From: Candidatus Rokubacteria bacterium RIFCSPLOWO2_02_FULL_73_56
GTDB lineage: Bacteria > Methylomirabilota > Methylomirabilia > Rokubacteriales > CSP1-6
Length of the DNA: 64,000 bases
Assembly (NCBI GenBank): GCA_001788495.1
Contig: MGCF01000006.1
Coordinates: 2,106-66,105, forward strand
Direction: 5' to 3'
Positions 1-64,000 of this stretch are shown piece after piece. The notes under the pieces were generated by a model. That model had not been told where the DNA came from. It ran no database searches and worked only from the letters and a program-made list of their open reading frames with translations. Numbering within the stretch: position 1 is the stretch's first letter; the number at the start of each line of letters is the position of its first letter. The position numbers were made by a program, and so were the translations under genes.

Positions 1-1514
1 CCCGCCGCGGCGAGGCGCGCGCTCAGATGCTCGGAGGCGGCGACCGAGCGGGTGCCGACGAGAATCGGTCGTCCCTGCCCGTGGAGCGCGGCGATGCGCT
101 CCACCACCGCCCCCCACCTCGCCTCCGCGTCCCGATACACTCGGTCGGCATGCCGCCGCCGGCGGAGAGGCCGGTTGGTCGGGATGGACACGACCGGCAG
201 CCGATAGACCGACCAGAGCTCGGCCGCGGTCTCACGCGCGGTCCCGGTCATGCCGCACAGCATGAGATAGCGCCGGAAGAAGCGCTGGTAGCTGATGCGC
301 GTGAGCGCGTCGTGGCGCGCGCTGAGGGGGCATTCCTCCTTGACCTCGATGAGCTGGTGCAGCCCATGCTCCCACGAGCGGTCCGACATGAGACGCCCGG
401 TGTACTCGTCGATGATCTGCACCTTCCGGTCGCGCACGATGTAGTGCAGATCGCGGTGGAACAGGTGCAGCGCCGTGAGGGCCTTGGTGACCAGCTCCTC
501 CCGCCGGCGGCGGCCGGTCCACACGCCGCCGAGCGGCGGCGCGTTCTCGTCGAGCCGAAGCATGCCCGACTCGGTCAGCCGTGCCGCACGATCCTGCTCG
601 TCGATCGCGAAGTCGAGGCCGGGCGTCAGTCGTGACGCCAGGGCGAGTGCCGTCGAATAGAGGCGGCGCTCGCTCGCGGCGCCGGCGGCGCCGCCGCCGG
701 AAATGATCAACGGCGTGCGCGCCTCGTCGATCAGCACGCTGTCGGCCTCGTCGACGATCGCGTAGCTGAGCCCGCGCAGCACCAGCCGGCCGGCGCGGGC
801 GTCGTCGCCCGCGAGGCGCTCGAGCTGGAGCAGGGTGCGGCTGGCACGCGGTCCCAGAGCCAGCCGGTCTCGCAGGTAGTCGAACGCCACTTCCTTGTTC
901 GTGACGTAGGTGACGTCGGACGCGTAGGCGGCGCGCCGGTCCGCATGCTCCATCCCGTGGACCACGACACCGACCGTGAGCCCGAGCCCCCGATAGACCG
1001 GGCCCATCCACTCGGCGTCCCGGCGCGCCAGGTAGTCGTTGACCGTGATGACGTGGACCGGAATGCCGGCGAGCGCCGCCGTGCACGCGGCGAGCGTCGC
1101 GGTCAGCGTCTTGCCCTCGCCGGTTTCCATCTCCGCGACCATGCCGCCGAGCAGCACGCGTCCACCGACCAGCTGGACGTCGAAGTGACGCTCTCCCAGG
1201 GTCCGTTCGGCGACCTCCCGCACGAGGGCGAAGGCGCGGGCGACGAGATCGTCGACGAACCGGCGCGCGCGGAGCTCTCGACCGAGCCGCTGGGCCGCCG
1301 CGAGGATCGCGTCCTCGCCGAGCGTCGCGATCCCGCCGCCGTGCCGGTCGACGAGCGCGGAGAACCGCATCCAGCGTGCCCTGCGCACCGCTCGGTGACG
1401 CAGCAGGGGCGCCACGGCCCGAGCGGCAAGACGATCGAGGGCCCCAGGCGGACGCTCGCTACGCTCCGGATAGGCGCCGAGCGGGACCTCGGGGTGGACC
1501 GCGAGCCTAGACAT
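1..1514 (-). CDS. SecA-family translocase ATPase paralog, N-terminal ~504 codons. The C-terminus lies beyond the left edge, so there is no in-window stop and the gene is absent from the ORF track.
   Basis: My own translation of the minus frame gives MSRLAVHPEV...LGERHFDVQLVGGRVLLGGMVAEMETGEGKTLTATLAACTAALAGIPVHVITVNDYLARRDAEWMGPVYRGLGLTVG...YAIVDEADSVLIDEARTPLIISG...LHGQGRPILVGTRSVAASEHLS. Walker A GEGKT lies at ~1107-1121. ATG 1514 overlaps the TAG (1507-1509) of the upstream gene (ATGTCTAG). Confidence 0.85.
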   Translation of the reverse strand, partial: MSRLAVHPEVPLGAYPERSERPPGALDRLAARAVAPLLRHRAVRRARWMRFSALVDRHGGGIATLGEDAILAAAQRLGRELRARRFVDDLVARAFALVREVAERTLGERHFDVQLVGGRVLLGGMVAEMETGEGKTLTATLAACTAALAGIPVHVITVNDYLARRDAEWMGPVYRGLGLTVGVVVHGMEHADRRAAYASDVTYVTNKEVAFDYLRDRLALGPRASRTLLQLERLAGDDARAGRLVLRGLSYAIVDEADSVLIDEARTPLIISGGGAAGAASERRLYSTALALASRLTPGLDFAIDEQDRAARLTESGMLRLDENAPPLGGVWTGRRRREELVTKALTALHLFHRDLHYIVRDRKVQIIDEYTGRLMSDRSWEHGLHQLIEVKEECPLSARHDALTRISYQRFFRRYLMLCGMTGTARETAAELWSVYRLPVVSIPTNRPLRRRRHADRVYRDAEARWGAVVERIAALHGQGRPILVGTRSVAASEHLSARLAAA

Positions 1515-3654
1515 TGAAGCGCGAGAGGAAGAGCTGCCGGACCGTCCGGTACCACTGCAGGGCGAGCGGTCTCGAGCCGTGGTCGAAGCGCACGTACGCG
1601 CGGCCGCCGACGTTGAGCCGGAGGGACCGAGCCGCAAGCTCGACGTCCACCTGAAAGACCTTCTGGGTCGCCGTGACCCCCTTCGGGTCCCGCGGATCGA
1701 CGACGATCTGTCCTCCGCCAGCGCTGCCGAGCGCCGTCGTCGGCAGCCGCTCGCTCGCGGCCGGCACGATCCGGCGGAGCGTGGCGGGAACCGTGTCGGC
1801 GAGGCTCTCGGCGAGGCGCACCTCCAGCCCCACGGTATGGAAGCGGACCAGATCGATCGCGCCCTGGGGCACGGCGGCCCGGATCGTGACCGTGGCGAGC
1901 TCGACCACGTAGGCCAGCTGCTCGCCCTTCTTGACGAAGCGACCCGGCAGGTCCTCCGGCGTCGGCACGATGAACGCGCCCGCCGTGCCGCTGCGAACCG
2001 TCAGGGCCTCGACGCGCTCCAGCGCCTGGCCCAGATCTTGCCGCGCGTACCGCAGATCCTTCTCGATGATCTCGGCCTTCACCCGATCCACCGGGCGCTG
2101 CTCGTCGTAGCGCGCCTGGAGCTCGCGGACGCGCGCCCTGAGCATCGCCACACGGACGCCCAGATCGGAATCCCTGAGCACGATCAGCGCGTCGCCTTGC
2201 CGCACCCGGGAGCCCGACGACGCGACGAACCGCTCGACGAACCCGTCGGTGCCGGCCCGGACGAGCGACTCCTCCGGAATCCAGACCACACCCTCGACGA
2301 CGCTGCGATACGGGACCGGCGCCAGCGTCACCACGCCGACGGCGGCCGCGACGGCCGCGCCCGCGACGGCGAGCGCCCGCGCGCGGTGCTTGCGGAGGCG
2401 CGGACTCGCGAAGAGAAACCGCGCCCCCTTGCCGATCGGAACGCCGATCCAGCCGACGGCCGTCAGGCCCGCGAAGAACATCGCCAGCCAGAAGTACCGG
2501 TCGGCGATGAAGGCGATGATGGCGATCACCACGAGCACCCGGTAGGCGAAGGAGGCCGCCGCGTAGGCCACGAACCACGCACGCTCGCCGGCCGTGGCCA
2601 CGGCCAGCTCGGCCTCACGCTGCCCGAACAGGTAGCGTTCGCAGAGATACCCGAGGTACTTGTTGGACCGCTGCCGCAGGTTCGGAATCTCCAGGAGGTC
2701 GCCCAGGATGTAGTAGCCGTCGTACCGCAGCAACGGGTTTGCGTTGAAGAAGATCGTGGTGACCCCCGCGATCAGGATCACGTTGTAGGTGATCACGCGG
2801 AGCAGCCCGGCCTCGACGCTCAGCCAGACGTAGAGGGCCAGGGCCGCGAGGAACAACTCCACGGTCATCCCCGCGGCGCCGACGGCGATGCGCCGCCACT
2901 TGCTGCGGAACGCCGAGGCCGACGAGGCGTCCACGTACGGCACGGGCGTCATCACGAGGACCATGACGCCCATGTCGTGGACCTCACCACCGAATGCCTT
3001 CGTCGTGTAGGCGTGACCGAGCTCGTGCAGCGCCTTGATCAGGGGGAAGAGCAGCCAGATCGTGAACAGGGCCTGCATGGAGAACAGGCGATCGAGGGTG
3101 TCCCGGGTCAGGTCCGTCCAGTACACGCCGGCGAGGACGAGTGCCGGGAGGACGACCAGGACCCAGGCGACCGCCCCCGCCGGGCCGACGAGGGGTCTGA
3201 CGAGCGGGACCGTCGCTGCGAGGAACCGCTCGGGGTCGAGCAGCCGCATGCGCCACGAGAAGAAGCTGGAGACCCGGCCGAGCCACCTCCTCCGCTGCTG
3301 GCGTTCGTACCGCTCCAGCAGGTCCGCCGCGTCGGGCGGGACATCGGACTGGAGCACGTCGCTCGCGTGGAGCTGGCTCAGGAGCTGGATGACGTCCTCC
3401 TGGGTCGGGCCGTCGTCGCCCAGGCGCTCGCAGGCCGTTTCCCAGAGCTCCTGAACCGTGCGCCGGCCATCCATGAGCCCGATCACCAGATACGCCTGCG
3501 GGGTGAAGCGGTGAAAGCGCTGGCCGGCGCGGTCCTCCAGCACGTACCACGTCTTGCCGCGGTACCGGTGGCGGTGGATGTGCGCGTGACTCCTGAGCCG
3601 CGGCTGGAGCTCGGCGACCCGGTACCAGGAGCTGCTGAAGAGCGGTTGCGTCAC
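1507..3654 (-). CDS. Tri-domain membrane protein: PqqD/RRE-like N-terminus, M50 (site-2 protease type) zinc metalloprotease and a HlyD-type periplasmic adaptor
   Basis: This is the C-terminal 715 codons of track ORF 1507..4230. The start is taken as GTG 3654, 5 nt after the upstream stop. N-terminus: WYRVAELQPRL...GKTWYVLEDRAGQRFHRFTPQAYLVIGLMDGRRTVQELW (PqqD-like). HELGH lies at 3013-3027 followed by multiple TM segments. C-terminus: GDALIVLRD...coiled coil...GAFIVPTPEDLPGRFVKKGEQLAYVV (HlyD lipoyl/barrel-like). Confidence 0.8.
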   Translation of the reverse strand: MTQPLFSSSWYRVAELQPRLRSHAHIHRHRYRGKTWYVLEDRAGQRFHRFTPQAYLVIGLMDGRRTVQELWETACERLGDDGPTQEDVIQLLSQLHASDVLQSDVPPDAADLLERYERQQRRRWLGRVSSFFSWRMRLLDPERFLAATVPLVRPLVGPAGAVAWVLVVLPALVLAGVYWTDLTRDTLDRLFSMQALFTIWLLFPLIKALHELGHAYTTKAFGGEVHDMGVMVLVMTPVPYVDASSASAFRSKWRRIAVGAAGMTVELFLAALALYVWLSVEAGLLRVITYNVILIAGVTTIFFNANPLLRYDGYYILGDLLEIPNLRQRSNKYLGYLCERYLFGQREAELAVATAGERAWFVAYAAASFAYRVLVVIAIIAFIADRYFWLAMFFAGLTAVGWIGVPIGKGARFLFASPRLRKHRARALAVAGAAVAAAVGVVTLAPVPYRSVVEGVVWIPEESLVRAGTDGFVERFVASSGSRVRQGDALIVLRDSDLGVRVAMLRARVRELQARYDEQRPVDRVKAEIIEKDLRYARQDLGQALERVEALTVRSGTAGAFIVPTPEDLPGRFVKKGEQLAYVVELATVTIRAAVPQGAIDLVRFHTVGLEVRLAESLADTVPATLRRIVPAASERLPTTALGSAGGGQIVVDPRDPKGVTATQKVFQVDVELAARSLRLNVGGRAYVRFDHGSRPLALQWYRTVRQLFLSRFNV

Positions 3655-3659
3655 GGGCG

Positions 3660-5417
3660 CTACGGGAGCCAGGCCCAGAGCTTCAGCCGGAGCCAGTCGG
3701 CGGCCTGGCGTGTCCAGATCCAGACGAGCAGGTGCCGCCCGGACACGATCTTGCCGACCCCCTCCATGCCGGGCCGGAGACGCTGCGGCGCCCGATCGAG
3801 TCTCGCCTCCACGCGGAAAGAATTGCGCCCGTCGCGGGCCGTCGAGACGGGCGTGATCTTCGTCACCGTGAACGGCAGCGCGTCCGATGGCCAGGCAGTC
3901 AGGAGGAGCTGGCCTCGCTGGCCCACGGCGATGTCGGCGATGTCGCGCTCGTCGACCTCGAGCACCGTGCGGTAGCCGGCCAGCGGCGCGACCTCGAAGA
4001 GGGTCTGGCCCCGCTCGATCGGGGCGCCGAGCGACTGGCTCAGGTCTCCGGTCACGACGACGCCGTCGAACGGCGCCACGACGTGGGTGCGGGACAGATG
4101 ATCGTCGGTCAGGGCGAGCTGCGCCCGCGCCTGGTCGGCCTGGGCGCTCGCGATCTGGAGCGCGGCGGCGTCCCCCTTGGCACGGGCCTGGTCCCGCTGG
4201 CGGCTCAGCTGCTCGAGCTGGCCCTGCCACCTCGCCCGTTCGAGCCTGAGCTCGCGGTCGTCGAGCACCGCGAGCACCTGCCCCTCACGGACGGCGTCGC
4301 CGGCGCGGACCGGCGCGTCCTTCAGATAGCCGCTGAACGGGGCGACCGCGGCGATGCGCGTGCTCGGCTCCATCACGCTCCGGGCCGACACGCGGTAGTC
4401 CCCCTCGGCCAGCGCCAGGAACAGGCCCAGGGCCGTGAGCCCCGCCACGGTGAGCTTGAGTGCGGTATGCCGCGGACCGATGAGATGGCCGAGGTGGCGC
4501 AGTCCCACCTGGACCGCCTTCTCGATCAGCCAGCGATCGTCCCGGCGCTGCACCTCCAGCACGGGACCCGCGACGGCCGCGAGCGCCTCGCAGAACTCCA
4601 CCGTCGCCCGATCGAACGGCCGGTCGGCCCCCCGCTCCAGGGTCAGCGCGCCGACCACACGCGCCCCCTCCGCGAAGAGGACCGTGCAGATCGCCCCGGC
4701 GTTGGACTGCCGCGCCAGGTCGGCGTGGGCCCCGGTCACGCGCGCCTCGGCCCCCGGCGGTTCCGGGTAGACCACCGTCGCGCGCTGGTCCAGGGCCTCG
4801 TCCATCGCGGCGCCGATCGCGCGGATCAGATTCGTCTGCTTGGCGAAGTTCGCCGTGTGGGAGACGGCCCGCGGGTGCATCCGGCCGCGCTTGAGGAAGC
4901 CGACGCTCACCCGGTCGCAGCCCAGACGCGTGGCCAGAGTCGTGACGAAGGTCGTCGCCGCGCCGTAGAACCGCTCGTGGCCGAGGCTGCTCGTGACCAG
5001 CTCGAGGACCGTCTGCAGCCGCTGCTTCGACGCCTCGACGCTCCCCGGATCGAGCTGCGCGGCGCCGAGGCGGTGCACCAGCACCTCGAGCCAGCCGGCG
5101 CCCCACTGGAGCTGGCGCAGGACCCCTTCCAGCTCCGCCTGGGGCCGGGGTGCGATGTCGAGCGCGACGACGCCGTGCACCCGCCCGTTCGCCTGGATCG
5201 GATACGCGACGTCGTAGCGCTCACGGTCCCGCACCGACGCGTCCGTACCTGCCTCGCGCTTCAGGACGATACCGCGCCGCTCGGCGAGCGCACGCTCCGC
5301 GGCCTCGGCCAGATGCGCCGCGGCGCGAGAGCCTTCCGGCCAGAAGGCCGCCGGAGCGAACTTGCCCGTGGTCGGAGAGGCGGCGACGACGACGCCCCGG
5401 CCGACGCCCGGGATCAT
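3660..5417 (-). CDS. GAF-domain protein fused to a HlyD-family membrane-fusion/adaptor protein. The true N-terminus may lie further upstream (see findings).
   Basis: Track ORF of 585 aa. GAF-like segments: RFYGAATTFVTTLATRLGCDRVSVGF...ICTVLFAEGARVVGALTLER. One TM segment: LKLTVAGLTALGLFLALA. HlyD core: VRAGDAVREGQVLAVLDDRELRLERARWQGQLEQL...VVAPFDGVVV...GYRTVLEVDERDI. Confidence 0.8.
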   Translation of the reverse strand: MIPGVGRGVVVAASPTTGKFAPAAFWPEGSRAAAHLAEAAERALAERRGIVLKREAGTDASVRDRERYDVAYPIQANGRVHGVVALDIAPRPQAELEGVLRQLQWGAGWLEVLVHRLGAAQLDPGSVEASKQRLQTVLELVTSSLGHERFYGAATTFVTTLATRLGCDRVSVGFLKRGRMHPRAVSHTANFAKQTNLIRAIGAAMDEALDQRATVVYPEPPGAEARVTGAHADLARQSNAGAICTVLFAEGARVVGALTLERGADRPFDRATVEFCEALAAVAGPVLEVQRRDDRWLIEKAVQVGLRHLGHLIGPRHTALKLTVAGLTALGLFLALAEGDYRVSARSVMEPSTRIAAVAPFSGYLKDAPVRAGDAVREGQVLAVLDDRELRLERARWQGQLEQLSRQRDQARAKGDAAALQIASAQADQARAQLALTDDHLSRTHVVAPFDGVVVTGDLSQSLGAPIERGQTLFEVAPLAGYRTVLEVDERDIADIAVGQRGQLLLTAWPSDALPFTVTKITPVSTARDGRNSFRVEARLDRAPQRLRPGMEGVGKIVSGRHLLVWIWTRQAADWLRLKLWAWLP

Positions 5418-5576
5418 CCCGCACTGGAGACCGAGCCAGTTCCGGTAGAAGGCCTCCGGCGTCGCCGCCTCGGCGAACTCGCGCCAGAGGGCGTCGAAGG
5501 AAGGCTCCCTGGGGCCGACGCCGCTCAGCGGCGGCGGCGGCGTGATCGGACGGTGGACCTCGACCAGGGCCGGCTC

Positions 5577-5915
5577 TTACGACGCCGCCGGCGCGTCGGC
5601 CTGCGCTCCCTCGACCTGGACGGCGCCAAACCGGGCTTCATGTTCCCGCAACACGTTGGCCAGGAGCGTCGACAGCCGCTTGGCGACGAACGGGTTGAGG
5701 ATGAGTCGGTCGGTGAGCTGCACCGTCACGTCCTTCTGCCCGGCGTGCCACGCCTGGTTGATGCCGAAGAGCAGGACGACCTCCTCGCGCGTGCTCGCGA
5801 CGTTGCAGACGTTCGAGTACGAGCTCTTCATCCGGGAATCGTCCCACTTGATGGTGAGCTGCTGGGCCGTGCGCTCGGGCCCGGCCACAGCTTCGCGTTC
5901 ACGCTCGTCCGCCAT
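5577..5915 (-). CDS. DUF3467-like small protein, copy A
   Basis: Internal ATG (codon 112) of track ORF 5577..6248, preceded by GGAGAGGAG. Sequence: MADEREREAVAGPERTAQQLTIKWDDSRMKSSYSNVCNVASTREEVVLLFGINQAWHAGQKDVTVQLTDRLILNPFVAKRLSTLLANVLREHEARFG. It matches my recollection of the DUF3467 pattern (YaN...s..Ef.l.FG......RiilsP..AKrL...L......YE..fG). Confidence 0.8.
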   Translation of the reverse strand: MADEREREAVAGPERTAQQLTIKWDDSRMKSSYSNVCNVASTREEVVLLFGINQAWHAGQKDVTVQLTDRLILNPFVAKRLSTLLANVLREHEARFGAVQVEGAQADAPAAS

Positions 5916-5944
5916 ACCGTCTCCTCTCCTCCGCGCAGCGGGTC

Positions 5945-6892
5945 TCAGCTCGATGGGGTCCGGGTCAGTATGCCCGGCGGCCGCGGAGCCTCGGCCGCTC
6001 GAATGGGCACGAGCTCCGCGGCGTGCCACCCGTACCTCGCCGCGTAGGCCGCGTTGAGCCCCAGGCACCGCGTCGAGCTGCACGCCTCGCGATGCACGCA
6101 CTGGTAGAAGCCGTTGCGCCGGAACTCGGTCCAGAAGGCGGGGTCGATGAACAGCCGCGGCTGCGAGTTGTCGAGCGTGTCCCCGTCCTCGCCCAGCAGG
6201 CAGTGCGGAAAATTCTTGACCATGACGCCACGGTCGAGCGCGTGGCATCTGGCGATCGCCGTCCTCAGGAAGGGGAGCACCTCGAGGTGGGATGCGCCCA
6301 GCTCCTTGACGTCCTGCTCGTTCATGGCGAAGTAGACCCAGAACTCGTGCTGGACCATCCGCCGCAGGTGTCCGAGCCGGTCGACGAGCCGGGGCAGATG
6401 CCGGTAGCTCTTCACCGTGACGACGGTGTTCGTGAGGGTCGCGACGCCCGGCAGCGCGTCCAGGTTCTCCAGGCCCCGGAGGGTCTTGTCGAACGATCCC
6501 GGCACTGTCGTGATCGCGTCGTGCGTCTCGGCGTCCGCGGCGGTGACGCTCACGAAGAACTCGTCGACTCCCGCGTCGACCAGCTCTCGGCAGTAGGCCT
6601 CGCTCGCCAGGCGCATCCCGTGCGTCTGGATCCGCACGTGCTCGAAGCCCCTCCGCCGCGCCTGTCTGGCCAGCTCCGGCAGGTCACGCCGCAGCGTGAT
6701 CTCCGCCCCGGTGAGGATCAGACCCGTCCACCGTCGGTGCGTCGCGTTGTAGTCCAGGAGCTGCTCGAACCGGCTGAGCGACTCCGGCTCCAGCCGGTCC
6801 ATGGTGTCCTCGATCATGCAGTGGACGCAGGCCAGATTGCAGCGGAACTCCAGCGTCATCGACACGTAGCGATCGTCGTCAAACCGTCCCAC
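5945..6892 (-). CDS. Radical SAM enzyme with a Cys-rich C-terminal region that may hold an auxiliary cluster
   Basis: Track ORF of 315 aa. CNLACVHC (CxxxCxxC) at codons 18-25. GLILTGAEITLRRDLPELARQARRRGFEHVRIQTHG is TIM-barrel rSAM-like. C-terminal cysteines: HCLLGEDGD...FYQCVHREACSSTRCLGLN. Confidence 0.85.
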   Translation of the reverse strand: MGRFDDDRYVSMTLEFRCNLACVHCMIEDTMDRLEPESLSRFEQLLDYNATHRRWTGLILTGAEITLRRDLPELARQARRRGFEHVRIQTHGMRLASEAYCRELVDAGVDEFFVSVTAADAETHDAITTVPGSFDKTLRGLENLDALPGVATLTNTVVTVKSYRHLPRLVDRLGHLRRMVQHEFWVYFAMNEQDVKELGASHLEVLPFLRTAIARCHALDRGVMVKNFPHCLLGEDGDTLDNSQPRLFIDPAFWTEFRRNGFYQCVHREACSSTRCLGLNAAYAARYGWHAAELVPIRAAEAPRPPGILTRTPSS

Positions 6893-7187
6893 GGGGCTTC
6901 CCTTCCCTCTCGGCTCGAGTCGCCGGGGACCCTGCGCCCTCGAACCGCGCCTCGTACTCCGCGACCACCCGGCCGAGCAGCACGGCGAGCCGCTTCGCGA
7001 CCGGCGGACTCAGCACGATCCGCTGGCCGAGATCGACGACGAGCTCCTGGCGGTCGGTCCGCGAGGCGCGGCTCACGCCGAACGACAGGACGAACTCCGC
7101 GTCGCTGGTCGATACGTTGCACTGGTTCGCGTGCATCCGCCTGGCGCTCGCGTCGTCCCAGCGGACCCGGGCGGCGCCCGAGCTCAC
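6879..7187 (-). CDS. DUF3467-like small protein, copy B (divergent)
   Basis: In track ORF 6879..7235. The start is taken as GTG 7187, forming a GTGA overlap with the methyltransferase stop. Sequence: (V)SSGAARVRWDDASARRMHANQCNVSTSDAEFVLSFGVSRASRTDRQELVVDLGQRIVLSPPVAKRLAVLLGRVVAEYEARF. Confidence 0.7.
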   Translation of the reverse strand: MSSGAARVRWDDASARRMHANQCNVSTSDAEFVLSFGVSRASRTDRQELVVDLGQRIVLSPPVAKRLAVLLGRVVAEYEARFEGAGSPATRAEREGKPRGTV

Positions 7188-8275
7188 GGCTTCGTCCCCG
7201 TGACCAGGAAGAACGGCGTCTCGAGGTCGATCCACCGGACGTCGACGCCGCGGAACCCGAGTGCGCCGAGCTGATCAACGTACGCCGCCGGCGAGCGAAA
7301 CGAGCGGAAGAACAGCAGCAGCGGGATCATCGCGTATGACGGCGCGCCGGTCGCGACCGGTCCCCGCTCGAAGATGAGGAGCGTTCCCCCGGGCTTCAGC
7401 GCCTCGCTCGCCCGGACGAGCAGACGCCTCGCGTCCCGCTCCGGCCAGTCGTGCAGCATGGACTTGAACGATACCAGATCGCGCCCGCCGGGCAGCGGAT
7501 CGGTCAGCGCGTTCCCCCGGACGAAGTCGATCCGCGCGCCTTCGGGCTCGCGCTCCACGTGTGCGCGGCCGATGTCGCACACCACGGGCAGGTCGAACAC
7601 CGTCGCCGTGACCGCCGGGTACCTCCGACAGATCCGGAGCGCGAATTCCCCGCTGTTGCCGCCGACGTCCAGGACCCGCTCGTGGCCCCCGAAGTCGTGA
7701 TGCTGCAGGCACACCCCGGCCTCGTACTTCGTGAGACACGTGGTGATGCGCATCCACCGTCGGGTCGCCTCGTAGTCCTCGGCGCTCGCCCCGAGCGCCC
7801 GGTCGTAGGAGAACAAGCGAAAGGTGCGGGCCTGACGCCGGAACGTCTCGGGGTCCCGGATCGCCGCCGTGAACAGGTCCGTGAAGTCCGGCAGCACCAG
7901 CGCGGCGTACTCGAGCTTCGTCTCGAGCAGGTCACGGAAGCGGAGGGCCCTCCGGAAGTCCTCGCTCAGCGCGACGCCTCGCGGCCGTTCCTCGACGACG
8001 CGGTTCGTCCGGAGCAGGTCCAGCAGCAGCCGCAGGCCGCGGCCGTCGCCCGGGAACCCCGTCGCGAGATCCGCGACGGCCATGGCCTCGTGGGCAGCCA
8101 GCCGGTCGATCACCCGGAGCTCGAACGCCGTCTTCAACGCCCGTGCGTCGATCAGGGTCGTGAGAAAGCCGTCGACACAGAGGTACTCCCGCTCGTCTGT
8201 GGGCTCCATGGACGCCGCCGGCGGCGGGCCCACCGCGAGGCCCCGAGCGCGGTCGGTCACGTCAAAAGACTCCAT
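7184..8275 (-). CDS. Class I SAM-dependent O-methyltransferase (family-2 type with N-terminal dimerisation/wHTH domain)
   Basis: In track ORF 7184..8335. Start choice is ATG 8275 (MESFDV). SAM motif: VLDVGGNSGEFALRICRRYP. DFVRGNALTDPLPGGRDLVSFKSMLHDWPERDARRLLVRASEALKPGGTLLIFE is typical of Methyltransf_2 enzymes. Confidence 0.8.
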   Translation of the reverse strand: MESFDVTDRARGLAVGPPPAASMEPTDEREYLCVDGFLTTLIDARALKTAFELRVIDRLAAHEAMAVADLATGFPGDGRGLRLLLDLLRTNRVVEERPRGVALSEDFRRALRFRDLLETKLEYAALVLPDFTDLFTAAIRDPETFRRQARTFRLFSYDRALGASAEDYEATRRWMRITTCLTKYEAGVCLQHHDFGGHERVLDVGGNSGEFALRICRRYPAVTATVFDLPVVCDIGRAHVEREPEGARIDFVRGNALTDPLPGGRDLVSFKSMLHDWPERDARRLLVRASEALKPGGTLLIFERGPVATGAPSYAMIPLLLFFRSFRSPAAYVDQLGALGFRGVDVRWIDLETPFFLVTGTKP

Positions 8276-9134
8276 AATAGGCGCTCTTGAGGAACACCAG
8301 CCTGCCACCCTCCATACGGTAGTCGATCCCGACATCGTACAGCATGTGGCTCAGACTCGGCCGGTTCCTTTCGACGAACGACACGATCGCTTCCGGATAC
8401 GCCAGCCGCCGCAGGAAGAAGAGGAACTGATCCACGTCAATCCCGACGAAGTAGACGGCATCGTTCCGCTTCTTGTTCGCCACCACGATCACCCGGCACT
8501 TCTGCAGCTCCGGCCACAGGATCTCCTCGATCGGCACCCGCGTGGCGTCCATGTACGCGGAACACCCGGCCTTGTCCTTGATCTCCGCGAGCTGCGAGCG
8601 CGCGTCGAAGAAGAAGTAGAAGTTCTCGAGGGCGGTCCCGCGCTTCGTCAGCGAGTAGCAGATGCCCCCGGAGACCGTGCTCCCGGGCGTCCCGACATAC
8701 ATGTGGATCTCGTCCAGGGAGGCCGTCCCCGTCAGCAGCGACGGGCCCACGTCGAGCGAGAACATGAAGTACGGCAGGCGCTCGTTGACCGGGACGTCGC
8801 AGCGCACCCGAGGCCGGAGCGCCTCGGCGACTCGCGTGATGGAGCGCGTGCGCTCTCGGCGCCGATAGTCGTAGAAGTAGAGCTCCCAGCGCAGCTCGCC
8901 CCCGATCCACTTGACTCCGAAGACCGTCTTCGACACGCCGATCGCCTGCCGGAGGAGCGGCACCAGGTCGAAGCATTCCTCTCCCACCCCCGCGACCTCG
9001 AACGACCGGAACAGCAGGTTCACCGATCGAAACTTGCCGCCCGGGGGCGCGACCGGCTCGTACTCCCACAGGCAGAAGTCCTGCAGCGTCTCCCCCTCCG
9101 CCGCGTACTCGAGGCGCTCGTCGAGCGTCTTCAT
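8262..9134 (-). CDS. Unknown 290-aa protein (X2), paralogous to the C-terminal domain of the next gene. Its strand/helix pattern is reminiscent of ABBA (PT-barrel) prenyltransferases.
   Basis: Codon 295 onward of track ORF 8262..10016, with an ATGA overlap with the upstream stop at 9131. Sequence: MKTLDERLEY...VFGVKWIGGELRWELYFYDY...YFMFSLDVG...IHMYVG...ICYSLTKRGTALENFYFFF...AVYFVGIDV...LYDVGIDYRMEGGRLVFLKSAYYGVF. Confidence 0.6.
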   Translation of the reverse strand: MKTLDERLEYAAEGETLQDFCLWEYEPVAPPGGKFRSVNLLFRSFEVAGVGEECFDLVPLLRQAIGVSKTVFGVKWIGGELRWELYFYDYRRRERTRSITRVAEALRPRVRCDVPVNERLPYFMFSLDVGPSLLTGTASLDEIHMYVGTPGSTVSGGICYSLTKRGTALENFYFFFDARSQLAEIKDKAGCSAYMDATRVPIEEILWPELQKCRVIVVANKKRNDAVYFVGIDVDQFLFFLRRLAYPEAIVSFVERNRPSLSHMLYDVGIDYRMEGGRLVFLKSAYYGVF

Positions 9135-10252
9135 TGCGCGCCGAAGTAGATGGAGAGGAAGTCCTTGCCTTCCCGGTCGAAACCGCCCGTCACGTGCCCG
9201 AAGGGCGCCGCGCTCACCTGCGCGTACGCCGCCTCGAACCGGTCCGCGGAGATCGCGTAGTGCTCGCAGATCCTGAGGAACAGGGCGTGGAGATCGCGCA
9301 GCCGCAGTCGCGCGTTGTAGAGGTTGATGTCGAACGAGTTCCGCGGGTTCCCCTCCTCGGTGGTCTCCAGGTACAGGAATCGATCGGCGGCCACCCGGCC
9401 CGCGGCCTGCAGGACGATCTCGCGCGCGAGCGCGAGCGGGGTACCGGAGGGGCCGCCCGCGAAGGCGCGGGCCATCCGCTCCAGCATGTCGTCGGTGGAG
9501 AGCCCGGGATGGCACGTGTACCGCGCGACGGAGCACCGCCGGCTGTCGTCGGCATCCCACTTGAATCCCAGGTACATGAGGAGGGGATCCCGCCGGTTCT
9601 CCGCCTTGGCCCTGACCAGTCTCCCCCCGAATTCCAGATAGGCCTTGTAGCGCTGCGTCCGCTCGCTCTCCTCGAAGCCGAAGAAGACGATGTTGGCCTG
9701 GAAGATGTTCTCGCGGAACGCCGCCACGAAGCGCTCCGGCATCCGGAGGCGCTCGCAGATCGCCAGGAGGCGCCCGCCGGCGTCCTCGCTGAGCGAATCC
9801 CGCTTGAAGCCCCACAGGAACCGGTTCGCGAGCAGGGTCCGCTCGAACATCTTGAAGGAGCGCTCGAGCACCGGCTGGACTCCGAGGTCCTCGACGAGGC
9901 GAAGCAGCTCGGCGGCCTGCTCGGGGATGCCTTCGGTGAGCGACACGGGCGACTTCCGGCTGGAGAGCGGCGCCGCCGGCGGCAGCGGCTCGCCCCCGAG
10001 CGAGCCGTGCTCCCACTCGTAGTCCCGGACGGCGTGCGCCAGCATGGCCGCGAGCCGCTTCGCGGTGGAAGGGCTCAGGACGATCCGGTCGGACACCTCG
10101 AGCACGAGCTCGTCGGTGCCGGGCACCCGGCGCCCCTTGCTCCCGAAGGACAGGGTGACCTCCGAGCGATCGGCGGACAGCTCGAACACGTTCGCGTAGC
10201 TCGTGCTCGCATTCGAGCCTTCCCAGCGCACCGGGACCCGAGCCTCAGACAT
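9131..10252 (-). CDS. Fusion protein (X1): N-terminal DUF3467-like domain (copy C) plus a ~270-aa unknown domain paralogous to X2
   Basis: Track ORF of 373 aa with GGAGGG 6 nt upstream. N-terminus: VRWEGSNASTSYANVFELSADRSEVTLSFG...LEVSDRIVLSPSTAKRLAAMLAHAVRDYEWEHG. C-terminus: IVFFGFEESERTQRYKAYLEF...LLMYLGFKWD...NSFDINLY...FGHVTGGFDREGKDFLSIYFGAQ. Confidence 0.75.
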   Translation of the reverse strand: MSEARVPVRWEGSNASTSYANVFELSADRSEVTLSFGSKGRRVPGTDELVLEVSDRIVLSPSTAKRLAAMLAHAVRDYEWEHGSLGGEPLPPAAPLSSRKSPVSLTEGIPEQAAELLRLVEDLGVQPVLERSFKMFERTLLANRFLWGFKRDSLSEDAGGRLLAICERLRMPERFVAAFRENIFQANIVFFGFEESERTQRYKAYLEFGGRLVRAKAENRRDPLLMYLGFKWDADDSRRCSVARYTCHPGLSTDDMLERMARAFAGGPSGTPLALAREIVLQAAGRVAADRFLYLETTEEGNPRNSFDINLYNARLRLRDLHALFLRICEHYAISADRFEAAYAQVSAAPFGHVTGGFDREGKDFLSIYFGAQ

Positions 10253-10345
10253 CGGGGCCCTCCGCGCCCGACGGGTCGGCGGGGCCGACGCCGCCGCGTC
10301 CGCTCCTACCCGCCTCCACCGCCGGGATCAGTCTCCCTCGACACG

Positions 10346-13300
10346 TCACGCTCCGCTGATCGCGGTCGCGGGGCTCGCCTCGACCAGCTCGATGTCCGGG
10401 GCCACGTCGATGCTCCAGTCCAGGAGGTGCGACTCCGCCGACTCCGGCCGACTCAGCTCACCGCGCCGCGCGGCCGTCGTCAGGCTGCTCCAGAGATCCC
10501 CCGCCGCGTCGCCGTCGAAGATCCGGAAGTCGCGCAGGGCCGCCAGGACCCCGCCGCCGCGCTGCTCGTCGCGCGTGCTCAGGCCCGCGAACGCCCCCGC
10601 CGACCAGTCGATCCCCGGCGCGGCCGGTGCGAGGCGCACCGGCCCACCGAGCGCGACCTCGACAGGCTGCGCGGAACCCGTGTCGTGCGCGACGAGCCGC
10701 TCGCCCTGCGTCAGCGTCGGCGACATCACGTCGGCCACGCCCTCGTGCGCGAATCCCATCACGTGTCCGAGCTCGTGCATGGCCACCGTCAGCAGGTCCA
10801 CGCCGCCACTGCCGCCGCCGACGATCCAGCCGTACCCTGCAGCGTCGGCGTCGAAGACGATCGAGCGGCCCACGGTGGTGGCGAGCACCGGCCCGTCGAG
10901 CTCCGCGACCGCGAACCGGAAGTCCGCCAGCGCCCCCAGCCGCGAATCCCCGTTGCCCAGCGTGTCGGTCCACTGGCGGATCGCCGTGTCGACCGCGCCG
11001 TCCAGCGTGCGGACGTCGAGCGTGCCGGTCGCCGCCGGTGCGGACGCGATGGCCGCCGCTTCCATGTTCTGGCCGCCCGACTGCGCGAAGGCGGGATCCG
11101 TCGTCTTGATCGTGACGTTGTCGAAGCTCGCCGCTCCGCCGGTCGCGAACACGCCGAATCCGCCGTCCACGACGACCGCGTTGAACGCGAAGCCGACGAC
11201 CGCCTGACCGTTCAGCGTCACGCTGACCGTCGACCCCTTCAGCGAGATGCCCAGCGTGTAGTCGGTGCCCGCGTTGATCGTCCGGGCCACCGACGCGTCG
11301 ATGACCCAGCCGTTCTTCGCCGTGTAGTGCCCGATCACGACCTTGTCCGCGGGCGCGTCGATCGCGACGAACTTGAAGTCGTCCCCCTCGTACCGGTCGA
11401 AGACGAAGCCCGCGCGGCCCTGCGTGTTGACGATCGAGGACAGCTCGAGCACCGACGATACCTGGAACCCGCCGACGCCGAGGTCGATCAGCTTCGCCGC
11501 GGTCCCGCCCGAGGGCGGCACGGCCACGTAACGGCCGCCGCTCACGGCCCACGTTCCGCTCGTCGCGCCCGTGAACAGGTCGGCGACGCCGTCGCCGAAG
11601 TCCTCGGTCGACTGGAACGTCGCGGCCGCCTGCACCACCTGCACCTGGACGTTGTCGAACGAGCCGCGCGAGTTGTCCGAGCCCACCCCGACGAGGCCCC
11701 AGTTCAGGCCGTACGACCAGCCGTCGATCACCCGCGGCGCGAACGTGTAGGTCAGCGAGTCCTTGTTGTTGACGATGATCGTGGCGTTGAGGCCGTTGAT
11801 CGACAGCATCATGTTGTAGTACGTGTCGGCCTTCGCCAGGAACGGCGTCTGCTTGTCCACGTGCCAGCCCGAGGCGTCCCGGTGGCCGGCCACCAGCTTG
11901 TTCGTGGAGATGTCGATGCCGGTGAACTTGAAGTCGGTCTTCGTGTTGTAGTCGAAGATCAGGTAGGCGTTCCCCTTCCAGCCTGCCGTCGGCTTCACCA
12001 CGTCGACCGACGCGAGCATCTCGAAGTAGGCGGGCAGCGCGTCGCCGACCTGGTACACGGCGACCGCGTCGCCGCCCAGCGACTGCGCCGACACCTGGAG
12101 CGCGCCGCCCGAGACCGTCCACGCCCCGGAGTCGGCGAAGAACGCCTGGGCCGTACCGTCGTTGAAGTTCGCCGACCGCAGCACGTCGCGCTTGCCGCCG
12201 GGAACGTTCCCCGGCTGCGGGTCCGTGGGCGCGCCGGTCTGGTCGTGCCACGCGAAGTCCTGCTGCCTGATGACGGCGAGCTCGCCCTCCGGCTCGCCGT
12301 TCCGCGTCGGGTCCGCGCCCGTGTCGGCGGCGCGCGTCGGGTCGGCGCCGTCGTTGGCCGACAGCTGGTAGAGGAATTCCGCGAGCTGCGGCTGCAGCGT
12401 GCGGCTCACCGTCGCCATGCCGAACGGCGCAAACGGCACGAGGTAGCTGTTGAACTCGCCGGCCCAGTCGATGAGCCGGTCGCCGCCCGTGTTGCCGATC
12501 AGGACGTCGCGGCCGGCTCCGCCGAAGGCGCGGTCCTCGTAGCTGGCGGCCGTGTCGGGCGCGTTGTTGAGCCCGCCCGCCGTGGTCAGCACGTCGTCGG
12601 CGTTGAGCAGGTCGTTGCCCCAGCCGCCGTAGAGGTCGTCGCGACCCGTGCCGCCGACGAGCCAGTCGTTGCCCGTGTCGCCGAAGAGCGCGTCGTTGCC
12701 GTCGGAGAAGATCCCCGTCGCGACCTCCGCGCCCTCGGTGCTCACGAAGTTGAGGAAGAACTCCTTGCCCGCGCCCGTCTTCGACAGCTCGCCCACGTCC
12801 GTCAGCAGGATCTTCCGCAGCGGATCGTACTCGTCGTACAGCGCGAACTCGCCCGCGCGCCGCGTCCGGTCGACGTGCCAGCCGTCCGGGTCGTCCGGGT
12901 TGAAGCGGAGGATGTCGCCGTCCGCGAGGTTGAGCGGATGCCCGTAGTCGGTGCGGATGACGCCGATGAGCAGGTCGGTGGCGTCGTACAGCTGCGCGTA
13001 GGACTCGACCGGTGCCTCGGCGCCGGAGATCGCGTCGTCCCCCGAGCCGCCGTGGAGCGTGTCGTTGCCGACACCGCCGTAGATGATGTCGTCCGACTTG
13101 TGCGCGACCGTCGCGGAGCCGCCGAACTCGTCCTGGGTGCCGTTGAAGGTCACGTCCACGCTGAACGGCGTGAGGTCGGCCGTCTTCTTCAGCTGGCCGC
13201 TCACGTTGATGGTCGCCGACTGCACGTTGCCCGGCGTCGTGATGAGCAGGTCGAGCTGGCCGGCGAGGCTGCCGATCCCGTACAGCGGCTCCGCCGTGCC

Positions 13301-16300
13301 GTTCCGGCTCGTGAAGAGCCGGCCGTCGTCGCCGAGGACGCCGTCGTCGCCGGCGCCGCCCGAGATCCAGTCGTTGCCGTAGCCGGCCACGAGGTCGTCG
13401 TCCTGCCCCTCGCCGAAGAGCACGTCGTTGCCCTTCATGCCGTAGACGACGTCGTCGCCGCCCTCGCCGTGCAGCTCGTCCGCCGCGCCGATGTCGGTCG
13501 CCGCCTGCGCCGCCGTCGGCGCGTAGTCGAGACCGCCCGGGGTGTAGTCGACGAGCTGGACGCCGCGCACGACGATCTTCGCCTGCGGCACCGCCGGCGG
13601 GTCGTTCGTGTAGGTGTCGTAGTTGAAGGCCAGGAAGCCGCCGAACATCTCCACGCCGCCGCCGCCGCCCGGCGCGTCGTTGACGCCGAGCAGCCGATAG
13701 ATGTTGCCGTTGTCGCCGAGGATCACGTCGGCGTCGGTCGCGTGGCCCTGCGGCGTCAGGTTGCCCGCGTCGTTGCGTGCGACCGCGGTCCCGGAGCCGC
13801 CGAAGACGAGGTCCGAGCCGTCCGGCCGTTGGTTCGGCGTCTCCAGGCTGAACAGCGTCGAGCTGCCGCCGATGATGTCGTCCTGGCCCTGGTTGCCCAG
13901 GATGACGTCGTTCCCGCCGTTGCCCTCGACGTAGTCGTCGCCGTCGGTGGCCGCGTCGAAGGACGGGTTCAGGACGAGGGCGTTGCCCGCGTCCCGGGAG
14001 GCGCCGACGCGCGAACCGTTGCTCACGAAGTCGATCGAGCCGTCGCCCTGGATCACGTCGTCGCCGAGCTCGCCGAAGACCGTGTCGTCGCCGCCGCCGC
14101 CGGCGATGTAGTCGTTGCCGTAGAGGACGGCCGGCGTGCCGTTGGCGTGGTCCAGGAGCGTGATCTGGAAGTCGGCCCAGGCCGCGCTCCCACGCGGGTC
14201 CGCGTACTGGCTGGCCGAATTGATCAGGAGCTGGCCGGCCGTGGCCGCGGCGGTGCTGTAGACCTGCGTGCCGCTCAGCACCCGGAACCGCGGATTGGTG
14301 AAGTCGCCGAGCGTCAGCGACCGGTCGAGCGACACGTTGTCACCGAAGATCAGGTCCTTGTCCAGGCCGCCGTCGATGGCGTCGCTCCCGGTATTGCCGA
14401 TGAGGATGTCGTCGCCGGCGTTTCCGTACATCGTGTCGTCGGCGCCGTCGCTGTTGCTCTTGCTCTCCACCTGGATCACCCCGGCCGTCGACAGCAGCGT
14501 CTCCGCGATCGTCTGCGTGACGAGGCCGAAGTCGCCGAACTCGATGTCGGCGCCGCCGTCGCCGAAGAGCGTGTCCTGGCCGGGCGTCAGCGTGTCGTGC
14601 GTGTCCGGCGGGAACCCGGGAATGGGCGCCGACACGGCGAACACCGTGACCAGCTCGCGGTCGTAGAGCGTGCGGTCGATGACACCGCTGTCCTGGTTCG
14701 GCTCGGGGATGCTGACGGTCGTCTTGTGGACGTTGAACCCGTCGTCGCCGTAGATGATGTCGTCGCCGTCCTGGCCGTGGATCGTGTCGTGGCCCGAGCC
14801 GCCGGCCAGGTGGTCGCCCGCCTGGCTGCCCCAGATCGTGTCGTCGCCGCGCCCGCCGAAGATCGTGACGCTCTGGGTGGCGTTGCGCGCGTCGATCACG
14901 TCGTCGCCGGGGTTGTTGAAGGCGATCGCGTGCACCGACGCCACGCCCGACGTGCCGACGTACCGGCTACCGTCCTGCGAGGTGTCGCCGAAGACGACCA
15001 GCGGCGAACCCGCACCGCCGCCGCCGTTGATGGTGATGGTGTCGCTGCCGCCGCCGCCGTGCACGAGGGTGAGCGGGCCGCGGGTGCCGTCGGGCGCGGC
15101 CATCGTGCCGTCGATCGTCAGGCTGTCGTCGCCGCGGCCGAGCATGACCTCGAGCGTCTCGACCATCGTGTAGTTGATGCCCTTGGCGAAGTCGTGCGGC
15201 GTCCCGTCCTCGCCGACGAAGTGCAGGTCGGGGCCCATCCCGTTCATGAACAGGTTGCTGCCCGTCAGCGTGCCGACGTCGTTCGCGCCGCTGCCGTCGT
15301 TGAAGATGTTCAGCGTGTCGACCGAGCCCGTGTCGTCCGTGGTGATGACCTCGCCGACCGGGCCCGGATCGGTCTCGGTCGGCAAGATCACCGCCCGCCT
15401 GATCGAGCGGTCTTCTGGCCCGACGCTGCCGTCGATGGTGAGCGCTCCCTGGATCGCCGTGCTCGCCACGTGCGGCTGCACCGGGAAGAATTTCAGCGGC
15501 TGGATCTCGTCCGTCGGCGGGGCCTGCGGATTCGCCGTGACCCTGACGACGAACGGCGTGAACCAGTTGGTCGCGTCGAAGGTCACCGTGGCCGGGGTGA
15601 CGACCAGGCCGTCCGCGTCGAGGACGGCCGGGGTGAAGACCGGGCCGCCCGGCGGCACGACCACCGCCGAGTCGACCAGCGTCTGGTCGTCCGTCAGGAG
15701 GGCGATCGTCACCGCCGCCGCCGGCGCGTGCGTCAGCCGCAGGCTGTACGTGTCGCCGGTCGGGTCGCCCTTCACCACCAGCGTCGATCCGTCGGTCTCC
15801 CGCACGTAGACGCCGGCTCCATCCGTGTCGATGAGCTTGACGTTCAGCTTCGGAGCCGGCTTCGTCGCGAAGAAGCTTGTGTAGCTCGCGTCGGTGCCGC
15901 CCACCGCATGGCTGATCTGCGCCGTCACGGGATTCTGGACGACGAAGTCCTGGGCGGCCGCCACGTCCACGGTCGCAGCCACGTCCCAGTTGGACTCGTC
16001 GAACGTGAACGTCTGTGTCCCGGCGTTGTATCGCGGGTCGAGGCTCGAGAGCGCCAACCGCGCGTCGCTCGGACTCAGCGTCACCGTCACGGTCTGGCCC
16101 GCCGCCGGCGCCTTCGCGAGCTCCAGCGTGTAGCTGTCGGTGAGGCCGTGCGTGCCGGCCGCAGCGTCCTCCTCGAGCACCACCGTGTCCAGGTCGGTAT
16201 GCGTGAGGCGCAGCCCGGGCTGGTCGTCGTCGAGGACCCGCACCTTCACGTTGCGGATGGCCACGTGGTTGAAGTCGTCGTCCAGGCTACGGCTGCTCAT

Positions 16301-19300
16301 GCTCACGATGACCAGCCCGTCGCCTTCGCGAGCGACATCGTCGATGGCCTTGACCGTCACCGTCTTCTTGGTGCCCGCCGGCGTGCCCGCGGCGAACGTG
16401 AGCACGGCCGCGGGCTGGAAGGTGGCTCCCCCGTCGATCGACACCAGGAGCGTGGCGGCGCCGAGCGCCCCCGCCTCGGACGGGGAGCCGGCCGCCGACA
16501 CGGTGATGTACACGTCGTCCGTGGGCGCGGCCGCGAGGCTCACGTCGTAGGAGTCTTCCGTCGCGCCCGCCTCGCCCACCGTCGTCGCGCCGCCGCTCTC
16601 CTCGATCACGATCTGCCCCGAGGCCGGGGTCGCCACGTGCAGGTCCACGCCCTCCGCGGGCAGGTTGTCGTATGCCGGGTCGGTCGAGGTCACCTGGTGG
16701 TTGATGACCGCGCTGATGCCCTCCAGGTCACGGCTGACGATCGGCAGCGTCACGTCGCCGCCCACGTTGAACGTGTCCCAGCCGATGCCGCCGACCACGT
16801 TCACCGCCACATCCGCCGGCGTGCTGAGGACGAAGAAGTTGTCGTTCCCCTCCAGCCCGTCGACGGTGATGGACTGGACGTTCTCGAACGTGATGTGCAG
16901 CCCGGCCCCGAAGATGCCCTCCTCGGAGATCGCGAAGTTGTCGCTGAACTCGGTGCCGAGGACGACGATGCGGTTGAAGCCGGTGCCGCCGTCGATGTCC
17001 ACCGGCGCGTTGACGGTGTACTGGATGAGGTCGTTGCCGTCGCCGCCCAGCGCGGCCGCCTGCGCCGCCGTCGACAGGTCCTTCAAGACCTCGCCCGTGA
17101 GCGGGTCGGCCAGCGCGAAGGCGCGGATGATGAACGTGTCGTCGCCCGCGTTACCCTCGAGGCGCAGCTCCGCCTGGTTCGCGTACACCTGCATCGTATC
17201 GTTGCCCGAGCCGCCGTAGACCACCATGGGGAAGGTGACCCCGCGGCTCAGCCAGCCCTTGGTCGTGTAGATGGTCGCGATCTCGTCCCCCGGCGCCACG
17301 GCCGGCGGGATCCGCTCGGCGCCGAAGACCTGGCCGACCTGGAAGAAGTCGTCCCCGGCCCCGCCGTCGAGCGTCGTGATGCTGCTGTTGTCGTCGCTGT
17401 AGAACGCGTCGGCGCCGGTGTAGCCGTTGACGATCAGCCGTCCGTTGACGTTCTCGTCGTAGTTGATCCGCTCGACGCCGGCCAGCAGGTGCTGCGGGTC
17501 CGGCTCCGGCAGGTGGGCCGGATCCGGCGTCAGGTACGCCACGAAGTTCCGCCGGACCAGGAACAGGTCCTCGCCGTCCGGGTTGTTCGAGTCGCCGACC
17601 TCGGTGCCGTTGATGGTCAGCGTGTCGGCGCCGTCGTCCGGGGCGCCCGTGTCGAACACGTTGATGACGTAGTCGGTCGCGGTGGCGTCGGCCCGGACGT
17701 TGACCACGACGTCGTCCGTGTCGCCCTGGCCGTCGATGTCCAGGGTCGAGGCCCGCGTGTGCAGCTCGTTCACCGTGACGAGGTCGTGCCCGGCGCCGCC
17801 GAAGACCTCCACGTGGCCCGTCAGCGCGTGCGTCGGGAAGCCCGGGTCCGCGGGCCCGTGGTTCTCGTAGTCGAAGGTGATCGCGTCGTCGCCGTCCTCG
17901 CCGTAGTACCGGATCTCGGGCGCGGTGACCGTCCCCTTCGTCAGGATCGTGTCGCCCCCGCCCCCGCCGTGGACCTCCACGAAGCTCGCCGCGGTGACGT
18001 GGGCGTCGTCGACGAGGATCGTGTCCGCGTCGCTGTTGCCGGAGATCACGAGGTCGCCGGTCTGGATCGTGCCGTCGACGTCGATCGTGCTGCCGAGGCC
18101 CGGGTCGCTGTTGCCGAAGTCGCCGTCGATGATGACGTGCCCGCCCGCGCCGGTGACGAGCGAGGCGCCGCCCTCCAGGTGAAAGTCGTCGCCCGCGTGC
18201 AGCGTGATCGTGCCGTTGACGAGCACTGCCCCGGTCGCGTCCGCGTCCGGGCTGCCGAAGTCGTAGACCGCGGTCTTGAGGAAGAATCCGCTGCGGACGA
18301 CCAGGTGGTCGTCAGCGCTGTCGTCCGTCGCGATGTAGGTGATGTTGAGCGCGACGACGTTCTCGGTGATGTCGATCGGGCTGTCGGCGGTGACGGTGAT
18401 GTCGCCGCCCGCGGCCATGCCGGGGTCACCGCTGTCGACGACGCCGCCCTCGGTCAGGTCGCCCGTGTTCACGATCCACGTGCTGCCGAGGATCGCCTTG
18501 CCCTCGAGGAAGCCGATCTCCGTGTTCAGCGGGTTGCCGGCCGCGCCGATGTCGTCGCGCGCCACCAGGTACGCCTTGCCGGAGACCACGTTCTGCGGGC
18601 TGACGTTGCTGTTCAGGATGCTGCCCGTCGGTGCCGTGAGGAAGGCGGTGAACGCCGGGCCCGTGCCCGCGGTGTTCAGGTACAGGTCGCCGAGCACCTC
18701 GATGATGTAGGTGTTGGCGAGGTTGCTGTACGAGGTCAGCACGCCGGCGCCGTTCAAGCGGCTGTTGATGTCCACGTCGTTGCCGGACACGCCGATGCCG
18801 AGGAACGCCGTGAGCGTGATGCTGTTGCCGATGATCTCCGCGGCCGGCGTGTTCATTGCGTCGAAGATCGAGCCGGTGAACGCGTCGAGGTCCACGTTGC
18901 CGCTGTTCGACTGGACGTGCTCGACGTTCATGTCGCCGAACGTCTCGGAGACGAAGATGTCATCGTCCGCGTCCGCCACGAGGGTGCCGGTGCCGTTCAC
19001 GTCGACGTCGAGATAGTCGCCCGGCTCGCCGATCCCGCCGTTGTGCGCGGTCAGCACGACGTGGTTGGCGTTGATCTTCGTGAAGTCCGTGTCCAGCGCG
19101 TCGAGGATCGAGCCGTCGAGCGCCGTCAGGTGCACACCTTCCACACCGCTCTGCGAGAACATGAACTCCACGTTCATGTCGTCGTTCTGCTCGACGAGGT
19201 AGATCGCGCCGAGCGCGCGCGCCGTGATCGTGGCGCTCGCGCCGAGGTCGGTCTTGACCGGGGTCACCGCCGTCCCGATCGAGCCGTTGGCCGCTTCGAG

Positions 19301-22300
19301 GATGGTGTCGCCACCGATCACGTTGGTGCCGCCCGTCACGTTCAGGATCGACTGGCCGCTCTTGATCCGGATGTCGTCGTCGAGATCCGTCTGCACGAGG
19401 CCGAGGTTGATGTTGTGGGTCTCGGACCCGAGGTAGACGCTGTCGTGCGCGCCGACGTCGACCTGGTCCACGATCTCGACGTCGACGTCCTCGCGCTGGT
19501 CGATGACGATCGTGTGGATGTTCGCGCCCGGCGCGGTCGGGTCGTTGACCTCGGGCGCGATGGTCAGCACGACGCCGTCCTGGTCCAGCAGGTTCGCGGT
19601 CACGACCAGGTCCGCCCCGGAGACGGAGGCGACGACGTAGAACTCGCCCACGTCCGTCGCGTTCGCGCCGCCCGTCACGTGGATCCGCGTGTCGGGCGCG
19701 AACAGGACGGGGTCCCAGGTCCCGGACGTCCGGTGGAACGTGTGGGGCCCGGTGACGTCGACGGTCGTGGTGACCGCCGGACCCAGGTACGTCACGTCGA
19801 CGCGCTCGGCGGCCGCGAGCGCCACGCGCTCGTCGTTCGTGAGATTGTGGACGCCCCCGCTCACGTCGATGGTCGTGACGCCGACCGCCTTGCCCACGCC
19901 CTTCGACGCCGTGATGACCAGATTGGCGCCGGTGATGTTCGGCTCCTCGATCGTCGGGCTCGTGTCCGCGATGTCCTTCAGGAGGCCGGTGCTGATCGTG
20001 TAGAGCAGCTCCTCCTCGGTGAAGATGTGGATGCTGCCCTCGATGTCCGAGGTCTCCTGCGCCGTCAGCGTGTAGGCGAATGACGCATCGAAGCCGTCGA
20101 ACTCCAGGCCCACGAGGTGATCGACGAGCCCGCCCGGCTCGCCGTACTGCGTGTTCAGCGTGTGGTACTGCGCCGTCCGGCTCGCCTCGAGCGCCAGGAT
20201 GGCCGCGTCGTCGTAGCCGAGCTGGGTCCGGTAGAAGGCCTCCTCCTGCGGCCGCAGGTGCACCGGGAAGGCGATGTCGAAGACGTTGCTGCGGTACTTC
20301 ACCGCGGCGCCGGTGCTGAGCCCGTGGCCCGCGATGTGGATCGTGTCCGTCGCGCTGTCGACGTCCGCCAGCGGGTCGAACAGCCCGGTGCCCACGCCGC
20401 CGGCGTCCAGGCGGTGCTGGGTGCCCAGCGCGCCCGTGCTGTCGAGGTCGAGGTAGTGCCCGAGCCCCGCCTCCAGCGCGCTGACCGCCAGCCGCACGTG
20501 GTCGTCGTCCACCTTGACGATGTAGTACGTCCCGTCGGGCGCGAGGACGTCGGACACGACGGTGTGCACGGCCGTGTCGCCGGTCTCCACGCTGTAGCGG
20601 ACCACGTCGCCCGTCGCCAGGCCGTGGCCCGTCCCGAGATCGATCGCGTCCAAGGCGTTGTCGAGGTCCGTCGAGGTGCTGAAGAGCCGCACGCGATACA
20701 GCGCCTGGCTCGCCGGCGAGCCGTTCGCTGTCAGGTTCACGAAGCCGGCGTCGGCCAGATGCACCTTCAGCTTGATCGTGTTCGCGTCGACGACGCTCAC
20801 GTAGTACGTGAGGCCCTCGGTGAGCCCGATGCTCGTGCCGTGGGTCTCCTGGCTGTAGGTCACCGCGTCGCCCTCGCTCAGGCCGTGGGCGGCGAGCGTG
20901 ATCGTCTCGGCCGTGCCGTCGACGGCGGTCTTGGCGTCGAAGAACAGGCCCGTGCCGACCGTGATACCGTGGCCGGACCCTGTGGCGCCGGTCCCGTCGA
21001 TGTCGATCGCCTTCCCGCTCTGGGCGTCGCCCGCGCTCAGGGCGAGCTTCATCGTGTCGCCGGCGACGATGGCGTAGTACTTCACGCCGCCGCCGAGCGC
21101 CACGGAGGCCTCGTGGATCGTGAGCGGCGCGCTCGGCTGGCTGTGCCGGTACTCCCAGTACGTCTGGTACTCCTGCTCCCGCAGCGCGGCCAGCGAGTCC
21201 TTGACGTCCTGGACCTTGGCGTTGGCGCCCGTGCCCGCGGTGAGCCGCAGGTCGTGCCACGGGCCGGCGAGCAGCTGCTCGTACGTCCGCTCGTCGCGCG
21301 TCTCGGCCTCGTTGGCGTCGACGACGCCGCCGTTGACCACCGTGATGTGCACGTCCGCCGGCGTCGAGATCGACTCGACGTTCAGGTTGCCGTCCTTCTC
21401 CTGGACGTAGATGTCGGCGCCCGCGGCGATGTTCACCTTGTCCCACTGGAAGACACCGGCGTCGAGGATGAGCGGCTTGCCGTTGGCGCCGACGGCGCCG
21501 TTGGCGGTCAGTCCGATGGCGCCGCCCTCGACGAGCCCCTCGTGCCCGCTCGCCACGAAGATTCCGCCCTGCGACGTCAGCGTGACCTCGCCGCCCGAGC
21601 CGAAGATGTTGTGCTGGCTCTTCACCTGGTCGACGCGCAGGTCGCCGAAGCGCTCGTCGATGTGGACCTCGCCCGACGTGGTCGTCGCCTTGAGGCTCGC
21701 CGACGAGTTCTCGCTGAGGTCGGTCGTGATCGGGTTCTGGTCGGTCCCGACGCCGGTGCCCGCGATCAGCTCGATCCGCTGGCCGGCGACGACGGCGTCG
21801 GCGCTCTGCTGGATGATCGACTTGGTCGTCGAGATCTTGGTCGTGCCGGTCGGGTTCGTCACCGGCCCGTTGAGGATGACGTTGCCGTTCGAGTCGACGT
21901 CGATGTCGCCCTGGGTGAAGCCGATGAACTGCACGCTGATCGGCCGGTCGGACTCGATGGTGTGCGTGAAGACGTGCAGGTTGTCCTGCTCGGCCTCGAT
22001 CTCGTTGTGATACGTCGTCTCGCCGTACCAGGTGCTGTCCGAGTGCTGGTCGATGATGTGGATCTTCTTCTCGCTCTCGTGGATCTCCTCGTAGTCGAAC
22101 GTGTACTTCACGCCGTCCAGCGCGAGGTCCTTGAAGTAGTAAGGGCCGTTGCCGAGGAGCACCGGCGGGCCGAGGGGCTCGTGCTGGTCCCAGGTGACGG
22201 TCTCCGGATCCACGGACAGCCAGTCGATACCGAGCCACGCGCTCACGTCGTGGTGGTAGTAGAAGTAGTCACGCGTCCGCGCGCCGCGCTGCCAGCCGTA

Positions 22301-25300
22301 CCGCCAGCCGGCGTCCGGCGTGTAGGTGTCGGTGCTGCCCGCGAGCGTGCTCACGTCGGTCGGGAGGCCGCCGACGCCGTCGTCGATCGTCCGCTGGACC
22401 GAGCCGTCCTCCTGGACCTTGTAGAGCACGAAGTACGGGGTGCCCGGCTTCGCCTTGTCCGTGATGGTCAGCGTGCCCGCGCCGCGGATCGAGTCGTCCA
22501 CCTTGTTGAGGACGAGGTCGTAGCCGGTCGTGTTGTCGATCTCGAAGTTCGCGTAGCCGCCCAGCACCCGGATGATGCCGTTGCCGGTGTTGAGCACGTG
22601 GCCGGTCAGGTCGATCTGGCCGCCCCGGTTCCGGATCGCGTCGACGATGATCTGCTGCGTCGCCGTGTTGTACTTCACGATGAAGTCTTTGTTCGTGTAG
22701 GACGTCAGGTTCACGATCACGCCGTCGGCCGGTGTGAGCGTCGAGATCTCGTTGGCCACCGTCGCGCCGAGCACGAGGTGGTAGGTGTCCTTGCCGCTCT
22801 GCATGAGGCCGTTGACGTTGATGTACTCGGCGTCGATGAAGATCTTCTGGCCGTAGAGGTTGACGTCCGTCGGGATGTCGCTCAGCAGGTTGTCGATCTG
22901 CGCGTGCGGGCCCGCCGTCGGGCTGTTGTAGGTGGAGTGGTATTCCGTCGGCGGTGACGCCACGTCCTCGGCGAGCGTCAGCGCGGCGGCGTCCGTCTCG
23001 ATGGCCGAGAAGAGGCCGGGGTACAGGGTGGCGTCGATGCTGCCCGGGATCACGCCCTTCGTGATGTCGCCCCAGATCGCCTCCGGCTCGCCGGCGACCG
23101 CGAAGTTCGTCACGTCCGTGATGAACACGGTGCCGCCGGCGATGATGGTCAGGTTCTTGGCCTGCACCGAGGCGAGGATGATGATGTTGCCCTCGCCGCC
23201 GGGGTACGTCGTCAGCGTGACGTCGCCGCCCAGGTTCGAGATCCCCTGCCCCTGCACGACGATGTCCGGCCACGCGTAGATCCGCGTCTTGCCTTCGTGG
23301 AAGACGGTGCCGGCGATGAAGTCGTTGTCGACGGTGATCGTCGGCGTGCTGGCGGCGTTGTCGGGGATGCTCGCGAAGCTCGCCGTGCCGGGGACGATCG
23401 TGTGGTCGCCGGGGCTGCCGTCGGGCGTGATGCTGTTGTCCTCGGCGGCGTTCAGGACGTTCGAGCTGAAGATCTGCGCGTTCGTGGTGACCAGGTTGCC
23501 GTTGAGGAAGAGGCCGCCGTTGACCTCCGGGATCGTCAGCCCGTTGAGCTTGAGGAACGCCGGCGTGTGGTTCTGGATGTCGATGCTCGCGTCGCCCGGC
23601 GCGTCGAAGGTGCCCGTGCCCTGCAGCTGGTCGGTGCGGATGTCGATGCGCCCGGCTTCGGCCTTCTGCGGATCGACGGTCACCGTGACCGCGTACTGCC
23701 CGACCGCGACGCCCTTCAGGTTGTTGAGGTCGAAGTTCAGGGTCGTGCCGCCCTTCGTCACGCTGTGCGTGAAGCTGGCGCCGGCCGGGAAGAACCGGTA
23801 GTCGTCGGCGACGTTGCCCGTGTTCACCGTGGACAAGGCGAACTGGTTGTTGCTGATCTTGCGGACGTAGTAGCTCTGGCCGTCGACGAGGGGGCCGATC
23901 GCGCCGGCACCCCCCGTGTTGTGATAGACGACCGTGTCGCCGGTGCTGAGGCCGTGGCCCGCGATCTCGATGCTCCGGAACTCGAACAGCCCCTCGGCCG
24001 CGAGCTCGCCCTCGATGCGCGCGATCTCGCCCTCGTAGAAGGCCTTCAGGGTCGCGTTCGTGTTGCCGTACTGGTTCAGCTGGTCCCGGGCGTGCTGCAG
24101 CTCCTGGAGCAGCTCGGAGCTGACCACCTCGGGCTGCGACGTGAACGTCACGCCGCCGGTCTGCGTGTAGCCGACACCCTCGCCGAGGATGTGGCCGCCG
24201 TTCACGCCCTCGTCCGCCCACTCGAAGAGCGTGAGCATCTTGTGCCGCTCGATGCCCGTGCGCACGGTCCCGTTCATGATGACGGTGCCGTGGCCTTCCT
24301 GCTCGATGTCCGCGTCCTGCATGAACGCGGTCGCGGCGCCGTTCAGGAAGTCCTGGACCGCGCTCACCCAGCTCGTGCCCTTGGCGAGGCCCGAGAGGTC
24401 CGACAGGCCCTTGCGCTCGGCCTGCAGCGTCGCCTCTCCGGCCGTCTCGAGGAGGGCCCCGGTCGAGATCGTGATCGTGTTGTCGGTGATGAGGATGGTG
24501 TGCGAGTCGGTGTCGCCGAGCGGGATCGCGCTTCCGGCCACCGTCTCGGCGGTCGCGTCCATGACGTAGTTGTCGCGGACGAAGTTGGCGTCGGTGCCGG
24601 CGTAGAGACCGAGGTCGCCCTTGGCGTGGATGAACGCGCCGGCGCCGACGAAGATCTCGTTGTCCGGGTACACGCGGCTCTTGGCGTCCACGAGGATGAC
24701 CGTGGCCAGGCCGATCGCCTCCGCTTCGACGTTCGACTTGATGGTGCCGCCGCCGCGCGCGAAGAGGCTGATGGCGCCGATGCTCGTCAGCGAGGCGTTG
24801 GCGCCGACGTTCACCTTGGCGAGGTCGGTGTTCGTCACGATCGTGCTGTAGGCGGCGAGCCCGGAGAACGCACCGATCGTGTCGAACACCACCTTGTCGT
24901 GAACGTCGAAGTCGTTGTAGGCCTTCAGGATGAAGCCGCCGGGGTTGCTCGGGTCGCCGATCACGTCGAGCGAGGCGCCGACGCCGACGTCGACCAGCGT
25001 GGTGAAGTTGATGGTCGAGGTGTCGTCGCCGCCGCCGCCGGAGATGAAGCCGCCCGCCGTCCCGTCGAAGTTCGCCTCGCCCAGCGAGGGCTTGTACGCG
25101 TGGGTGATGGCCTCGACGTCGATGTCCTTCGCGACGACGATCGCGTTGGCGCCGACCCGCGCGGTCGTGTGCGCGGTCACGTCGTTGTCCGCGGAGCCGC
25201 CCGCGCCGGCCAGAAGGCCGCCCGAGAACGTCCGCAGGCGCGTGTTGAACTTCGCGGTGTGCTCCGCCGTGACGTCGAGGCCGCCGCCGCCCGCGAGACT

Positions 25301-28300
25301 GATCTTCCGGAGCGACGAGTTGCCGCCCAGGATCTCCGCGGTGGTCGTGCTGTCGTTGTTCGTGTCGGCCACGGCCGCCGCGCCCGAGAGCACGAAGCCG
25401 ATGCTGCCCGAGACCGTGTCGGCGAAGTTGTCGTCCGTGCCGTGGGCGATGATGACGAGGGTGCCGCCGGTGAGCTTGACGTTGTTGCCCACGAAAGCGT
25501 GCGTCACCGTGTCCGACGACGCGATGCCCGTCGCGATACCGCCCGCGACGAGGCCAACCGTGTTGCTGCTGGAGTCCGCCAGCTGCCGGCTGTCGTTCTT
25601 CGCCTCGACCTTGGTCTGGCCGGTGATGGTCAGCGTCGAGTTGTCGCCGATGGAGGCCGAGACCTCGCCGTTGTCGGTCGCCTCGCTGATGGTGGCGTCG
25701 AGGCCGACGAGGCCGCCGGCCGAGCCGGTCGTCTTCGCCTTGGCCGTGTAGCCGCTGGCGCCAACCTGCTGCTTGCCGGTGACGCTCAGGCTACCCGCGA
25801 CGATCGTCCCGGCCACGACTGCCGTGACCACGGGCGAGGCCTCGACGTCGGCGAGCGAGAAGCCGGCGCCGAGGACGCCGACGGCGATGCCGAACGTCTC
25901 GGCGCGCGCGAACGGCGTGGCGGTCGCGGCGACGGACACCCCGCCCGTCACCGTGATGTGCCCGCCGGTGCCGATCGTCGCCTCGATCTCCGGCGTGACG
26001 TCCACGAAGGCGAAGTTGCCGGCCATCGCGCCGATGCCGCCCGCCAGCGCCTCCGTCTGGGCGTAGGCCGTAACCGTCGAGGCCGCGCTCACCGACACGC
26101 TGCCGACCGTTCCACTCTGCCCGATCTCGACGTTGCTGCCGATGAACGCGCGCGTGTCCGTCGCCGAGCCGTTGTCGACGTCGATGATCACGAACGCGGC
26201 ACCGGCGCCGACGGCGCCGATGCTGAGCTGCCCGGCGTGGCCGTGGAGGTTCTGGTCGCCGACGGCGGACACGAGCACGCTGCCCGCGCGGATGATGGTC
26301 GCGTTGTTGAGGATGCCGGCCGACACGGTGCTCGCGTCGCTGATGGCGACGACGGCGGCGCCCAGGCCGACGAAGCCGACGGAGCCGGACAGGGAGGTGA
26401 CGACGATGTCGTCGTCGAGGATGCCCTTCACGTTGATGTGACCGGCGCTGCCCGCCTTGAGCGTGCCCCCCGCCTCGGCCTCGGCGTTCACGCCCACGTT
26501 CACCACGGCGATCGACGCGCCGACGCCGACGAACCCGCCCGCGACGCCGCCGGTGATGATCTCGATGTCGACGTCCTCGTTGGCCGTGACCTCGATGTTG
26601 TGGCCGGCCTCCACGTTGGTGGTGCCGCCCTGGATCCGCGCCACCGTGCCGGTGGACGGCGCCGCGCCGGTCACGGCATCCTGGATGGCCGTCGTCGAGG
26701 GCGCGGAGCCGGACAGGCTGGTCCCCGCGCTCTGCGTGCCCGAGTCCACGCGGTTCTGGCTGGTCTTGCTGTTGCCGCTGCCGTCGCCCGAGAACCCGCC
26801 GAGGAGGCCGGAGACCTGGCCGCTGGACTTCCCGCCCTGGTCGGCGGCGTCGTCCGTGGCCGAGCCGTTGTCGCCCGCGGTCGCGGACGCGTGCGTGCCC
26901 TCGTCGTTCTGGTAGTCCGAGGAGATCGGATTGCCGACCGACCACACGGAGACGGCGGCGGTGAGGCCGACGAGGCCGCCGGCGCCGCTGAGCGTGAAGC
27001 CGTCCACCTCGTGGATGCCGACCGCGTTGACCTCGACGTCGTTCTCGGCGTCGACGACCGCGCCGCTCCGGATCTCGGCCAGCGTGTCGTTGTTGAGGCT
27101 GCCGACGTCGACGGCGCCACCGACCCCGACCACGCCGCCGGCCACGCCGACGACGAACGTCGACAGGTGCGCCTGGTTGGAGGCCCCGACGTAGACGCCC
27201 TGATCGGCGTCACCGCTGAGCCCGGCGCCCTGGTTGATGCTCGCGTTGCTGCCGATGAAGGCGGTGGTGTCGGAGTCGACGAGGGTGACCGCCACCGCGC
27301 CGGACACGCCGACGAAGCCCACGCCGGCCGCGATCACGAGGTGGAGGACCTGTTCCTTCGACTGCGCCTGGACGATGACGCCGTGCGCCTCGGCCAGCGT
27401 GTCGGGGTCGCCCCCGCCGATCTCGCCGTTGAGGATGCCGCCGAAGCCGCTGCCGCTGCCGTCGGCGTCGACGTCGGCGCCGTTGGCGATGAACGCCGAG
27501 GTGTCCTTGTTGATGACCATCACGCCCACGGACGCGCCGATGCCGACGAAGCCGCCCGCGATGCCGCCGGACACCATCGTGATGTCGGTATTGTCCGTGG
27601 CGATGACCGCGACGTCGCCGCCCGCGACGACGGTGGCGTTGCCGATGGTGGCCGTGGTGGTGTTGTTGATGGTCAGCACGTCGACCGCGCCGCCGATGCC
27701 GACCACGCCGCCGCCCAGGCCGAAGGCGACCTGCACGACGTGCTCGTCCGCGTGCGCCTCGACCTCGACGTCGTTCATGGCGTGCACGACGGCGCCCGCG
27801 CCGATGGAGGCGAGCGTGGTGTTGCTGAGCACGGTGACGTCGACGGAGGGCGCCACGCCCACCACGCCCACGCCGAGCGAGCCGGCCACGGCCAGGTGGT
27901 AGAAGTCGTTGCCGGCCGCCACGCTGACCGACTGCGCGGCGTCTGCGCCGCCGCCGAGGTTCACCTGCGCGTTGTCGCCGATGTAGGCGTTCGTGTTCGT
28001 GCTGATGACGTTGACGCCGGCGGAGATGGCGACCCCCGCCGTGCCGCCCGCGACGCTGATCGTGAACGTCGCGATGTCGTCCCGGTTCGTGGCGGCGAGC
28101 GCCACACCGCGCCGGGACTGCTGGCCGGGGCTCACCGAGCGGGCGCCGGAGAGCGACGGATCCGTCGCCTCCGAGTTGCCGTCGTTGTTCGAGTCCATGT
28201 TGCTCATCGTCGGCGTGTGGACTTCGCCCTGGGCCTTCAGTGACGTCGAATCGGGGCTGCTCGAGACCGAATCGGCGTGGATGCCCTCGCCGCCGGCGTT

Positions 28301-31300
28301 GTTCGGGTCGAACGTCGGGGCGGCGTTGTTGAACGCCTCGCCAAAGCTGCCGTCGTTGACGAGCACGGCGCTGGTCGTGCCGTCGCCCGAAACCCACGCG
28401 CCCGCGCCGATGAAGGCCTCGGTGGTCTTGCTGACGACGCTCACCGCGCCGGAGGCGGCGACGCCGGCGGTGCCGGACACCGCGAGCACGCCGACGATCT
28501 TGTCCATCTCGGTCTGGTCGTCGGCGGTGATGACGACGTTGCCGCCCGCGTGCACGTGGCCGGCGCCGGCGGAGGCCGGGCCGCCCGTGGGATCGTCGCC
28601 GATCCACGCCCGCGTCTGGTTCGTGACGATGTGCACCGACGCGTCGAGGGCCACCGACGCCGTGCCGCTGAGGCTCATGCCCGCCGCGACCGAGGTGACG
28701 TCCTCGCTCGCGACCGCGCTGACCTCGATGTCGCCCTCGACCTCCGCCGTGACGTTGGAGTCGATGTAGGCGAGCGTGTCCTTGGTGATGGTCGCGACGT
28801 CGGCACCGAGGCCCACGCCGGCCGTGCCGCCGGCCGCGAGGTTGCCGGCCACGGAGACGATGTCCGTGTCGTCCTGGGCGTGGACCGACAGGTCGGGCTT
28901 GCCCGAGGCGCCGTCGTTCACGGTGATGTTCGCGCTGCGGCCGATGAACGCGTGCGTGTGCTCCGTGAGGACGTTCACGACGGCCGAGCCCGCGACCCCC
29001 GCGGTGCTGGCGCCGCCGCCCGCGGCGGCGATCGTGATCAGGTCCTCGCTCGAGGTGGCGGCGATCGTGATGCCGGTCGCGCCGTCGGAGGTCACGACCG
29101 CGTTGTCGCCGATGTAGGCCTCGACCGTGTCGGTGTGGACGAGGACGCTGGCCGCCGCGCCGACGCCGGCCGAGCCCGCGCTCGCGCCGATCGACCCGGC
29201 GACCATCGTCGCGTCGAGGTGGCCGTCGGCCGTCACGTCGATGTCGCCCGCGTGCACGGTCGCGCCGCCGATGTATGCCCGCGTCGTCGTGGTGAGCACC
29301 TGGACCGTGCCGGAGCCGGCGACGCCGACGGAGTTCCCGATGCCGGCGTTCGCGGCGATCGAGACGATGTCCTCCGACGAGTCGGCGTCGACGGTGAGCG
29401 CGCCGGCGGAGTCGACGGTCGCGCCGGTCGTGATGTAGGCCTCGGTGTCCTTGGAGATCACGCTGACTTCGAGCCCGGCGCCGACGCCGGTGGAATCGGT
29501 CGAGATGCCGAGCGCGCCCGCGGCGTTCGTCATGTCGATCGTGCTGGACGCGTGCAGGCCCACCGACTGGCCGCTCGGGGTGATGCTGCCGTCCTGGTTG
29601 ACGGCCGCGGTCCCGGCGATGTAGGCGTGGGTGTTGACCGTGTAGATGGTGATGTCGGCCGCGCCCGCGATCCCGACGCCGCCGTTGCTGCCGCCGCCCG
29701 CCAGCGCCGCCGAGCTGATCGCGATTGCCGGGTCGTCGACGACGGAGTTGTCCGGCAGGTCGAGCGTCGGCGGGGGCGCCAGCGTCGTCGTGGCGTCGAC
29801 CGTCAGCGCGCCCGCGGCGTCCGCGGCGCCCGCGATGAACGCGTCCGTGTCGCTGGTCACCACGGTCACGGCCACGGCCGCGCCGACCGACGTCCCGCTC
29901 GAGAAGCCGACGCCCGCGGCGATCGTCTGGAGGATCAGCTGGTTCTCGGCCGTGACGTGCAGGGCGCCCGTCGACAGCAGGTGCGCCGTGTTCGCGACCG
30001 AGGCCTCCGTGGTGAACGTCACCACGTTGACGGCGACCGAGCCTGCGATCCCGATGTCGCCCGTGCCGCCGGCCGCCGCAGCGCCCCAGACGATGAACTC
30101 GTTCTTGTTGCTGCCGGTCGTGACGGCCTCGACCGTGATCCCGTCGCCGTGGATGACCGAGCCGCCCAGCACGCGCGCCTTGTTGTTGATGCTCGCGACG
30201 TTCACGCCGACCGCCGCGCCGATCATGTTCGAGTCCTCGAGCGTGACCGCGAGCCCGAGGGCCTTCGAGGTCTCGTCCACCTCGGCCTGCGCGCTGACCT
30301 TCACGGCGCCGGTCGTCGTGATGTCGGCGCCGCTGGCGACCTCCGCGATGTTGTCGAGGCCGATGTAGCTCACCGCCACCGCGGCCGCGACGCCGACGCC
30401 GCTCGAGCCGCCGCCCGACTCGCCGCCGGCCGTGCCGCTCGCGGCGCTGGTCTGCCCGCTCGCCGACGGCGTCGACTGCGAGCCGGCGTTGCCCGTGACG
30501 TTCGTGGTGTTCGCGGCGCCGCTCGACTTCGAGTCCGCGCTCTGACCGCCCTCCGACTGCTTCTTCTCGCCGCCCGCGCTCGCGTTCACCTCGAGCGTGC
30601 TCGACATCTTGGACTTGGCCTGGACCGTGAAGCTACCGCTCGCGTTGTCCACGCTGCGAGCCAGCGTCGCCGTGCTGCTGTCGGTGACGACGACCACGCC
30701 GACGGAGGCGCCGATCGCCGCATCCGAGCCTTCGGCCTCGGAGCTGACCGTCGTGCCGAAGGTGCCCTGGTGGTCGGTGCTGATCTGGGAGGCGCCGCCG
30801 CCGAGATGGACGACGCCGCCGGTGCCGACCCGCGCGGTCGTGTGGTTCTCGGAGATGACGACCGCCACGGCGGCGCCGATGCCGGTGTCGCCCTTCGCGC
30901 CGTTCTTCGCCTCGGTCGTGAGGTCGTCCTTGCCGGTCGCCTGGGCCGACAGGTGGTCGATGCCGGTGCCCGTCACCGCGACGCCGTTCTCGAGCTCGGC
31001 CGTGGTGTCGTGCAGGACCAGGTTCAGGGCGAACGAGGCGCCGATACCCGCGCTGTCGGCCCCGCCCTCGCCGTCGCTGTCCTCGTCGGGCAGCGCCTTG
31101 GCGGTGTCCTCGGCCACCGAGGTGGCGGTGAGCTGGATCCCGCCGACTCCGGTCCCGCCGTCGCCGCCGTCCGCCAGGTTCAGGGTCGCGCCCGTCTCGA
31201 TGGACGCCGTCGTGTCGACGTCCGAGTAGTTGATGGCGACCGAGGCCGCGATGCTGATGTCGTCGGCGCCGGCGCCCGAGGTCGCCTGGGCGGAGAACGA

Positions 31301-34285
31301 GTGCTTGTCGGTCACCTCGGAGACGACGTCCGTCATCTCGGCCTTGACGCTGACGCCGTCGGCCGTGATCGTCGCGTCGCCGATGTGGGCGGAGTTCGTC
31401 ACGAGGGCGACGTTGATGGCCACCGCGGCCGCGATGCCCGTGCCGGCGTTGGCGACCGTCCCGTCGGCGGTCGCGCTCGCGTCCACGTTCTCGGAGGCCT
31501 GGACCGTCAGGGCGCCGTCGGAGTCGATCGTGACGCCGTCCGCGATCTGGGCGCGCGCCGTCGCCTTGGCGACGTTCACGGCGATCCCCGCGGCCACGCT
31601 CACGTTGTCGTTGTCCTGGTTCTGGGCCTTGGCCTTGTCGTTGCTGCTGTCCGCGCCCGAGGCGTGGCTGCCGCTGCCGCGGTTGGCGCTGGCCTGGGTG
31701 TTGCCGAAGTCCCGCTGCTGATTGCTCTTCTGCTGGGCGTTCTTCCCGCTGGAGTCGCTGCCCTCGCCCTCCCCGCCTTCCGCGCTCGCCTTGGCCTCGG
31801 CCAGGCTCTTCGAGCGCCCCTTGGCCTTGAACCGTGTCGCCCCGCCGGTGGTGACGCTGCGCGTCGTCTCGGACACGACCGTGTCCTGCGCCCAGCCGAA
31901 GGCGATCGCCACGCCGACCGCGACGTCGGTGCCGACGGCCTTGCCCTCGGCCTTCGTGCTGACGTCGCTCGTGCCGCTGGCGTCCGCGAGCAGCTCGCCC
32001 CCGACCACGAGCGCCGGCTGCAGCGCCGTGCCCTGGATCTGGGTCGCCGTGTCGAGGGTCACGACCGAGACGGCGACGACCGGCGCGATCGCGTTCCCGC
32101 CGGCTCCGCCGCCCTTGGCCTCGGTCTCGATCGTGTGGGTCGCCGTCGCCGTGAGGTGCACGTCGTCGGCGTCCGTGAAGACGACGCCGGAGCCGATCGT
32201 CGCCTTCGTGTCGTTGTCGGCGACGGTGAGCGCCACCGAGGCGCCGACGCCCGTGCTCTTGCCGGCGTCGTCGTCGCCGTCGTCGTCGTCGATGCTCGCC
32301 TCGGCCCTCGCCGTGATGTGGGTCGTCGACTCCGCCAGCAGCGTCAGGCTGCTGCCGTTGAGGTCGACCGTCGCCGCGGGGTCGACCAGCGCGTAGACGT
32401 TCGCGATCGTGACGTTGATCGCCAGCGCCCCGGCGAGCGCAAGGCCCGACGACCCCCCGCTCGCCCCGGACTTCGCGGTCACGTCGAAGTGGCTGTCCGG
32501 CATCACCGCGTGCACGGTGATCCCGTTCGGCCCGTCGAGGCTCGGGCTGCCCGTGAGCCACGCCTTGACCTCGACGACGTGCACGCCGATGCCGACGCCG
32601 AGGCCCACGCCCTCGGGGTTGTTGTCGGTCGTCGAGCCGTCGCCGATCGTGGCGATGTCGTAGGTGCCGCTCGCGGTGAGGCCGATCGTCGTGTCCGAAG
32701 TGATCGTCGCGTCGTCGATCTCGGCCCACGTGTGGCCGGTGATGACCGACACCGCGACGGTCGCGGCGAAGTTGACGTTCCCCTCGCCCGTCGCGGCCCG
32801 ATCGCTCGTGTCGCTGTCGTCGTTCGGGTCCTTGAGCCGCTCCTTGGACGTCTGCGAGCCGTCGTCGGCGTGGTCCTTGGCGCCCTTGGGCGACGCCTTC
32901 GCCGTCGTGTCGACGGTCCGGCTGGTGGTGGCCGCGATCGCGACCGAGCTTGCGTCGATCGAGGTCGTCGCGTCGCTGATCACGACTTCCGTGTCGCCGA
33001 AGACCACGCTCACGGCGACGATGGCGCCCGCGGTGCTCGAGTTGCCGAGCGTGCCGTCGGCCGTCGTCGTGAGGTGGACGGTGTTCGTCGCGTCGATCGT
33101 CGCCGCCCCCGTCGCCACCAGGTCCGAGTCGTTGTGGACGGTGACCGTGGCCGAGCTGCTGACGACCGCGACCGCGAACGAGGCGTCCGTCGTGGTTTCG
33201 GTGTTGTCCTTGCTGCCGTCGGTCGGATCGGGCTTCCGCGCGAGCGTGAGGCTCGGCATGCTCGACGTGGCGTCGATGTCGATCGTGCCGGTCGCGGCGA
33301 GGTCCGCGTTGTCGAGGTCCACGGTGGCGGACGAGAACAGCAGCAGCTCGCTGAAGTTGACCTTCCCGTCGAGCTTGCTGGCGGTGTTGATCGTCACCGT
33401 TTCCTGGCTCAGGGCCAGGATCGTGATGTCGTGACCGCTGATCGTCGAGTTCGTGACCGTGACCTCGGCGGACGGCAGCTGCAGGAAGTCGGCCGAGTCG
33501 GCGTCGCCCGTGACGGTGCTGGGCTTCCCCGCGTTGAGCGTCACGTCGTGCGCGCTCAGCGTCGTGCCGGTCATGTGGATCGTCGAGTCGGACTCGACGG
33601 TGAGATCCTTGCCGCCGGTGAGCGTGAACGTGCTGGCGGCGACCTCGATGTCGCTCGAGCTGTGGAACCGGAGGTTGAAGCCGACGCTCGTCGGGCCGGT
33701 GCCCTGCAGGCGGAAGAGATCGTTGCCGATGCCCGGGATGACGCCCTCGAGGAACGAGATGTCCTTGCCGCCCACGAAGTCGATGTCGAGGAGCCCGCCG
33801 TCGCCGCTCACGAAGGTCGCGAGCGCGGGCAGGTCGAACGAGTCGAGATCGATGCGGATCGTGTCGCCCCGGAGGTCGCTGTTGGTGTCCCCACCGTCGC
33901 GCTGGATGACGACCTGGTGCTCCCCGGCGTTGTCCAGCACGGCGGAGGCGAGGACGTTCCCGAGGTTCCCCGTCTCGCGCAGCTCCAGGATCGGGTCGGA
34001 GCCGCTCAAGTCCGCGACCAGCGTCATGTCGGCGACGAGGCTGAGCGTCGGGTACGTGAGGTTCGCGGACAGCAAGAGCCGCGGCTCCAGCGTCTCGAGC
34101 GCGAACGCCTGGCGCTGCCGCGCGAGGTCCGCGAGACGCGCCCACCGGCGGCCGGCACGGCGCCGCTGGGCGCCCTGCGCGTAGATCGATTGCATGAGGC
34201 GATGGAAAAAGAGCTCGGCGATCGTGCGGACACGCGAAGCGCGCCGACGCGGACGGGACGGACGGGCGTCGAGCAGCGTGGTCAT
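10346..34285 (-). CDS. Giant (7979 aa) secreted or surface protein. It carries an LEPR-XLL-type N-terminus, beta-solenoid repeats, Calx-beta-like domains, RTX repeats, LamG-like domains and a C-terminal metzincin domain.
   Basis: A single uninterrupted track ORF with AAGGGAG 7 nt upstream of the ATG. Composition and motifs are listed in the sub-features below. All long plus-strand ORFs across it are Arg/Gly/Asp/Val-rich shadow frames. Confidence 0.9.
   Translation of the reverse strand: [7979 protein letters not shown]
10745..10777 (-). other. Metzincin zinc-binding motif [11 protein letters not shown], followed by a possible Met-turn (DVMSP), 132 codons before the giant gene's stop
   Basis: [29 protein letters not shown]. 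This is the HExxHxxGxxH signature. Coordinates were derived by codon arithmetic from the track stop. Confidence 0.75.
11110..12180 (-). other. Two LamG/concanavalin-like domains within the giant gene (approximate bounds)
   Basis: [25 protein letters not shown]...[39 protein letters not shown]...GSFDNVQVQ, then [26 protein letters not shown]...[38 protein letters not shown]...ASFDNVTIK. Confidence 0.6.
12480..15070 (-). repeat. Haemolysin-type Ca-binding (RTX, GGxGxD nonapeptide) repeat region within the giant gene (approximate bounds)
   Basis: [135 protein letters not shown]. Confidence 0.75.
15500..16700 (-). other. Calx-beta-like domains within the giant gene (approximate bounds)
   Basis: [23 protein letters not shown]...[59 protein letters not shown]...[43 protein letters not shown]...[18 protein letters not shown]. 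Confidence 0.55.
20290..23960 (-). repeat. Scattered H-G-L-x-x-G-D...Y...YYV modules within the giant gene (approximate bounds)
   Basis: [19 protein letters not shown]...[32 protein letters not shown]...[37 protein letters not shown]...[34 protein letters not shown]. Confidence 0.5.
24700..33400 (-). repeat. Degenerate protein-level beta-solenoid-type repeats within the giant gene (approximate bounds)
   Basis: There are dozens of units such as [68 protein letters not shown] and [27 protein letters not shown]. The consensus is roughly G.(G/A)(V/G).(A/G)(S/A).(A/V)V.V....T.A.IG... with a period of roughly 55-60 aa. Confidence 0.6.
34064..34090 (-). other. LEPRLLLSA motif (codons 66-74) closing an Arg-rich, non-hydrophobic N-terminal region of the giant protein
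   Basis: [74 protein letters not shown]. From memory this matches the NCBI family model named LEPR-XLL domain, which is found at the N-termini of very large proteins. Confidence 0.7.
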
Positions 34286-34628
34286 TTGAGGCTCCCTTGG
34301 AGAGCGAGCAGAGGCAGGGCGATGAGACGAGAAACCCGCGGATGCGAGTGCCAGCGCCTCCCGGAAATCACCTGGGCGGTTCTCCTACGGGCTAGCGAGC
34401 GACGCCACGGGTTGTGGCGGCGCCACTCTCGGACCAAACCTGTGCGTTGTCAAGGGCCGTTCTGCTGGCACCCGGGGCATTTCCGGAAGGCCCGCCGGCC
34501 CAGGTCAGGAGGCGTGCCTCCGGGTCACCGCCACGCCCCTCCCCCGATGACGCGAATTCCGGGCGGTGCGATCATGGCCCTGGCTCCCCGGTCATGGCAA
34601 GACGACAGGCCGTCCAGGCGCCGGCCCG

Positions 34629-35645
34629 ATGACGGCGGCAGACGCGCGGCGGGTGGTGCTCGTCGCTCCACCGTACGGCTGGCTGCGCGGCGAAGTGCCG
34701 AGACGCTGGCTCTCGGGACGCGGCGTCGACGCCGTGCTGCTCGCCCATGCCTCGCCGCAGTTCGGGGTCCCCGGCGCGATGGACGCCATCGAAGCCCTGG
34801 CGCGGAGCGCCCCTGCGACGTGGCACTTCTACCCCTTCCCGCACGACGAGTATCTGATCGACACGCTCCAGGCGCGCGGCCACCGGGTGCTCGTCGGCCT
34901 CGACGACGACTACTGGCACCCGAGCCCCTGGCATCCCGTCGGACCCCGGCTGGACAGCCTCCCAGACCTCGAGGCGCTGCTCGCCGCCGCCGACGGCCTG
35001 GTCGTCACGACGGAGCCGCTCGCCGGGATCGTCGCGCGCTTCAACGCCAACGTCGCCGTCGTGCCGAACGCCCTCGACCTCGAGGCGATGCCGGCGGCCC
35101 GCCCGCCACGGGAGGGACGGGCCAGGCGGGTTGGATGGAGCGGCTGGCCGGGACACCGGGGCGACACGGCCCTCCTCGAGGCGCCGCTGCGCGCGCTGCT
35201 CGCGGAGGACCCGGAGCTCACCTTCGTCGTGGCCGGCGAGCTACCGGCCTGGGCGGTGGGCGAGGCCCGGGTGGAGCGCGATACGCGCCTGCTCCCTCCG
35301 CTGGCACACTACCGGCGGCTCGCGCGGCTGGAGATCGATCTGTTCGTCGCGCCGCTGGTCGAGCACCCGTGGAACGAGGCGCGGAGCCTGCTGAAGGCCC
35401 TCGAGGCGGCCGCGCTGGGACTCCCGATGATCGTGTCCGACGTGGGCCCGTATCGCGCCGTGCCCGCGGATGTCGCGCTGAAGGTTCCGAACACCGCGGC
35501 GGCCTGGCGCGCGGCCCTCGAGCGGCTGATCGCCGACGCCGCGCTGCGGAGGGCGCTCGCCGGGCGCGCGCTTGCATGGCTCCGAGAACACCACACGATC
35601 GACACCACCGGTCCGCTCTGGCGGGCGGCGCTCGCCGCCGTGTGA
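34629..35645 (+). CDS. GT-B fold glycosyltransferase (family 1/4-like)
   Basis: In track ORF 34566..35645. The start is taken at MTAADARRVVLVAPPYG. The C-terminal half reads RVGWSGWPGHRGD...FVAPLVEHPWNEARSLLKALEAAALGLPMIVSDVGPY, which looks like the nucleotide-sugar binding region. Confidence 0.65.
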   Translation: MTAADARRVVLVAPPYGWLRGEVPRRWLSGRGVDAVLLAHASPQFGVPGAMDAIEALARSAPATWHFYPFPHDEYLIDTLQARGHRVLVGLDDDYWHPSPWHPVGPRLDSLPDLEALLAAADGLVVTTEPLAGIVARFNANVAVVPNALDLEAMPAARPPREGRARRVGWSGWPGHRGDTALLEAPLRALLAEDPELTFVVAGELPAWAVGEARVERDTRLLPPLAHYRRLARLEIDLFVAPLVEHPWNEARSLLKALEAAALGLPMIVSDVGPYRAVPADVALKVPNTAAAWRAALERLIADAALRRALAGRALAWLREHHTIDTTGPLWRAALAAV

Positions 35646-35676
35646 CGGCCCGCGTTGGGGGGCCGGCGCGCGCGGC

Positions 35677-35988
35677 TCAGCCCGGCAGCGCCCCGAACCG
35701 CGCCTCGTACTCCCTGAGGATGTTGGCGAGCAGCGCGGAAAGCCGCTTGGCCGCCATGGGGCTCAGAATGATCCGGTCCGTGAGCTGCACCGGGATCTCT
35801 TTCTGGGCGCTGTGCCAGGCCTGGTTGATCCCGAACAGGAGGACGACCTCCTCGCGTGTGCTCGCGACGTTGCACACGTTCGCGTAGGAGCTCGTCATGT
35901 TCGAGTCGTCCCACTTGATCTGAGGCTGGGCCTGCGCCTGCCCGGCCGGCCGCGGTGACGGGGTCTCTGCGCTCCGTTCGTTGGCCAT
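35677..35988 (-). CDS. DUF3467-like small protein, copy D (closest to copy A)
   Basis: Track ORF of 103 aa: MANERSAETPSPRPAGQAQAQPQIKWDDSNMTSSYANVCNVASTREEVVLLFGINQAWHSAQKEIPVQLTDRIILSPMAAKRLSALLANILREYEARFGALPG. Confidence 0.8.
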   Translation of the reverse strand: MANERSAETPSPRPAGQAQAQPQIKWDDSNMTSSYANVCNVASTREEVVLLFGINQAWHSAQKEIPVQLTDRIILSPMAAKRLSALLANILREYEARFGALPG

Positions 35989-36115
35989 CGGTTCTCCTCG
36001 TCGAGGGTCGTCCGCTCGATGGTGACAGGCTGAGCGTCCCCTGCAGGGTACTCCGGAGGCCGAGCCGCGCGCAACCGCAGAAGGCGTCGAGGACGGAGGG
36101 TGCGGGTTCGCCGGC

Positions 36116-37141
36116 TCAGAACGCGATCGCGCCGCGCCCGAAGAGCGTGCGCGCGCGGAGCTTGGCGTGGAGCTCCGTCACCCGCTCGAGCGGAACCACC
36201 TCGGACACCACGGGGCGGATCGTGCCCGCGGCTACGAGGCGCGCCGCCTCGCCGAGCTCCCAGCGCGACGCGTAGCGCGAGCCGAGGACCGTGATCTCCT
36301 CGGTCACCAGGCGCCGCGAGGCGACCTCGAGCGTGATGCCCGGGAACGTCGTCAGGACGACCATCCGCCCGCGGCGCGCGAGCACGTCGAGGCAGAAGGC
36401 GTGCGTCTCGCGGCTGCCCACGAGGTCGATCGCCACCGTGGGGCCCGCCGGCGCCGCGGCCGCGAGCCGCGCGCGCGCGTCCGGCGCGCGGAAGTCGAGC
36501 GTCGTGCCGGCGCCGAGCTCCCGCGTCGCGTCGAGCTTCGCCGCGTCGAGGTCGACGGCGATCACCTCGGCGCCGCAGAGCCGCGCCATCTGCACCATGT
36601 GCACGCCCACCCCGCCCGCGGCGCCCACGATCATGACGACGTCCGCCGGGCCGATGCCCGCGCGCCGCGAGACGTGGAAGGGCGTCGCGATCGCGTCGGG
36701 GATCGCGGTGGCCTCGACGGCGCCGAGCCCTTCGGGCACGGGCAGAAGGTTCCCGGCGGGCAGCGCGGTGTACTCGGCGTAGCCCCCGTCGGCGGCGACG
36801 CCCACGTAGCCGCGGAGGTTGCGGCAGAGCGGCTCGTGGGCCAGGCGGCAGAAGTCGCAGCCGCCGCACGCGAGGTAGAAGTACGCCATCACGCGCCGGC
36901 CGACCTCGGGGTGCGCGACGCCGGGGCCGAGCGCGGTGACGATCCCGACCAGCTCGTGGCCGGGAATCCGCGGGAGGTCCTCCGGCCGCCCGCCGAGGTT
37001 GCCGTTCATCGCGTTGAGCACCGTGAGCCCGACGCCGCACGCCTCGACGCGCACCAGCGCCTCGCCCGCGGCCGGCGCCGGCGTCGGCACGTCGGCGGGC
37101 GTCACCTCGCCGCCCCACGCGTGGAGGACCTGGGCTCGCAT
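36116..37141 (-). CDS. Zinc-dependent alcohol dehydrogenase / MDR-family oxidoreductase
   Basis: Track ORF of 341 aa. EALVRVEACGVGLTVLN...IPGHELVGIVTALGPGV...CGGCDFCR...VMIVGAAGGVGVHMVQMA. Confidence 0.85.
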   Translation of the reverse strand: MRAQVLHAWGGEVTPADVPTPAPAAGEALVRVEACGVGLTVLNAMNGNLGGRPEDLPRIPGHELVGIVTALGPGVAHPEVGRRVMAYFYLACGGCDFCRLAHEPLCRNLRGYVGVAADGGYAEYTALPAGNLLPVPEGLGAVEATAIPDAIATPFHVSRRAGIGPADVVMIVGAAGGVGVHMVQMARLCGAEVIAVDLDAAKLDATRELGAGTTLDFRAPDARARLAAAAPAGPTVAIDLVGSRETHAFCLDVLARRGRMVVLTTFPGITLEVASRRLVTEEITVLGSRYASRWELGEAARLVAAGTIRPVVSEVVPLERVTELHAKLRARTLFGRGAIAF

Positions 37142-37160
37142 GACTCGGGCGATGGGCGCG

Positions 37161-37811
37161 CTACTTGACGATCGTCGCGGTGACCGCCATCAGGGTCTCG
37201 GTGGTCGCCTGCGTGGTCCGGTAGCCGAGGACCCGGCGCAGGACCTCGTGGGTCTGGGTCGTGCTCCCGCCGAGGACGACGGGCCGGCCGGACGGCACGA
37301 CGAGCTCGGTCGAGGCCTCGTTGACCTCGATGGCGCCGGAGCGGTCGCCGGCGAACCAGCTGAGCGTGGGGGTGAGCCTGAGCCGCACCTGGTCGCCGGG
37401 CAGGATGCTCGCGCGCACCTTGAGCGACGTCCCGACGTCGCGGAAGGTCACGCCGGTGGCGAGGTGGCCCGCGCCGGTCAGGTAGTCCTGGTAGAAGGCG
37501 ACGTGCGGGTACGGCACCTGGCTGGCGACGAGCAGCGTGGACTCGCCGCCGTCCTGGACGAGCGTGAAGACCCCCGTGCGCTGCCGCACGCGCCGCTCGC
37601 GGCTCTCGACGCCGACGCGCCCCGACCCGCGCACGCCGCCGGGCTCGGTGATCACGACGCGCCCGCCCGCCCCGACCCCCTCGCGGCTCGCCGTCGCCTC
37701 CTGGCGGAACTCGAAGACGACCTTGACGGTGCGCGGCGCCTGGGCGGCGGCGCCTCCGGGCAGGCCCGCGACGAGCGCGAGCGCGGCGGCGACCGAGAGG
37801 GCGGGGCTCAT
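37161..37811 (-). CDS. Secreted hypothetical protein with a weakly secretin-like C-terminal segment
   Basis: In track ORF 37161..37847. The start is taken at MSPALSVAAALALVAGLPGGAAAQ (signal peptide). C-terminus: ELVVPSGRPVVLGGSTTQTHE...TETLMAVTATIVK. Confidence 0.5.
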   Translation of the reverse strand: MSPALSVAAALALVAGLPGGAAAQAPRTVKVVFEFRQEATASREGVGAGGRVVITEPGGVRGSGRVGVESRERRVRQRTGVFTLVQDGGESTLLVASQVPYPHVAFYQDYLTGAGHLATGVTFRDVGTSLKVRASILPGDQVRLRLTPTLSWFAGDRSGAIEVNEASTELVVPSGRPVVLGGSTTQTHEVLRRVLGYRTTQATTETLMAVTATIVK

Positions 37812-37895
37812 CGTCCCAAGCGTAGCCTCCGCGGCCGGCCCGCGCAAAGGGCTTGAAATCGGCGGGCGGGCTGACGCACCCTCTGGGGGGACGCC

Positions 37896-38297
37896 ATGAG
37901 CAAGCGAGACCTCTACGTCGTCGCCGCCGATCGGAAGGACCTCTACGAGCTGCTCCGGAAGCAGTTCGCCGGCAACGACAGCGTCGAGATCATCCTGGAC
38001 CGCCGCAAGGCCGAGCGCCGGCGCGGCGGCGGCGGCGTCGCGCCGGACAAGCGCAGGAGCGACCGCCGCGTCCGCGACGACGCCTACCTGCTGAAGACGC
38101 TCGGCGTCGTGCTGGTCTCGGTCGAGCGGGACGAGCCCGCCCGCCCGGCGGCCCCCCCCAGGGCCGCCGCCCCCGCCAGGGCGGCCGGCCCCACGAAGGC
38201 GGCGGCCGCCAGGCCCGCCAGGCCCGCCCGACCCGCCAGGCCCGCCCGAGCCGCGAAGGCCCGCCGGGCCGCCAGGCGCAGGAAGCGCCCCGGGTAG
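37896..38297 (+). CDS. Small hypothetical protein with a basic Ala/Pro/Arg-rich tail
   Basis: Track ORF of 133 aa: MSKRDLYVVAADRKDLYELLRKQFAGNDSVEIILDRRKAERRR...DRRVRDDAYLLKTLGVVLVSV, then a PARPARPARPARAAKARRAARRRKRPG tail. Confidence 0.55.
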   Translation: MSKRDLYVVAADRKDLYELLRKQFAGNDSVEIILDRRKAERRRGGGGVAPDKRRSDRRVRDDAYLLKTLGVVLVSVERDEPARPAAPPRAAAPARAAGPTKAAAARPARPARPARPARAAKARRAARRRKRPG

Positions 38298-38298
38298 C

Positions 38299-38322
38299 GC
38301 GGCGCGGGCTCCGCCGCGCCGC
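38299..38322. terminator. GC hairpin (9-bp stem, 6-nt loop) between convergent genes. It is a possible bidirectional terminator, although it lacks a U-tract.
   Basis: gcggcgcgg-gctccg-ccgcgccgc lies immediately between TAG (38295-38297) and the livF stop (38323-38325). Confidence 0.35.
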
Positions 38323-39039
38323 TCAGCCGCCGAGGTAGAGGCGCTTGACGTCGGGGTCCGCGAGCAGGGTGGCGCCGGGCCCCTCGAAGCGGTTCCGCCC
38401 GAGCTCCAGGACGTAGCCGCGGTCGGCGATCGCGAGCGCCCGCGCGGCGTTCTGCTCCACGAGCATGAGCGTGTAGCCGGCCCGCCTCATCTCGACGAGC
38501 TTGTCGAAGATGAGCGTGACGAACTTCGGCGACAGCCCGAGCGAGGGCTCGTCGAGGAGGATCAGCTTCGGCCGGACCATGAGCGCCCGCGCGATCGCGA
38601 CCATCTGCTGCTCGCCGCCCGACATCGTGCCCGCGCGCTGGTACCGGCGCTCGAGGAGGATCGGGAACAGCGCGTAGACCGCCTCCAGCGCGGCGGCGAT
38701 CTGGCGCTCGTCGCGCACGGTGTAGGCGCCCATCTCGAGGTTCTCCAGCACGGTCATCTGCGGGAACACGATCCGCCCCTGCGGCACGTAGGCGAGCCCC
38801 CGCCGGAGCACGAGGTCGGGCCGGACGCCGGTGATGTCCTCGCCGTTGAACACGACGCGCCCGCTCCGCGGCCGGAGGAAGCCGACGATCGTCTTGAAGG
38901 CGGTGGACTTGCCGGCGCCGTTCGGGCCGATGATGCTCACGATCTCGCCGGCCTGCACGTCGAGGGAGACCTCGTGCAGGATGTCCATCGTGCCGTAGCC
39001 GGCGGTGAGCGTGTGGGCCGCGAGGATCGGCGCGCTCAC
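38323..39039 (-). CDS. livF: Branched-chain amino acid ABC transporter ATP-binding protein (LivF type)
   Basis: Codon 173 (GTG) onward of track ORF 38323..39555, with a GTGA overlap with the upstream stop. Sequence: (V)SAPILAAHTLTAGYGTMDILHEVSLDVQAGEIVSIIGPNGAGKSTAFKTI...MSGGEQQMVAIARALMVRPKLILLDEPSLGLSP. Confidence 0.85.
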   Translation of the reverse strand: MSAPILAAHTLTAGYGTMDILHEVSLDVQAGEIVSIIGPNGAGKSTAFKTIVGFLRPRSGRVVFNGEDITGVRPDLVLRRGLAYVPQGRIVFPQMTVLENLEMGAYTVRDERQIAAALEAVYALFPILLERRYQRAGTMSGGEQQMVAIARALMVRPKLILLDEPSLGLSPKFVTLIFDKLVEMRRAGYTLMLVEQNAARALAIADRGYVLELGRNRFEGPGATLLADPDVKRLYLGG

Positions 39040-39689
39040 GCCGCGCTCCGCTTGGCGCAGACGTAGAGGACGTGCGGGTACGGCAGGAAGTCGCGCATCG
39101 CGTGGCGGCGGACGACGAACCCGGCGGCGCCCAGCGCGGCCGTCAGCTCCTCGGCGCTCCAGTACCTGACCGGCGTCGCGGGCGCCATCAGGCGGTCGAG
39201 GAGCCAGGTGAACCAGCGCTTCGGCGCGGGCCGGGTGTCCACGTCCTTCACGAGCAGCACGCCCTCGTCCGCGAGGCAGCGGTGGAGCTCGCGCAGGAGC
39301 GGCCCGACGTGCTCCGGCGCGACGTGGTGCACGATGTCGAGCATGTAGGCCGCGGCGACCTCGCCGTCGCCCTTGAAGTCGCGCGCGTCGCCCTGCTCGT
39401 ACGCCACGTTCTCGACCGCGAGGCGCGCGGCCGCGCGGCGCGCCAGCGCGATCCGCCGCGCGCTCAGGTCCACGCCCCGCACGAACCGCCGGGGCCCGGT
39501 CGTCGCGTAGTAGAGCGAGAACAGGCCGAAGCCGCAGCCGATGTCGAGCACGCATCCGGACTCGGGCAGGTACTGGCCGATCTCGTCGAGGAACCGCTGC
39601 CGCAGGACCCAGAAGCGTGCCCAGCAGTAGGCCCGCACGACCGGGTCGTCGTACGCGCGCACGATGCGGCGGATCGCCTCAGCGCGCAT
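39036..39689 (-). CDS. Class I SAM-dependent methyltransferase
   Basis: Track ORF of 217 aa. CVLDIGCGFGLFSLYYA...VRGVDLSARRIALARRAA...LLVKDVD. Confidence 0.8.
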   Translation of the reverse strand: MRAEAIRRIVRAYDDPVVRAYCWARFWVLRQRFLDEIGQYLPESGCVLDIGCGFGLFSLYYATTGPRRFVRGVDLSARRIALARRAAARLAVENVAYEQGDARDFKGDGEVAAAYMLDIVHHVAPEHVGPLLRELHRCLADEGVLLVKDVDTRPAPKRWFTWLLDRLMAPATPVRYWSAEELTAALGAAGFVVRRHAMRDFLPYPHVLYVCAKRSAA

Positions 39690-41130
39690 ACAGGAGGTAT
39701 CCGGGGCCGCGCCGGTCCAGGCGGTACGTCGAGAGCCGCAGGCGGAGGCTGCCGAACTGCTGGACGCGCGCGTAGCCGCCGCCGGGCCAGCCGTGCTCGA
39801 AGAGGACGATGAACTTGGGCGGGCGCCGGTCGAACTCCTCGGCGAAGTACGCGCGGAGCTTGTGGACGATCGGCGTGCCGGGATCGTGGTAGAAGGGGAA
39901 GTCGTAGACGAAGCGCGTCGGCTGCACGATGCGCAGCCGGAGCAGCGCGTCGATCCCGCCGTCCGTCGTGTCGAGCACCTGCACGTACTCGCCCGGGCCC
40001 ACGCGGCCGTCGAGGTCGCGGACGAGCGCGCTCACGCGCCGCTGCTTGTCCGCGATCCACGGCGCCCGGGACGCCTCCACGCCCTTGATCCCGAGCAGCG
40101 CCGTCGCGACCGCGATGCTCGCGAGGGCCACCGCCGCGGGCACCCGGCGGCGGGCGCGGAGCAGCGGCTCGACCTCGGCGAGCAGGAGGACGGCCGCGAA
40201 GGCGGCCAGCGGGTACAGGTGGTACTCCCAGCCCTTGCCCTGGACGACGAAGTGCGCGACGCCGTAGCCGAGCCCGACCGCGGCCACCGCGTGGCGCACC
40301 CCGAAGCGCCGGTGGACGCCGGCGCTCACGAGCGCCAGGGCCACGCCGACGCCGATCGGGACCCACACCTCCCAGCGCCAGGGCGTCCACCGGGCGGGAC
40401 GCCCGAGCCGCGCGTAGAGCGGCAGCAGGTACTCGAAGACGATCTCGCGCCAGGCGCCGAGCGCGCCGCGCGCCGCGACCCACACCGTCACCAGCATCGG
40501 CACGAGGAGCGCCGCCATCGCGAGGATCGCCAGCGGGATCCACGGCCGGCCGCCGCGCCGCCACGTGACGATCGCGACGACGCCCAGCAGACCCGCGACG
40601 AGCAGCGCCGCGTGCGGCTTCACCGTGAGCGCGGCGCCGAGCGCGAGCCCGCCCCAGAGCAGGCCCCACTCCACGCCGGTCTCGGCCCAGCGCGCGACGC
40701 CGAGCGCGCCGAGCAGCAGGAACGGGCTCAGGAGGAAGTCGCGCTGGCCCGCCTGCCACGCGCCGCCGGCCAGGTGGTAGGTCGCGAAGAACAGCCCCGC
40801 GCCCGCCGCCGCGACGCGCCCCCACGGCCGGGCGAGCGCCGCGACGCAGAGCGCGGTGCCCGCGAGCCAGAGGAGGTCGAAGGCGCGCCAGCCGGCGTCC
40901 GACGCGCCGAACACGCCCAGCACGACGCGGTGGAGCAGGTACACCCCGGGGAAGTTCATGTCGAAGAGGTCGCGGTACGGCGCGGCGCCCTCGCCGATCC
41001 GCCAGGCGACGTAGTGCATGATCGGCGCGTCGTGGACGAGCGGCCAGGCGCGCGAGCGCCAGGCGAGCACGGCGGCGAGCGCCGCGAGCGGCAGGAGCGC
41101 GAGCCCGCTAGCGGCCGAAATACGCTTCAA
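39679..41130 (-). CDS. Polytopic membrane glycosyltransferase (GT39/ArnT/PMT-like)
   Basis: Track ORF of 483 aa. It begins with a signal/TM segment and has the RDLFDMNFPGVYLL loop motif, about 10 hydrophobic segments and a soluble C-terminal domain. It overlaps the livG 3' end by 23 nt, so the exact start is uncertain. Confidence 0.7.
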   Translation of the reverse strand: MKRISAASGLALLPLAALAAVLAWRSRAWPLVHDAPIMHYVAWRIGEGAAPYRDLFDMNFPGVYLLHRVVLGVFGASDAGWRAFDLLWLAGTALCVAALARPWGRVAAAGAGLFFATYHLAGGAWQAGQRDFLLSPFLLLGALGVARWAETGVEWGLLWGGLALGAALTVKPHAALLVAGLLGVVAIVTWRRGGRPWIPLAILAMAALLVPMLVTVWVAARGALGAWREIVFEYLLPLYARLGRPARWTPWRWEVWVPIGVGVALALVSAGVHRRFGVRHAVAAVGLGYGVAHFVVQGKGWEYHLYPLAAFAAVLLLAEVEPLLRARRRVPAAVALASIAVATALLGIKGVEASRAPWIADKQRRVSALVRDLDGRVGPGEYVQVLDTTDGGIDALLRLRIVQPTRFVYDFPFYHDPGTPIVHKLRAYFAEEFDRRPPKFIVLFEHGWPGGGYARVQQFGSLRLRLSTYRLDRRGPGYLLYAR

Positions 41131-41815
41131 TGACCCGCTCGTCGGCCTGGATCGCGCCGGGCGGCCCCTCGGCGATCTTCTCGCCGTGGTCCAGCACGAA
41201 CACGGTCTCGCAGAGCCCCATGACGACCTTCATGTCGTGCTCGACGAGGAGCACGGTCTTGCCCCGCTCGCGCAGCTGCCGCACCGCCTCCAGCAGGTCG
41301 TTCAGCAGCGTGCGGTTGACGCCGGCAGCGGGCTCGTCGAGCAGCACCAGCGTCGGGTCGCGCATCAGCATGCGGGCGAACTCGACGAGCTTCTGCTGGC
41401 CGTAGGAGAGGTTGCCCGCGTACTCGTCCTGCAGGGCCTCGAGCCGGACGAACCGGAGCAGCTCGAGCGCGCGCGCGCGCGCTTCCTCGAGGTGGCCGCG
41501 CGTCACGACGAGGAGGTTCTCCAGCGCGGTCAGCTCGGGAAACACGCGGATGATCTGGAACGTGCGCCCGATCCCCTTGAGGGCGATGCGCCACGGCGGC
41601 AGCCCGTCGATGCGCTCGCCGTTCAGGAGGACCCGCCCGGCGTTGCGTCGCTCGAGGCCGGTGACGCAGTTGAAGAGCGTCGTCTTGCCCGAGCCGTTCG
41701 GGCCGATCAGGCCGTAGATCCGGCCGGCGGCGAGGCTGAGCGAGACGCCGTCCACGGCGGCCACGCCGCCGAAATGCTTGTGGAGCCCCTCGACCTCGAG
41801 CACGGGCGCCGGCAT
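41108..41815 (-). CDS. livG: Branched-chain amino acid ABC transporter ATP-binding protein (LivG type)
   Basis: Track ORF of 235 aa. LEVEGLHKHFGGVAAVDGVSLSLAAGRIYGLIGPNGSGKTTLFN...LSYGQQKLVEFARMLMRDPTLVLLDEPAAGV. Confidence 0.9.
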   Translation of the reverse strand: MPAPVLEVEGLHKHFGGVAAVDGVSLSLAAGRIYGLIGPNGSGKTTLFNCVTGLERRNAGRVLLNGERIDGLPPWRIALKGIGRTFQIIRVFPELTALENLLVVTRGHLEEARARALELLRFVRLEALQDEYAGNLSYGQQKLVEFARMLMRDPTLVLLDEPAAGVNRTLLNDLLEAVRQLRERGKTVLLVEHDMKVVMGLCETVFVLDHGEKIAEGPPGAIQADERVIEAYFGR

Positions 41816-41993
41816 CAGATGGTCCTCGGCAGGCGATACGAGTCGGCATCATGCGGCTCCGAGTCACGAGCATCACGAGGCCCGAGGGAGGAGCCGACCG
41901 CAGCGTACGCGGTTGTACGTGAGGATCGGCGACGACCGAGAACGAAGTGAGGCGACGTGAATCGGAGCCGCATCAGATGGTCCTCGGCAGGCG
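41812..41993. repeat. Insertion of 158 bp at the livM/livG junction. It is bounded by a 24-nt perfect direct repeat and contains a 16-nt inverted repeat.
   Basis: gcatcagatggtcctcggcaggcg occurs at ~41812-41835 and ~41970-41993, duplicating the ...YRLPRTI-stop end of livM. The inverted repeat is gcggctccgagtcacg (~41853-41868) and cgtgaatcggagccgc (~41956-41971), with 1 mismatch. Confidence 0.7.
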
Positions 41994-42863
41994 GTACCGG
42001 ATCTGGAGGATCCCCAGCACCCCGCGCGGCATCAGGAGCACGACCGCGACGATGATCGCGCCGAACAGGAGCTGGTGCACGTACGGGAAGCGCGCCCACA
42101 CGAACTCCTGGGCGACGAACAGCGCCACGGCGCCGAGGACCGGGCCCCAGACCGTGCCCTTGCCGCCGAACAGGACCATGACGATCATCGTGATCGTGGT
42201 CGCCAGCGGAAACACGCTGACCGGCTCGATGTAGCCCTGGTCGCGCGCCGCGAGCGCGCCCGCGATCCCCGGTCCCACGGCCGAGAGCAGGAAGGCGTAG
42301 AGCTTGTGCCGCGCGGTGTCGATGCCCATCGCCTCGGCCGCCAGCTCGTCCTCGCGGATCGTCATGAGCCGCAGGCCGAAGCGCGAGGTGATGATCGCGT
42401 ACGTGAGCAGCGTCACGCCCCCCGCGGTCGCCGCCATCGCGTAGTAGATGGGCACGGTGGCGTGGAGCGTCGGCAGCGACAGGCCCGAGCCGCCGCCCGT
42501 GAGCCCCTCGAAGTACGAGACGAGCGCCCGCAGCACCTCGTTGAGGCCGAGCATCGCGATGGCGAAGTACGGGCCCTTGAGGCGCAGGCACGGGTAGCCG
42601 ATCACCAGCGCGACGGCGCACGCGCCGACGCCGCCCGCGAGCGCGGCGGCGAGCCAGGGCCAGTCGGCCTTGGCGACGAGGATCGCCCCGGTGTAGGCGC
42701 CGGCGCCGAAGAACGCCACGTGGCCGAAGGACACGTAGCCGGTGAGCCCCGAGATCAGGTTCCAGGAGCCCGCGAGCGCGATCCACATGAAGATCTGGAG
42801 CATCGCGCGCACGCCGTAGCCGGTCCCGAGCGCCGGGTAGACGGCGAGCGCCGCCAGGAGCAC
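41973..42863 (-). CDS. livM: Branched-chain amino acid ABC transporter permease (LivM type)
   Basis: Track ORF of 296 aa. It is polytopic, with SWNLISGLTGYVSFGHVAFFGAGAY and LGLNEVLRALV motifs. Confidence 0.85.
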   Translation of the reverse strand: MLLAALAVYPALGTGYGVRAMLQIFMWIALAGSWNLISGLTGYVSFGHVAFFGAGAYTGAILVAKADWPWLAAALAGGVGACAVALVIGYPCLRLKGPYFAIAMLGLNEVLRALVSYFEGLTGGGSGLSLPTLHATVPIYYAMAATAGGVTLLTYAIITSRFGLRLMTIREDELAAEAMGIDTARHKLYAFLLSAVGPGIAGALAARDQGYIEPVSVFPLATTITMIVMVLFGGKGTVWGPVLGAVALFVAQEFVWARFPYVHQLLFGAIIVAVVLLMPRGVLGILQIRYRLPRTI

Positions 42864-42889
42864 GCCGAGCGCCGCGAGGAGCGCGCGCT

Positions 42890-43768
42890 TCAGGTCTGTC
42901 GTCCCCCGAGGAGCCCCGTCGGGCGCACGAGGAGCACGACGACGAGCAGGACGTAGGCGACCACCTCGGAGAGCTGCGTCGTCAGGAAGAGCGCGGCCCC
43001 CTGCTCGACGAGCCCCAGCAGCATCCCGCCCAGGAGCGCGCCGGGATAGTTTCCGGCGCCGCCGAGGACGATCACGAGGAACGACTTGAACGTCCAGATC
43101 TGGCCCATCTCCGGCTGGATCGCGACGATCACCGCGATGAGCGCGCCGCCGGCCGCCGCGAGCGCGCTCGCGAACCCGAAGGTGAGCATGTGGACCCGCT
43201 GGACGTCGACCCCGCAGACCATCGCGACCTCCCGGCTCTGCGAGGTGGCGCGGATCGCCTTGCCGAGCCGCGTCCCGCGCAGGAACAGGAAGGCGAGGCC
43301 GGTGACGCCCGCGGCGAACACGAACGCGACCAGGCGCGGCTTCGAGACGGCGAACGGTCCGAGGGGGAACGAGCCGGTCAGGTACTCCACGGCGCGCAGG
43401 TCGGACGTGAAGGCGAGCTGCGCCAGGTTCACGAGCCCGATCGAGATCCCGAACGTGAGCAGCAGCGACGAGAGCTCCGGCGCGTCCACGACGCGGAAGA
43501 CGAGCGTCCGCTGGAGCACGACGCCGACGACGAACAGCACCGCCATGGTCACCGGGACCGACAGGTAGGGGTTCAGCCCGAACAGGCTGTGCAGGAAGAA
43601 GGTCGTGTAGGCGCCCAGCATCAGCAGGGGGCCGTGGGCGATGTTGATGACGCGCATGACCCCGAAGATCAGCGCCAGCCCGAGCGCCACCATCGAGTAC
43701 AGCGCCCCCGCCAGGATGCCGGAGATGACCACCTGGCCGACCATCGCCGGCGTGATGGCGACATTCAT
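42890..43768 (-). CDS. livH: Branched-chain amino acid ABC transporter permease (LivH type)
   Basis: Track ORF of 292 aa. GALYSMVALGLALIFGVMRVINIAHG...VVLGGAGNYPGALLGGMLLGLVE. Confidence 0.9.
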   Translation of the reverse strand: MNVAITPAMVGQVVISGILAGALYSMVALGLALIFGVMRVINIAHGPLLMLGAYTTFFLHSLFGLNPYLSVPVTMAVLFVVGVVLQRTLVFRVVDAPELSSLLLTFGISIGLVNLAQLAFTSDLRAVEYLTGSFPLGPFAVSKPRLVAFVFAAGVTGLAFLFLRGTRLGKAIRATSQSREVAMVCGVDVQRVHMLTFGFASALAAAGGALIAVIVAIQPEMGQIWTFKSFLVIVLGGAGNYPGALLGGMLLGLVEQGAALFLTTQLSEVVAYVLLVVVLLVRPTGLLGGRQT

Positions 43769-43813
43769 CGCGGGGTCCGCGAGGCCGGCACGAACCGGCG
43801 GACGCTCAAGCGC

Positions 43814-44989
43814 TCAGCGCTGGTTCCAGGGCGGCGTGGGAAACCGGAGCTTCCCGGTCGCCAGCTCGTCCGGCCAGACGATGACCTTCTTCCCGTCCTG
43901 CCACTGCGTCGTGACCATCTTGTGGGCGGTCTGGAACCCGTCCGCGTCGACCTTGAACCCGCCGAACGCCGTCTTCGTGTCGAGCTTCAGGAGCGTCTCG
44001 CGCACCTTCTCGCTGTCCAGGCTCCCGGCGCGCCTGACGGCCTCCGCCCAGACGGTGCACCCGGCGTACCCGGCCGCCGAGTGGTAGACGGGCTCGCGGC
44101 CGAACTCCTTCTTGTAGGCCCCGGCGAACTCCGTGTTGCCGGGATAGGGCAGCGCCGCCTCCCACTGGGTCGCCCCGGTGATGTACTCGGCGTTCTGCTT
44201 GAGGAGGTTGTAGAACTCCGGCAGGTCGCCGCCGACCGTGACGCCGTACATCTTGGGGTTGACGTTCAGCTCCTTCATCTGGCGCGTGATCGCGATCGCG
44301 TCGTCGAAGTAGGTCGAGGCCGCCAGCACGTCCGGGTTGGCCGCCTTGATCTTCGTGAGCATGCCGGAGAAGTCCTGGTTCCCCTTCGGGTAGCCCTCCT
44401 GGAAGACGACCTCCATGCCGCGTTTCTTGGCCAGATCGACCGCGCCGACCGCCGAGGCCTTCGCGAAGAGGGTGTCCTCGTACACGACGGCCACCGTCTT
44501 GAGCCCACGCTTGGCGGCCATGTCCACGAGGCCCTCCAGGTAGACCTCCGCCGGCGAGATGACCATGAAGATGTACTTGCGGCCCTTCTTGAAGATCGAG
44601 GTGGTCGCCGCCAGCGGCGTCACCATCACCTTCTTGTACTTCTCGGTGACGTTCGCCGAGGCCTCGGTCACCGGCGAGGAGTACGGGCCCATCAGCGCGT
44701 CCACCTTGTCCTCGGTGATGAGCTTCTCGTAGAGGCGCACCGCGGTGGCCGGCGTCGACTGGTCGTCGTAGACGACGAACTCGACCTTCCGGCCCAGCAG
44801 CCCGCCCTTGTCGTTGATCTGCTTCGCGCAGAGCTTGTAGCCTTCGTGCTGGTAGTTGCCCAGCTTGGCGTAGGTTCCGGTGAGCGACATCGAGGCGCCG
44901 ACGCGGATCGGCCCCTGCGCGCCGGCGGGGAGGCTCGCGGCCAGGACGGCGGCGGCGACGAGGACGGCACCGAGGGTCTTGATGGTCAT
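43814..44989 (-). CDS. Periplasmic branched-chain amino acid (Leu/Ile/Val-type) ABC substrate-binding protein
   Basis: Track ORF of 391 aa. Signal peptide MTIKTLGAVLVAAAVLAASLPAGAQG, then IRVGASMSLTGTYAKLGNYQHEGYKLCAKQINDKGGLLGRKVEFVVYDDQS. Confidence 0.9.
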   Translation of the reverse strand: MTIKTLGAVLVAAAVLAASLPAGAQGPIRVGASMSLTGTYAKLGNYQHEGYKLCAKQINDKGGLLGRKVEFVVYDDQSTPATAVRLYEKLITEDKVDALMGPYSSPVTEASANVTEKYKKVMVTPLAATTSIFKKGRKYIFMVISPAEVYLEGLVDMAAKRGLKTVAVVYEDTLFAKASAVGAVDLAKKRGMEVVFQEGYPKGNQDFSGMLTKIKAANPDVLAASTYFDDAIAITRQMKELNVNPKMYGVTVGGDLPEFYNLLKQNAEYITGATQWEAALPYPGNTEFAGAYKKEFGREPVYHSAAGYAGCTVWAEAVRRAGSLDSEKVRETLLKLDTKTAFGGFKVDADGFQTAHKMVTTQWQDGKKVIVWPDELATGKLRFPTPPWNQR

Positions 44990-45152
44990 GGGGGCCCTCC
45001 TGCTGAGCGGGGTTCGGGTTCGAGCCTATCACGCATAGCATCCTGCGCTTTGACGTGTCAAGGCTCACGCCGCTAGACTGCGGGCACCATGACGCCCCGG
45101 GTCGTCTGACCCGCGCCGGCACCGGGCCCCCCGCCCGGGAAAGGAGCCACGG

Positions 45153-45482
45153 ATGCTCGGCATCGCGCGATCGCTGCTGCTCTTCGTCGCGGCGGGCGCC
45201 TGCGAGATCGGCGGCGGCTACTTCGTCTGGCAGTGGTGGCGCGCCGGCGCCTCGTGGGCCGTCGGCCTGGCCGGCGCGGCCCTGCTCGTCGTCTACGGCG
45301 TCGTCCCGACCTATCAGCCCGCGCACTTCGGGCGCGCCTACGCCGCGTACGGCGGTGTGTTCGTCGTGCTCGCCGTCCTGTGGGGGTGGGCCGTGGACGG
45401 CATCGCCCCGGACCGCTTCGACGTCGCGGGCGGGGCGCTGTGCCTGCTCGGGGTCGCGGTGATCATGTACTGGCCCCGCTGA
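45153..45482 (+). CDS. ynfA: YnfA (UPF0060) family small membrane protein
   Basis: Track ORF of 109 aa. [21 protein letters not shown]...[28 protein letters not shown] lies 7 nt upstream. Confidence 0.85.
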
Positions 45483-45508
45483 GCCGGGCGCGCGCGGCCG
45501 TCCGGGGG

Positions 45509-46006
45509 CTAGTCGCGGAACTCCTGGTCGAGGATCTCCCGGATGAACCGGTCGAGCGAGACCGGGTAGAAGCGCGCGTCGGGCGAGGCGATGACGCCGG
45601 TGTTGATGACCTCGCGCTGCTGGAGCTCCTCGAGCACGCGCTCGAGGTGGCCGTGGGCGTCGCGCTCCTGGCGTCGGATCCGCAGGTCCTCGCTCTCGAG
45701 CGCCACGCGCGGCGCGTAGCGGAAGCTGAAGACGCGGGCGACGAGCCGGCGGTCCATCAGCTCGGTCTCGCCGAACACCTCGCCGTAGGTCGGGCCGTCG
45801 CCGCCCGCCGCGAGCACGAGCCGCGGCGAGACCTTGATGCGCCCGCGCACCTCCACCGAGCGCCCGGGATGGTCCGGCTCGGCGCCGACGAGGATGTAGG
45901 GCAGCACGTGGTAGCCCGTGATGATCCCGTGCAGGGGCTTCCGCACCACCTGCGTCTGGTCGAAGACGTGGCGCAGGAACTCGGGATCTTGCCAGCGCTC
46001 GCTCAC
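45509..46006 (-). CDS. Hypothetical protein
   Basis: C-terminal 165 codons of track ORF 45509..46213, from GTG 46006. Sequence: (V)SERWQDPEFLRHVFDQTQVVRKPLHGIITGYHVLPYILVGAEPDHPGRSVEVRGRIKV.... I recognised no family. Confidence 0.5.
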   Translation of the reverse strand: MSERWQDPEFLRHVFDQTQVVRKPLHGIITGYHVLPYILVGAEPDHPGRSVEVRGRIKVSPRLVLAAGGDGPTYGEVFGETELMDRRLVARVFSFRYAPRVALESEDLRIRRQERDAHGHLERVLEELQQREVINTGVIASPDARFYPVSLDRFIREILDQEFRD

Positions 46007-46027
46007 GCGAGGTAGTGTACCAGCCGG

Positions 46028-46183
46028 ATGGACCAGCGCCCGCGCCCGTCGCCGAGCCCCGCCCGCCCGGGAGTCACGGAGTGGGTGCACACCTGCGAGC
46101 GCTGCGGTGCGCGGATGGAAGAGCGCCAGTGCAAGATCGTCTGCACGACCTGCGGCGCCTTTCGAGACTGCAGCGACCCCTGA
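46028..46183 (+). CDS. Possible 51-aa Cys-rich (zinc-ribbon-like) micro-protein, too short for the ORF track
   Basis: My own translation gives MDQRPRPSPSPARPGVTEWVHTCERCGARMEERQCKIVCTTCGAFRDCSDP, with a CxxC...CxxxCxxC pattern. It lies divergent from the 45509-46006 gene. Coordinates were counted by eye. Confidence 0.35.
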   Translation: MDQRPRPSPSPARPGVTEWVHTCERCGARMEERQCKIVCTTCGAFRDCSDP

Positions 46184-46205
46184 GCGCGCCGCCCCCGCGC
46201 CCCGC

Positions 46206-46278
46206 CTAGCCAACGCCCAGCCCGCATGATTCGCGAACGGCGCTGGCGCGATGACCGTTCGAAACTCATCCGGGCTAG
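46206..46278. repeat. Short CTAG-bounded palindromic intergenic element, related to the element at 59171-59389
   Basis: The arms are atgattcgcgaacgg (~46226-46240) and ccgttcgaaactcat (~46255-46269). The 19-mer attcgcgaacggcgctggc (~46229-46247) recurs exactly, reverse-complemented, at ~59359-59377. The right-hand CTAG supplies the TAG stop of the RidA gene. Confidence 0.55.
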
Positions 46279-46667
46279 AGCACCGCGATCGCCTCGACCT
46301 CGATCAGCCAGCCCGGCTGCGCGAGCGCCGTGACGCCGACGAGCGTGGAGGCAGGGAGCCGCGCGCCGAAGATCTCCGCGCGGATCGGCCCGAGGTCCGC
46401 GCGGTGCCGGAGGTCGGTCAGGTACGTGGTGAGCTTCACGATGCTCGCCGTCGTCCCGCCCGCCGCCTCGACCTGCGCGACGAGCGCGCGGAACGCCTCC
46501 CGCGCCTGCGCCGTGAAGTCGCCCGGGTGGGCGACGGCGCCGCTCGCGTCGTAGGCGACCTGGCCCGAGACGAACACGACCGCCTGGGCCCCGGTCACCT
46601 TGAGGGCCTGGCTGTACGTCGGGGGATCGAACACGCCTTTCGCCGCCACCTTCTCGATCTGGACCAT
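46275..46667 (-). CDS. RidA/YjgF-family reactive intermediate deaminase
   Basis: Track ORF of 130 aa. PPTYSQALKVTGAQAVVFVSGQVAYDASG...IVKLTTYLTD...PASTLVGVTALAQPGWLIEVEAIAV. Confidence 0.9.
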   Translation of the reverse strand: MVQIEKVAAKGVFDPPTYSQALKVTGAQAVVFVSGQVAYDASGAVAHPGDFTAQAREAFRALVAQVEAAGGTTASIVKLTTYLTDLRHRADLGPIRAEIFGARLPASTLVGVTALAQPGWLIEVEAIAVL

Positions 46668-46737
46668 CGCGTCTCCCTCCGCGCCGCCGGGCTACACTCC
46701 CCGCATGCCGGCGGCGTCGGGCGAGTATAGCCGAGAA

Positions 46738-47604
46738 CTATTTCGCCCGCGGGTGCAGCGCGGACGCGTGGACGAGCCAGCGGCCCGGCCAGCCCGGGAC
46801 GGCGCACCCGGCGCGGAGCGCCCCCGCCCGGACGAGCCGCGCGGTGGCCGGCGCGACGTCGTCCGGCCGGAGGCCGAACAGGCGGCCGAGTGCCGGCGCG
46901 CTCGCGTACACCGCGCCGCGCAGATACCGCTCGGTCAGCTGCTCCACGGCGGCCCTGCGCGCCAGGCGCCGGCCCTCGGCCACCGCGTCCGGCAGCCAGG
47001 CCTCGAGCAGGTCCCAGCGGTAGGAGAAGCTCGGCTCGTACCGCTCCTCCGTCTTGACGATCCACAGGCCCTGCTGGAGCTCGGCCATCGCGCGCTCGAA
47101 CTCGCGCGTGCGCCGGGGCTCGAGCATGAAGCAGTTGGCGCGCAGCCCGCGCGTGTACTGCGGATGCTCGCGCACCAGGGCTTTGAGGACGTGGTGAGCG
47201 GTGTGCGACATCCGGCCGGCCGCGTACTCGGCCTCGAAGTCCCGCGCCCGCTGGCGGCCCCGCACGAGCGCGTAGAACGCCGGGAACAGGTCCAGCGCGA
47301 CCAGCACCGGCCGACCCTTGAGGAGCTTGCCGTAGTAGACGCGCTTCGTCGCCGGCAGCGTGTCCTTGAGCTCCCACGTGCGGCCGATCCCCGCGTCGTG
47401 GTGGGAGCGCCGCGGCCAGCGCGGCTCGGCCCGGCCGACCACCGCCTCCCACAGGCAGGCGACGCCCTCCGGGAAGCGGTAGAAGGTCGAGCAGAGCCCG
47501 ACGGCCTCCACGAACGCGAGCGCGGCGCGCTCGCTCCGCACGGCGAGCGAGGGCAGCCGGCGGAAGCGCCGGTCGCGCAGGCGCTCGAGCGACGCGCCGG
47601 TCAC
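46738..47604 (-). CDS. Winged-helix DNA-binding domain protein (AlkZ/YcaQ-like)
   Basis: C-terminal 288 codons of track ORF 46738..47865, from GTG 47604. ALAFVEAVGLCSTFYRFPEGVACLWEAV...VYYGKLLKGRPVLVALDLFPAFYAL...ELQQGLWIVKTEERYEPSFSYRWDLLEAWLP. Confidence 0.55.
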   Translation of the reverse strand: MTGASLERLRDRRFRRLPSLAVRSERAALAFVEAVGLCSTFYRFPEGVACLWEAVVGRAEPRWPRRSHHDAGIGRTWELKDTLPATKRVYYGKLLKGRPVLVALDLFPAFYALVRGRQRARDFEAEYAAGRMSHTAHHVLKALVREHPQYTRGLRANCFMLEPRRTREFERAMAELQQGLWIVKTEERYEPSFSYRWDLLEAWLPDAVAEGRRLARRAAVEQLTERYLRGAVYASAPALGRLFGLRPDDVAPATARLVRAGALRAGCAVPGWPGRWLVHASALHPRAK

Positions 47605-47624
47605 GTGAGCTCGACCAGTACGCG

Positions 47625-48074
47625 CTACTCGAGCGTGAACGCGGGCGGGCTGCCCGACTGCCGCTTCGCGCAGAAGCGCGGGCCGTCGAGCGGGCGCGCG
47701 CCGCCCCGCAGGTCCGCCGCGACGTGGAAGCAGGGCGTGCCGGCGGCGACGCGGAAGCCCGGGGCGCCGGGGATCGGGATCACGTTGAGCCCGGGCCGCA
47801 GCGTCCACACGAGCTCGACGCTCGCGGGCCGCGCGCCCTCGCGGACCCGGAGGCGCACGGCGCACTCCCCGCTGCCGGCCACCTCGAGCTTCGCCACCCA
47901 GCGCTGCACCGCTTCGCCCTGCGGCAGCGGGCTCGGCGTCATGCCGAGGTCGCTGACCCGCACCGTCTTGATGCTCGCGCAGCGCACGGGCTCGGCGGCG
48001 CCGGCGCCCGCGGGCGCGCCGAGCGCCAGCAGGCCCAGCGCGACGAGTCCGAGCGCCCGGCCGCTCCGTCCCAT
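47625..48074 (-). CDS. Secreted hypothetical protein
   Basis: In track ORF 47625..48134, starting at MGRSGRALGLVALGLLALGAPAGAGAA (signal peptide). I recognised no family. Confidence 0.5.
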   Translation of the reverse strand: MGRSGRALGLVALGLLALGAPAGAGAAEPVRCASIKTVRVSDLGMTPSPLPQGEAVQRWVAKLEVAGSGECAVRLRVREGARPASVELVWTLRPGLNVIPIPGAPGFRVAAGTPCFHVAADLRGGARPLDGPRFCAKRQSGSPPAFTLE

Positions 48075-48137
48075 GATCCCCTCATAGTGGAGGACGCGCG
48101 GGAGGTCAATGCCCTTCACGGCGCGCGCCGGCAACCG

Positions 48138-48542
48138 TCAGCGGCGCCGGTCGGAGATCCGGACCGCGAGCGCGCGGAGCCGGTCGAGCGTCGCGGGACT
48201 CAGCAGCGCCGTGAAGGCCTCCGGGTCGGCCTTCGCCCGCTCGAGCGCCTCGCCCAGCCGGCGCGCGTCGCCGCCCGTGCCGCGCGTGAGGTCCGCGAAG
48301 ACCTCCGCGGCGAGCTCGTAGAACGCCTGGGCGAGCTCCGGCGAGCCCGCGAGGGTCTGGACCTCGCGGTCGATCGCGGCGGCCCGAGGGTCGCCGGCGA
48401 CCGCCGGGCCGCGCTGCGCCGGGTCCTGGAGCAGCCGGAGGACGGCGGCGAGCGCCTCCTCCGAGGCCGGGTCGAGGGCCTGCGCGGCCGCCGGGGCCGC
48501 GGCGCAGGCGAGGAGCAGCACGGCGAGCGTCGCGCGGCGCAT
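48138..48542 (-). CDS. Secreted hypothetical helical protein
   Basis: Codon 69 onward of track ORF 48138..48746. MRRATLAVLLLACAAAPAAAQA (signal peptide), then LDPASEEALAAVLRLLQDPAQRG.... Confidence 0.5.
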   Translation of the reverse strand: MRRATLAVLLLACAAAPAAAQALDPASEEALAAVLRLLQDPAQRGPAVAGDPRAAAIDREVQTLAGSPELAQAFYELAAEVFADLTRGTGGDARRLGEALERAKADPEAFTALLSPATLDRLRALAVRISDRRR

Positions 48543-48585
48543 GCTTCCATTGACCACGTTTCGGCGAGCCTGTAAAGTGCGCCCC

Positions 48586-48786
48586 ATGAAGAAGACCGCG
48601 AAGAAGGCCGTGAAGAAGCAGACGGTGTCGAAGCCCAGGACGAAGACCACCGCGCGGAAGACCGCGGCGAAGAAGCCGGCGGCCCAGGCGCCGCGGCGGG
48701 CCAGGGCCGCGAAGCCCGCCGCGCCGTACACGCCGCCGCCGCTCACGACGTCGGGCTGGGCACCGTTCCGGTACCCGCCGCAGTAA
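48586..48786 (+). CDS. Small Lys/Ala/Pro-rich basic protein (histone-H1-like composition)
   Basis: Internal ATG of track ORF 48541..48786: MKKTAKKAVKKQTVSKPRTKTTARKTAAKKPAAQAPRRARAAKPAAPYTPPPLTTSGWAPFRYPPQ. Confidence 0.45.
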   Translation: MKKTAKKAVKKQTVSKPRTKTTARKTAAKKPAAQAPRRARAAKPAAPYTPPPLTTSGWAPFRYPPQ

Positions 48787-48844
48787 GCTGAACAAGCTCC
48801 TCCCGCACACCCTGCCCGGCGGCCTGCTGCTCCTCGGAGCCGCC

Positions 48845-49996
48845 GTGTCCCTGCAGGTGGACGCGCTCCGCGGCGCGCTCGAGCCGCTCGTCCCCGTCTA
48901 TCCGTGGATCGTCTTCGGCGCGGGCGTCCTGCTCGGCTGGCGCTTCCACCGGCTGCAGCCCATCCTGGCGCTCGTGCTGCTCCTCGCCGCGGAGCGCACG
49001 CTCGCGACCTTCGCCGACGCCGGGGCGGCTCCGGCCGACCGCGCGGTGACGGCGGCGGTCGCGCTCCTGCTGCCGCTCGACCTCGCGGTCCTGGCCTGGC
49101 ACTCCGAGCGCTCGCTGCGCGCGGGCGCCGGCCGCTTGACCCTCGCCCTGCTGCTGATCCAGCCGCTCGCGGTCGTGCTCGTGCGACAGCCCGAGCTGGA
49201 GAGCCTGGCGCGCGCGCTCGACGCCGGGCGCGCCGGGGGGCCCGGCCTCCGGGGCGCGGCGCTCACGCAGCCCGAGCTCCTCGCCTTCGGTGCCGCGCTG
49301 GCGCTCGCCAGCGCGCGCTTCGCGCTCCGGCAGACCCTCATCCAGTCGGGCTTCCTCTGGGCGCTGCTGGCGGCGTTCCTCGCGGTCGGGGCCGGCACGG
49401 GGCTCGCGGCCACGGTCTACCTCACGACGGGCGGGCTCGTGCTCGTCCTGGCGCTCGTGGAGACGTCGCACCACATGGCGTACGACGACGAGCTCACCGG
49501 GCTGCCGGGCCGGCGCGCCTTCGAGGACGCGCTCCTGCGGCTCGGCGGCCAGTTCGCGATCGCGATGCTGGACATCGACCACTTCAAGCGGTTCAACGAC
49601 GAGCACGGCCACGACGCGGGCGACCAGCTCCTGCGGATGGTGGGCGCCACGCTCACGCGCACGGAGGGCGGCGGGCGCGCGTTCCGCTACGGGGGCGAGG
49701 AGTTCGCGATCCTCTTCCCGGGCCGCTCGGCGGTGGACGCGCTGCCGCACCTCGAGGCCCTGCGGCGCGCGATCGAGGCCACGGGCTTCACGCTGCGCGG
49801 CCGCGACCGCCCCACGCAGAAGCCCAAGCGGCCCGTCGCGGCCGGGCCGCGCCGGAAGCTCTCCGTGACGGTCAGCATCGGCGTCGCCGAGTCCGACGGG
49901 GGCGAGGCCGACCCGCGCGAGGTCGTCAAGGCCGCGGACCGGGCGCTCTACCGGGCCAAGGGCGCCGGACGCAACCGCGTCGTGTGCGCCGGCTAG
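48845..49996 (+). CDS. Membrane-anchored diguanylate cyclase (GGDEF domain, GGEEF active site)
   Basis: Track ORF of 383 aa. There are about 6 N-terminal TM segments, then DELTGLPGRRAFEDAL...AIAMLDIDHFKRFNDEHGHDAGDQLL...AFRYGGEEFAILFPG...ALYRAKGAGRNRV. Confidence 0.9.
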   Translation: MSLQVDALRGALEPLVPVYPWIVFGAGVLLGWRFHRLQPILALVLLLAAERTLATFADAGAAPADRAVTAAVALLLPLDLAVLAWHSERSLRAGAGRLTLALLLIQPLAVVLVRQPELESLARALDAGRAGGPGLRGAALTQPELLAFGAALALASARFALRQTLIQSGFLWALLAAFLAVGAGTGLAATVYLTTGGLVLVLALVETSHHMAYDDELTGLPGRRAFEDALLRLGGQFAIAMLDIDHFKRFNDEHGHDAGDQLLRMVGATLTRTEGGGRAFRYGGEEFAILFPGRSAVDALPHLEALRRAIEATGFTLRGRDRPTQKPKRPVAAGPRRKLSVTVSIGVAESDGGEADPREVVKAADRALYRAKGAGRNRVVCAG

Positions 49997-50853
49997 GCGT
50001 CGCCCGCCCCGGCGAAGGCGAGGATCGCGTCGACCACGGCCTGCGGCTGCTCCTCCGGGATGAAGTGGCCGGAGTCGGGCACCGCGTGGCCCGTGACGGG
50101 CCCGGCGCAGCGCGCGCGCCAGACGCCGAGCATGTCCGCGGCCTGCGGCACGCGCCCGGCGCCGCCCCAGAGGACGAGCGTCGGCACGCCGATCTTGCGG
50201 TCGCGGTCGGCGCCGTCGTGCTCGAAGTCCAGACTCGCCGCGGCCCGGTAGTCCTCGAACCCGGCGCGCATCGCGCCCGGCTGGCGGAAGCAGCGCAGGT
50301 ACTCCTGGATCGCCTCCTCCTCGATCGCGGCCGGGTTCCACGCCCAGCTCCGGTACAGGAAGCGCAGGTAGACGTCCTCGCGCCCGGCGGTGAGCGCCTC
50401 GGGCAGGTCCGGCACCTGGTGGAAGAACCAGTGCCAGCGCGCGCGCGCGCTCACGCGGTCGGTGCGCTCGAACACGTCGTACGTGGGCGCGATGTCGAGG
50501 AGGACGAGGCGCGTGAGGAGCGCCGGGTGGTCGAGCGCCAGGCGGTGGGCGACGCGCGCGCCGCGGTCGTGGCCGACCAGCGTCACCGGGGCGAGTCCGA
50601 GGGCGGCGATCACGTCGGCGACGTCGGCGGCCATCGTGCGCTTGTCGTAGCCGGCGGCCGGCCGGTCCGAGTCGCCGTAGCCGCGGAGGTCGGGGGCGAC
50701 GACCGTGAACTGCTCGGCGAGCACCGGCATCACCTTGCGCCACATGTGGCCGGTCTGGGGGTAGCCGTGCAGGAGCACGAGCCCCGGCCCCCGGCCGAGC
50801 CGGCGGTAGTGGAGGCGGATCCCGTCGCGCGTGCCGACGACGCCCCGGGTCAT
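49993..50853 (-). CDS. Alpha/beta hydrolase (haloacetate dehalogenase / epoxide hydrolase-like)
   Basis: Track ORF of 286 aa. LVLLHGYPQTGHMWRKVMPVLAEQFTVVAPDLRGYGDSDRP...LVGHDRGARVAHRLALDHP. Confidence 0.85.
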   Translation of the reverse strand: MTRGVVGTRDGIRLHYRRLGRGPGLVLLHGYPQTGHMWRKVMPVLAEQFTVVAPDLRGYGDSDRPAAGYDKRTMAADVADVIAALGLAPVTLVGHDRGARVAHRLALDHPALLTRLVLLDIAPTYDVFERTDRVSARARWHWFFHQVPDLPEALTAGREDVYLRFLYRSWAWNPAAIEEEAIQEYLRCFRQPGAMRAGFEDYRAAASLDFEHDGADRDRKIGVPTLVLWGGAGRVPQAADMLGVWRARCAGPVTGHAVPDSGHFIPEEQPQAVVDAILAFAGAGDA

Positions 50854-50967
50854 GCGCCCGATTAGACTCCGGAGGGGCGCCGGCGCGCAACGCCCGGCGA
50901 TTCGAGGGCCTCGGGCGCCGCGCCTGTGCTCCCGTTCGCCACGCCCGCTGAGCCCGGCGGCGCGGGG

Positions 50968-52959
50968 CTACGCGCGCGCGACCGGCTCGCGCTCGGCGAG
51001 CCACGCGTGCGCGGCGGCGCGCAGCGCCGCGCGCTCGCGCGGGTCGAGCCCCGCGGGGTCGAACCGGTAGCGGTAGTGCAGGCGGACGAGCGGCCGGAGC
51101 GCGTCCTCGTGGATGCGCTCGACCCACGCCGACGCCGGCTCGGACGGGCGCCGGCCGCGCCCCGCCACGGCCAGCGCCCGCTCGACGAGGTAGAACTCCG
51201 AATCGTCCCCGCGGCGCTGCCGCGGTGCCGCGGGGGCCGGCACCGCCGCGCCGCCCCGGCCGACGCGCTTGCGCGCCCAGAGGCGCCACGCGAGGAGCAG
51301 GATGAGGGGGATCAGCAGCCAGGCCAGGTACGGTCCCATCCAGTCGCCGCCCTCGCTCCAGCGCCACCGCGCGAAGAGGAACTGCGCCCACGCCCACAGG
51401 TCGCCCACCGGCCCCAGGAGCGAGTCCGGGGTCTCCTCGTCCACCCACACGGACGGCGTCGTGTCCACGTCCCGCCACGCGCCGCCGACCCACGCCAGCG
51501 CCCACGCGTGCGCGTGGCGCTGCCGCACGATCCAGCGCCGCTCGAGCCAGCTCCACTCCTGCACGGAGTAGCCGACGGCGTAGCGCGCGGGGAGGCCGGC
51601 AGCACGCAGCAGCAGGACGGTCGCCGTCGCGAAGTACTCGCAGTGGCCGGCGCGCGTCTCGAGCAGGAACTGCTCGAGCGGGGGGACGTCCCGCCGCGCG
51701 GCGCGCCGGTAGAGCGAGTAGCGGAAGTTCCGCCGGAACCAGCGCTCGACGGCGCGCACCGCCTCGGCGGGCGGGAGCGTGGCGAGGCGGAGCTCCGCGG
51801 CGACGCGCGCCAGGACCACCGCCTCGCGCGCCGGCACGCCCGTGTCGGCCTCGGTCGGCGGCGCGTCGAGCGGCGCCGCCGGGTCGAAGCGGACGCCGTA
51901 GGTGACGAGGCCGAGGCCCTCGTCCACCTTCACCGCGCCGAGCCGGTTCCGGCTCACGGTGACGGCCGCGAGCCGGTCGAGCCGGTACGCGCCGTTCGGC
52001 AGCGTCAGGACGCCGCGGCCGCGGGGCAGGTACGCGCTGATCGCGACCGTGCGCGGCGCCGTGGCGGGCGGCCCGAGCGTCCACGTCTCGCCGTCGGCCT
52101 CCGGCTGGATCGGCGTGAACCCGGCGGCGGACGCGAACCACGCGGGCGAGCTGTAGAGGTCGTAGCTCGCCTCGCGCAGCAGCAGCGGCACCCGGACGCC
52201 GGGGCCCGGGTCCACGCGCAGCACGACGCGCTCGGAGAGCTTCAGCTCGCCGAGTTGCCCGATCGCCGTCATGCTGCGGAACGGGTCCAGGTCCCGGCGC
52301 ACGAGGCTGAAGATGTACTCGAAGACCCGTTCCTCGACGACGGTCTGCAGGCGGTGGAGCGCCGCCTGGCCGCCCCAGCCGAGCGCGGCCGCCGCGACGA
52401 CGAGCGCCGCCCACCAGGCGGGCCGGAAGCGCCGCGAGCGCTCGAACCAGAGCGCCCAGCCGACGAGCGCGCAGAGGCCCGCGTAGAACACGGGCGTGCG
52501 CACGTTCGCCGCGCTCGTCGCGAGCACGACGAGCGCCAGGTACGGGTAGGCGAAGTCCACCGCGCCGGCCGGCGCCGCCGGGTCGCGCTCGGCCCGGCGC
52601 CGCAGCGCCCAGAAGAAGGCGGTGAGCGGCACGCGGCCCTCCACGCTGTAGGCCTGGCAGGCGGCCAGGGGCGCGAGGAGCAGGGGCAGCCACTCGAACA
52701 GGATCGTGAGCGCCCGCGGCCCGGCGACGGCCGTCCGCCCGGCGCCCGTCGTCGCGAAGAGGTAGACGGCGCCGCCCAGGAAGAGGACGGCGCACAGGTC
52801 GGCGACGCGGTTGAAGTCGCTCCGCGACAGCTCGAGGCGCCACGTGACGGCGCGCGCGCCTTCGAGGAGGGTCGCGACGGCGAGGCCGAAGAAGACGAGG
52901 CCGGTCTGCCAGCCCCAGAAGACGAGCGCGGCGCCGAGCAGGAGCGGCGGCGTGCTCAC
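50968..52959 (-). CDS. Transglutaminase-domain membrane protein (TgpA-like)
   Basis: C-terminal 663 codons of track ORF 50968..54636, from GTG 52959 (GTGA overlap with the DUF58 stop). N-terminal TM block, then the catalytic region RAGHCEYFATATVLLLRAAGLPARYAVGY...RHAHAWALAWVGGAWRDVDTTP. Confidence 0.85.
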   Translation of the reverse strand: MSTPPLLLGAALVFWGWQTGLVFFGLAVATLLEGARAVTWRLELSRSDFNRVADLCAVLFLGGAVYLFATTGAGRTAVAGPRALTILFEWLPLLLAPLAACQAYSVEGRVPLTAFFWALRRRAERDPAAPAGAVDFAYPYLALVVLATSAANVRTPVFYAGLCALVGWALWFERSRRFRPAWWAALVVAAAALGWGGQAALHRLQTVVEERVFEYIFSLVRRDLDPFRSMTAIGQLGELKLSERVVLRVDPGPGVRVPLLLREASYDLYSSPAWFASAAGFTPIQPEADGETWTLGPPATAPRTVAISAYLPRGRGVLTLPNGAYRLDRLAAVTVSRNRLGAVKVDEGLGLVTYGVRFDPAAPLDAPPTEADTGVPAREAVVLARVAAELRLATLPPAEAVRAVERWFRRNFRYSLYRRAARRDVPPLEQFLLETRAGHCEYFATATVLLLRAAGLPARYAVGYSVQEWSWLERRWIVRQRHAHAWALAWVGGAWRDVDTTPSVWVDEETPDSLLGPVGDLWAWAQFLFARWRWSEGGDWMGPYLAWLLIPLILLLAWRLWARKRVGRGGAAVPAPAAPRQRRGDDSEFYLVERALAVAGRGRRPSEPASAWVERIHEDALRPLVRLHYRYRFDPAGLDPRERAALRAAAHAWLAEREPVARA

Positions 52960-54284
52960 GCGAGCGCCAGCCCCTCGCGGATCCGCCCCGCGACCAGGTG
53001 CCGCGCGTCGGCCGGCAGCCCCGGCAGGGCCACGCCGGGCGCGGTCACGACGAAGACGCGCGTGGGGGTGCCGAGCGCCTGCAGGTGGCGGATCAGCTCG
53101 CGGCGCGGCGCGTCCCACGCGAGCAGCACGCACACGCAGCCGCTCAGCGTGCCGACGCGCTCGAGCACCGCGGTGTGGAGCGCGCGGAACGGCCTGTCGC
53201 GGCACACGCCGACGCTCGCCAGCACCTCGAGCATCCGGTCCGTGTGGCCGAGCCCGCGGCCGGCGGTGAAGCAGTACGCCTCGGGGCCCACGAACATGAG
53301 GTCGAGCAGCGACTCCTGCGTGTCGATCGAGACCGCGATCGACGCGGCGACGGAAACCGCCTCCTCGAACGCCGGCTCGCCGTCCGCGGCGCCGAACGTG
53401 TCGAGCACGAGCGCGTGGCGCACGAAGAACTCGTCGAGGTATTCCTTCACCACCGGCTTGCCGACGCGCGCCCAGCTCTTCCAGTGGATGCGCCGGAGCG
53501 GGTCGCCCGGGCGGTAGTCGCGCAGCGCGACGAACTCCTCCGAGTCGCCGACCGACGACGCGAGCGCGACGCCGCCCGGCTGGTACTTGCGGGTGCCCGG
53601 CAGCCCGATGTCGGGCACCGGATAGCGCCGCGGCAGCACGACGAGCGACTGCGGCAGCGGCAGCCGCCGGAGCGCCTGCACGAGGCCGAGCGGGTCGGGG
53701 CGCGCGATCGTCACCGCAGCGAACCGGAGCCGCCCGCGGCGCATCGGCGTGACCTCCACGCGCACCTCCACCTCGTCCCGCGGCGGCAGCGGCGGCACCG
53801 GGCGCCGCGGGATCACGGCGCCCCGGTTGCGCGCGACGAGCCACATCCAGCGAGGGTAGCCGACGGTGCGGTCGAACCAGTTGCGCCGCTCCTCGCCGGG
53901 CTCGCGCGCGCGCGTGAACTCCTCGAAGGACGGGCGCGGGTCGGCCAGGTCGTCGAGCAGCACGAGGCCCTCCTGGCGCGCGTCGGTCTCGTTCGTGAGC
54001 ACGACGCGGTACGTGACCGGCTGGCCGGCGGTGGCGAAGCGCGGCAGGACGCGGCGCGCCGAGAGCCGCGCGCGGAAGGTCGCGCTCGCCGCCGTGGCGA
54101 GCACGAGCAGCGCGCCCAGGAGCGCGAACACCTGGGAGCCGAGCGTGCGGTTGGTGTCGAGCCCGACGACCGCGGCCGCCCCGAACGCCGCGAGCGCGAG
54201 CCGCCCGGCGGGCGTGAGCCGCCGGCCGAGCCGGTGCTGGAGCGAGGAGACCGACCGGAACCAGCGGTACCAGACTCGCCGCAT
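52956..54284 (-). CDS. DUF58-domain protein (vWA-like, MoxR-associated)
   Basis: Track ORF of 442 aa. GDSEEFVALRDYRPGDPLRRIHWKSWARVGKPVVKEYLDEFFVRHALVLD. Confidence 0.85.
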   Translation of the reverse strand: MRRVWYRWFRSVSSLQHRLGRRLTPAGRLALAAFGAAAVVGLDTNRTLGSQVFALLGALLVLATAASATFRARLSARRVLPRFATAGQPVTYRVVLTNETDARQEGLVLLDDLADPRPSFEEFTRAREPGEERRNWFDRTVGYPRWMWLVARNRGAVIPRRPVPPLPPRDEVEVRVEVTPMRRGRLRFAAVTIARPDPLGLVQALRRLPLPQSLVVLPRRYPVPDIGLPGTRKYQPGGVALASSVGDSEEFVALRDYRPGDPLRRIHWKSWARVGKPVVKEYLDEFFVRHALVLDTFGAADGEPAFEEAVSVAASIAVSIDTQESLLDLMFVGPEAYCFTAGRGLGHTDRMLEVLASVGVCRDRPFRALHTAVLERVGTLSGCVCVLLAWDAPRRELIRHLQALGTPTRVFVVTAPGVALPGLPADARHLVAGRIREGLALA

Positions 54285-54293
54285 GGCGCCCCG

Positions 54294-55232
54294 CTAGACC
54301 GGCACCGGCACCTTCTTGAGGATCTCCTCGACGACCGAGGCGGTGGTGACGCCCGAGAAGCGCGCCTGGGGGTCGACGACCATGCGGTGGGCGACGACCG
54401 ACACGGCGATCTCCTGGACGTCCTCGGGGATCACGAACTCGCGGCCCTCGAGCAGGGCGAGGGCCTGGGCGGCCTTCATGAGCGCGAGCGAGGCGCGCGG
54501 GCTCGCACCGAGCTGCACGCCCTCGGCCGAGCGCGTCGCGCTCACGACGTCGACGACGTAGCGCTTGAGCTCGTCGGTCATCCGCACCGCCGCCACGCTC
54601 TCCCGCACGCCGAGCATGTCCGCCAGGGACACGCACGGCGTCACGTCGTCGATCGGGTGCCGCCGCGCCTGCGCCGAGAGGATCGCCACTTCCTCCTCGG
54701 GCGCGACGTAGCCGAGGCTGAACTGCAGGGCGAAGCGGTCCATCTGCGCCTCGGGGAGCGGGTACGTGCCGCGGAACTCCACCGGGTTCTGGGTCGCGAT
54801 GACGAAGAACAGCTCCTCGAGCCGGTAGGACTGGCCCTCGATCGAGACCTGCCCCTCGGCCATCGCCTCGAGCAGCGCCGACTGCGTCCGCGGCGAGGCG
54901 CGGTTGATCTCGTCGGCGAGCAGGATGTTGGTGAAGACCGGGCCCTCGTGGAAGTGGAAGGCGTGGTCGCGCTGGTCGTAGACGGACACGCCGAGGATGT
55001 CCGAGGGCAGGAGGTCGGGCGTGAACTGCACGCGCTTGAACGTGGCTCCGATCGAGCGGGCGAGCGCCTTGGCGAGCGTGGTCTTGCCCGTGCCCGGGTA
55101 GTCCTCGAGCAGGACGTGCCCGCCGCTGGCGAAGGCGGCCAGGAGCTTGCGGACCGCCGACGACTGCCCCTTGATGACGGTCTCGATGCTCGCGGCGAGC
55201 TTCGCGCAGACCTCCCGGGGCGGCAGGCTCAT
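54294..55232 (-). CDS. MoxR-family AAA+ ATPase
   Basis: Track ORF of 312 aa. GGHVLLEDYPGTGKTTLAKALARSI...LLADEINRASPRTQSALLEAMAEGQVSIEG. Confidence 0.9.
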   Translation of the reverse strand: MSLPPREVCAKLAASIETVIKGQSSAVRKLLAAFASGGHVLLEDYPGTGKTTLAKALARSIGATFKRVQFTPDLLPSDILGVSVYDQRDHAFHFHEGPVFTNILLADEINRASPRTQSALLEAMAEGQVSIEGQSYRLEELFFVIATQNPVEFRGTYPLPEAQMDRFALQFSLGYVAPEEEVAILSAQARRHPIDDVTPCVSLADMLGVRESVAAVRMTDELKRYVVDVVSATRSAEGVQLGASPRASLALMKAAQALALLEGREFVIPEDVQEIAVSVVAHRMVVDPQARFSGVTTASVVEEILKKVPVPV

Positions 55233-55242
55233 GGCTCCAACT

Positions 55243-55500
55243 CTACCCCGACCGGCGCAGGGCGGCGATCATATCCAGCACCCGCAGGATCTCGCGCCCT
55301 CGCGGTCCACGACGAACGTCGAGCGGTAGGCGACGTTGCGCTCGGCGTCGAGCACCGGGAAGGCGCGGAGGGCCGTGCGGTGGACGTCGGCCAGGAGCGG
55401 GAACGGCAGGGCCCGCGCCCGCGCGAACGCGGCGTGGCAGAACGGGCGGAACCCGGGGGCGGCGTGGCCGAAGCGCAGGCCGGTCACGCCGGCGGGTCCT
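55243..55500 (-). pseudogene. Remnant of a peroxiredoxin (BCP/AhpC-TSA type) gene. It is N-terminally truncated and frameshifted near the 3' end.
   Basis: One frame gives FCHAAFARARALPFPLLADVHRTALRAFPVLDAERNVAYRSTFVVDREG and then stops. A second frame continues EILRVLDMIAALRRSG-stop. The N-terminal active-site Cys region is missing and is replaced by the 3' end of the enoyl-CoA hydratase gene. Confidence 0.55.
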
Positions 55501-56290
55501 CGAACCGCGGTGGGCGCCGCTCGAGGTTGGCGCGGACGGCCTCGGCGTGGTTGGCGCCATCGAGCAGCGCGCGCTGCACGCGCTCCTCCAGGCGCAGGCC
55601 CTCCTCGAGGCCCGCGGTCACGGCACGCTGGAGCAGGCGCTTGCCGGCGCGGACCGCGTCGGGCGACCGGGCGGCGAGCTCGCGCGCGAGCTCGAGCGCG
55701 GTCGCGCGCGGCGTCGCGGAGAGCCGCGTCGCCAGGCCGAGCGCGACCGCCTCGGTGCCTGTGACGACCCGGCCGGTCAGCGCCAGCTCCTTCAGCACGT
55801 CGAGCCGCACGAGGTGGCGGAGCGTCTGCGTGCCGGTCATGTCGGGGACGAGCCCCCAGCGGACCTCCATGACCGAGAGCTGCGCGTCCGGCGCGACCAG
55901 GCGGATGTCGGCGGCGAGCGCGATCTGCAGCCCGCCGCCGAAGCACGCGCCGTGCACCGCGGCGATCACCGGCACGGGCAGCTCCGCCCAGACCCACGCC
56001 GCCTGCTGGGCGAAGGTGGCGACCTCGCCGGGCTCGCGCGCGAGCAGGTCCCGCACGGCGCGGCCCTCGGCCCGCGCCGCCGCGAAGCTCGCGAAGTCGA
56101 GGCCCGCCGAGAACGCGCGCCCCTCGCCGGAGAGCACGACGGCGCGCAGCGCGCGGTCGCCGGCGAGGGCCCGCCCCGTCGCCACGAGCGCCTCGAACAT
56201 GGCCGCGTCGAGGCCGTTCAGCTTGTCCGGCCGGTTGAGCCGCACGTCGGCCACGCCGGCGTGCCGCGCGACGCTGACGCGCTCGCTCAC
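55484..56290 (-). CDS. Enoyl-CoA hydratase/isomerase (crotonase) family protein
   Basis: C-terminal 268 codons of track ORF 55484..56515, from GTG 56290 (GTGA overlap). VADVRLNRPDKLNGLDAAMFEAL...VVLSGEGRAFSAGLD...PVIAAVHGACFGGGLQIALAADIRL. Confidence 0.85.
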   Translation of the reverse strand: MSERVSVARHAGVADVRLNRPDKLNGLDAAMFEALVATGRALAGDRALRAVVLSGEGRAFSAGLDFASFAAARAEGRAVRDLLAREPGEVATFAQQAAWVWAELPVPVIAAVHGACFGGGLQIALAADIRLVAPDAQLSVMEVRWGLVPDMTGTQTLRHLVRLDVLKELALTGRVVTGTEAVALGLATRLSATPRATALELARELAARSPDAVRAGKRLLQRAVTAGLEEGLRLEERVQRALLDGANHAEAVRANLERRPPRFEDPPA

Positions 56291-56568
56291 GGGGCTTTCC
56301 ACTCGATCTCGACGAAGGCGAACTCGAAGGGGTTCGCGTTCTTGACGTCGTGCTCGACCCCCGCGGGGCGGAAGTACGCGCGGCCCGTGCGCAGGTCGGC
56401 CGGGGCGACGCCGTCGGGCCCCACGACCTCGAGGCGGCCCGTCGAGAGCGGCACCACCACGTAGGGATGCTCGTGACGGTGCCGGCCGGTCGTGGCGCCG
56501 GGCGCGAACCGCCACTCCGTGACGCGGACGCTCGCGTTGTCGATCTGGACCGTGGCCACGGCGCGCAT
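56287..56568 (-). CDS. Cupin-domain protein
   Basis: Track ORF of 93 aa. VTEWRFAPGATTGRHRHEHPYVVVPLSTGRLEV...RPAGVEHDVKNANPFEFAFVEIE. Confidence 0.75.
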   Translation of the reverse strand: MRAVATVQIDNASVRVTEWRFAPGATTGRHRHEHPYVVVPLSTGRLEVVGPDGVAPADLRTGRAYFRPAGVEHDVKNANPFEFAFVEIEWKAP

Positions 56569-56616
56569 CGCGGAGGCTACGGTAGCACGCCGCGACGGGG
56601 AGCGGTGACGCGCGCG

Positions 56617-57708
56617 CTACTTGTCCTTGCCCTTGCCCTTGCCGGGCCCGCCGCCGAGGACGCCGTACGCGTTCCCGCTGCCCCTGCCGCTGACGACGCC
56701 GAGCGCGTTGCCGTTACCCATCGCGCCCGGCGCCACCGCCGGCGCGCCCACGCTGCCGGCGCCCGGCACCCCCGCCGCCGCGGGCACCGTCCCGCTCGCC
56801 GCGCCCACGGTGCCGCTGCCCGGGCCGCCGCCGACCGCGCCGAAGGCGTTGCCGCCGCCGGGCACACCCGCGCCGCTCGCGCCCGACACGCCGCTCGCCG
56901 CGCCCGCCCCCGCCTCGCTGCTCGCGCTGCCGTCCACGCGTCCGCGCGCGACGCCCGCGCCCGGCGTCGCGACCGGCGGCAGCGTCCGCGTCAGGTCGCG
57001 CGCCGCGTTCGCGACGGCCGCCCGGATCAGCGGCTGCATGCTCGCCGCGGGCGCCTCCCGCGGGATCACCGAGAAGCTGCGCCCGAGGCCGCCGGCGGCC
57101 TCACGGGGGATCGTCCGCACGGGCGACAGCGCGCGCGTCACGCCGATCTGCTGGAGCGCGCCGACGTCCACCGGCCGGCCGACGGGTCGGCCCGCCGCGT
57201 CGAGCCGCGTCACGTCGATGAGGCCGCGCAGCACGGTGATCGTCGAGGCGGGCCCGCCGTCGCCCGACACGACCTCGGCGACGACGACCGTGCCGCGGAT
57301 CGCGGCGACCGCGTTCGGCGTGCGGATCTCGACGACCTCGCCCTGCCGCATCCGGGTCTTGTCCACGGCGACGGCGATCTTGCCCTCGGCGAGGCTCACG
57401 GTGGAGGTCCCGGGGCGCTCGGTGATGACGAGCACCGAGTGCTCGCGCGCCGTGACGGTCGCCTTGCCCCCGAGCAGGATGCGCACGACCGAGCGCTCGC
57501 CCGTCGTGATCCGGTCGCGCACGAAGACGTCGTCCCTGAACTTGAGCGGGGCGGGCTCGGCGACGGCGGTCCGCTCGACGGTCGCCGTGCCCTGGAGCGA
57601 GGCGACGACGCCGACCGGCCTCGTCTCCGTCGAGCCCGGGCCGCAGAGCGCGAGCGTGGCAAGCGTCGCCAGGATGGTCGGCCGAACGGCCCGTCTGAGC
57701 ATCGTCAT
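56617..57708 (-). CDS. FecR-domain secreted protein with a Gly/Ala-rich C-terminal tail
   Basis: Codon 116 onward of track ORF 56617..58053, with GGAGGG upstream. MTMLRRAVRPTILATLATLALCG (signal peptide), then FRDDVFVRDRITTGERSVVRILLGGKATVTAREHSVLVI...VEIRTPNAVAAIRGT. Confidence 0.7.
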   Translation of the reverse strand: MTMLRRAVRPTILATLATLALCGPGSTETRPVGVVASLQGTATVERTAVAEPAPLKFRDDVFVRDRITTGERSVVRILLGGKATVTAREHSVLVITERPGTSTVSLAEGKIAVAVDKTRMRQGEVVEIRTPNAVAAIRGTVVVAEVVSGDGGPASTITVLRGLIDVTRLDAAGRPVGRPVDVGALQQIGVTRALSPVRTIPREAAGGLGRSFSVIPREAPAASMQPLIRAAVANAARDLTRTLPPVATPGAGVARGRVDGSASSEAGAGAASGVSGASGAGVPGGGNAFGAVGGGPGSGTVGAASGTVPAAAGVPGAGSVGAPAVAPGAMGNGNALGVVSGRGSGNAYGVLGGGPGKGKGKDK

Positions 57709-58030
57709 GGGATCCCTCCGCCGGGGCGTCCGCCCCGCGTCGCCGAGAGGCCGGAATTCGCTGGCCGAAAAGGAAGCAATTCCACTGCCACCGGGATTCC
57801 GGAATCCGGCGCGAGCCCGCCGCCGGGCGGGGCGGCGTTTTCGTCCGCCGTTCCGCCGCGTTCGGCGTGCGCTCGTCCGGGACCGCCCCCGTCCCGGCCG
57901 GCGCCGGCAGGGCCGTGCCGGCCGTCGCGCGCGCCGCGCTGGACGGCCTGGCAACGCGGGCTGCCACGATGGCCCGGCGCGGGGCGCGGTATAGTTTCCG
58001 GACACGGGGCTCACCGACACGGGAGGGACG

Positions 58031-59161
58031 ATGCTGCCGCTCGAGGGGATCAAGGTGGTCGAGATCGCGCAGAACCTCGCGGGCCCCTACGCCGGGGAGA
58101 TCCTGGCGGCGCTCGGGGCCGACGTGGTCAAGGTGGAGCGCCCGGAGGGCGGCGACGACGCGCGCGGCTGGGGTCCGCCGTTCTGGCGGGGCACCTCGCC
58201 CGCGTTCCTCACGATGAACAGCGACAAGCGCTCGATCACCCTCGACCTCAAGGACCCCGCGGCGGTCGCCTGGCTCACGGCCTACCTCGGCGACGCCGAC
58301 GTCCTCGTGCAGAACCTGCGGCCGGGCGTCCTCGAGGCGTTCGGGCTCGGCCCCGAGGCGCTGCTGGCGAAGTATCCGCGCCTCGTCTACTGCTCGCTCT
58401 GGGCGTTCGGCCGGACGGGGCCGCTGCGCCTCAGACCCGGCTACGAGCCGATGGTCCAGGCGTTCGCCGGGCTCATGACCGTGAACGGCGACGAGGGCGG
58501 GCCGCCGACGCGGATCGGCACCTCGATCCTCGACTACGGCACCGGGATGTGGACGGCGATCGGGACGCTCGCGGCGCTGGTGCGCCGCCAGCAGACGGGG
58601 CGTGGCGGCGTCGTGGACGCCTCGCTGTTCGAGACCGCGCTCGCGTGGCTCACCGGCCACTACACCGCGTACCGGATCACCGGCGAGCTGCCCGTCCCCC
58701 ACCGCAGCGGCAGCCGGCGGCTGGTGGTCTTCCAGGCCTTCGAGGCGAAGGACGGCCCGGTCATCGTCGCCGCCGGCAACGACCGGCTCTTCGCCAAGCT
58801 CGCCGAGGCGCTCGGCCGGCCCGACTGGGCGCAGGACGCGCGCTTCGCGACGAACGCCGCGCGGGTGACGAACCGCGCGGCGCTGATCCCCGAGATCGAG
58901 GCGATCGTGCGCACCCGCACGAAGGCGGAGTGGCTCGAGCGCCTGGAGCAGGCCGGGGTGCCGTGCGCGCCGATCCAGAACCTCGCCGAGGTGCTGGCCG
59001 AGCCGCAGACCGGGGCGACGGGGATGCTCCAGCCCGTGCCCGAGCTCGGGCTCGAGCTGCTGGGGCTGCCGCTGTCCTTCGACGGCGAGCGGCCGCCGAT
59101 CCGGCGCCGGGCGCCGCACCTCGGCGAGCACAACGGCGAGATCCTCGGCGAGCGCGGCTGA
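58031..59161 (+). CDS. Family III CoA-transferase (CaiB/BaiF type)
   Basis: Track ORF of 376 aa. LEGIKVVEIAQNLAGPYAGEILAALGADVVKVERPEGGDDARGWGPP...SITLDLK...VLVQNLRPG. Confidence 0.9.
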   Translation: MLPLEGIKVVEIAQNLAGPYAGEILAALGADVVKVERPEGGDDARGWGPPFWRGTSPAFLTMNSDKRSITLDLKDPAAVAWLTAYLGDADVLVQNLRPGVLEAFGLGPEALLAKYPRLVYCSLWAFGRTGPLRLRPGYEPMVQAFAGLMTVNGDEGGPPTRIGTSILDYGTGMWTAIGTLAALVRRQQTGRGGVVDASLFETALAWLTGHYTAYRITGELPVPHRSGSRRLVVFQAFEAKDGPVIVAAGNDRLFAKLAEALGRPDWAQDARFATNAARVTNRAALIPEIEAIVRTRTKAEWLERLEQAGVPCAPIQNLAEVLAEPQTGATGMLQPVPELGLELLGLPLSFDGERPPIRRRAPHLGEHNGEILGERG

Positions 59162-59170
59162 GCGCCCGCC

Positions 59171-59389
59171 CTAGCGCGCATTATTCACGAACGGTCAGCG
59201 CGCGAGCCGGGCAGGGCCTGTCGCAGGGTGCGGTCCTCGCGGGGCCGGCGCCGTCACCCATTCGCCCGAACGCCGCGCTGCGCGCGGCGGACGGGACGAA
59301 GGGGGCCCACAGCGCGCGGCCCCGCGAGGGCCGCACCCTGCGCCACCCGCCCGGTCGTGCCAGCGCCGTTCGCGAATAACGCGCGCTAG
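59171..59389. repeat. Long (~219 bp) imperfect palindrome bounded by CTAG, filling the gap between two convergent genes
   Basis: The outer arms are ctagcgcgcattattcacgaacgg and ccgttcgcgaataacgcgcgctag (24 nt, 2 mismatches). The inner arms are cgcagggtgcggtcctcgcggggccg and cggccccgcgagggccgcaccctgcg (26 nt, 1 mismatch). The right-hand CTAG supplies the TAG stop of the OsmC-like gene. Confidence 0.7.
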
Positions 59390-59886
59390 CGCGCCGACGC
59401 GCTCGAGAGCGCGACGACCGCGTCGCCGGCGCGCAGCGTGGCGTCCCAGCCGATCGCGATCGCGCCCTTGACGCTCTCGTGGGCGGGGCAGCCCTGCGGG
59501 TGCACGGCGAGCGCGCGCTCGGCGGCCTCGCGCGCCTCCGCCGGCACGCTGAGATCGTAGTGGACCTGGATCGACGCGATGCGGATCGTCGTGCCCGTGC
59601 CGACGATGCGCCCGTCCACCGTCGCCGTGTACGCGCTCCGGTCGAACGTGATCTTGCGCCCTGCCAGGGCGCCGGCCAGCGTGCCGTACATTCAGCCGGC
59701 CACCGCCGCCACGATGTGATCGAGCGTCGAGGCCACCGGCGGGCCCGCCTTGACGCCGTAGTACGCGCGGAGCGCGCCCTGCACGCCGTAGACGACCGGC
59801 TCCGGGACCTCGCCCAGCCACGCGTTGCGGAAGCCGCCGCGGTACTCGAGGCGGGCGTGCGAGACGTACTCGAACTCCTGGCTCAT
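59386..59886 (-). CDS. OsmC/Ohr-family peroxiredoxin-like protein with an in-frame TGA (59692-59694) at the conserved catalytic Cys position. It is either a candidate selenoprotein or a nonsense pseudogene.
   Basis: The last 64 codons of track ORF 59692..61041 (MSQEFEYVSHARLEY...ASTLDHIVAAVAG), the TGA, and track ORF 59386..59691 (MYGTLAGALAGRKITF...VHPQGCPAHESVKG...) are all in one frame. Together they make a normal-length OsmC protein of 166 codons. A strong GGAGGAGGAGGA RBS precedes ATG 59886. Confidence 0.6.
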
Positions 59887-59915
59887 GCGGTCCTCCTCCT
59901 CCTCGTCGGTCGGCT

Positions 59916-60485
59916 CTACGCCGCCTTGACCGTCAGCACCGGGCACGGCGCCATCCGGATCACGCGATCGGCGACGCTCCCCACGAGGAGGCGATGGACC
60001 TCGCCGCGCCCGTGCGTGGCGAGCAGCACGAGGTCCGCCTGCTCCTCCTTCGCGGCGGCGACGACCTCGCGGTAGGGCACGCCGACGCGCAGGAGCGTGC
60101 GCACCCGGCAACCGGCCGCGCGCCCGGCGTCGGCCCACTCCTCGAGCTTCCTGGCCCACTCGCGCCCCGCGGCGGAGAACTCGCGCACCCGCTCGCCCGC
60201 GAGGGGCCCGGCGAAGACGCGCCCGGGCGGCGGCACCTCGCCTTCCTCGTCGGCGCGCGGGATCCCGAGCTGGTGCTCCGCCTGCAGCGCCCGCAGCTCC
60301 GCGCGCAACTCCTCGGTCTGCAGCCGGACCTCGGTGTCGATCGGCGTGGCAGGCAGGACGTGCAGCAGCACCAGCTCGGCCCCGAAGCTCGGGGCGAGCC
60401 GCTGCGCCAGGCTCCAGGCCTTCTCCGACCCGAGGGAGAAGTCCGTGGGCACCAGGACCCGGGTGATGCCGGAGGTCGTCGTCAT
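59916..60485 (-). CDS. Universal stress protein (UspA family)
   Basis: Codon 58 onward of track ORF 59916..60656. MTTTSGITRVLVPTDFSLGSEKAWSLAQRLA...ADLVLLATHGRGEVHRLLVGSVADRVIRMAPCPVLTV. Confidence 0.85.
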   Translation of the reverse strand: MTTTSGITRVLVPTDFSLGSEKAWSLAQRLAPSFGAELVLLHVLPATPIDTEVRLQTEELRAELRALQAEHQLGIPRADEEGEVPPPGRVFAGPLAGERVREFSAAGREWARKLEEWADAGRAAGCRVRTLLRVGVPYREVVAAAKEEQADLVLLATHGRGEVHRLLVGSVADRVIRMAPCPVLTVKAA

Positions 60486-60689
60486 GGCTGCGCCCTCCCT
60501 TCGTACCGAACGCTCTACGTGCATGAAGCCTGCCGCGGCACCGGAGGGCCGGGCGTCGCGGAAGTGCCCGAGCGGGCGCGCCCTCGGCGAGGCGGCGGGA
60601 CCTCCGCCCGGCGGGCGCCCTGGGGCGCGCGACCCCCGGCGGGGCGCGCATGCCACAAGCCCGGCAGGCGCGCCCCCTCGACGGCGGCC

Positions 60690-61733
60690 TCACTCGTGCG
60701 GCGCGTCGAACGGGCCCGAGATGCGCACGACCTCGTTGACGGGCCAGGCGCCGCGGCGGATCGTGACGACGAGCAGGTCGCCCGCGATCCCCGCGCGACG
60801 GGTGTCGGGCGTGACCGGGACGAAGCCGAGGCTGCGCGGGGCGTCGCCGTCGGTGAAGCGCGCGAACTCGACCGCCCGCCCCTCGGCGTCCACGGCGAGG
60901 ATCCGCTCGGCGTGGCGGTCGGCGACGAACAGGCGGCCGCCCGGGCTCAGCGCGATCCCGGCCGGCATGGGGCCGCGCAGCACGCGCCGCGCCTCGCCGT
61001 CCGCGCCGACGCGCCAGATCTCGCCGTCCGTGCGCTGCCACGGCGCGTCGGCGCTCCCGTCGCTCCCGACCCAGAGCCGGTCGGCGTCGTCCATCGCGAG
61101 CACGCGCGGCCGGGTCATGCTCGCCCAGCGCGCGTCGAGCACGCGCCCGGAGGGATCGAACCGGACGACGACGCCGCGCTGGCGGTCGGCGACGTACACC
61201 CGGCCGCTCCGGTCGACGGCCACGCCCTCGGGCTGCACGAGGAGCGGCGTGCCGCCCCGGGGCGGCGTGCCGCCCGCGAAGAGCTCGGCGCGCCCGGCGT
61301 GGAGGCGGTAGACGGCGCCGATCAGCCGGTCGCGCTCGAACGTCGTGACGAAGAGCTCGCGCCCGGCGCGCCCGGCGGACACCTGCGGGTTCCAGAGCGG
61401 CGGTCCCCAGGCGTAGCGCGCCTCGCCGCCGGGCGCGAGGCGGGCGCCGCCGGGCGGGATCCGGTAGAGCCGCAGCATGTCCACCTCGTCGCCCAGGTAG
61501 CGGCGCCCGGTCCGCGCGAGGAGCACGGCCCCGGCGTGGTCCACCGCGAGCGTCGACGTGGACGGCAGCCCGCGCGCCGCGCGCGAGGCCGCCGGGTCGA
61601 AGCCCGTGCCGGTGACGTACACCTCGGCGCTGAATCCGGGCGGGAGCGTGAGCTCGGCGCCCGCCGGCGAGGCCGGGACGAGGAGGACGGCGACGACGAG
61701 GGCACGCACCCGCACCGCGCGCGACCCCCTCAC
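60690..61733 (-). CDS. Secreted beta-propeller protein (NHL/SMP-30-like repeats)
   Basis: In track ORF 60690..62105. The start is taken as GTG 61733 (GTGA overlap with the upstream micro-ORF). Signal peptide (V)RGSRAVRVRALVVAVLLVPASPAGA. Repeated P.GVAVD..GRVYVAD and GIALSPGGRLFVAD blades. Confidence 0.65.
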   Translation of the reverse strand: MRGSRAVRVRALVVAVLLVPASPAGAELTLPPGFSAEVYVTGTGFDPAASRAARGLPSTSTLAVDHAGAVLLARTGRRYLGDEVDMLRLYRIPPGGARLAPGGEARYAWGPPLWNPQVSAGRAGRELFVTTFERDRLIGAVYRLHAGRAELFAGGTPPRGGTPLLVQPEGVAVDRSGRVYVADRQRGVVVRFDPSGRVLDARWASMTRPRVLAMDDADRLWVGSDGSADAPWQRTDGEIWRVGADGEARRVLRGPMPAGIALSPGGRLFVADRHAERILAVDAEGRAVEFARFTDGDAPRSLGFVPVTPDTRRAGIAGDLLVVTIRRGAWPVNEVVRISGPFDAPHE

Positions 61734-61852
61734 CCGGTGGTGACGGCGGCCAGGACGGACTCCACCAGGTGCGGGAGCCCCGCGGTGTCGAGGCTTCCGT
61801 CGTCGGCGAACGGCGTCGCCAGGATGTGGAAGATGTGCGGCCAGTCGATCAT
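61730..61852 (-). pseudogene. A 40-codon ORF resembling the N-terminus of a DapA/DHDPS-family lyase. It is a likely gene remnant, translationally coupled to the propeller gene.
   Basis: My own translation gives MIDWPHIFHILATPFADDGSLDTAGLPHLVESVLAAVTTG-stop. The xxTPFxxDGsxDxxxLxxLvexxi pattern is typical of DHDPS-family N-termini. Coordinates were counted by eye. Confidence 0.4.
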
Positions 61853-61974
61853 CGCCGCCGGCGCCGACTATACCATGCGCGCGTCGCGCTCGGAGGGCGT
61901 GACGGAAGCGCGCACGCGCGATCCCGTTGGAGGTGTCGGCCGGGGAGTGCGAGGGGGCGTCAGCCCCCTCGTCG

Positions 61975-62270
61975 CGGCCCCGCGTTGTCGAGGAACGTCC
62001 CGGCTTTGCCGGGGCGCGACGAGCCTCCGGGGGTCTTGGAGGGCCCGTCGAGGCCCCCCATGTTCTCAGAGCCCGTGAACGAATCGCCTGGTCGAGGAGC
62101 GCCACGGCTTCGCCGCGGCGCTCCGAGCGTCGGGGGGTTTGGGGGGCCCGTCGAGGCCCCCCATGTTCTCAGAGGGCGTGAACGAATCGCCTGGTCGAGG
62201 GGCACCACGGCTGCGCCGGGGCGCCCCGAGCGCCGGGGGGTTTGGGGGGCGCCCGGAGCCCCCCATGTTC

Positions 62271-62274
<4 letters not shown>
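61975..62274. repeat. About three tandem copies of a ~102-103 bp unit, each predicted to form two GC-rich hairpins. The array begins exactly at the kbl stop codon.
   Basis: catgttctcag recurs at ~62059, ~62162 and ~62264, with spacings of 103 and 102. Read in the kbl sense, the unit is TGAGAACATGGGGGGCCTCGACGGGCCCCCCAAACCCCCCGACGCTCGGAGCGCCGCGGCGAAGCCGTGGCGCTCCTCGACCAGGCGATTCGTTCACGGGCTC. The copy farthest from kbl is the most diverged. Confidence 0.75.
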
Positions 62275-63455
<1,181 letters not shown>

Positions 63456-63485
63456 CGCCGTCCCCCTCCCCCGCCGACGCCCGCC

Positions 63486-64000
63486 TCAGCGGGCCGCGTA
63501 GCGGCGCGTCACGTTCGGCAGCAGGTACTCGTTGAACGCGCGCGCGAGGTCGTACGCGGGCCGGAACCCCCACTCGCGGCGCGCCCGCGCGTCGTCCACG
63601 TCCTCGGGCCACGTGTCCACGATCGCCTGGCGGCGCGGGTCGGGCGCGAACGTGAGGCGCGCGGCCGGGAAGGCCCGCCGCACCAGCCCGGCGAGCTCGC
63701 CGGCGCTCGGGTTGAACCCGGTCACGTTGTACGCGAGGGCCGTGACGGCGTCGGCGGGCGCGGCCAGCAGGGCGAGCAGCGCCTCGATCGCGTCCGGCAT
63801 CGCCATGAACGGGATCCGCGTGTCCTCGCGCACGAAGCAGGCGTAGGGCTGGCCCACGGCCGCGGCGTGGATCATCTCGGACGCGTAGTCGCTCGTGCCT
63901 CCGCTCGGCAGGGTGAACGCCGAGATGAGCCCCGGGAAGCGGATCGCGCGGAAGTCCACGCCGCTCGGCTCGCCCTGCGCGGCGAGCTGGCGGTAGTGGC
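63486..64000 (-). CDS. tdh: L-threonine 3-dehydrogenase of the NAD-dependent epimerase/dehydratase (SDR) type, C-terminal part. The N-terminus lies beyond the right edge.
   Basis: Track ORF 63486..63959 plus its open frame to the window end. FRAIRFPGLISAFTLPSGGTSDYASEMIHAAAVGQPYACFVREDTRIPFMAMPDAIEALL...WPEDVDDARARREWGFRP. It lies directly upstream of kbl. Confidence 0.8.
   Translation of the reverse strand, partial: HYRQLAAQGEPSGVDFRAIRFPGLISAFTLPSGGTSDYASEMIHAAAVGQPYACFVREDTRIPFMAMPDAIEALLALLAAPADAVTALAYNVTGFNPSAGELAGLVRRAFPAARLTFAPDPRRQAIVDTWPEDVDDARARREWGFRPAYDLARAFNEYLLPNVTRRYAAR

Follow-up and report, generated by a model that had tools for sequence, protein, structure and literature searches.

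A widespread SecA-like, M50 and HlyD gene cassette adjoining giant LEPR-XLL proteins, with a candidate role in their export

Background

A locus with the core composition considered here was described computationally by Kamneva, Poudel and Ward (PLoS One 2015, PMC4452313). It encodes a secondary SecA_DEAD protein, a GAF-HlyD protein, an M50-HlyD protein, a HlyD/biotin-lipoyl protein and sometimes an OEP, with no ABC transporter; SecA_DEAD was proposed to be the ATPase and M50 the membrane component, horizontal transfer of the locus was inferred, and its role was called "completely unknown". SecA modules without the wing/scaffold have also been described inside other giant proteins, for which an export role was suggested (West-Roberts et al. 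2023). The cargo of the cassette is named neither in PMC4452313 nor in the searchable literature, and adjacent genes of at least 1,500 aa, giants at plasmid loci, LEPR-XLL leaders and linkage to DUF3467 are absent from both.

We analyzed a stretch of 64,000 nucleotides (the window) from Candidatus Rokubacteria bacterium RIFCSPLOWO2_02_FULL_73_56, the left 36 kb of which had been predicted to encode an export and maturation system of undescribed composition. The claim of novelty does not stand, as the core, with the same division of labour, was already proposed in 2015. We read the left 36 kb as a local copy of an envelope-spanning system that is widespread and can be likened to type I secretion (T1SS) but is devoid of an ABC transporter.

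Results

Genes were called by GC3 frame analysis combined with Pfam and NCBIfam profile searches of the window, which confirmed every minus-strand gene of positions 1-35988 and left the glycosyltransferase (GT) as the sole plus-strand gene (Table 1). All domain calls and gene junctions of the original prediction were borne out by the profile searches and coordinates. The junction between the M50 fusion and SecA is ATGTCTAG, with the SecA start at 1514 overlapping the M50 stop; this start is favoured over position 1370, picked by the gene caller, because homologues align from residue 1 and keep the same overlap. A 5-nt gap separates GAF-HlyD from the M50 fusion, 14-nt overlaps are found at DUF3467-B/radical SAM (rSAM) start and at X2/O-methyltransferase (OMT), and the OMT stop/DUF3467-B and X1/X2 junctions are GTGA and ATGA overlaps, respectively. 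The chain has eleven genes in the window, against the twelve originally counted; a twelfth, which encodes a 274-aa HlyD-type protein with an N-terminal signal-like segment, is located just past the left edge (L001:15898-16722) and shares 4 nt with the end of the SecA gene, stop codon included, raising the number of HlyD-type proteins from the predicted two to three. The predicted lack of an ABC transporter holds on this leftward contig extension, which contains no T1SS-type ABC exporter or TolC gene after the SecA cassette; further left are a LAGLIDADG-like ORF and indolepyruvate oxidoreductase genes. The GT gene does interrupt the chain on the opposite strand, as predicted, but it thereby separates DUF3467-D from the giant gene, so that a possible single transcription unit would start at the giant and run leftwards.

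Table 1. Features in the left 36 kb of the window
Feature	Coordinates	Strand	Evidence and remarks
SecA-like, truncated paralog	1..1514	-	gene interrupted by window edge; SecA_DEAD 336 bits, SecA_PP_bind 91 bits, P-loop_SecA (Pfam)
PqqD + Peptidase_M50 + HlyD fusion, 715 aa	1507..3654	-	Pfam
GAF-HlyD, 585 aa	3660..5417	-	Pfam, NCBIfam
DUF3467-A, cassette-linked copy, 112 aa	5577..5915	-	Pfam DUF3467 77 bits
Radical SAM (rSAM), accessory module, 315 aa	5945..6892	-	Pfam Radical_SAM 70 bits; motif CNLACVHC
DUF3467-B, 102 aa	6879..7187	-	Pfam DUF3467 56.7 bits
O-methyltransferase (OMT), accessory module, 363 aa	7184..8275	-	Pfam Methyltransf_2 90 bits + dimerisation domain
X2, accessory module, 290 aa	8262..9134	-	no Pfam/NCBIfam match
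DUF3467-C fused to X1, accessory module, 373 aa	9131..10252	-	DUF3467 48 bits, residues 6-85
Giant protein, proposed cargo, 7,979 aa	10346..34285	-	ORF; GC3 0.97
Leader of giant protein	34061..34285	-	translation + alignment
Conserved C-terminal region of giant, residues about 6413-7884	10634..15049	-	tblastn, motifs
GT1-family glycosyltransferase (GT)	34566..35645	+	Pfam Glyco_trans_1_4 35.8 bits
DUF3467-D, 103 aa	35677..35988	-	Pfam DUF3467 80.9 bits

The fusion protein is predicted to consist of a cytoplasmic PqqD-like (RRE-type) domain, an M50-type metalloprotease with about 7 TM segments (within residues 151-445, by hydropathy) and a periplasmic HlyD-type adaptor. Its Pfam scores are 31.5 bits for HlyD_3, 24.7 bits for PqqD, which barely passes the cutoff of 23.4, and 22.1 bits for Peptidase_M50, under the gathering score of 27.2. 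The closest curated families of the protease are the RiPP leader peptidases daptide (NCBIfam daptide_HExxH, 164 bits, cutoff 300) and YydH/LiaK (35 bits). HELGH and NPLLRYDG are invariant in an alignment of 14 fusion sequences (57-100% identity), and the length of about 715 aa is conserved among more than 6,400 database relatives. For GAF-HlyD (GAF 40.9, HlyD_3 64.8 and HlyD_D23 55.1 bits in Pfam; RND_mfp 99.6 bits in NCBIfam), a cytoplasmic GAF sensor domain, one TM segment (319-337, by hydropathy) and a periplasmic adaptor domain are predicted. Given these cytoplasmic N-terminal domains, both HlyD domains would be periplasmic.

The SecA paralog measures about 665 aa in full, of which the first 504 are inside the window, and comprises NBD1, a complete preprotein cross-linking domain (PPXD), NBD2 and the initial part of the scaffold helix. 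It aligns solely with residues 19-601 of Bacillus subtilis SecA, its C-terminus falling inside the scaffold helix, and has no Pfam match to SecA_SW (wing/scaffold); the motifs METGEGKT, VDEADSVLIDEARTPLIISG, TNMAGRGTDI and GRQGDPG are intact. Since the wing/scaffold domain is missing and the cassette is plasmid-borne in 13 records, this protein cannot be the housekeeping SecA.

Conservation was assessed in 80 loci of sampled genomes with flanks of 10 kb, 38 of them fully flanked. The core cassette, defined as GAF-HlyD, PqqD-M50-HlyD, short SecA and small HlyD, is syntenic in all 80; the gene immediately upstream of the M50 fusion is GAF-HlyD in 78/80, the one immediately downstream is the short SecA in 77/80, and the small HlyD follows in 55/80. 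These loci come from Methylomirabilota/Rokubacteria, Nitrospirota, Myxococcota, Desulfobacterota, Acidobacteriota, Bacteroidota and alpha-, beta- and gammaproteobacteria, and relatives of the fusion are encoded in at least 544 species-level genomes. A T1SS-type ABC exporter was found within 10 kb of the cassette in none of the 80 loci. TolC/OEP genes are embedded in or adjoin the cassette in nine of them and in two of six plasmid loci, and SapC, whose name comes from an operon for type I secretion of an S-layer, is present in 14/80.

The giant protein matches LEPR-XLL (NF012209, 25.2 bits, cutoff 17), HemolysinCabind (76.5 bits, with 23 RTX-like nonapeptides), LktA_tand_53 repeats (286 bits) and Peptidase_M10 (27 bits), and carries HELGHVMGFAHE. 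It is acidic and rich in Gly (12.9%) and Asp (9%), with 0 Cys. Its leader, which could be aligned with those of seven other cassette-linked giants, has 65 basic residues (16 R+K versus 4 D+E) followed by LEPRLLLSA (nt 34064..34090), with no signal-peptide-type hydrophobic stretch by hydropathy. The C-terminal region contains RTX repeats, an HExxHxxGxxH metzincin-type motif (nt 10745..10777) and two segments of LamG-like appearance; beyond the RTX block the protein continues for about 700 residues, including the metzincin-like domain, instead of ending in a short C-terminal signal. By tblastn, the C-terminal 1,400 aa or so share 35-57% identity over 1,100-1,800 aa with cassette-adjacent giants at no fewer than 13 loci, from Acidobacteriota, Desulfobacterota and alpha- and gammaproteobacteria.

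The pairing of a giant LEPR-XLL protein with the SecA-paralog, M50 and HlyD genes, noted originally in this one genome, is strongly upheld by comparative genomics. An ORF of at least 1,500 aa, a lower bound as each runs past the end of the 10-kb flank, adjoins the cassette in 29 of the 38 fully flanked loci, and complete giants of 4,033-12,737 aa precede it in every one of the six plasmid loci from cultured strains that are informative. A six-frame search of the 80 loci with the strict LEPR-XLL pattern gave 14 occurrences; in 12 of these the motif belongs to a large or cut ORF adjoining the cassette and is 18-105 residues away from its start. A basic leader with the motif is found in 18 of 19 readable N-termini of cassette-linked giants; a total of 19 LEPR-XLL N-termini belong to 12 proteins beside cassettes, six plasmid giants and the giant of the window, and the sole visible large ORF lacking the motif is the downstream one at locus L086. 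The cassette and LEPR-XLL giants are thus statistically linked.

A co-oriented DUF3467 gene immediately precedes GAF-HlyD in 28 of 73 loci, being absent in the other 45, and in five of six plasmid loci. Sequence conservation in the family extends over the full length, only a short tail at the C-terminus being variable, and the AF2 model of DUF3467-A (pLDDT 88) has a three-stranded sheet and a long C-terminal helix, DUF3467-B and DUF3467-D being 34% and 67% identical to it. The radical SAM enzyme (CxxxCxxC at residues 18-25; best NCBIfam match HxsC4, 97 bits, far under the cutoff) has counterparts near the cassette in four of 80 loci (L007, L052, L060, L063), and OMT in two. X2 and the X1 part of the DUF3467-C fusion match no family (Pfam and NCBIfam for X2; nothing significant in Pfam for X1); X2 homologues adjoin X1 and the rSAM gene in L052, L060 and L063, X1 homologues occur in these and in L024, and the fusion is a conserved family with full-length members P0356 (70% identical) and P0352 (38%). 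The original prediction had made such 'maturation' genes part of the system; seen in 3-4 of 80 loci, rSAM, OMT, X1 and X2 are an uncommon add-on to the cassette, outside the conserved system. GT is no conserved partner either, with one case in 80 loci, the closest relative L007, where a GT(-)/DUF3467(+) pair is directly upstream of GAF-HlyD.

Discussion

On the basis of gene content, synteny, catalytic motifs, predicted topology, the lack of an ABC exporter and the LEPR-XLL link, we infer a system dedicated to LEPR-XLL giants and akin to type I secretion, in which SecA would power export of the cargo, here the adjacent giant, and the leader would be processed; we assign this reading a probability of roughly 55%. 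The Cys-free, RTX-rich giant would be made in the cytoplasm with a basic leader of 40-65 residues ending in LEPR-x-LL-S/A-A, which the cytoplasmic PqqD-like domain of the 715-aa fusion would bind. The truncated SecA, which retains the ATPase core and preprotein clamp and is missing the SecY-docking parts, would then feed the unfolded chain into a membrane assembly formed by the M50 domain (about 7 TM segments) and the single TM segment of GAF-HlyD, from which the three HlyD-type periplasmic domains would build a duct to a TolC-type outer-membrane channel, operon-encoded in some genomes and encoded elsewhere in others. The M50 active site would remove or trim the leader, the GAF domain would render export responsive to a small ligand, and DUF3467, a small protein, might accompany the cargo in the cytoplasm as an escort or adaptor. 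As the extra DUF3467 copies in the window are fused to X1 or translationally coupled to rSAM/OMT, they may pass the same cargo to modifying enzymes.

Several observations count against SecA-driven export. In the canonical SecA motor the two-helix finger and scaffold couple ATP hydrolysis to chain movement, whereas the short SecA is without both. We know of no M50/site-2 protease that acts as a protein-conducting channel, and the cassette encodes no other candidate pore; the M50 match falls short of its gathering score and the PqqD match only just exceeds its own. Moreover, Thalassospira marina and locus L066 have the cassette with no adjacent SecA, nine of the 38 fully flanked loci have no adjacent giant, and the Methylobacterium extorquens AM1 operon, with the exception of the GAF gene, is barely expressed in exponential culture (PMC4452313).

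The giant's composition is typical of T1SS cargo and it contains RTX repeats. Such repeats are a hallmark of type I substrates with a C-terminal signal, and an ordinary ABC/HlyD/TolC system encoded elsewhere could therefore export the giant C-terminus first. The cassette would then be a device for N-terminal processing, retention or regulated release, comparable to LapG/LapD for LapA-type adhesins, with M50 cutting at or near LEPR-XLL under GAF control and the SecA-like ATPase unfolding or extracting the leader. The presence of a GAF sensor, the nature of M50 enzymes as proteases rather than channels, and the N-terminal position of the cassette-correlated motif, where giant adhesins have their retention modules, all fit. 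We nevertheless regard this explanation as unlikely: T1SS genes of giant adhesins usually adjoin the cargo gene and no T1SS ABC exporter is present within 10 kb in any of the 80 loci, three membrane-fusion-type proteins, joined in several taxa by an operon-encoded TolC, are not readily accounted for if the cassette is just a protease, and the RTX block precedes some 700 residues with a metzincin-like domain instead of a short C-terminal signal.

A role like that of RiPP or bacteriocin systems, in which the cassette would mature and export a small ribosomal peptide, is quite improbable; DUF3467 or an unannotated short ORF would be the precursor, with PqqD binding its leader, M50 cutting as YydH does, the HlyDs exporting the product, and the giant gene a neighbour for another reason. 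The kinship of the protease to RiPP leader peptidases, the PqqD domain, the rSAM and methyltransferase genes of the window and the small conserved DUF3467 gene that often precedes the cassette speak for a peptide product; yet DUF3467 folds in the model as a compact domain conserved at full length, its short tail leaving little room for a core peptide, and is missing from 45 of 73 loci, rSAM and OMT occur in just 2-4 of 80 loci, a peptide would not require a SecA motor that has its full preprotein clamp, and LEPR-XLL giants beside about three quarters of the cassettes are left unexplained. Small-molecule or lipid efflux, or envelope maintenance, by the membrane fusion proteins and TolC, with the SecA-like protein as ATPase only and giant genes carried along on shared mobile islands, seems to us very improbable. 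NCBI annotates the adaptors as 'efflux RND transporter periplasmic adaptor subunit' and the locus is often on plasmids, its horizontal transfer having been inferred in PMC4452313, but such a device does not account for the full-length preprotein cross-linking domain (91 bits) or for the peptide-binding PqqD-type domain and intact protease site of the fusion, and hitch-hiking does not explain one specific N-terminal motif common to giants across phyla.

The cassette probably exports the 7,979-residue surface-type giant. Its core was known; new with respect to PMC4452313 and the searchable literature are the LEPR-XLL giants as its neighbours and the link to DUF3467.

Gene content of the window and its left flank

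At a G+C content of ~72%, the window abounds in long spurious ORFs, exemplified by a 2,536-aa plus-strand ORF antisense to the giant gene, which encodes the 7,979-aa LEPR-XLL/RTX protein. The antisense shadow ORFs of up to 3,649 aa that overlap this gene are high-G+C artefacts, since their GC pattern by codon position is wrong, and third-position GC analysis traces a continuous run of minus-strand genes from position 34285 to the left edge. Pfam and NCBIfam searches recovered every domain named in the original prediction, and the gene junctions overlap or nearly abut as had been described there. Promoter and terminator scans of the window, otherwise uninformative, found no intergenic terminators. 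The window's right half contains, besides unrelated genes, a Liv-type ABC importer, whose genes are the only ABC genes in the window. A Secretin-domain ORF far below normal secretin length is also present, 1.2 kb upstream of DUF3467-D, one of the four DUF3467 genes, with an alcohol dehydrogenase gene on one side and a small plus-strand ORF on the other.

Features of the window, its left flank and sampled cassette loci (L numbers; L001 is the source contig)
Feature	Location	Strand	Basis or remark
SecA-like gene	cut by window edge	-	Pfam, NCBIfam
PqqD/M50/HlyD fusion		-	Pfam, NCBIfam
GAF-HlyD		-	Pfam, NCBIfam
DUF3467 genes (n=4)			Pfam, NCBIfam; one fused to X1, a domain without family match
Radical SAM enzyme		-	Pfam, NCBIfam
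O-methyltransferase		-	Pfam, NCBIfam
X1 (DUF3467-C fusion) and X2 genes	window 8262..10252	-	Pfam, NCBIfam; no family match
Giant ORF, 7,979 aa	window 10346..34285	-	Pfam, NCBIfam
Glycosyltransferase		+	Pfam, NCBIfam
Antisense shadow ORF (example)	window 28277..35887	+	overlaps giant gene
Secretin-domain ORF, 228 aa	window 37161..37847	-	domain match, 43 bits
Liv-type ABC importer	window 38-45 kb
ORF just left of window	L001:17318-18115	opposite	faint LAGLIDADG_3 match
Short SecA annotation	L088:22222-24138
Short SecA annotation	L091:22186-24147
Short SecA annotation	L092:22144-24126
Short SecA annotation	L095:22139-24124
In-frame sequence with LEPR-XLL motif, Alisedimentitalea scapharcae plasmid	L090:725-1055		just upstream of annotated Met
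SapC gene, Alisedimentitalea plasmid	L090:1058-1855		divergent from giant gene

The left flank was read from the same contig, which was reached by an exact-sequence match of the GAF-HlyD protein (several metagenome assemblies). The SecA paralog measures 617 aa from the gene caller's start and 665 aa from an ATG at 1514 that overlaps the stop of the M50 gene; the latter start is supported by homologues, in which the alignment begins at residue 1 and the overlap recurs. Left of the window a HlyD-type gene of 274 aa follows, overlapping the SecA stop. The original prediction had held that an ABC transporter is missing, and past the SecA paralog neither an ABC transporter nor a TolC gene was found in the 10 kb examined. 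Three MFP-type proteins are present; an OEP gene was seen neither within the window nor over the 10 kb examined to its left. The opposite-strand ORF just left of the window lies between the cassette and indolepyruvate oxidoreductase genes.

Pfam assigns only SecA_DEAD, SecA_PP_bind and P-loop_SecA to the short SecA, the wing/scaffold domain being absent, and its alignment to solved SecA structures ends at B. subtilis residue 601. Of the SecA architecture it retains NBD1, the preprotein cross-linking domain, NBD2 and the beginning of the scaffold helix, with all ATPase motifs intact. Wing domain, two-helix finger and C-terminal tail are missing; we take the protein to be a rough match to the N68 fragment of E. 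coli SecA. In two cassette variants, L096 (Thalassospira marina pCSC3H3) and L066, the small HlyD gene follows the M50 fusion with no SecA gene in between, and in L026, L045, L073 and L080 the SecA-like gene is just 29-39% identical, with a partial match. In some lineages the motor may be divergent or encoded elsewhere. NCBI names for the short SecA range over 'prepilin peptidase', 'DEAD/DEAH box helicase', 'translocase' and 'preprotein translocase subunit SecA', and those for the M50 fusion over 'PqqD family protein', 'peptidase M50', 'biotin/lipoyl-binding protein' and 'hypothetical protein', an inconsistency that hides the system from keyword searches.

Conservation of the cassette

Relatives of the 715-aa PqqD/M50/HlyD fusion number in the thousands and hardly vary in length; those closest to it among the named ones come from Candidatus Rokuibacteriota/Methylomirabilota, the window's likely phylum. 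HELGH and NPLLRYDG are invariant across the 14 sequences compared. Its M50 Pfam score is 22.1 bits against a cutoff of 27.2, and many homologues have a precomputed PF02163 match. A scan of one genome per species placed relatives in at least 544 species, of which the 80 best loci served as the synteny sample; these belong to Methylomirabilota, Nitrospirota, Myxococcota, Desulfobacterota, Acidobacteriota, Bacteroidota and alpha-, beta- and gammaproteobacteria, with cultured strains among them. Gene order is conserved in these best loci: around the M50-HlyD gene (80/80), GAF-HlyD is directly upstream in 78 and the short SecA directly downstream in 77, with the small HlyD gene next in 55. TolC/OEP genes occur in or beside the cassette in 9 of the 80 best loci and in 2 of 6 plasmid loci; TolC is the final gene of the set in Methylosinus sp. 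C49 and Thalassospira marina. Small importer-type ABC ATPases, far from the cassette, appear in 6 of the 80. Core genes and antisense shadow ORFs aside, the neighbour clusters identified as recurrent were DUF3467, giant ORFs, SapC, OEP and a 2OG-Fe(II) oxygenase, with no SecY-like family among them. The radical SAM, X2, X1 and O-methyltransferase genes of the window were found in only 2-4 of the 80 best loci, and the glycosyltransferase in one.

SapC-family genes (Pfam PF07277, 243 bits) stand in or beside the cassette in 14 of the 80 (L033, L042, L060, L078, L081, L082, L085 and seven more), and loci differ in having SapC alone, DUF3467 alone, or both.

The giant protein as partner of the cassette

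The giant matches the LEPR-XLL family NF012209 ('LEPR-8K') at residues 61-81 (TLEPRLLLSA; 25.2 bits, cutoff 17), carries LktA-type 53-residue repeats, RTX repeats and a C-terminal HExxHxxGxxH motif, and contains no cysteine. A tblastn search with its N-terminal 300 aa, positive in 1 of 80 loci, had made it appear a non-conserved partner, a view reversed by ORF maps, C-terminal tblastn and plasmid records; the N-terminal search misled because the giants sit upstream, with their N-termini beyond the 10-kb flanks. In the ORF maps, 29 of the 38 fully flanked loci have an ORF of at least 1,500 aa next to the cassette, always cut by the flank limit and mostly directly upstream on the same strand. 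In tblastn searches the last ~1,400 residues of the window's giant share 35-57% identity with cassette-adjacent neighbours in at least 13 loci from distant phyla. Where N-termini are visible, 17-66 mostly basic residues precede (L/I/M/F)E(P/x)RxLL(S/A/N)A, and over the six reading frames of the 80 loci the strict form of this motif was counted 14 times, 12 of them at the start of a large or cut ORF that adjoins the cassette.

The cassette is also found on 13 plasmid records of cultured bacteria, seven of which were inspected; that of Rhizobium johnstonii, where the match falls at the record start, was uninformative. All six informative records have a complete giant immediately upstream (4,033, at least 8,148, 8,847, 10,518, 10,603 and 12,737 aa), each with the motif, and NCBI calls two of them 'LEPR-XLL domain-containing protein'. 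On the Alisedimentitalea scapharcae plasmid the motif lies, in frame, just upstream of the annotated Met of a ~8,148-aa 'calcium-binding protein' (...KRRRFIRNSRASESRGKQAVVEQLEPRLLLAADFTIS), the annotated start of which is, judging from the sequence, probably too far downstream.

DUF3467 and the accessory genes

Directly upstream of GAF-HlyD, 28 of the 73 loci with enough flank encode a DUF3467 protein, which has neither a signal peptide nor a TM segment. Of the window's copies, one forms a fusion with X1, a second is coupled in translation to the O-methyltransferase and radical SAM genes, and a third occupies the conserved place before GAF-HlyD. By analogy, this pattern would resemble the spread of recognition or escort domains among enzymes acting on one substrate. 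With a shallow alignment, AF2 gave a model too poor for use (pLDDT 47); in a later AF2 model DUF3467 is a folded domain, and no other conserved small precursor gene was found. A SecB-like chaperone was considered and rejected: there was no PDB sequence match and no weak Pfam SecB match, and hhalign gave a probability of 0.2% against an E. coli SecB sequence that may be inexact. Among relatives of DUF3467-A, the copy before GAF-HlyD, P0121 (194 aa) is a tandem pair of DUF3467 domains, and P0263, P0352 and P0356 are 300-400-aa forms fused to X1-like domains.

In the closest relative of the window, L007 (a Rokuibacteriota MAG), a glycosyltransferase(-)/DUF3467(+) pair stands directly upstream of GAF-HlyD; in the window, the glycosyltransferase/DUF3467-D pair is upstream of the giant gene and DUF3467-A, 67% identical, precedes GAF-HlyD. 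This arrangement suggests a duplication, or the insertion of a block of giant and maturation genes. Neither X2 nor X1, which makes up the last 270 aa of the DUF3467-C fusion, has a family match; along with the radical SAM gene, the pair turns up again next to the cassette in a deltaproteobacterial MAG, in Labrenzia alba and in Methylobacterium aquaticum (L052, L060, L063), and an X1 homologue is also present in L024. BLASTP detected no similarity that would make X1 and X2 paralogs. Their strand-like motifs (YLEFGG, YLGFKWD, LYFYDY, SIYFG) recall, as an impression only, ABBA-type prenyltransferases.

Relation to known systems

The composition of the cassette was presented in the original prediction as an undescribed export and maturation system, a claim of novelty that falls for the core, which has already been described in silico. 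Kamneva, Poudel and Ward (PLoS One 2015, PMC4452313) reported a secondary SecA_DEAD locus, for example META1p2402-2399 of M. extorquens AM1, in which SecA_DEAD occurs with GAF-HlyD, M50-HlyD, HlyD/biotin-lipoyl and sometimes OEP genes and without an ABC transporter. In their proposal SecA_DEAD acts as the ATPase and the M50 protein may form the pore; they called the biological role 'completely unknown'; no substrate is named there, nor are PqqD, DUF3467, SapC or RTX mentioned. The four core genes and their order (GAF-HlyD, M50-HlyD, SecA_DEAD without wing/scaffold, HlyD/biotin-lipoyl) are identical in our cassette, the OEP gene is likewise occasional, and the division of labour is proposed alike; in the source locus, too, a wing/scaffold-less SecA_DEAD with SecA_PP_bind has adjacent adaptor genes and no ABC transporter. 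The window is an elaborated version of this core system in a further phylum, and our sample extends the known distribution to Methylomirabilota/Rokubacteria and several other phyla. We found no follow-up work on the 2015 locus in the searchable literature, nor anything relevant on DUF3467, LEPR-XLL or SapC with RTX, and the cargo assignment and the leader motif appear to be unreported there. West-Roberts et al. 2023 (bioRxiv 10.1101/2023.11.21.568195) likewise connect a SecA motor without wing and scaffold to giants of Omnitrophota and actinobacteria, and suggest an export role; there the module lies within the giant polypeptide, with HlyD and M50 unmentioned, whereas the cassette, of five genes, encodes it as a protein of its own (665 aa). 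In a 2026 preprint on 'Chlorochromatium aggregatum', SapC and TolC genes lie beside giant genes with LktA-like repeats, and a horizontally acquired secA is noted; these genes may represent the same system.

The main rival explanation, still plausible on sequence data, is that the giant leaves the cell through an unlinked classical type I system and that the cassette only processes or retains its N-terminus. Like classical type I systems (HlyB/HlyD/TolC; LapEBC and other giant RTX adhesin systems), the cassette comprises membrane-fusion proteins and, in some loci, a TolC-type channel, and it shares with them a giant cysteine-free RTX cargo encoded beside the machinery and an accessory SapC gene. 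Unlike them, it has an ATPase that is a SecA derivative and an adaptor fused to an M50 protease, and a HlyB-type ABC energiser is absent from the left flank and the window, just as a T1SS-type ABC exporter is from all 80 best loci. The conserved targeting feature here is an N-terminal basic leader with LEPR-XLL, not a C-terminal signal. The last ~95 residues of the giant are not conserved among related giants in tblastn searches, and we know of no reliable sequence signature of type I signals.

The Gram-positive accessory Sec system (SecA2/SecY2, Asp proteins, glycosyltransferases) also dedicates a second SecA to very large repetitive surface proteins encoded nearby, and in this window a glycosyltransferase is present as well. 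However, SecA2 keeps the wing/scaffold domain that the short SecA lacks, the hosts of the cassette are diderm and supply HlyD/TolC parts, the glycosyltransferase is not conserved, and no SecY2 or Asp genes are found among the conserved neighbours. With M50-type RiPP leader peptidases (YydH/LiaK of epipeptides, MpaP type of daptides) and PqqD-type RREs the fusion has in common a HExxH intramembrane metalloprotease and an N-terminal PqqD-like domain. It differs from them in being fused to a periplasmic adaptor and in scoring far below the NCBIfam equivalog cutoffs (daptide_HExxH 164 bits, cutoff 300; YydH/LiaK 35 bits, cutoff 225), and no conserved small precursor gene other than DUF3467 was found; as its proposed substrate the cassette has a 4,000-12,700-aa protein in place of a peptide.

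Implications

The most economical reading of the sequence data is that the cassette serves LEPR-XLL giants as their dedicated exporter, a type-I-like system spanning the envelope in which the truncated SecA would energise export, the PqqD-like domain would recognise the leader and the fused M50 protease would process it. What the analysis establishes is the composition, synteny, intact motifs and predicted topology of the cassette, the absence of an ABC exporter and the statistical link to cargo and motif. For binding partners, transport direction, inner-membrane conduit, cleavage site and GAF ligand we infer the assignments, as we do for the roles of DUF3467, SapC, radical SAM, O-methyltransferase, X1 and X2. 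The original prediction is confirmed in its observations and agrees for the most part with the evidence in its interpretation, and fails in the novelty of the core. That the cassette defines a distinct and widespread diderm secretion pathway, with a truncated SecA replacing the ABC transporter, an RRE-like domain reading the basic and LEPR-XLL leader, M50 processing it and DUF3467 proteins as a new escort family for the cargo, we put at slightly under even odds (about 0.45). If so, the LEPR-XLL giants would be its first identified substrate class, and signal and cognate machine would form a sorting system like sortase/LPXTG or exosortase/PEP-CTERM.

How proteins of 8,000-12,000 residues cross two membranes is poorly understood beyond classical type I adhesin systems, and the 2015 locus with its SecA-derived ATPase and type-I-like adaptors is still without substrate or function in the searchable literature. 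The present analysis ties that locus to the LEPR-XLL cargo class and to a short N-terminal motif, and identifies cultured strains with the whole system, several of them with a plasmid copy; given cargo class, motif and cultured carriers, the 2015 prediction becomes a hypothesis open to direct test. Its confirmation would mean a new energising principle for envelope-spanning secretion and would explain the LEPR-XLL annotation carried by many very large bacterial proteins.

What the first reader, a model, noticed from the sequence alone, without database searches (positions are those of the whole stretch)
1..3654. A SecA paralog is translationally coupled (ATGTCTAG) to a PqqD-like/M50/HlyD fusion gene
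**Sequence.**
- The SecA-like ORF is invisible in the supplied track because it has no stop within the window.
- It reads cleanly from ATG 1514 to position 1 with canonical motifs: RHFDVQL, AEMETGEGKTL, NDYLARRD, VDEADSVLIDEARTPLIISG and GRPILVGT.
- Its first ~60 residues are Arg/Ala-rich and unlike the canonical SecA N-terminus.
- Its ATG overlaps the stop of the protease-adaptor fusion.

**Inference.** Operon placement and the divergent N-terminus argue for a dedicated accessory SecA rather than the housekeeping enzyme. Known accessory SecA2 systems (Gram-positive SecA2/SecY2, mycobacterial SecA2) have different partners.
Basis: partly seen in the sequence, partly recalled or inferred. Interest (0 to 1): 0.75.

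Follow-up and report, generated by a model that had tools for sequence, protein, structure and literature searches.

The report
Short SecA motor beside giant proteins
The SecA-like gene is a truncated accessory copy, not the housekeeping enzyme; it belongs to a widespread, apparently undescribed gene cassette that sits next to giant 'LEPR-XLL' proteins of 4,000-13,000 residues and most likely processes and exports them, which would be a new kind of bacterial secretion machine.

Summary
A SecA-like ORF runs from ATG 1514 off the window edge, and its start overlaps the stop of a PqqD(RRE)-M50-HlyD fusion gene (ATGTCTAG).

The complete protein, recovered from identical contigs, has 664 aa. It keeps NBD1, PPXD and NBD2 but ends inside the first scaffold helix. 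It lacks the wing domain, the two-helix finger and the C-terminal tail, and it fails every NCBIfam SecA and SecA2 cut-off.

It is one gene of a conserved cassette: [DUF3467]-GAF-MFP-(RRE-M50-MFP)-short SecA-MFP, with SapC or TolC in some loci.
- 80 genome loci were retrieved through the protease fusion, from Rokubacteria, Nitrospirota, Myxococcota, Desulfobacterota and alpha-, beta- and gamma-proteobacteria.
- 77 of the 78 informative loci carry the short SecA downstream of the fusion, directly or after one SapC gene.
- 56 of 65 directly adjacent pairs keep the 8-nt start/stop overlap.
- Twelve plasmids of cultured bacteria carry the cassette, so the SecA is an accessory paralog.

Unexpectedly, 31 of 38 loci with ample flanks have a giant gene beside the cassette. 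All 13 giant N-termini I read carry the LEPR-XLL motif, and two further plasmid giants are named LEPR-XLL by PGAP. The window's own 7,979-aa protein is one of them.

Best reading (inferred, not shown): a dedicated, SecA-powered, T1SS-like export and processing system for LEPR-XLL giant proteins. I found no description of it.

The parts
1..1514 (-). Short SecA paralog. The window holds the N-terminal 504 of 664 aa: a YPER-motif N-extension, NBD1, PPXD and the start of NBD2. The rest lies beyond the window edge.
   Evidence: Translation; Pfam. The full length comes from identical contigs L001-L004. It aligns to T. maritima SecA 19-647 of 871 and B. subtilis SecA 19-601 of 841. It fails all NCBIfam SecA and SecA2 cut-offs.
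1507..1514 (-). 8-nt start/stop overlap ATGTCTAG: the SecA ATG sits inside the last Asn-Val codons of the protease-adaptor gene. Inferred to give translational coupling.
   Evidence: Sequence. An in-frame ATG (44 loci) or GTG (12 loci) sits at exactly this position in 56 of 65 loci where SecA directly follows. Annotated plasmid loci show the same 8-nt overlap.
1507..3654 (-). 715-aa fusion protein. An N-terminal cytoplasmic PqqD-like RRE domain (about res 10-100) is followed by an M50/site-2-protease membrane domain (about 7 hydrophobic segments, HELGH 210-214, NANPLLRYDG 304-313) and a periplasmic membrane-fusion (HlyD-type) domain (about 446-715).
3660..5417 (-). 585-aa GAF-MFP: a cytoplasmic GAF domain, one TM helix (res 319-337) and a periplasmic membrane-fusion domain.
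   Evidence: Pfam GAF E 4e-10 and HlyD_3 E 1e-17. NCBIfam RND_mfp 99.6 bits, above its 94.9 cut-off. TM helix. It lies immediately upstream of the fusion gene in all 77 loci that reach that far.
5577..5915 (-). 112-aa DUF3467 protein, the copy orthologous to the one that precedes the GAF-MFP gene in other genomes.
   Evidence: Called as PF11950. Highly conserved (alignment A2). Present at this position in 33 of 84 loci.
5945..6892 (-). 315-aa radical SAM enzyme. Accessory, not part of the conserved core.
   Evidence: Pfam Radical_SAM E 4e-19. Best NCBIfam hit is HxsC4, E 1e-27, far below its cut-off. Homologs at 60-73% identity lie next to the cassette in L008, L061 and L064.
6879..7187 (-). 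102-aa second DUF3467 paralog.
   Evidence: Called as PF11950; profile hit E 8.5e-39.
7184..8275 (-). 363-aa O-methyltransferase. Accessory.
   Evidence: Pfam Methyltransf_2 E 1e-25. Gene call. A homolog lies in L064.
8262..9134 (-). 290-aa protein with no known family. Accessory.
   Evidence: No Pfam, NCBIfam or PDB match. Homologs at 41-45% identity lie next to the cassette in L061 and L064.
9131..10252 (-). 373-aa protein: an N-terminal DUF3467 domain fused to an unknown C-terminal domain of about 290 aa.
   Evidence: Pfam DUF3467 E 1e-12. The C-terminal domain recurs in L026, L061 and L064. It is not similar to the 290-aa neighbour.
10346..34285 (-). 7,979-aa giant protein, the proposed cargo. 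It has a basic N-terminal leader with the LEPR-XLL motif, long beta-rich repeats, RTX calcium-binding repeats and a C-terminal matrixin-like HExxH region (about 10709-10864).
   Evidence: ORF. GC3 0.97. Called as a 7,979-aa gene in other assemblies. Pfam HemolysinCabind E 1e-21 and Peptidase_M10 E 5e-6. Its C-terminal region of about 1,400 aa is 35-52% identical to giants beside the cassette in 14 other loci.
34040..34105 (-). LEPR-XLL signature (residues 61-82, ...AFALETLEPRLLLSANL...). Proposed recognition or cleavage signal.
   Evidence: NCBIfam NF012209 scores 29.5 bits against a 17-bit cut-off. The same motif is seen in all 12 other neighbouring giants whose N-terminus I read. No hydrophobic h-region.

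Best explanation
**What it is.** The SecA-like gene encodes the ATPase of a dedicated envelope-spanning system that processes and exports giant proteins carrying an N-terminal LEPR-XLL leader.

**Shown here**
- A conserved cassette: [DUF3467]-GAF-MFP-(RRE-M50-MFP)-short SecA-MFP, with SapC or TolC in some loci.
- Its physical linkage to LEPR-XLL giant genes.
- The truncation of the SecA.
- The conserved start/stop overlap.

**Inferred mechanism**
1. The cytoplasmic PqqD-type RRE domain of the protease fusion binds the basic LEPR-XLL leader, as RRE domains bind RiPP leaders.
2. The short SecA keeps the DEAD motor and the preprotein clamp (PPXD) but has no two-helix finger or SecY-docking scaffold. 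It grips the unfolded chain and feeds it N-terminus first, possibly co-translationally, into an inner-membrane assembly. That assembly would be built from the M50-MFP and GAF-MFP membrane parts.
3. The intramembrane M50 site removes the leader.
4. The three MFP modules form the periplasmic tunnel to a TolC-type channel.
5. Extracellular calcium folds the RTX repeats.
6. The 8-nt overlap would couple SecA synthesis to that of its membrane partner.
7. DUF3467 and SapC proteins are auxiliary, with chaperone or adaptor roles guessed.

The identity of the inner-membrane pore is the weakest step.
For: **The SecA is a truncated motor**
- 664 aa, ending in the first scaffold helix.
- ATPase motifs are kept in 48-58 of 58 family members.

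**The cassette is conserved**
- The fusion family occurs in at least 549 GTDB species and in more than 150 clusters at 50% identity.
- GAF-MFP lies upstream in 77 of 77 informative loci, and short SecA downstream in 77 of 78.
- The third MFP is present in 61 of 84 loci.
- TolC lies adjacent in 9 loci and on 2 plasmids, one passing TIGR01844.
- The overlap is conserved in 56 of 65 loci.

**The cassette is linked to giant genes**
- 31 of 38 loci with at least 7 kb on both sides have a frame of at least 1,000 aa within 3.5 kb of the cassette, and 29 have one of at least 1,800 aa.
- All six annotated plasmid loci have a giant of 4,033-12,918 aa directly upstream.
- All 13 giant N-termini I read carry the LEPR motif. 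Nine of the 10 run against NF012209 pass its cut-off, the window's among them. Two further giants are named LEPR-XLL by PGAP.
- The leaders are basic and lack a Sec-type hydrophobic core.

**Domains of the fusion protein**

**Other support**
- No ABC exporter is found in the window or in the annotated cassettes.
- Precedent: wing- and scaffold-less SecA domains fused to giant proteins have been proposed to export them (10.1101/2023.11.21.568195; PMC8195603).
Against: - All evidence is genomic or structural prediction; nothing is experimental.
- No obvious protein-conducting inner-membrane channel is present. M50 proteases are not known to conduct proteins.
- SecA-less versions exist. Thalassospira marina pCSC3H3 has the giant, DUF3467, GAF-MFP, M50-MFP, MFP and TolC but no SecA, and so does L067. 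The SecA is therefore not indispensable to every variant.
- 7 of 38 well-flanked loci have no giant gene nearby.
- Most loci, including this window, lack a TolC gene.
- RTX repeats are typical of C-terminal-signal T1SS cargo, so an unlinked ABC exporter cannot be excluded.
- I could not test whether LEPR-XLL proteins in genomes without the cassette (for example Planctomycetes) use another route.
- The role of DUF3467 is unknown: the model is poor (pLDDT 55) and there is no SecB similarity.
Confidence: 0.6

Rival explanations
1. SecA2-like helper of the general Sec pathway. The short SecA delivers the giant protein to the housekeeping SecYEG channel, alone or together with canonical SecA. The MFP/TolC/M50 proteins act only afterwards, in leader removal and the outer-membrane step.
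For: - It retains the motor and the PPXD clamp and is 40% identical to canonical SecA.
- Mycobacterial SecA2 works with the housekeeping SecYEG (established knowledge).
- The cassette has no obvious inner-membrane pore.
- SecA-less variants exist and could rely on the housekeeping SecA.
Against: - It lacks the two-helix finger, most of the scaffold helix and the wing domain that engage SecY in solved SecA-SecY complexes. It also lacks the lipid-binding N-terminus, which is replaced by a YPER extension.
- The LEPR leaders have no hydrophobic h-region to open SecY.
- The tight translational coupling is to the M50-MFP gene, not to sec genes.
Confidence: 0.17
2. RiPP-type peptide maturation and export system. 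The RRE-M50 protease and the MFPs process and export a small modified peptide, with DUF3467 proteins or an unannotated peptide as precursor. The radical SAM enzyme and methyltransferase would be tailoring enzymes. The giant gene would be a bystander.
For: - Its best NCBIfam hit is the daptide intramembrane metalloprotease, NF041824 (E 5e-48), followed by YydH/LiaK (E 9e-9).
- The RRE fold is like lasso-peptide B1 proteins.
- The window has three DUF3467 copies plus a radical SAM enzyme and a methyltransferase.
Against: - The NF041824 score is 164 bits against a 300-bit cut-off.
- The radical SAM and methyltransferase genes occur in only about 3-4 of 84 loci, and DUF3467 in 33 of 84.
- DUF3467 is conserved along its whole length at 60-80% identity, unlike RiPP precursors with variable cores.
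- 82% of well-flanked loci have an adjacent giant gene, and every N-terminus read has one shared motif.
- No RiPP system is known to need a SecA motor.
Confidence: 0.1
3. Regulated intramembrane proteolysis or quality control. The short SecA acts as an unfoldase that feeds the giant protein's N-terminus, or another substrate, to the M50 protease for signalling or anchoring rather than for secretion.
For: - S2P proteases classically act in regulated proteolysis (established knowledge).
- A GAF sensor domain sits on the partner MFP.
- The ATPase and protease genes are translationally coupled.
Against: - Three MFP modules and recurrent TolC genes argue for a trans-envelope conduit.
- The cargo has RTX, Ig-like and LamG extracellular-type domains.
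Confidence: 0.08
4. It is simply the organism's housekeeping SecA.
For: It hits SecA models with very low E-values, and some databases name it 'preprotein translocase subunit SecA'.
Against: - It scores 631 bits against the 814-bit equivalog cut-off and is truncated at the scaffold helix.
- It is plasmid-borne in 12 cultured strains.
- It forms a separate clade from canonical SecAs.
- Its synteny with the M50-MFP gene is fixed across phyla.
Confidence: 0.01

Closest known systems
Accessory SecA2 systems: SecA2/SecY2 (aSec) of Gram-positive bacteria, mycobacterial SecA2, and Listeria, Bacillus and Clostridioides SecA2
   Same: It is a second, non-essential SecA paralog dedicated to a small set of special substrates. 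The DEAD motor and PPXD are retained.
   Different: - All four NCBIfam SecA2 families are missed (407-560 bits against cut-offs of 725-1100).
- SecA2 proteins keep the scaffold and the two-helix finger; this one stops in the first scaffold helix.
- The partners are MFPs and an S2P protease, not SecY2/Asp proteins or SecYEG.
- It occurs in diderm phyla.
Type I secretion systems (HlyB-HlyD-TolC), including those for giant RTX adhesins
   Same: - Membrane-fusion proteins, sometimes with a TolC gene in the locus.
- Cargo is giant and often RTX-rich.
- The cargo has no Sec signal peptide.
   Different: - No ABC transporter is present.
- The ATPase is SecA-like.
- The shared signature is N-terminal (LEPR-XLL) rather than a C-terminal signal.
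- One MFP is fused to an RRE-S2P protease and another to a GAF domain.
SecA_DEAD+PPXD domains fused inside giant proteins of Omnitrophota and Actinobacteria (West-Roberts et al. 2023, bioRxiv 10.1101/2023.11.21.568195; Kaur et al. 2021, PMC8195603)
   Same: SecA-like modules lacking the scaffold and wing domains are associated with giant proteins and have been proposed to drive their export.
   Different: - There the module is part of the giant polypeptide. Here it is a stand-alone 664-aa protein in a fixed multi-gene cassette with MFPs and an S2P protease.
- Different phyla.
- No homology between the two groups was tested here.
RRE-dependent M50 leader peptidases of RiPP pathways (daptide HExxH protease NF041824; YydH/LiaK NF058609)
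   Same: An N-terminal PqqD-like RRE sits next to an intramembrane HExxH metalloprotease. This is the best sequence-family hit, and the RRE fold resembles leader-binding B1 proteins.
   Different: - It scores below both cut-offs.
- It is fused to a periplasmic MFP domain.
- The neighbouring substrate candidate is a protein of 4,000-13,000 aa, not a peptide.
Sorting-signal and dedicated-protease pairs (PEP-CTERM/exosortase, GlyGly-CTERM/rhombosortase, LPXTG/sortase)
   Same: A short conserved terminal motif on many otherwise unrelated proteins is paired with a dedicated membrane protease encoded nearby.
   Different: - The signal is N-terminal.
- The protease is an S2P fused to an RRE and an MFP.
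- An ATPase motor is part of the set.
- Cleavage at the motif has not been shown.

Membership tests
Canonical SecA (NCBIfam TIGR00963 / NF009538) | Whole-protein score above the curated equivalog cut-off | tested here: not met
   618 and 631 bits against cut-offs of 800 and 814 for the full 664-aa protein.
Canonical SecA | DEAD motor (NBD1 and NBD2) with a preprotein cross-linking domain | tested here: met
   Pfam SecA_DEAD, SecA_PP_bind and P-loop_SecA. ATPase motifs are kept in 48-58 of 58 family members.
Canonical SecA | Helical scaffold, helical wing domain, two-helix finger and C-terminal tail (zinc/SecB-binding) | tested here: not met
   The alignment ends at T. maritima residue 647 of 871 and B. 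subtilis residue 601 of 841, with only about 12 further residues. No homolog has a SecA_SW Pfam domain. All family members stop at the same point.
Accessory SecA2 (TIGR03714, TIGR04221, TIGR04397, NF012136) | Score above the family cut-off | tested here: not met
   485, 492, 560 and 407 bits against cut-offs of 930, 725, 1085 and 1100.
Accessory SecA2/SecY2 system | SecY2 and accessory Sec (Asp) genes in the locus | tested here: not met
   None appears in the window, in L001, or in the annotated plasmid loci.
Type I secretion system | ABC exporter as the inner-membrane energiser | tested here: not met
   No ABC exporter lies in the cassette. The window's ABC genes are Liv-type importer ATPases 30 kb away.
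Type I secretion system | HlyD-type membrane-fusion protein | tested here: met
Type I secretion system | TolC-family outer-membrane channel | tested here: inconclusive
   There is none in this window. A TolC gene lies adjacent in 9 of 84 loci and on 2 plasmids, and the Methylosinus copy passes TIGR01844 (290 bits against 225).
Type I secretion system | C-terminal secretion signal on the cargo | not testable with these tools
   The C-terminal tails of the giants are not conserved, but T1SS signals are poorly conserved anyway.
Peptidase M50 / site-2 protease | HExxH and NxxPxxxxDG zinc-site motifs in membrane helices, and the S2P fold | tested here: met
PqqD / RiPP recognition element | Three-strand, three-helix winged-helix fold; Pfam PF05402 | tested here: met
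Daptide-type RiPP protease (NF041824) | Score above the equivalog cut-off | tested here: not met
   164 bits against 300.
LEPR-XLL domain proteins (NF012209) | N-terminal LEPRxLL signature above the cut-off | tested here: met
   The window giant scores 29.5 bits against 17. 8 of 9 neighbouring giants tested pass. PGAP names the Pseudosulfitobacter and Thalassospira giants LEPR-XLL.
DUF3467 (PF11950) | Pfam domain match | tested here: met
   E 1e-12 for the 373-aa protein. The two small ORFs are called as PF11950.

The most novel reading that the evidence does not exclude
The cassette would be a previously unrecognised type of bacterial protein secretion system.
- Its envelope-spanning MFP/TolC conduit is energised by a truncated SecA motor instead of an ABC, RND or MFS transporter.
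- It is gated by an RRE-site-2-protease fusion.
- It recognises the N-terminal LEPR-XLL leader and threads giant proteins of 4,000 to more than 12,000 aa out of the cell N-terminus first, possibly during translation.

LEPR-XLL would then be the first assigned secretion signal for this class. The class includes the largest known bacterial proteins (Chlorochromatium Cag_663 and Cag_665).
Probability: 0.5. Interest if true: 0.92.

Novelty: categorically new. Interest (0 to 1): 0.86.

Why it matters
- **An open question becomes testable.** How bacteria export proteins of 5,000-36,000 residues is unresolved. [quoted passage not shown]
- **A concrete candidate machine.** The cassette is linked to exactly that signal. 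It is found in at least 549 species and on plasmids of cultured, genetically tractable bacteria such as Mesorhizobium, Rhizobium, Ensifer, Methylosinus and roseobacters.
- **If confirmed:**
  - it adds a fourth energiser class to tripartite envelope systems;
  - it shows that the SecA motor can work without SecY-docking elements;
  - it extends RRE domains from peptide natural products to protein secretion;
  - it explains why an N-terminal signal with a processive motor suits giant cargo, which a C-terminal-signal T1SS could only engage after synthesis is complete.
- **Annotation.** The short SecA is currently labelled 'prepilin peptidase', 'DEAD/DEAH box helicase', 'translocase' or 'SecA'. 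This work would fix that.

Tried and rejected
- **Housekeeping SecA:** rejected because of the truncation, the failed cut-offs, the plasmid location and the separate clade.
- **DUF3467 as a SecB analogue:** The AF2 model was too poor for fold search (pLDDT 55). The PDB profile search gave only a marginal hit, E 0.23.
- **Paralogy of the two unknown domains:** the 290-aa unknown protein and the C-terminal domain of the 373-aa protein are not similar. Neither has a PDB or NCBIfam match.
- **Literature:**
  - SecA with DUF3467, and DUF3467 as a topic, gave nothing relevant: no paper holds both, and the one paper holding DUF3467 is unrelated.
  - SecA with HlyD, M50 and PqqD, 'SecA-like' terms, and SapC/TolC/giant gave nothing describing the cassette.
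  - LEPR-XLL appears only in passing.
  - The Chem Rev tripartite-systems review does not mention such a system.
  - The Chlorochromatium preprint's supplement held as text has nothing on its 'recently acquired' secA Cag_1676.
- **Promoter and terminator scan of 1-11000:** uninformative.
- **A first bootstrap script timed out** and was redone. Very divergent or partial sequences gave undefined distances there, so only the canonical-versus-cassette split is quoted.
- **Not run:** a metagenome scan from the SecA side, because the closed PLSDB test already gave 12 of 12 co-occurrence.

Full report
**1. The observation**

The window has about 70-77% G+C. On the minus strand an ORF starts at ATG 1514 and runs 504 codons to the window edge without a stop.
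- Pfam finds SecA_DEAD (E 2e-100), SecA_PP_bind (E 7e-26) and the start of the second P-loop domain.
- The upstream gene (GTG 3654 to TAG 1507, 715 aa) ends TTC AAT GTC TAG. The SecA ATG therefore lies inside its last Asn-Val codons, and the ATGTCTAG overlap is real.

The upstream protein is a three-part fusion.
- Pfam PqqD and HlyD_3 pass their cut-offs. Peptidase_M50 falls just short.
- HELGH and NANPLLRYDG are invariant in homologs.
- The best NCBIfam hit is the daptide intramembrane metalloprotease, below its cut-off.
- Hydropathy gives about seven membrane segments between the cytoplasmic RRE and the periplasmic adaptor domain.

**2. The complete SecA**

A protein search found a large family of SecA-like proteins of about 660 aa. 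They have only the DEAD, PPXD and P-loop domains and no SecA_SW domain.

An identical copy lies on more than 20 metagenome contigs, and four of them (L001-L004) contain the whole locus.
- The full protein has 664 aa and ends ...RRAQRAAERLHSRIRRDLLDHDEQRETALAFAGRPE.
- Against solved SecAs it aligns to T. maritima residues 19-647 of 871 and to B. subtilis residues 19-601 of 841.
- It therefore stops in the first long scaffold helix. It lacks the rest of the scaffold, the wing domain, the two-helix finger and the C-terminal zinc/SecB-binding tail.
- Every family member stops at the same place and carries an N-terminal extension with a YPER...LDR motif that canonical SecA lacks.
- ATPase motifs are retained in 48-58 of 58 near-full-length members.
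- The protein fails all curated NCBIfam cut-offs for SecA (631 bits against 814) and for the four SecA2 families.

**3. A conserved cassette**

The called genes on L001 overlap or nearly abut, and they map onto the window on the minus strand as follows:

| Window position | Product |
|---|---|
| 34285-10346 | giant protein |
| 10252-9131 | DUF3467 fusion |
| 9134-8262 | 290-aa unknown |
| 8275-7184 | O-methyltransferase |
| 7187-6879 | DUF3467 |
| 6892-5945 | radical SAM enzyme |
| 5915-5577 | DUF3467 |
| 5417-3660 | GAF-MFP |
| 3654-1507 | RRE-M50-MFP |
| 1514 to window edge | short SecA |

Outside the window, a 274-aa MFP follows whose start overlaps the SecA stop.

Three more distant SecA-short homologs were looked up. 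All showed GAF-MFP, the fusion gene (disrupted in L005), short SecA and MFP, and two of them (L006, L007) also showed DUF3467.

Scanning one genome per GTDB species with an alignment of the fusion protein gave at least 549 species. The 80 best loci come from Rokubacteria, Nitrospirota, Myxococcota, Desulfobacterota, Acidobacteriota, a Flavobacteriales MAG and alpha-, beta- and gamma-proteobacteria, including cultured isolates.

tblastn and clustering of these loci gave the following:
- GAF-MFP lies directly upstream in all 77 loci that reach that far.
- Short SecA (ORFs about 655-700 aa) lies downstream in 77 of 78 informative loci.
- The third MFP is present in 61 of 84 loci.
- DUF3467 is present in 33 of 84 loci.
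- A SapC-family gene (Pfam E 3e-68) is present in 14 of these loci and on one plasmid (L092), in five loci and L092 inserted between the fusion gene and SecA.
- A TolC/OEP gene lies adjacent in 9 loci.

The start/stop overlap is conserved with striking precision. Of 65 loci where SecA follows directly, 44 have an in-frame ATG and 12 a GTG at exactly the same position, giving RTGTNTRR. An exhaustive search of 1.84 billion representative proteins found more than 150 clusters at 50% identity for the fusion protein, nearly all 700-740 aa long, and 4,297 hits at E up to 1e-30.

**4. Accessory paralog, not housekeeping**

In PLSDB, 12 plasmids of cultured alphaproteobacteria carry the short SecA at 46-56% identity. 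They are from Mesorhizobium ciceri, Methylosinus sp. C49, Pseudosulfitobacter (two copies on one plasmid), Rhizobium, Ensifer, Sinorhizobium and several roseobacters. All 12 also carry the full-length fusion gene next door.

I built a neighbour-joining tree of 23 cassette SecAs together with five canonical SecAs (from Shinella, Klebsiella, Neisseria, Priestia and Nonomuraea) and one plasmid-borne accessory SecA from Lactobacillus.
- It separates cassette from canonical sequences in 175 of 200 bootstraps.
- Within the cassette clade, alpha- and beta-proteobacterial sequences interleave, which points to horizontal spread.
- Mean identity is 50% within the cassette group and 40% to canonical SecA.

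I could not directly display a second secA in the window's own genome.

**5. The link to giant LEPR-XLL proteins**

The window's 7,979-aa ORF has GC3 0.97 and is called as one gene in other assemblies. It has RTX repeats and a matrixin-like motif near the C-terminus. Residues 61-82 (ALETLEPRLLLSANL) pass NCBIfam NF012209 'LEPR-XLL' at 29.5 bits against a 17-bit cut-off.

I then checked the other loci.
- 31 of 38 loci with at least 7 kb on both sides have an open frame of at least 1,000 aa within 3.5 kb of the cassette, and 29 have one of at least 1,800 aa. Most run off the fetched flank. 25 have one upstream and 9 downstream, counts that overlap where a locus has both.
- Wherever the giant's N-terminus was in reach (10 loci), it shows a basic stretch followed by (F/L)ExLEPRxLLSAD. 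8 of the 9 tested pass NF012209.
- All six annotated plasmid loci have a giant directly upstream:

| Plasmid host | Giant length (aa) |
|---|---|
| Mesorhizobium ciceri | 10,518 |
| Methylosinus sp. C49 | 8,847 |
| Pseudosulfitobacter, cassette 1 | 12,918 |
| Pseudosulfitobacter, cassette 2 | 12,737 |
| Alisedimentitalea scapharcae | 8,148 |
| Thalassospira marina | 4,033 |

- Two of these are named 'LEPR-XLL domain-containing protein' by PGAP. Two others that I translated begin ...LEPRVLLNAD and ...LEPRLLLSAD.
- The leaders have 8-12 Lys/Arg in the 45 residues before the motif in most cases, and no hydrophobic core (maximum 15-residue Kyte-Doolittle mean 1.75 or less). They are not Sec or Tat signal peptides.
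- The window giant's C-terminal region of about 1,400 aa is 35-52% identical to giants beside the cassette in 14 other loci. Other giants are unrelated apart from the leader.

The Methylosinus plasmid shows the fullest set: giant, DUF3467, GAF-MFP, RRE-M50-MFP, short SecA, MFP and TolC. Its TolC passes TIGR01844.

**6. Interpretation**

*Shown:* the cassette, its breadth, the truncation, the coupling, and the linkage to LEPR-XLL giants.

*Inferred:* the cassette is a dedicated export and processing machine.
- RRE domains bind leader peptides. S2P proteases cut within or near membranes. MFPs with TolC form periplasm-spanning tunnels.
- The short SecA keeps exactly the parts that grip and move a polypeptide, and has lost the parts that dock on SecY.
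- No ABC exporter is present in the window or in the annotated cassettes.
- An N-terminal signal with a processive motor would let export begin before an 8,000-aa chain is finished. A C-terminal-signal T1SS cannot do that.

*Weak points:*
- No inner-membrane pore has been identified.
- SecA-less variants exist (Thalassospira plasmid; L067).
- 7 of 38 loci have no nearby giant.
- TolC is usually not linked.
- The roles of DUF3467 and SapC are unknown.

The radical SAM, methyltransferase, 290-aa and DUF3467-fusion genes of the window form a rarer add-on module. It is also seen in Labrenzia alba and Methylobacterium aquaticum. It perhaps modifies the cargo or the DUF3467 proteins.

**7. Comparison with what is known**

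I found no paper on DUF3467, none linking SecA to HlyD, M50 or PqqD genes, and only passing mentions of LEPR-XLL.
- A 2026 preprint on the Chlorochromatium giants notes their LEPRxLL N-termini and the flanking sapC and tolC genes. [quoted passage not shown]
- The nearest precedent is the observation that giant Omnitrophota and actinobacterial proteins contain fused SecA_DEAD and PPXD modules lacking scaffold and wing. These were proposed to export the giant itself.

The present system fails the membership tests for canonical SecA, for SecA2 systems, for T1SS (no ABC exporter) and for the daptide protease family. It works like a hybrid of these.

Public annotation is inconsistent: 'prepilin peptidase', 'DEAD/DEAH box helicase', 'translocase' and 'SecA' for the ATPase; 'PqqD family protein', 'site-2 protease', 'biotin/lipoyl-binding protein' and 'hypothetical' for the fusion.

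**8. Verdict**

- The larger finding is that this SecA is the motor-like component of a widespread, apparently undescribed cassette tied to LEPR-XLL giant proteins.
- Confidence that it is an accessory, truncated SecA in a conserved cassette is about 0.97.
- Confidence that the cassette exports and processes the adjacent giant proteins as described is about 0.6.

Noticed in passing
window 5945-10252 (minus strand); also L061:15154-17739, L064:2147-7395, L026:15083-15832: An add-on module sits between the giant gene and the core cassette: a DUF3467 fusion with an unknown 290-aa domain, a 290-aa protein with no family, an O-methyltransferase, a second DUF3467 and a radical SAM enzyme. Parts of it recur next to the cassette in Labrenzia alba, Methylobacterium aquaticum and a Burkholderiales MAG, with the radical SAM enzyme 60-65% identical across phyla. 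Its function is unknown.
   Followed up: partly
L099 (Thalassospira marina plasmid pCSC3H3, NZ_CP024200.1:193606-212571); L067: Natural SecA-less variants of the system exist. The Thalassospira locus has the LEPR-XLL giant, DUF3467, GAF-MFP, a more divergent M50-MFP (35% identity), MFP and TolC, with no SecA gene between the fusion gene and the MFP.
   Followed up: partly
L079:12185-12979; L035, L044, L073, L082; L092:18965-19786: A SapC-family gene (PF07277) is inserted between the M50-MFP gene and the short secA in several alphaproteobacterial loci, and lies elsewhere in the locus in others (14 loci in all). In Chlorobium chlorochromatii a sapC gene and a tolC gene flank the two LEPRxLL giant genes, according to bioRxiv 10.64898/2026.03.19.712371.
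   Followed up: partly
L089:19797-21713, L092:19779-21803, L088:19872-21833, L101:22144-24126: RefSeq/PGAP names for the short SecA are inconsistent and partly wrong: 'prepilin peptidase', 'DEAD/DEAH box helicase', 'translocase' and 'preprotein translocase subunit SecA'. The fusion protein is variously 'PqqD family protein', 'site-2 protease family protein', 'biotin/lipoyl-binding protein', 'peptidase M50' or 'hypothetical protein'.
   Followed up: no
L092 and L101 (Pseudosulfitobacter sp. DSM 107133 plasmid pDSM107133_a): One plasmid carries two complete cassettes, each behind its own giant gene (12,918 aa and 12,737 aa). One cassette has SapC and the other has DUF3467.
   Followed up: partly
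L100 (Azospirillum sp. B510 plasmid pAB510f, 146450-148684) and about 15 other Azospirillum and relative plasmids: A related stand-alone RRE-M50-MFP-like protein of about 744 aa matches only residues 33-344 of the query at about 33% identity. It occurs without GAF-MFP, SecA or a giant gene nearby. It is probably a different system built on the same fusion idea.
   Followed up: no
L028, L047, L074, L081 (SecA position downstream of the fusion gene): Four loci have very divergent SecA-like genes (28-38% identity to the window protein), and two have shortened ones (L033, L071). They branch outside the main cassette-SecA cluster in the neighbour-joining tree. They may be decaying or fast-evolving copies.
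   Followed up: no
window 10709-10864 (minus strand; giant protein residues about 7808-7859): The giant protein ends with a matrixin-like zinc-protease motif (VAMHELGHVMGFAHE; Pfam Peptidase_M10 E 5e-6) after the RTX region. In L006 a separate M10 peptidase gene follows the cassette.
   Followed up: no
alignment A2 (DUF3467) against PDB 9tu7_Y residues 1933-1989: The DUF3467 profile gives one marginal hit (E 0.23) to the C-terminal region of a 2,108-aa 'DEAD/DEAH box helicase' solved in 2025-26. It covers the conserved RIxLSPxxAKRL helix. This may be chance.
   Followed up: no
window 34566-64000: The rest of the window looks unrelated to the cassette. It holds a GT1 glycosyltransferase divergent from the giant gene (34566-35645), a zinc alcohol dehydrogenase, a Liv-type branched-chain amino-acid ABC importer (about 38.3-45 kb), a GGDEF protein (48845-49996), a MoxR AAA_3 ATPase with a DUF58 partner (52956-55232), a FecR-like protein and an aminotransferase.
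   Followed up: partly
L001:13271-14068 (just beyond the window's left edge, opposite strand): A 265-aa LAGLIDADG_3-like protein is encoded directly after the cassette's last MFP gene. After it come 2-oxoacid:ferredoxin oxidoreductase and NADH dehydrogenase genes.
   Followed up: no

Follow-up and report, generated by a model that had tools for sequence, protein, structure and literature searches.

Domain architecture of the RRE-M50-HlyD protein

The DNA analysed here (the window) is a 64,000-nucleotide stretch from Candidatus Rokubacteria bacterium RIFCSPLOWO2_02_FULL_73_56. Near its beginning the minus strand encodes one polypeptide in which a PqqD-type domain, a polytopic M50 metalloprotease core and a HlyD-type adaptor follow one another.

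1507..3654, minus strand: RRE(PqqD)-M50-HlyD fusion gene, 715 aa, GTG start at 3654, stop codon at 1507-1509
3355..3597, minus strand: PqqD / RiPP-recognition-element (RRE) winged-helix domain, aa ~20-100, predicted cytoplasmic
2314..3204, minus strand: polytopic M50 / site-2-protease (S2P) core and transmembrane (TM) helix into the adaptor, aa ~151-447, ~7 TM segments
3013..3027, minus strand: HELGH zinc-binding/catalytic motif, aa 210-214, at the end of TM2, read from the sequence
2716..2745, minus strand: NANPLLRYDG, second S2P motif, aa 304-313, with D312 as third zinc ligand
1510..2313, minus strand: periplasmic HlyD-type adaptor, aa ~448-715, with lipoyl-like strands, alpha-hairpin (aa 496-549) and beta-barrel

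Public data hold an identical protein of 715 aa (P0001), and at least 4,297 clusters (50% identity) have the same end-to-end architecture of ~715 aa. Because this architecture recurs in thousands of proteins, the fusion is not due to chance. An extension of the open reading frame to 4230 was rejected as an artefact, as it overlaps the upstream gene.

In a Pfam profile search, PF05402 matched aa 41-100 (E 2.9e-5, 24.7 bits against a cut-off of 23.4), with the score rising to 28.5 bits on the isolated N-terminal domain, and it matched 17 of 20 diverse orthologues as well. When a profile of this domain was compared with PDB sequences, the best match was PqqD 3G2B (E 1.5e-4, essentially full length), and 3G2B, 5SXY and 5VRD were the only top sequences. 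The AF2 model has the strand-strand-strand-helix-helix-helix order of the winged-helix fold. RREs bind leader peptides around strand 3 and helix 3, the leader adding one more strand alongside strand 3. Across 52 orthologues (from Rokubacteria, Proteobacteria, Lentisphaerae, Verrucomicrobia and Planctomycetes) the RRE is the best conserved of the three domains, and its invariant positions lie in or beside strand 3 and helix 3, which fits a ligand conserved across phyla.

The two protease motifs fall within predicted helices, HELGH in TM2 and NANPLLRYDG in TM4. In the same 52 orthologues H210, E211, H214, N304, N306, P307 and D312 are invariant and neighbouring positions vary, which argues that proteolysis has been kept across the family. 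The Pfam M50 profile, PF02163, stayed below its gathering score (22.1 bits against 27.2), while the NCBIfam RRE-M50 daptide protease profile, NF041824, aligned aa 18-401 to its positions 1-360 of 379 (E 4.6e-48) and was also the best NCBIfam match for two distant orthologues tested, from Rhizobacter (L020) and Mariniblastus (L058). In predicted-structure comparison the core resembles RseP, MjS2P and SpoIVFB; since this fold similarity is clear though the Pfam score is below cut-off, we regard the core as a divergent subfamily. In the C-terminal region PF13437 (HlyD) scored above cut-off, Foldseek returned MexA, MacA, AcrA, ZneB and EmrA at E ~1e-12, and lipoyl-like, alpha-hairpin and beta-barrel domains follow a TM anchor, as in an adaptor.

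Homology, predicted structure and hydropathy thus support an anatomy of cytoplasmic RRE, seven-TM S2P core, final TM helix and periplasmic HlyD domain. The initial annotation had read the protein as binding, cleavage and conduit functions in one polypeptide, a reading of its three domains that homology and predicted structure back. It had also called for a topology prediction, and the predicted topology, with the RRE cytoplasmic, the zinc site near the cytoplasmic face and the HlyD domain periplasmic, fits. The PqqD-like N-terminus of ~100 aa is borne out by PF05402, the PDB match and the modelled fold, the HlyD pattern of the C-terminal ~270 aa by PF13437 and the adaptor matches, and HELGH had been placed exactly, in a polytopic region with both S2P motifs inside predicted TM helices. 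The expected M50 profile match came from NF041824, in line with the fold, but not from PF02163.

A conserved gene module

Two partner genes flank the fusion gene on the same strand.

3660..5417, minus strand: upstream partner, 585 aa, GAF domain, one TM segment and HlyD adaptor (GAF-HlyD; GAF, HlyD_3 and RND_mfp matches)
1..1514, minus strand: downstream partner, SecA paralogue gene; first 504 codons in the window, the rest beyond the window edge

Five bases (3655-3659) lie between the GAF-HlyD stop codon and the RRE-M50-HlyD start, and the SecA-like gene begins with an ATG at 1514 that overlaps the RRE-M50-HlyD stop codon, an overlap of 8 bases. We surveyed neighbourhoods in 65 loci/genomes from many phyla, where the number of evaluable loci differs per gene. 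Among evaluable loci, 53 of 58 have GAF-HlyD next to the RRE-M50-HlyD gene and 48 of 53 have the SecA-like gene next to it; the order GAF-HlyD, RRE-M50-HlyD, SecA_DEAD, with all three genes on the minus strand in the window, is the same in 48-53 other loci. By this conservation of gene order, the RRE-M50-HlyD protein is one component of a widespread conserved module and is not unique.

Full-length orthologues of the SecA-like protein (659-674 aa) contain SecA_DEAD, PP_bind and P-loop domains; they gave no PF07516 match and have no wing/scaffold domain, covering profile positions ~28-606 of 789. As these orthologues score below all SecA and SecA2 cut-offs, the protein is not a canonical SecA or SecA2, and its domain content points to a paralogue that keeps the ATPase motor and preprotein-binding domain without the C-terminal wing/scaffold. 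A TolC/OEP gene adjoins the module in 13 of the 65 loci, and several loci encode a third, short HlyD protein after the SecA-like gene. No TolC gene was found within the 64-kb window; it could be encoded elsewhere in the genome. In the 65 loci no ABC exporter was found to belong to the conserved module, which has the SecA paralogue instead. An ABC-2 gene pair in one locus, L069, lies farther downstream and looks unrelated.

Giant LEPR-XLL proteins beside the module

The same gene string encodes a giant protein, the proposed substrate.

10346..34285, minus strand: giant protein, 7,979 aa
34040..34105, minus strand: LEPR-XLL domain of the giant, aa 61-82 (NF012209, E 3.6e-7, 29.5 bits, cut-off 17)
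34064-34090, minus strand: LEPRLLLSA of the giant, aa 66-74, proposed RRE ligand and cleavage region

RTX-type Ca-binding repeats cluster in the last ~2,000 aa of the giant, which also has a weak serralysin-like match near its C-terminus. The 65-aa leader before LEPRLLLSA contains 16 K+R against 4 D+E and no Sec-type hydrophobic region. A co-directional homologous giant ORF abuts the module in at least 29 of 65 loci, and a giant is also present in L070, a syntenic close relative of the window locus. The motif Φ-E-x-R-Φ-L-L-S was found in all ten large module-adjacent ORFs with visible N-termini, which come from several phyla; leaders of module-adjacent giants are basic, lack a Sec-type hydrophobic stretch and end in Φ-x-Φ-E-x-Φ-E-x-R-Φ-L-L-S. 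A count over ~510,000 residues gave 8-9 occurrences of the motif, all of them at those N-termini; shuffled sequences gave 0-0.2. Comparative genomics thereby favours the LEPR-XLL N-terminus, which had been the initial annotation's first substrate candidate. Its strand-like alternation, together with the conservation at strand 3 and helix 3, gives indirect support to the suggestion that the RRE binds the leader as an added strand. At one locus, L066, the three core genes stand among housekeeping genes, and no giant gene lies within 10 kb.

The substrate link between the RRE-M50-HlyD module and LEPR-XLL giants appears to be new. Chlorobium chlorochromatii is reported to express LEPRxLL giants, which were also detected in its partner cell; SapC and TolC genes flank those for the giants, and a recently acquired 'secA' is expressed along with them.

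DUF3467 genes

Three DUF3467 genes lie between the module and the giant gene.

5577..5915, minus strand: DUF3467 protein, 112 aa, directly upstream of the GAF-HlyD gene (PF11950, E 1.2e-21)
6879..7235, minus strand: second DUF3467 paralogue, 118 aa (PF11950, E 2.5e-15)
9131..10252, minus strand: third DUF3467 copy, next gene downstream of the giant, 373 aa including a fused ~290-aa domain whose function is unknown (PF11950 at aa 6-85)

The fusion to the 290-aa domain is also present in L070. In the slot upstream of GAF-HlyD, DUF3467 occurs in 15 of 65 loci and SapC (~250 aa) in 19. The initial annotation had offered the variable DUF3467 tails as alternative substrates, a suggestion that loses ground here: DUF3467 is absent from most loci, SapC replaces it in 19, and some copies are tailless. 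The 112-aa protein is probably an accessory factor rather than a substrate.

Proposed function and alternative explanations

Our main reading, to which we assign a probability of about 0.5, is that the RRE-M50-HlyD protein is the recognition and processing subunit of an ABC-less, T1SS-like trans-envelope machine that exports giant LEPR-XLL proteins; we infer all three steps, binding, cleavage and export, for the module. The RRE would capture the amphipathic, strand-like LEPR-XLL motif of a newly made giant, and the SecA-like ATPase would supply the energy in place of the ABC transporter of a classical T1SS. The M50 core would remove the leader at or near the motif, as proposed for the homologous MpaP on daptide precursors, and may also contribute to passage across the inner membrane. 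The HlyD domains of RRE-M50-HlyD and GAF-HlyD would form a periplasmic tube to a TolC-type channel, with the GAF domain as regulator and DUF3467 (SapC in other lineages) as accessory factor or chaperone.

Several observations count against this reading. In classical T1SSs, C-terminal RTX repeats go with C-terminus-first secretion and a C-terminal signal, and the position of the giant's repeats near its C-terminus is not easily reconciled with an N-terminal secretion leader. The usual targets of site-2 proteases are hydrophobic or membrane-spanning segments, and LEPRLLLSA is only a short stretch. L066 shows that the module can occur with no giant gene close by, and the window has no TolC gene. 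The profile scores fall short too, PF02163 below cut-off and NF041824 well below its equivalog cut-off.

The RTX repeats sit more easily with a giant that exits C-terminus first, as C-first T1SS substrates with such repeats do, while the RRE holds the LEPR-XLL leader in the cytoplasm, tethering the protein until an M50 cut, perhaps controlled by the GAF domain, releases it. The GAF sensor fused to the partner adaptor would suit such a switch, to which the LEPR-XLL substrate linkage applies equally, and the arrangement would parallel in function the way LapG/LapD control LapA-type giant adhesins, with the difference that it would act from the cytoplasm. We nevertheless consider it unlikely: the module contains neither an ABC transporter nor anything else that would recognise a C-terminal signal, and SecA motors push polypeptides from N to C. 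The M50 part could also be mainly a membrane scaffold or pore that replaces the missing ABC membrane domain and cuts no substrate, leaving the RRE as receptor only. Such a role would be in keeping with the weak Pfam similarity, and Kamneva et al. proposed the M50 protein as a possible inner-membrane pore (PMC4452313). It becomes quite improbable in view of the zinc-ligand and catalytic residues of both S2P motifs, whose 100% conservation in 52 orthologues is hard to explain without catalysis, and of the closest characterised relatives, which are assigned as leader peptidases.

A RiPP-type pathway would take the DUF3467 proteins as precursors, their tails modified by radical-SAM and O-methyltransferase enzymes, cut by the RRE-M50 part and exported via HlyD. 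It owes its appeal to the three DUF3467 genes interleaved with radical-SAM and O-methyltransferase genes in the window, to the same set in the close relative L070 and to the work of RRE-M50 relatives in RiPP maturation. Yet the RRE is highly conserved everywhere, whereas DUF3467 was detected beside the module in only the 15 loci noted above and the modification genes in a few Rokubacteria loci only. The DUF3467 core is strongly conserved and its tails are short, gammaproteobacterial copies ending tailless at '...HGALG', one copy is fused to the 290-aa domain, and DUF3467 is also found after a giant gene in a setting that lacks the three core genes; we judge this pathway very unlikely. We give hardly any credence to regulated intramembrane proteolysis signalling of the RseP/SpoIVFB kind, with the HlyD-like domain as a periplasmic sensor unrelated to transport of the giant. 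The core does match RseP, MjS2P and SpoIVFB in fold, but no sigma/anti-sigma gene is conserved in the module neighbourhoods, and the conserved partners (two more adaptor proteins, an ATPase motor and TolC) point to transport.

Comparison with known systems

From RseP, SpoIVFB and MjS2P the window protein differs in having no PDZ or CBS domains, in its RRE and adaptor fusions and in its transport-type neighbourhood. With the classical T1SS (HlyB-HlyD-TolC) the module shares HlyD-type adaptors, a TolC-type factor in some loci and giant RTX-rich candidate substrates. Peptidase-containing ABC exporters (PCATs) have a leader protease built into the export machine, and here too a leader protease would be part of the proposed machine. 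The module differs in that it has no ABC transporter and a truncated SecA paralogue as its only ATPase, its protease is fused to the adaptor and not to a transporter, and the conserved tag is N-terminal. The Lap system uses a cysteine protease in the periplasm, LapG, and a receptor for c-di-GMP, LapD. The likeness to LapA/LapG/LapD lies in a giant RTX-type protein, an N-terminal element as proposed protease target and a sensor in a membrane partner; the protease here is instead a cytoplasm-facing intramembrane metalloprotease and the sensor a GAF domain, and no homology is implied.

Daptide clusters encode MpaP, a site-2 protease that carries a fused RRE at its N-terminus and was assigned as the leader peptidase by its authors. 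MpaP (NF041824) and the YydH/LiaK epipeptide proteases (NF058609) have an N-terminal RRE followed by a HExxH intramembrane metalloprotease, as does the window protein, which scores 164.3 bits against the NF041824 equivalog cut-off of 300 and is of related architecture without being a member. Compared with MpaP it adds a C-terminal TM helix and a HlyD adaptor of ~270 aa, and its proposed substrate is ~8,000 aa long as against a short peptide; the window contains no daptide precursors and no MpaB/C/D/M genes. Between (A)LExLEPR-LLL and the leader motif of daptides, ELExMEAP with an aliphatic-rich stretch after it, there is a likeness that is suggestive only.

The module itself was described by Kamneva, Poudel & Ward in 2015 (PLoS One, PMC4452313), whose comparative genomics defined a 'secondary SecA_DEAD' module of GAF/HlyD, Peptidase_M50/HlyD, SecA_DEAD, a further HlyD and sometimes OEP, proposed a T1SS-like role and, as in our 65 loci, found no ABC exporter in it. 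Its gene set, order and adjacency are those of the window, and the cluster-1 'peptidase, M50 family' proteins of that study (M. extorquens META1p2401, R. pomeroyi SPO2714 and B. avium BAV1942) are orthologues of the window protein. This description, the module membership and the assignment of RRE-M50 fusions as daptide leader peptidases had been missed by the initial annotation. PqqD appears nowhere in the 2015 text, which names no substrate and treats the M50 protein as a possible pore. What goes beyond that study is the link to LEPR-XLL giants, the finding that the catalytic site is invariant, and the members from Rokubacteria.

Domain architecture and predicted topology

The gene at 1507-3654 (minus strand; 715 codons, with a GTG start at 3654 and its end at 1507) encodes a protein that the initial annotation had read as a fusion of a PqqD-like domain, an M50 protease and a HlyD adaptor, and this three-domain reading was borne out at every level available (Pfam, NCBIfam, AlphaFold2 and Foldseek). 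An identical protein (P0001) is present in public metagenome data. In Pfam, PqqD (PF05402) is matched at aa 41-100 with 24.7 bits against a cut-off of 23.4 and HlyD_3 at aa 570-635 with 31.5 bits against 22.2; the HlyD_D23 match is sub-threshold. Peptidase_M50 (aa 203-447, 22.1 bits) is below its Pfam cut-off of 27.2. The top NCBIfam model, NF041824 ('daptide biosynthesis intramembrane metalloprotease'), aligns aa 18-401 with profile positions 1-360 of 379 (E 4.6e-48, 164 bits, under the 300-bit equivalog cut-off). NF058609 (YydH/LiaK) is the next NCBIfam match.

A PDB sequence search with the full-length protein gave zero matches, which made it necessary to search by domain profile and by fold. 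A profile of the N-terminal domain was built from the first 135 residues of 20 orthologues, 17 of which individually match PF05402, and searched against PDB sequences. Its best matches are PqqD structures, led by 3G2B (E 1.5e-4, with essentially all 95 aa of 3G2B aligned) and followed by 5SXY and 5VRD. In an AlphaFold2 model computed from 54 homologues (mean pLDDT 82.2), aa 24-97 fold as three strands followed by three helices; the membrane core is helical and includes a short pair of strands at aa 227-242, and the C-terminus forms a lipoyl/hairpin/barrel unit. Foldseek matches of this model in the PDB are mostly periplasmic adaptors (MexA, MacA, AcrA, ZneB and EmrA; E ~1e-12), in agreement with the HlyD reading of the C-terminus.

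Hydropathy indicates about seven transmembrane (TM) segments (~156-178, 191-213, 256-276, 283-305, 362-384, 390-408 and 427-447), with a loop at aa 409-426 that carries seven K/R just before the last of them. In the predicted topology the PqqD-type RiPP recognition element (RRE) is on the cytoplasmic side, and the two zinc motifs are at those ends of TM2 and TM4 that face the cytoplasm; the HlyD domain is predicted in the periplasm, the only place where it could serve as an adaptor. HELGH at 3013-3027 corresponds to aa 210-214, and H210, E211, H214, N304, N306, P307 and D312 are 100% conserved in 52 orthologues of distant phyla, with adjacent positions varying. Across the same orthologues, the RRE is the most conserved domain.

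The family is large. A word-indexed search gave at least 6,405 homologous proteins at E<=1e-5, the best 120 of which are all ~715 aa and all from Rokubacteria/Methylomirabilota, under source names as varied as 'putative peptide zinc metalloprotease', 'PqqD family peptide modification chaperone' and 'HlyD family efflux transporter periplasmic adaptor subunit'. When 50%-identity representatives were searched exhaustively, 4,297 clusters matched at E<=1e-30; among the best 150, nearly all are 700-740 aa and align end to end, and the few shorter ones are probably partial sequences.

Spurious long ORFs occur in the window at a GC content of about 70-77%. A 5' extension of the gene (3655-4230, minus strand) was rejected as an artefact of ~70% GC, as it overlaps the upstream gene and has the wrong codon-position GC pattern. 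Two antisense ORFs on the plus strand, 1579-3975 (798 aa) and 9134-20083 (3,649 aa), also overlap real genes and have the wrong codon-position GC pattern, and were set aside as high-GC by-products.

A conserved three-gene module

The gene lies in a string on one strand:

10346-34285, minus: giant protein, 7,979-aa ORF (GC3 0.97)
9131-10252, minus: DUF3467 fusion protein
8262-9137, minus: 291-aa protein of no assigned family
7184-8335, minus: O-methyltransferase
6879-7235, minus: DUF3467 protein
5945-6892, minus: radical-SAM protein, no SPASM match seen
5577-5915, minus: DUF3467 protein
3660-5417, minus: GAF-HlyD protein
1507-3654, minus: the M50-HlyD protein described above (715 aa)
ATG at 1514, minus: SecA paralogue, overlapping the stop of the M50-HlyD gene and cut by the window edge

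In a survey of 65 species-representative genomes, the GAF-HlyD gene directly precedes the M50-HlyD orthologue in 53 of 58 evaluable loci, and the SecA paralogue directly follows it in 48 of 53; where this core adjacency is lacking, the assembly is frameshifted or the homologue is one of the most distant. Among the genomes are Rokubacteria, Burkholderiales (including cultured Rhizobacter, Pelomonas, Ramlibacter, Aquabacterium and Roseateles), Gammaproteobacteria, Desulfobulbus, Magnetococcales, Lentisphaerae, Verrucomicrobia, Planctomycetes and Saprospiraceae. The SecA paralogues of the module (659-674 aa) consist of SecA_DEAD, PP_bind and P-loop_SecA without the wing/scaffold domain, align only at ~28-606 of the 789-position SecA profile, and score below all SecA and SecA2 cut-offs. 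A TolC/OEP gene is found in 13 of the 65 loci; neither a TolC nor a SapC gene was found in the 64-kb window. In several loci the gene after the SecA paralogue encodes a third HlyD protein, which is short and HlyD-only (about 250-350 aa):

L069, 14216-15443: short HlyD-only protein
L003, 6724-7614: short HlyD-only protein
L012, 6232-7134: short HlyD-only protein
L017, 14258-14995: short HlyD-only protein
L032, 14250-15302: short HlyD-only protein

At L069 a DUF3467 gene comes next after it. The window ends before the slot where such a gene would be.

The radical-SAM, methyltransferase and 291-aa genes are interleaved with the DUF3467 genes and are absent from the loci of other phyla; the latter two are seen again in L005, L006 and L070, and L001 and L070 also carry the radical-SAM gene. 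Their products possibly act on the giant or on DUF3467, as a modification. The rest of the window is housekeeping-like, with an ABC operon for branched-chain amino-acid uptake, a diguanylate cyclase of the GGDEF type, and a MoxR-type AAA+ ATPase paired with a DUF58 protein (41108-45025, minus; 48614-49996, plus; 52956-55268, minus).

Candidate substrates of the module

As the natural substrate, the initial annotation had proposed either the LEPR-XLL N-terminus of the giant or the variable tails of the DUF3467 proteins, of which our comparison favours the former and disfavours the latter. Counting outward from the module loci in 10-kb flanks, a co-directional ORF of more than 900 aa abuts the module in at least 29 of 65 loci; most run beyond the flank, and several show homology with the C-terminal end of the window's giant. 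Every visible N-terminus of these large neighbours (six ORFs starting just after the SecA paralogue, L064, L040, L057 and the window's giant) carries the motif Φ-x-Φ-E-x-[LIM]-E-x-R-Φ-L-L-[ST]-[AG], for example FALETLEPRLLLSA, ALEALEPRLLLSG, RFEAIEPRLLLSA and DLEQLEARILLSG, preceded by 20-83 K/R-rich residues. The motif was counted 8-9 times in ~510,000 residues of locus ORFs, always at the N-termini of large neighbours, against 0-0.2 in shuffles. The window's giant matches the LEPR-XLL domain NF012209 at aa 61-82, and has RTX repeats in C-terminal position and a weak serralysin-like match; the syntenic locus L070 has a 7,548-aa counterpart. No Sec-type hydrophobic stretch was found in the leaders (maximum 15-residue hydropathy 1.33), and LEPR-XLL giants have neither a Sec signal nor a dedicated ABC exporter. 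With its alternation of hydrophobic and acidic residues, the motif has the form that one would expect a strand-binding RRE to recognise, and its presence at all visible N-termini of large module neighbours makes the LEPR-XLL leader the favoured candidate.

DUF3467 probably assists the giant as an accessory factor rather than serving as the protease's substrate, since it is missing from most loci while the RRE stays conserved there, its slot can be held by SapC, and it also comes directly after a giant gene in a setting without the three core genes. The slot before GAF-HlyD is occupied by DUF3467 in 15 of the 65 loci and by SapC in 19. The DUF3467 core is very strongly conserved and its tails are short, and gammaproteobacterial copies stop at '...HGALG' with no tail, which argues further against the tails as substrate. 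No homology between DUF3467 and SapC was detected with hhalign, no PDB relative of DUF3467 was found, and its AlphaFold2 model (pLDDT 54) is unusable for fold assignment. A SapC-family gene (PF07277) holds the slot in Burkholderiales and Gammaproteobacteria, as DUF3467 does in Rokubacteria (SapC directly upstream of GAF-HlyD in L013, L015-L017, L020, L021, L025, L026, L033-L035, L052, L056, L060 and L065). The copy at 9131-10252 (minus strand) is fused to a ~290-aa domain without Pfam or NCBIfam match; the 291-aa protein has no similarity to this C-terminal domain. Stand-alone homologues of the ~290-aa domain (E ~1e-33) are encoded close to the module in a Magnetococcales genome and a Rubrivivax genome:

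L050, 15390-16229, minus: stand-alone homologue of the ~290-aa domain
L060, 15103-16011, minus: stand-alone homologue of the ~290-aa domain

A proposed mechanism

We tentatively propose, with a probability of roughly 0.4, that the module is a distinct, unnamed class of secretion system, in which the RRE would read and the M50-adaptor protein cut a RiPP-like LEPR-XLL leader, with a SecA-derived motor in place of an ABC transporter and a HlyD/TolC conduit. Apart from domain identity, the predicted topology and the linkage of the genes, all of this is our inference. In the most economical reading the RRE would capture the LEPR-XLL leader, the truncated SecA would supply ATP-driven force, and the M50 core would remove the leader and may also help to form the membrane passage; two or three HlyD proteins would build the periplasmic tube to TolC, and the GAF domain would regulate the process. 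The weak points of these five steps are the C-terminal RTX repeats, genomes without a giant gene near the module, and the lack of a TolC gene in the window. A variant in which the giant is exported C-first, then retained and released, would fit the C-terminal position of the RTX repeats equally well.

Should the module be such a distinct class of system, the logic of RiPP leader peptides would have been co-opted to secrete the largest known bacterial proteins, including those of 20,000-36,000 aa in the 'Chlorochromatium aggregatum' symbiosis; few bacterial proteins known are as large as LEPR-XLL proteins, the window's being ~8,000 aa. Confirmation would add a new principle of energising and recognition to the tripartite secretion systems, and would give the RiPP recognition element a role outside the biosynthesis of small peptides. 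The M50-HlyD protein is given a specific, testable role in which its RRE would read and its M50 core would cut the leader. M. extorquens, R. pomeroyi, B. avium and Achromobacter xylosoxidans are well-studied cultured species and genetically tractable. All four are among the module hosts of Kamneva 2015 (Kamneva, Poudel & Ward, PLoS One, PMC4452313), and the link to LEPR-XLL proteins makes the export route of the giants directly testable in cultured hosts.

Comparison with known systems

No functional study was found in the literature on LEPR-XLL, DUF3467, RRE/M50/HlyD combinations or the cultured-host genes, and the relevant literature found is limited to Kamneva 2015, a 2026 C. aggregatum preprint and a Vibrio genome note. 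A link between the module and LEPR-XLL giants was not found in the searchable literature, nor do the supplements of the preprint and of Kamneva 2015 hold information on an M50-HlyD gene beside 'Cag_1676 secA'. Chlorobium chlorochromatii has two LEPR-XLL proteins, of 20,647 and 36,806 aa. Its LEPRxLL giants Cag_663 and Cag_665 have SapC and TolC genes on their flanks, SapC preceding the giants according to the preprint; they are expressed, detected in the partner bacterium, and co-expressed with a 'recently acquired secA'. The Vibrio genome note reports, in one subclade, a ~8,000-aa LEPR-XLL protein with RTX and serralysin domains, like the window's giant in this content.

Kamneva 2015 described secondary SecA_DEAD proteins together with Peptidase_M50/HlyD, GAF/HlyD, HlyD and sometimes OEP proteins, and proposed that the SecA domain stands in place of an ABC ATPase and that the M50 protein is maybe a membrane pore; function and substrate were left open, and PqqD does not occur in the text. 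The 715-aa protein is a new member of a module known by bioinformatics and experimentally untouched, and this widespread module, without a known substrate since its 2015 description, is here tied to LEPR-XLL giants. The RRE-M50-HlyD fusion as such is not new, given that module and the RRE-M50 peptidase MpaP of daptides, and the protein is typical of a known, uncharacterised family. The daptide peptidase model is the one that its RRE-M50 half most resembles, and in daptides leader removal has been assigned to the RRE-dependent MpaP. The daptide leader motif, ELExMEAP followed by aliphatic residues, resembles the A-L-E-x-L-E-P-R followed by LLL of LEPR-XLL (aa 61-74 of the giant, 34064-34105), and by analogy this likeness could reflect a shared mode of recognition.
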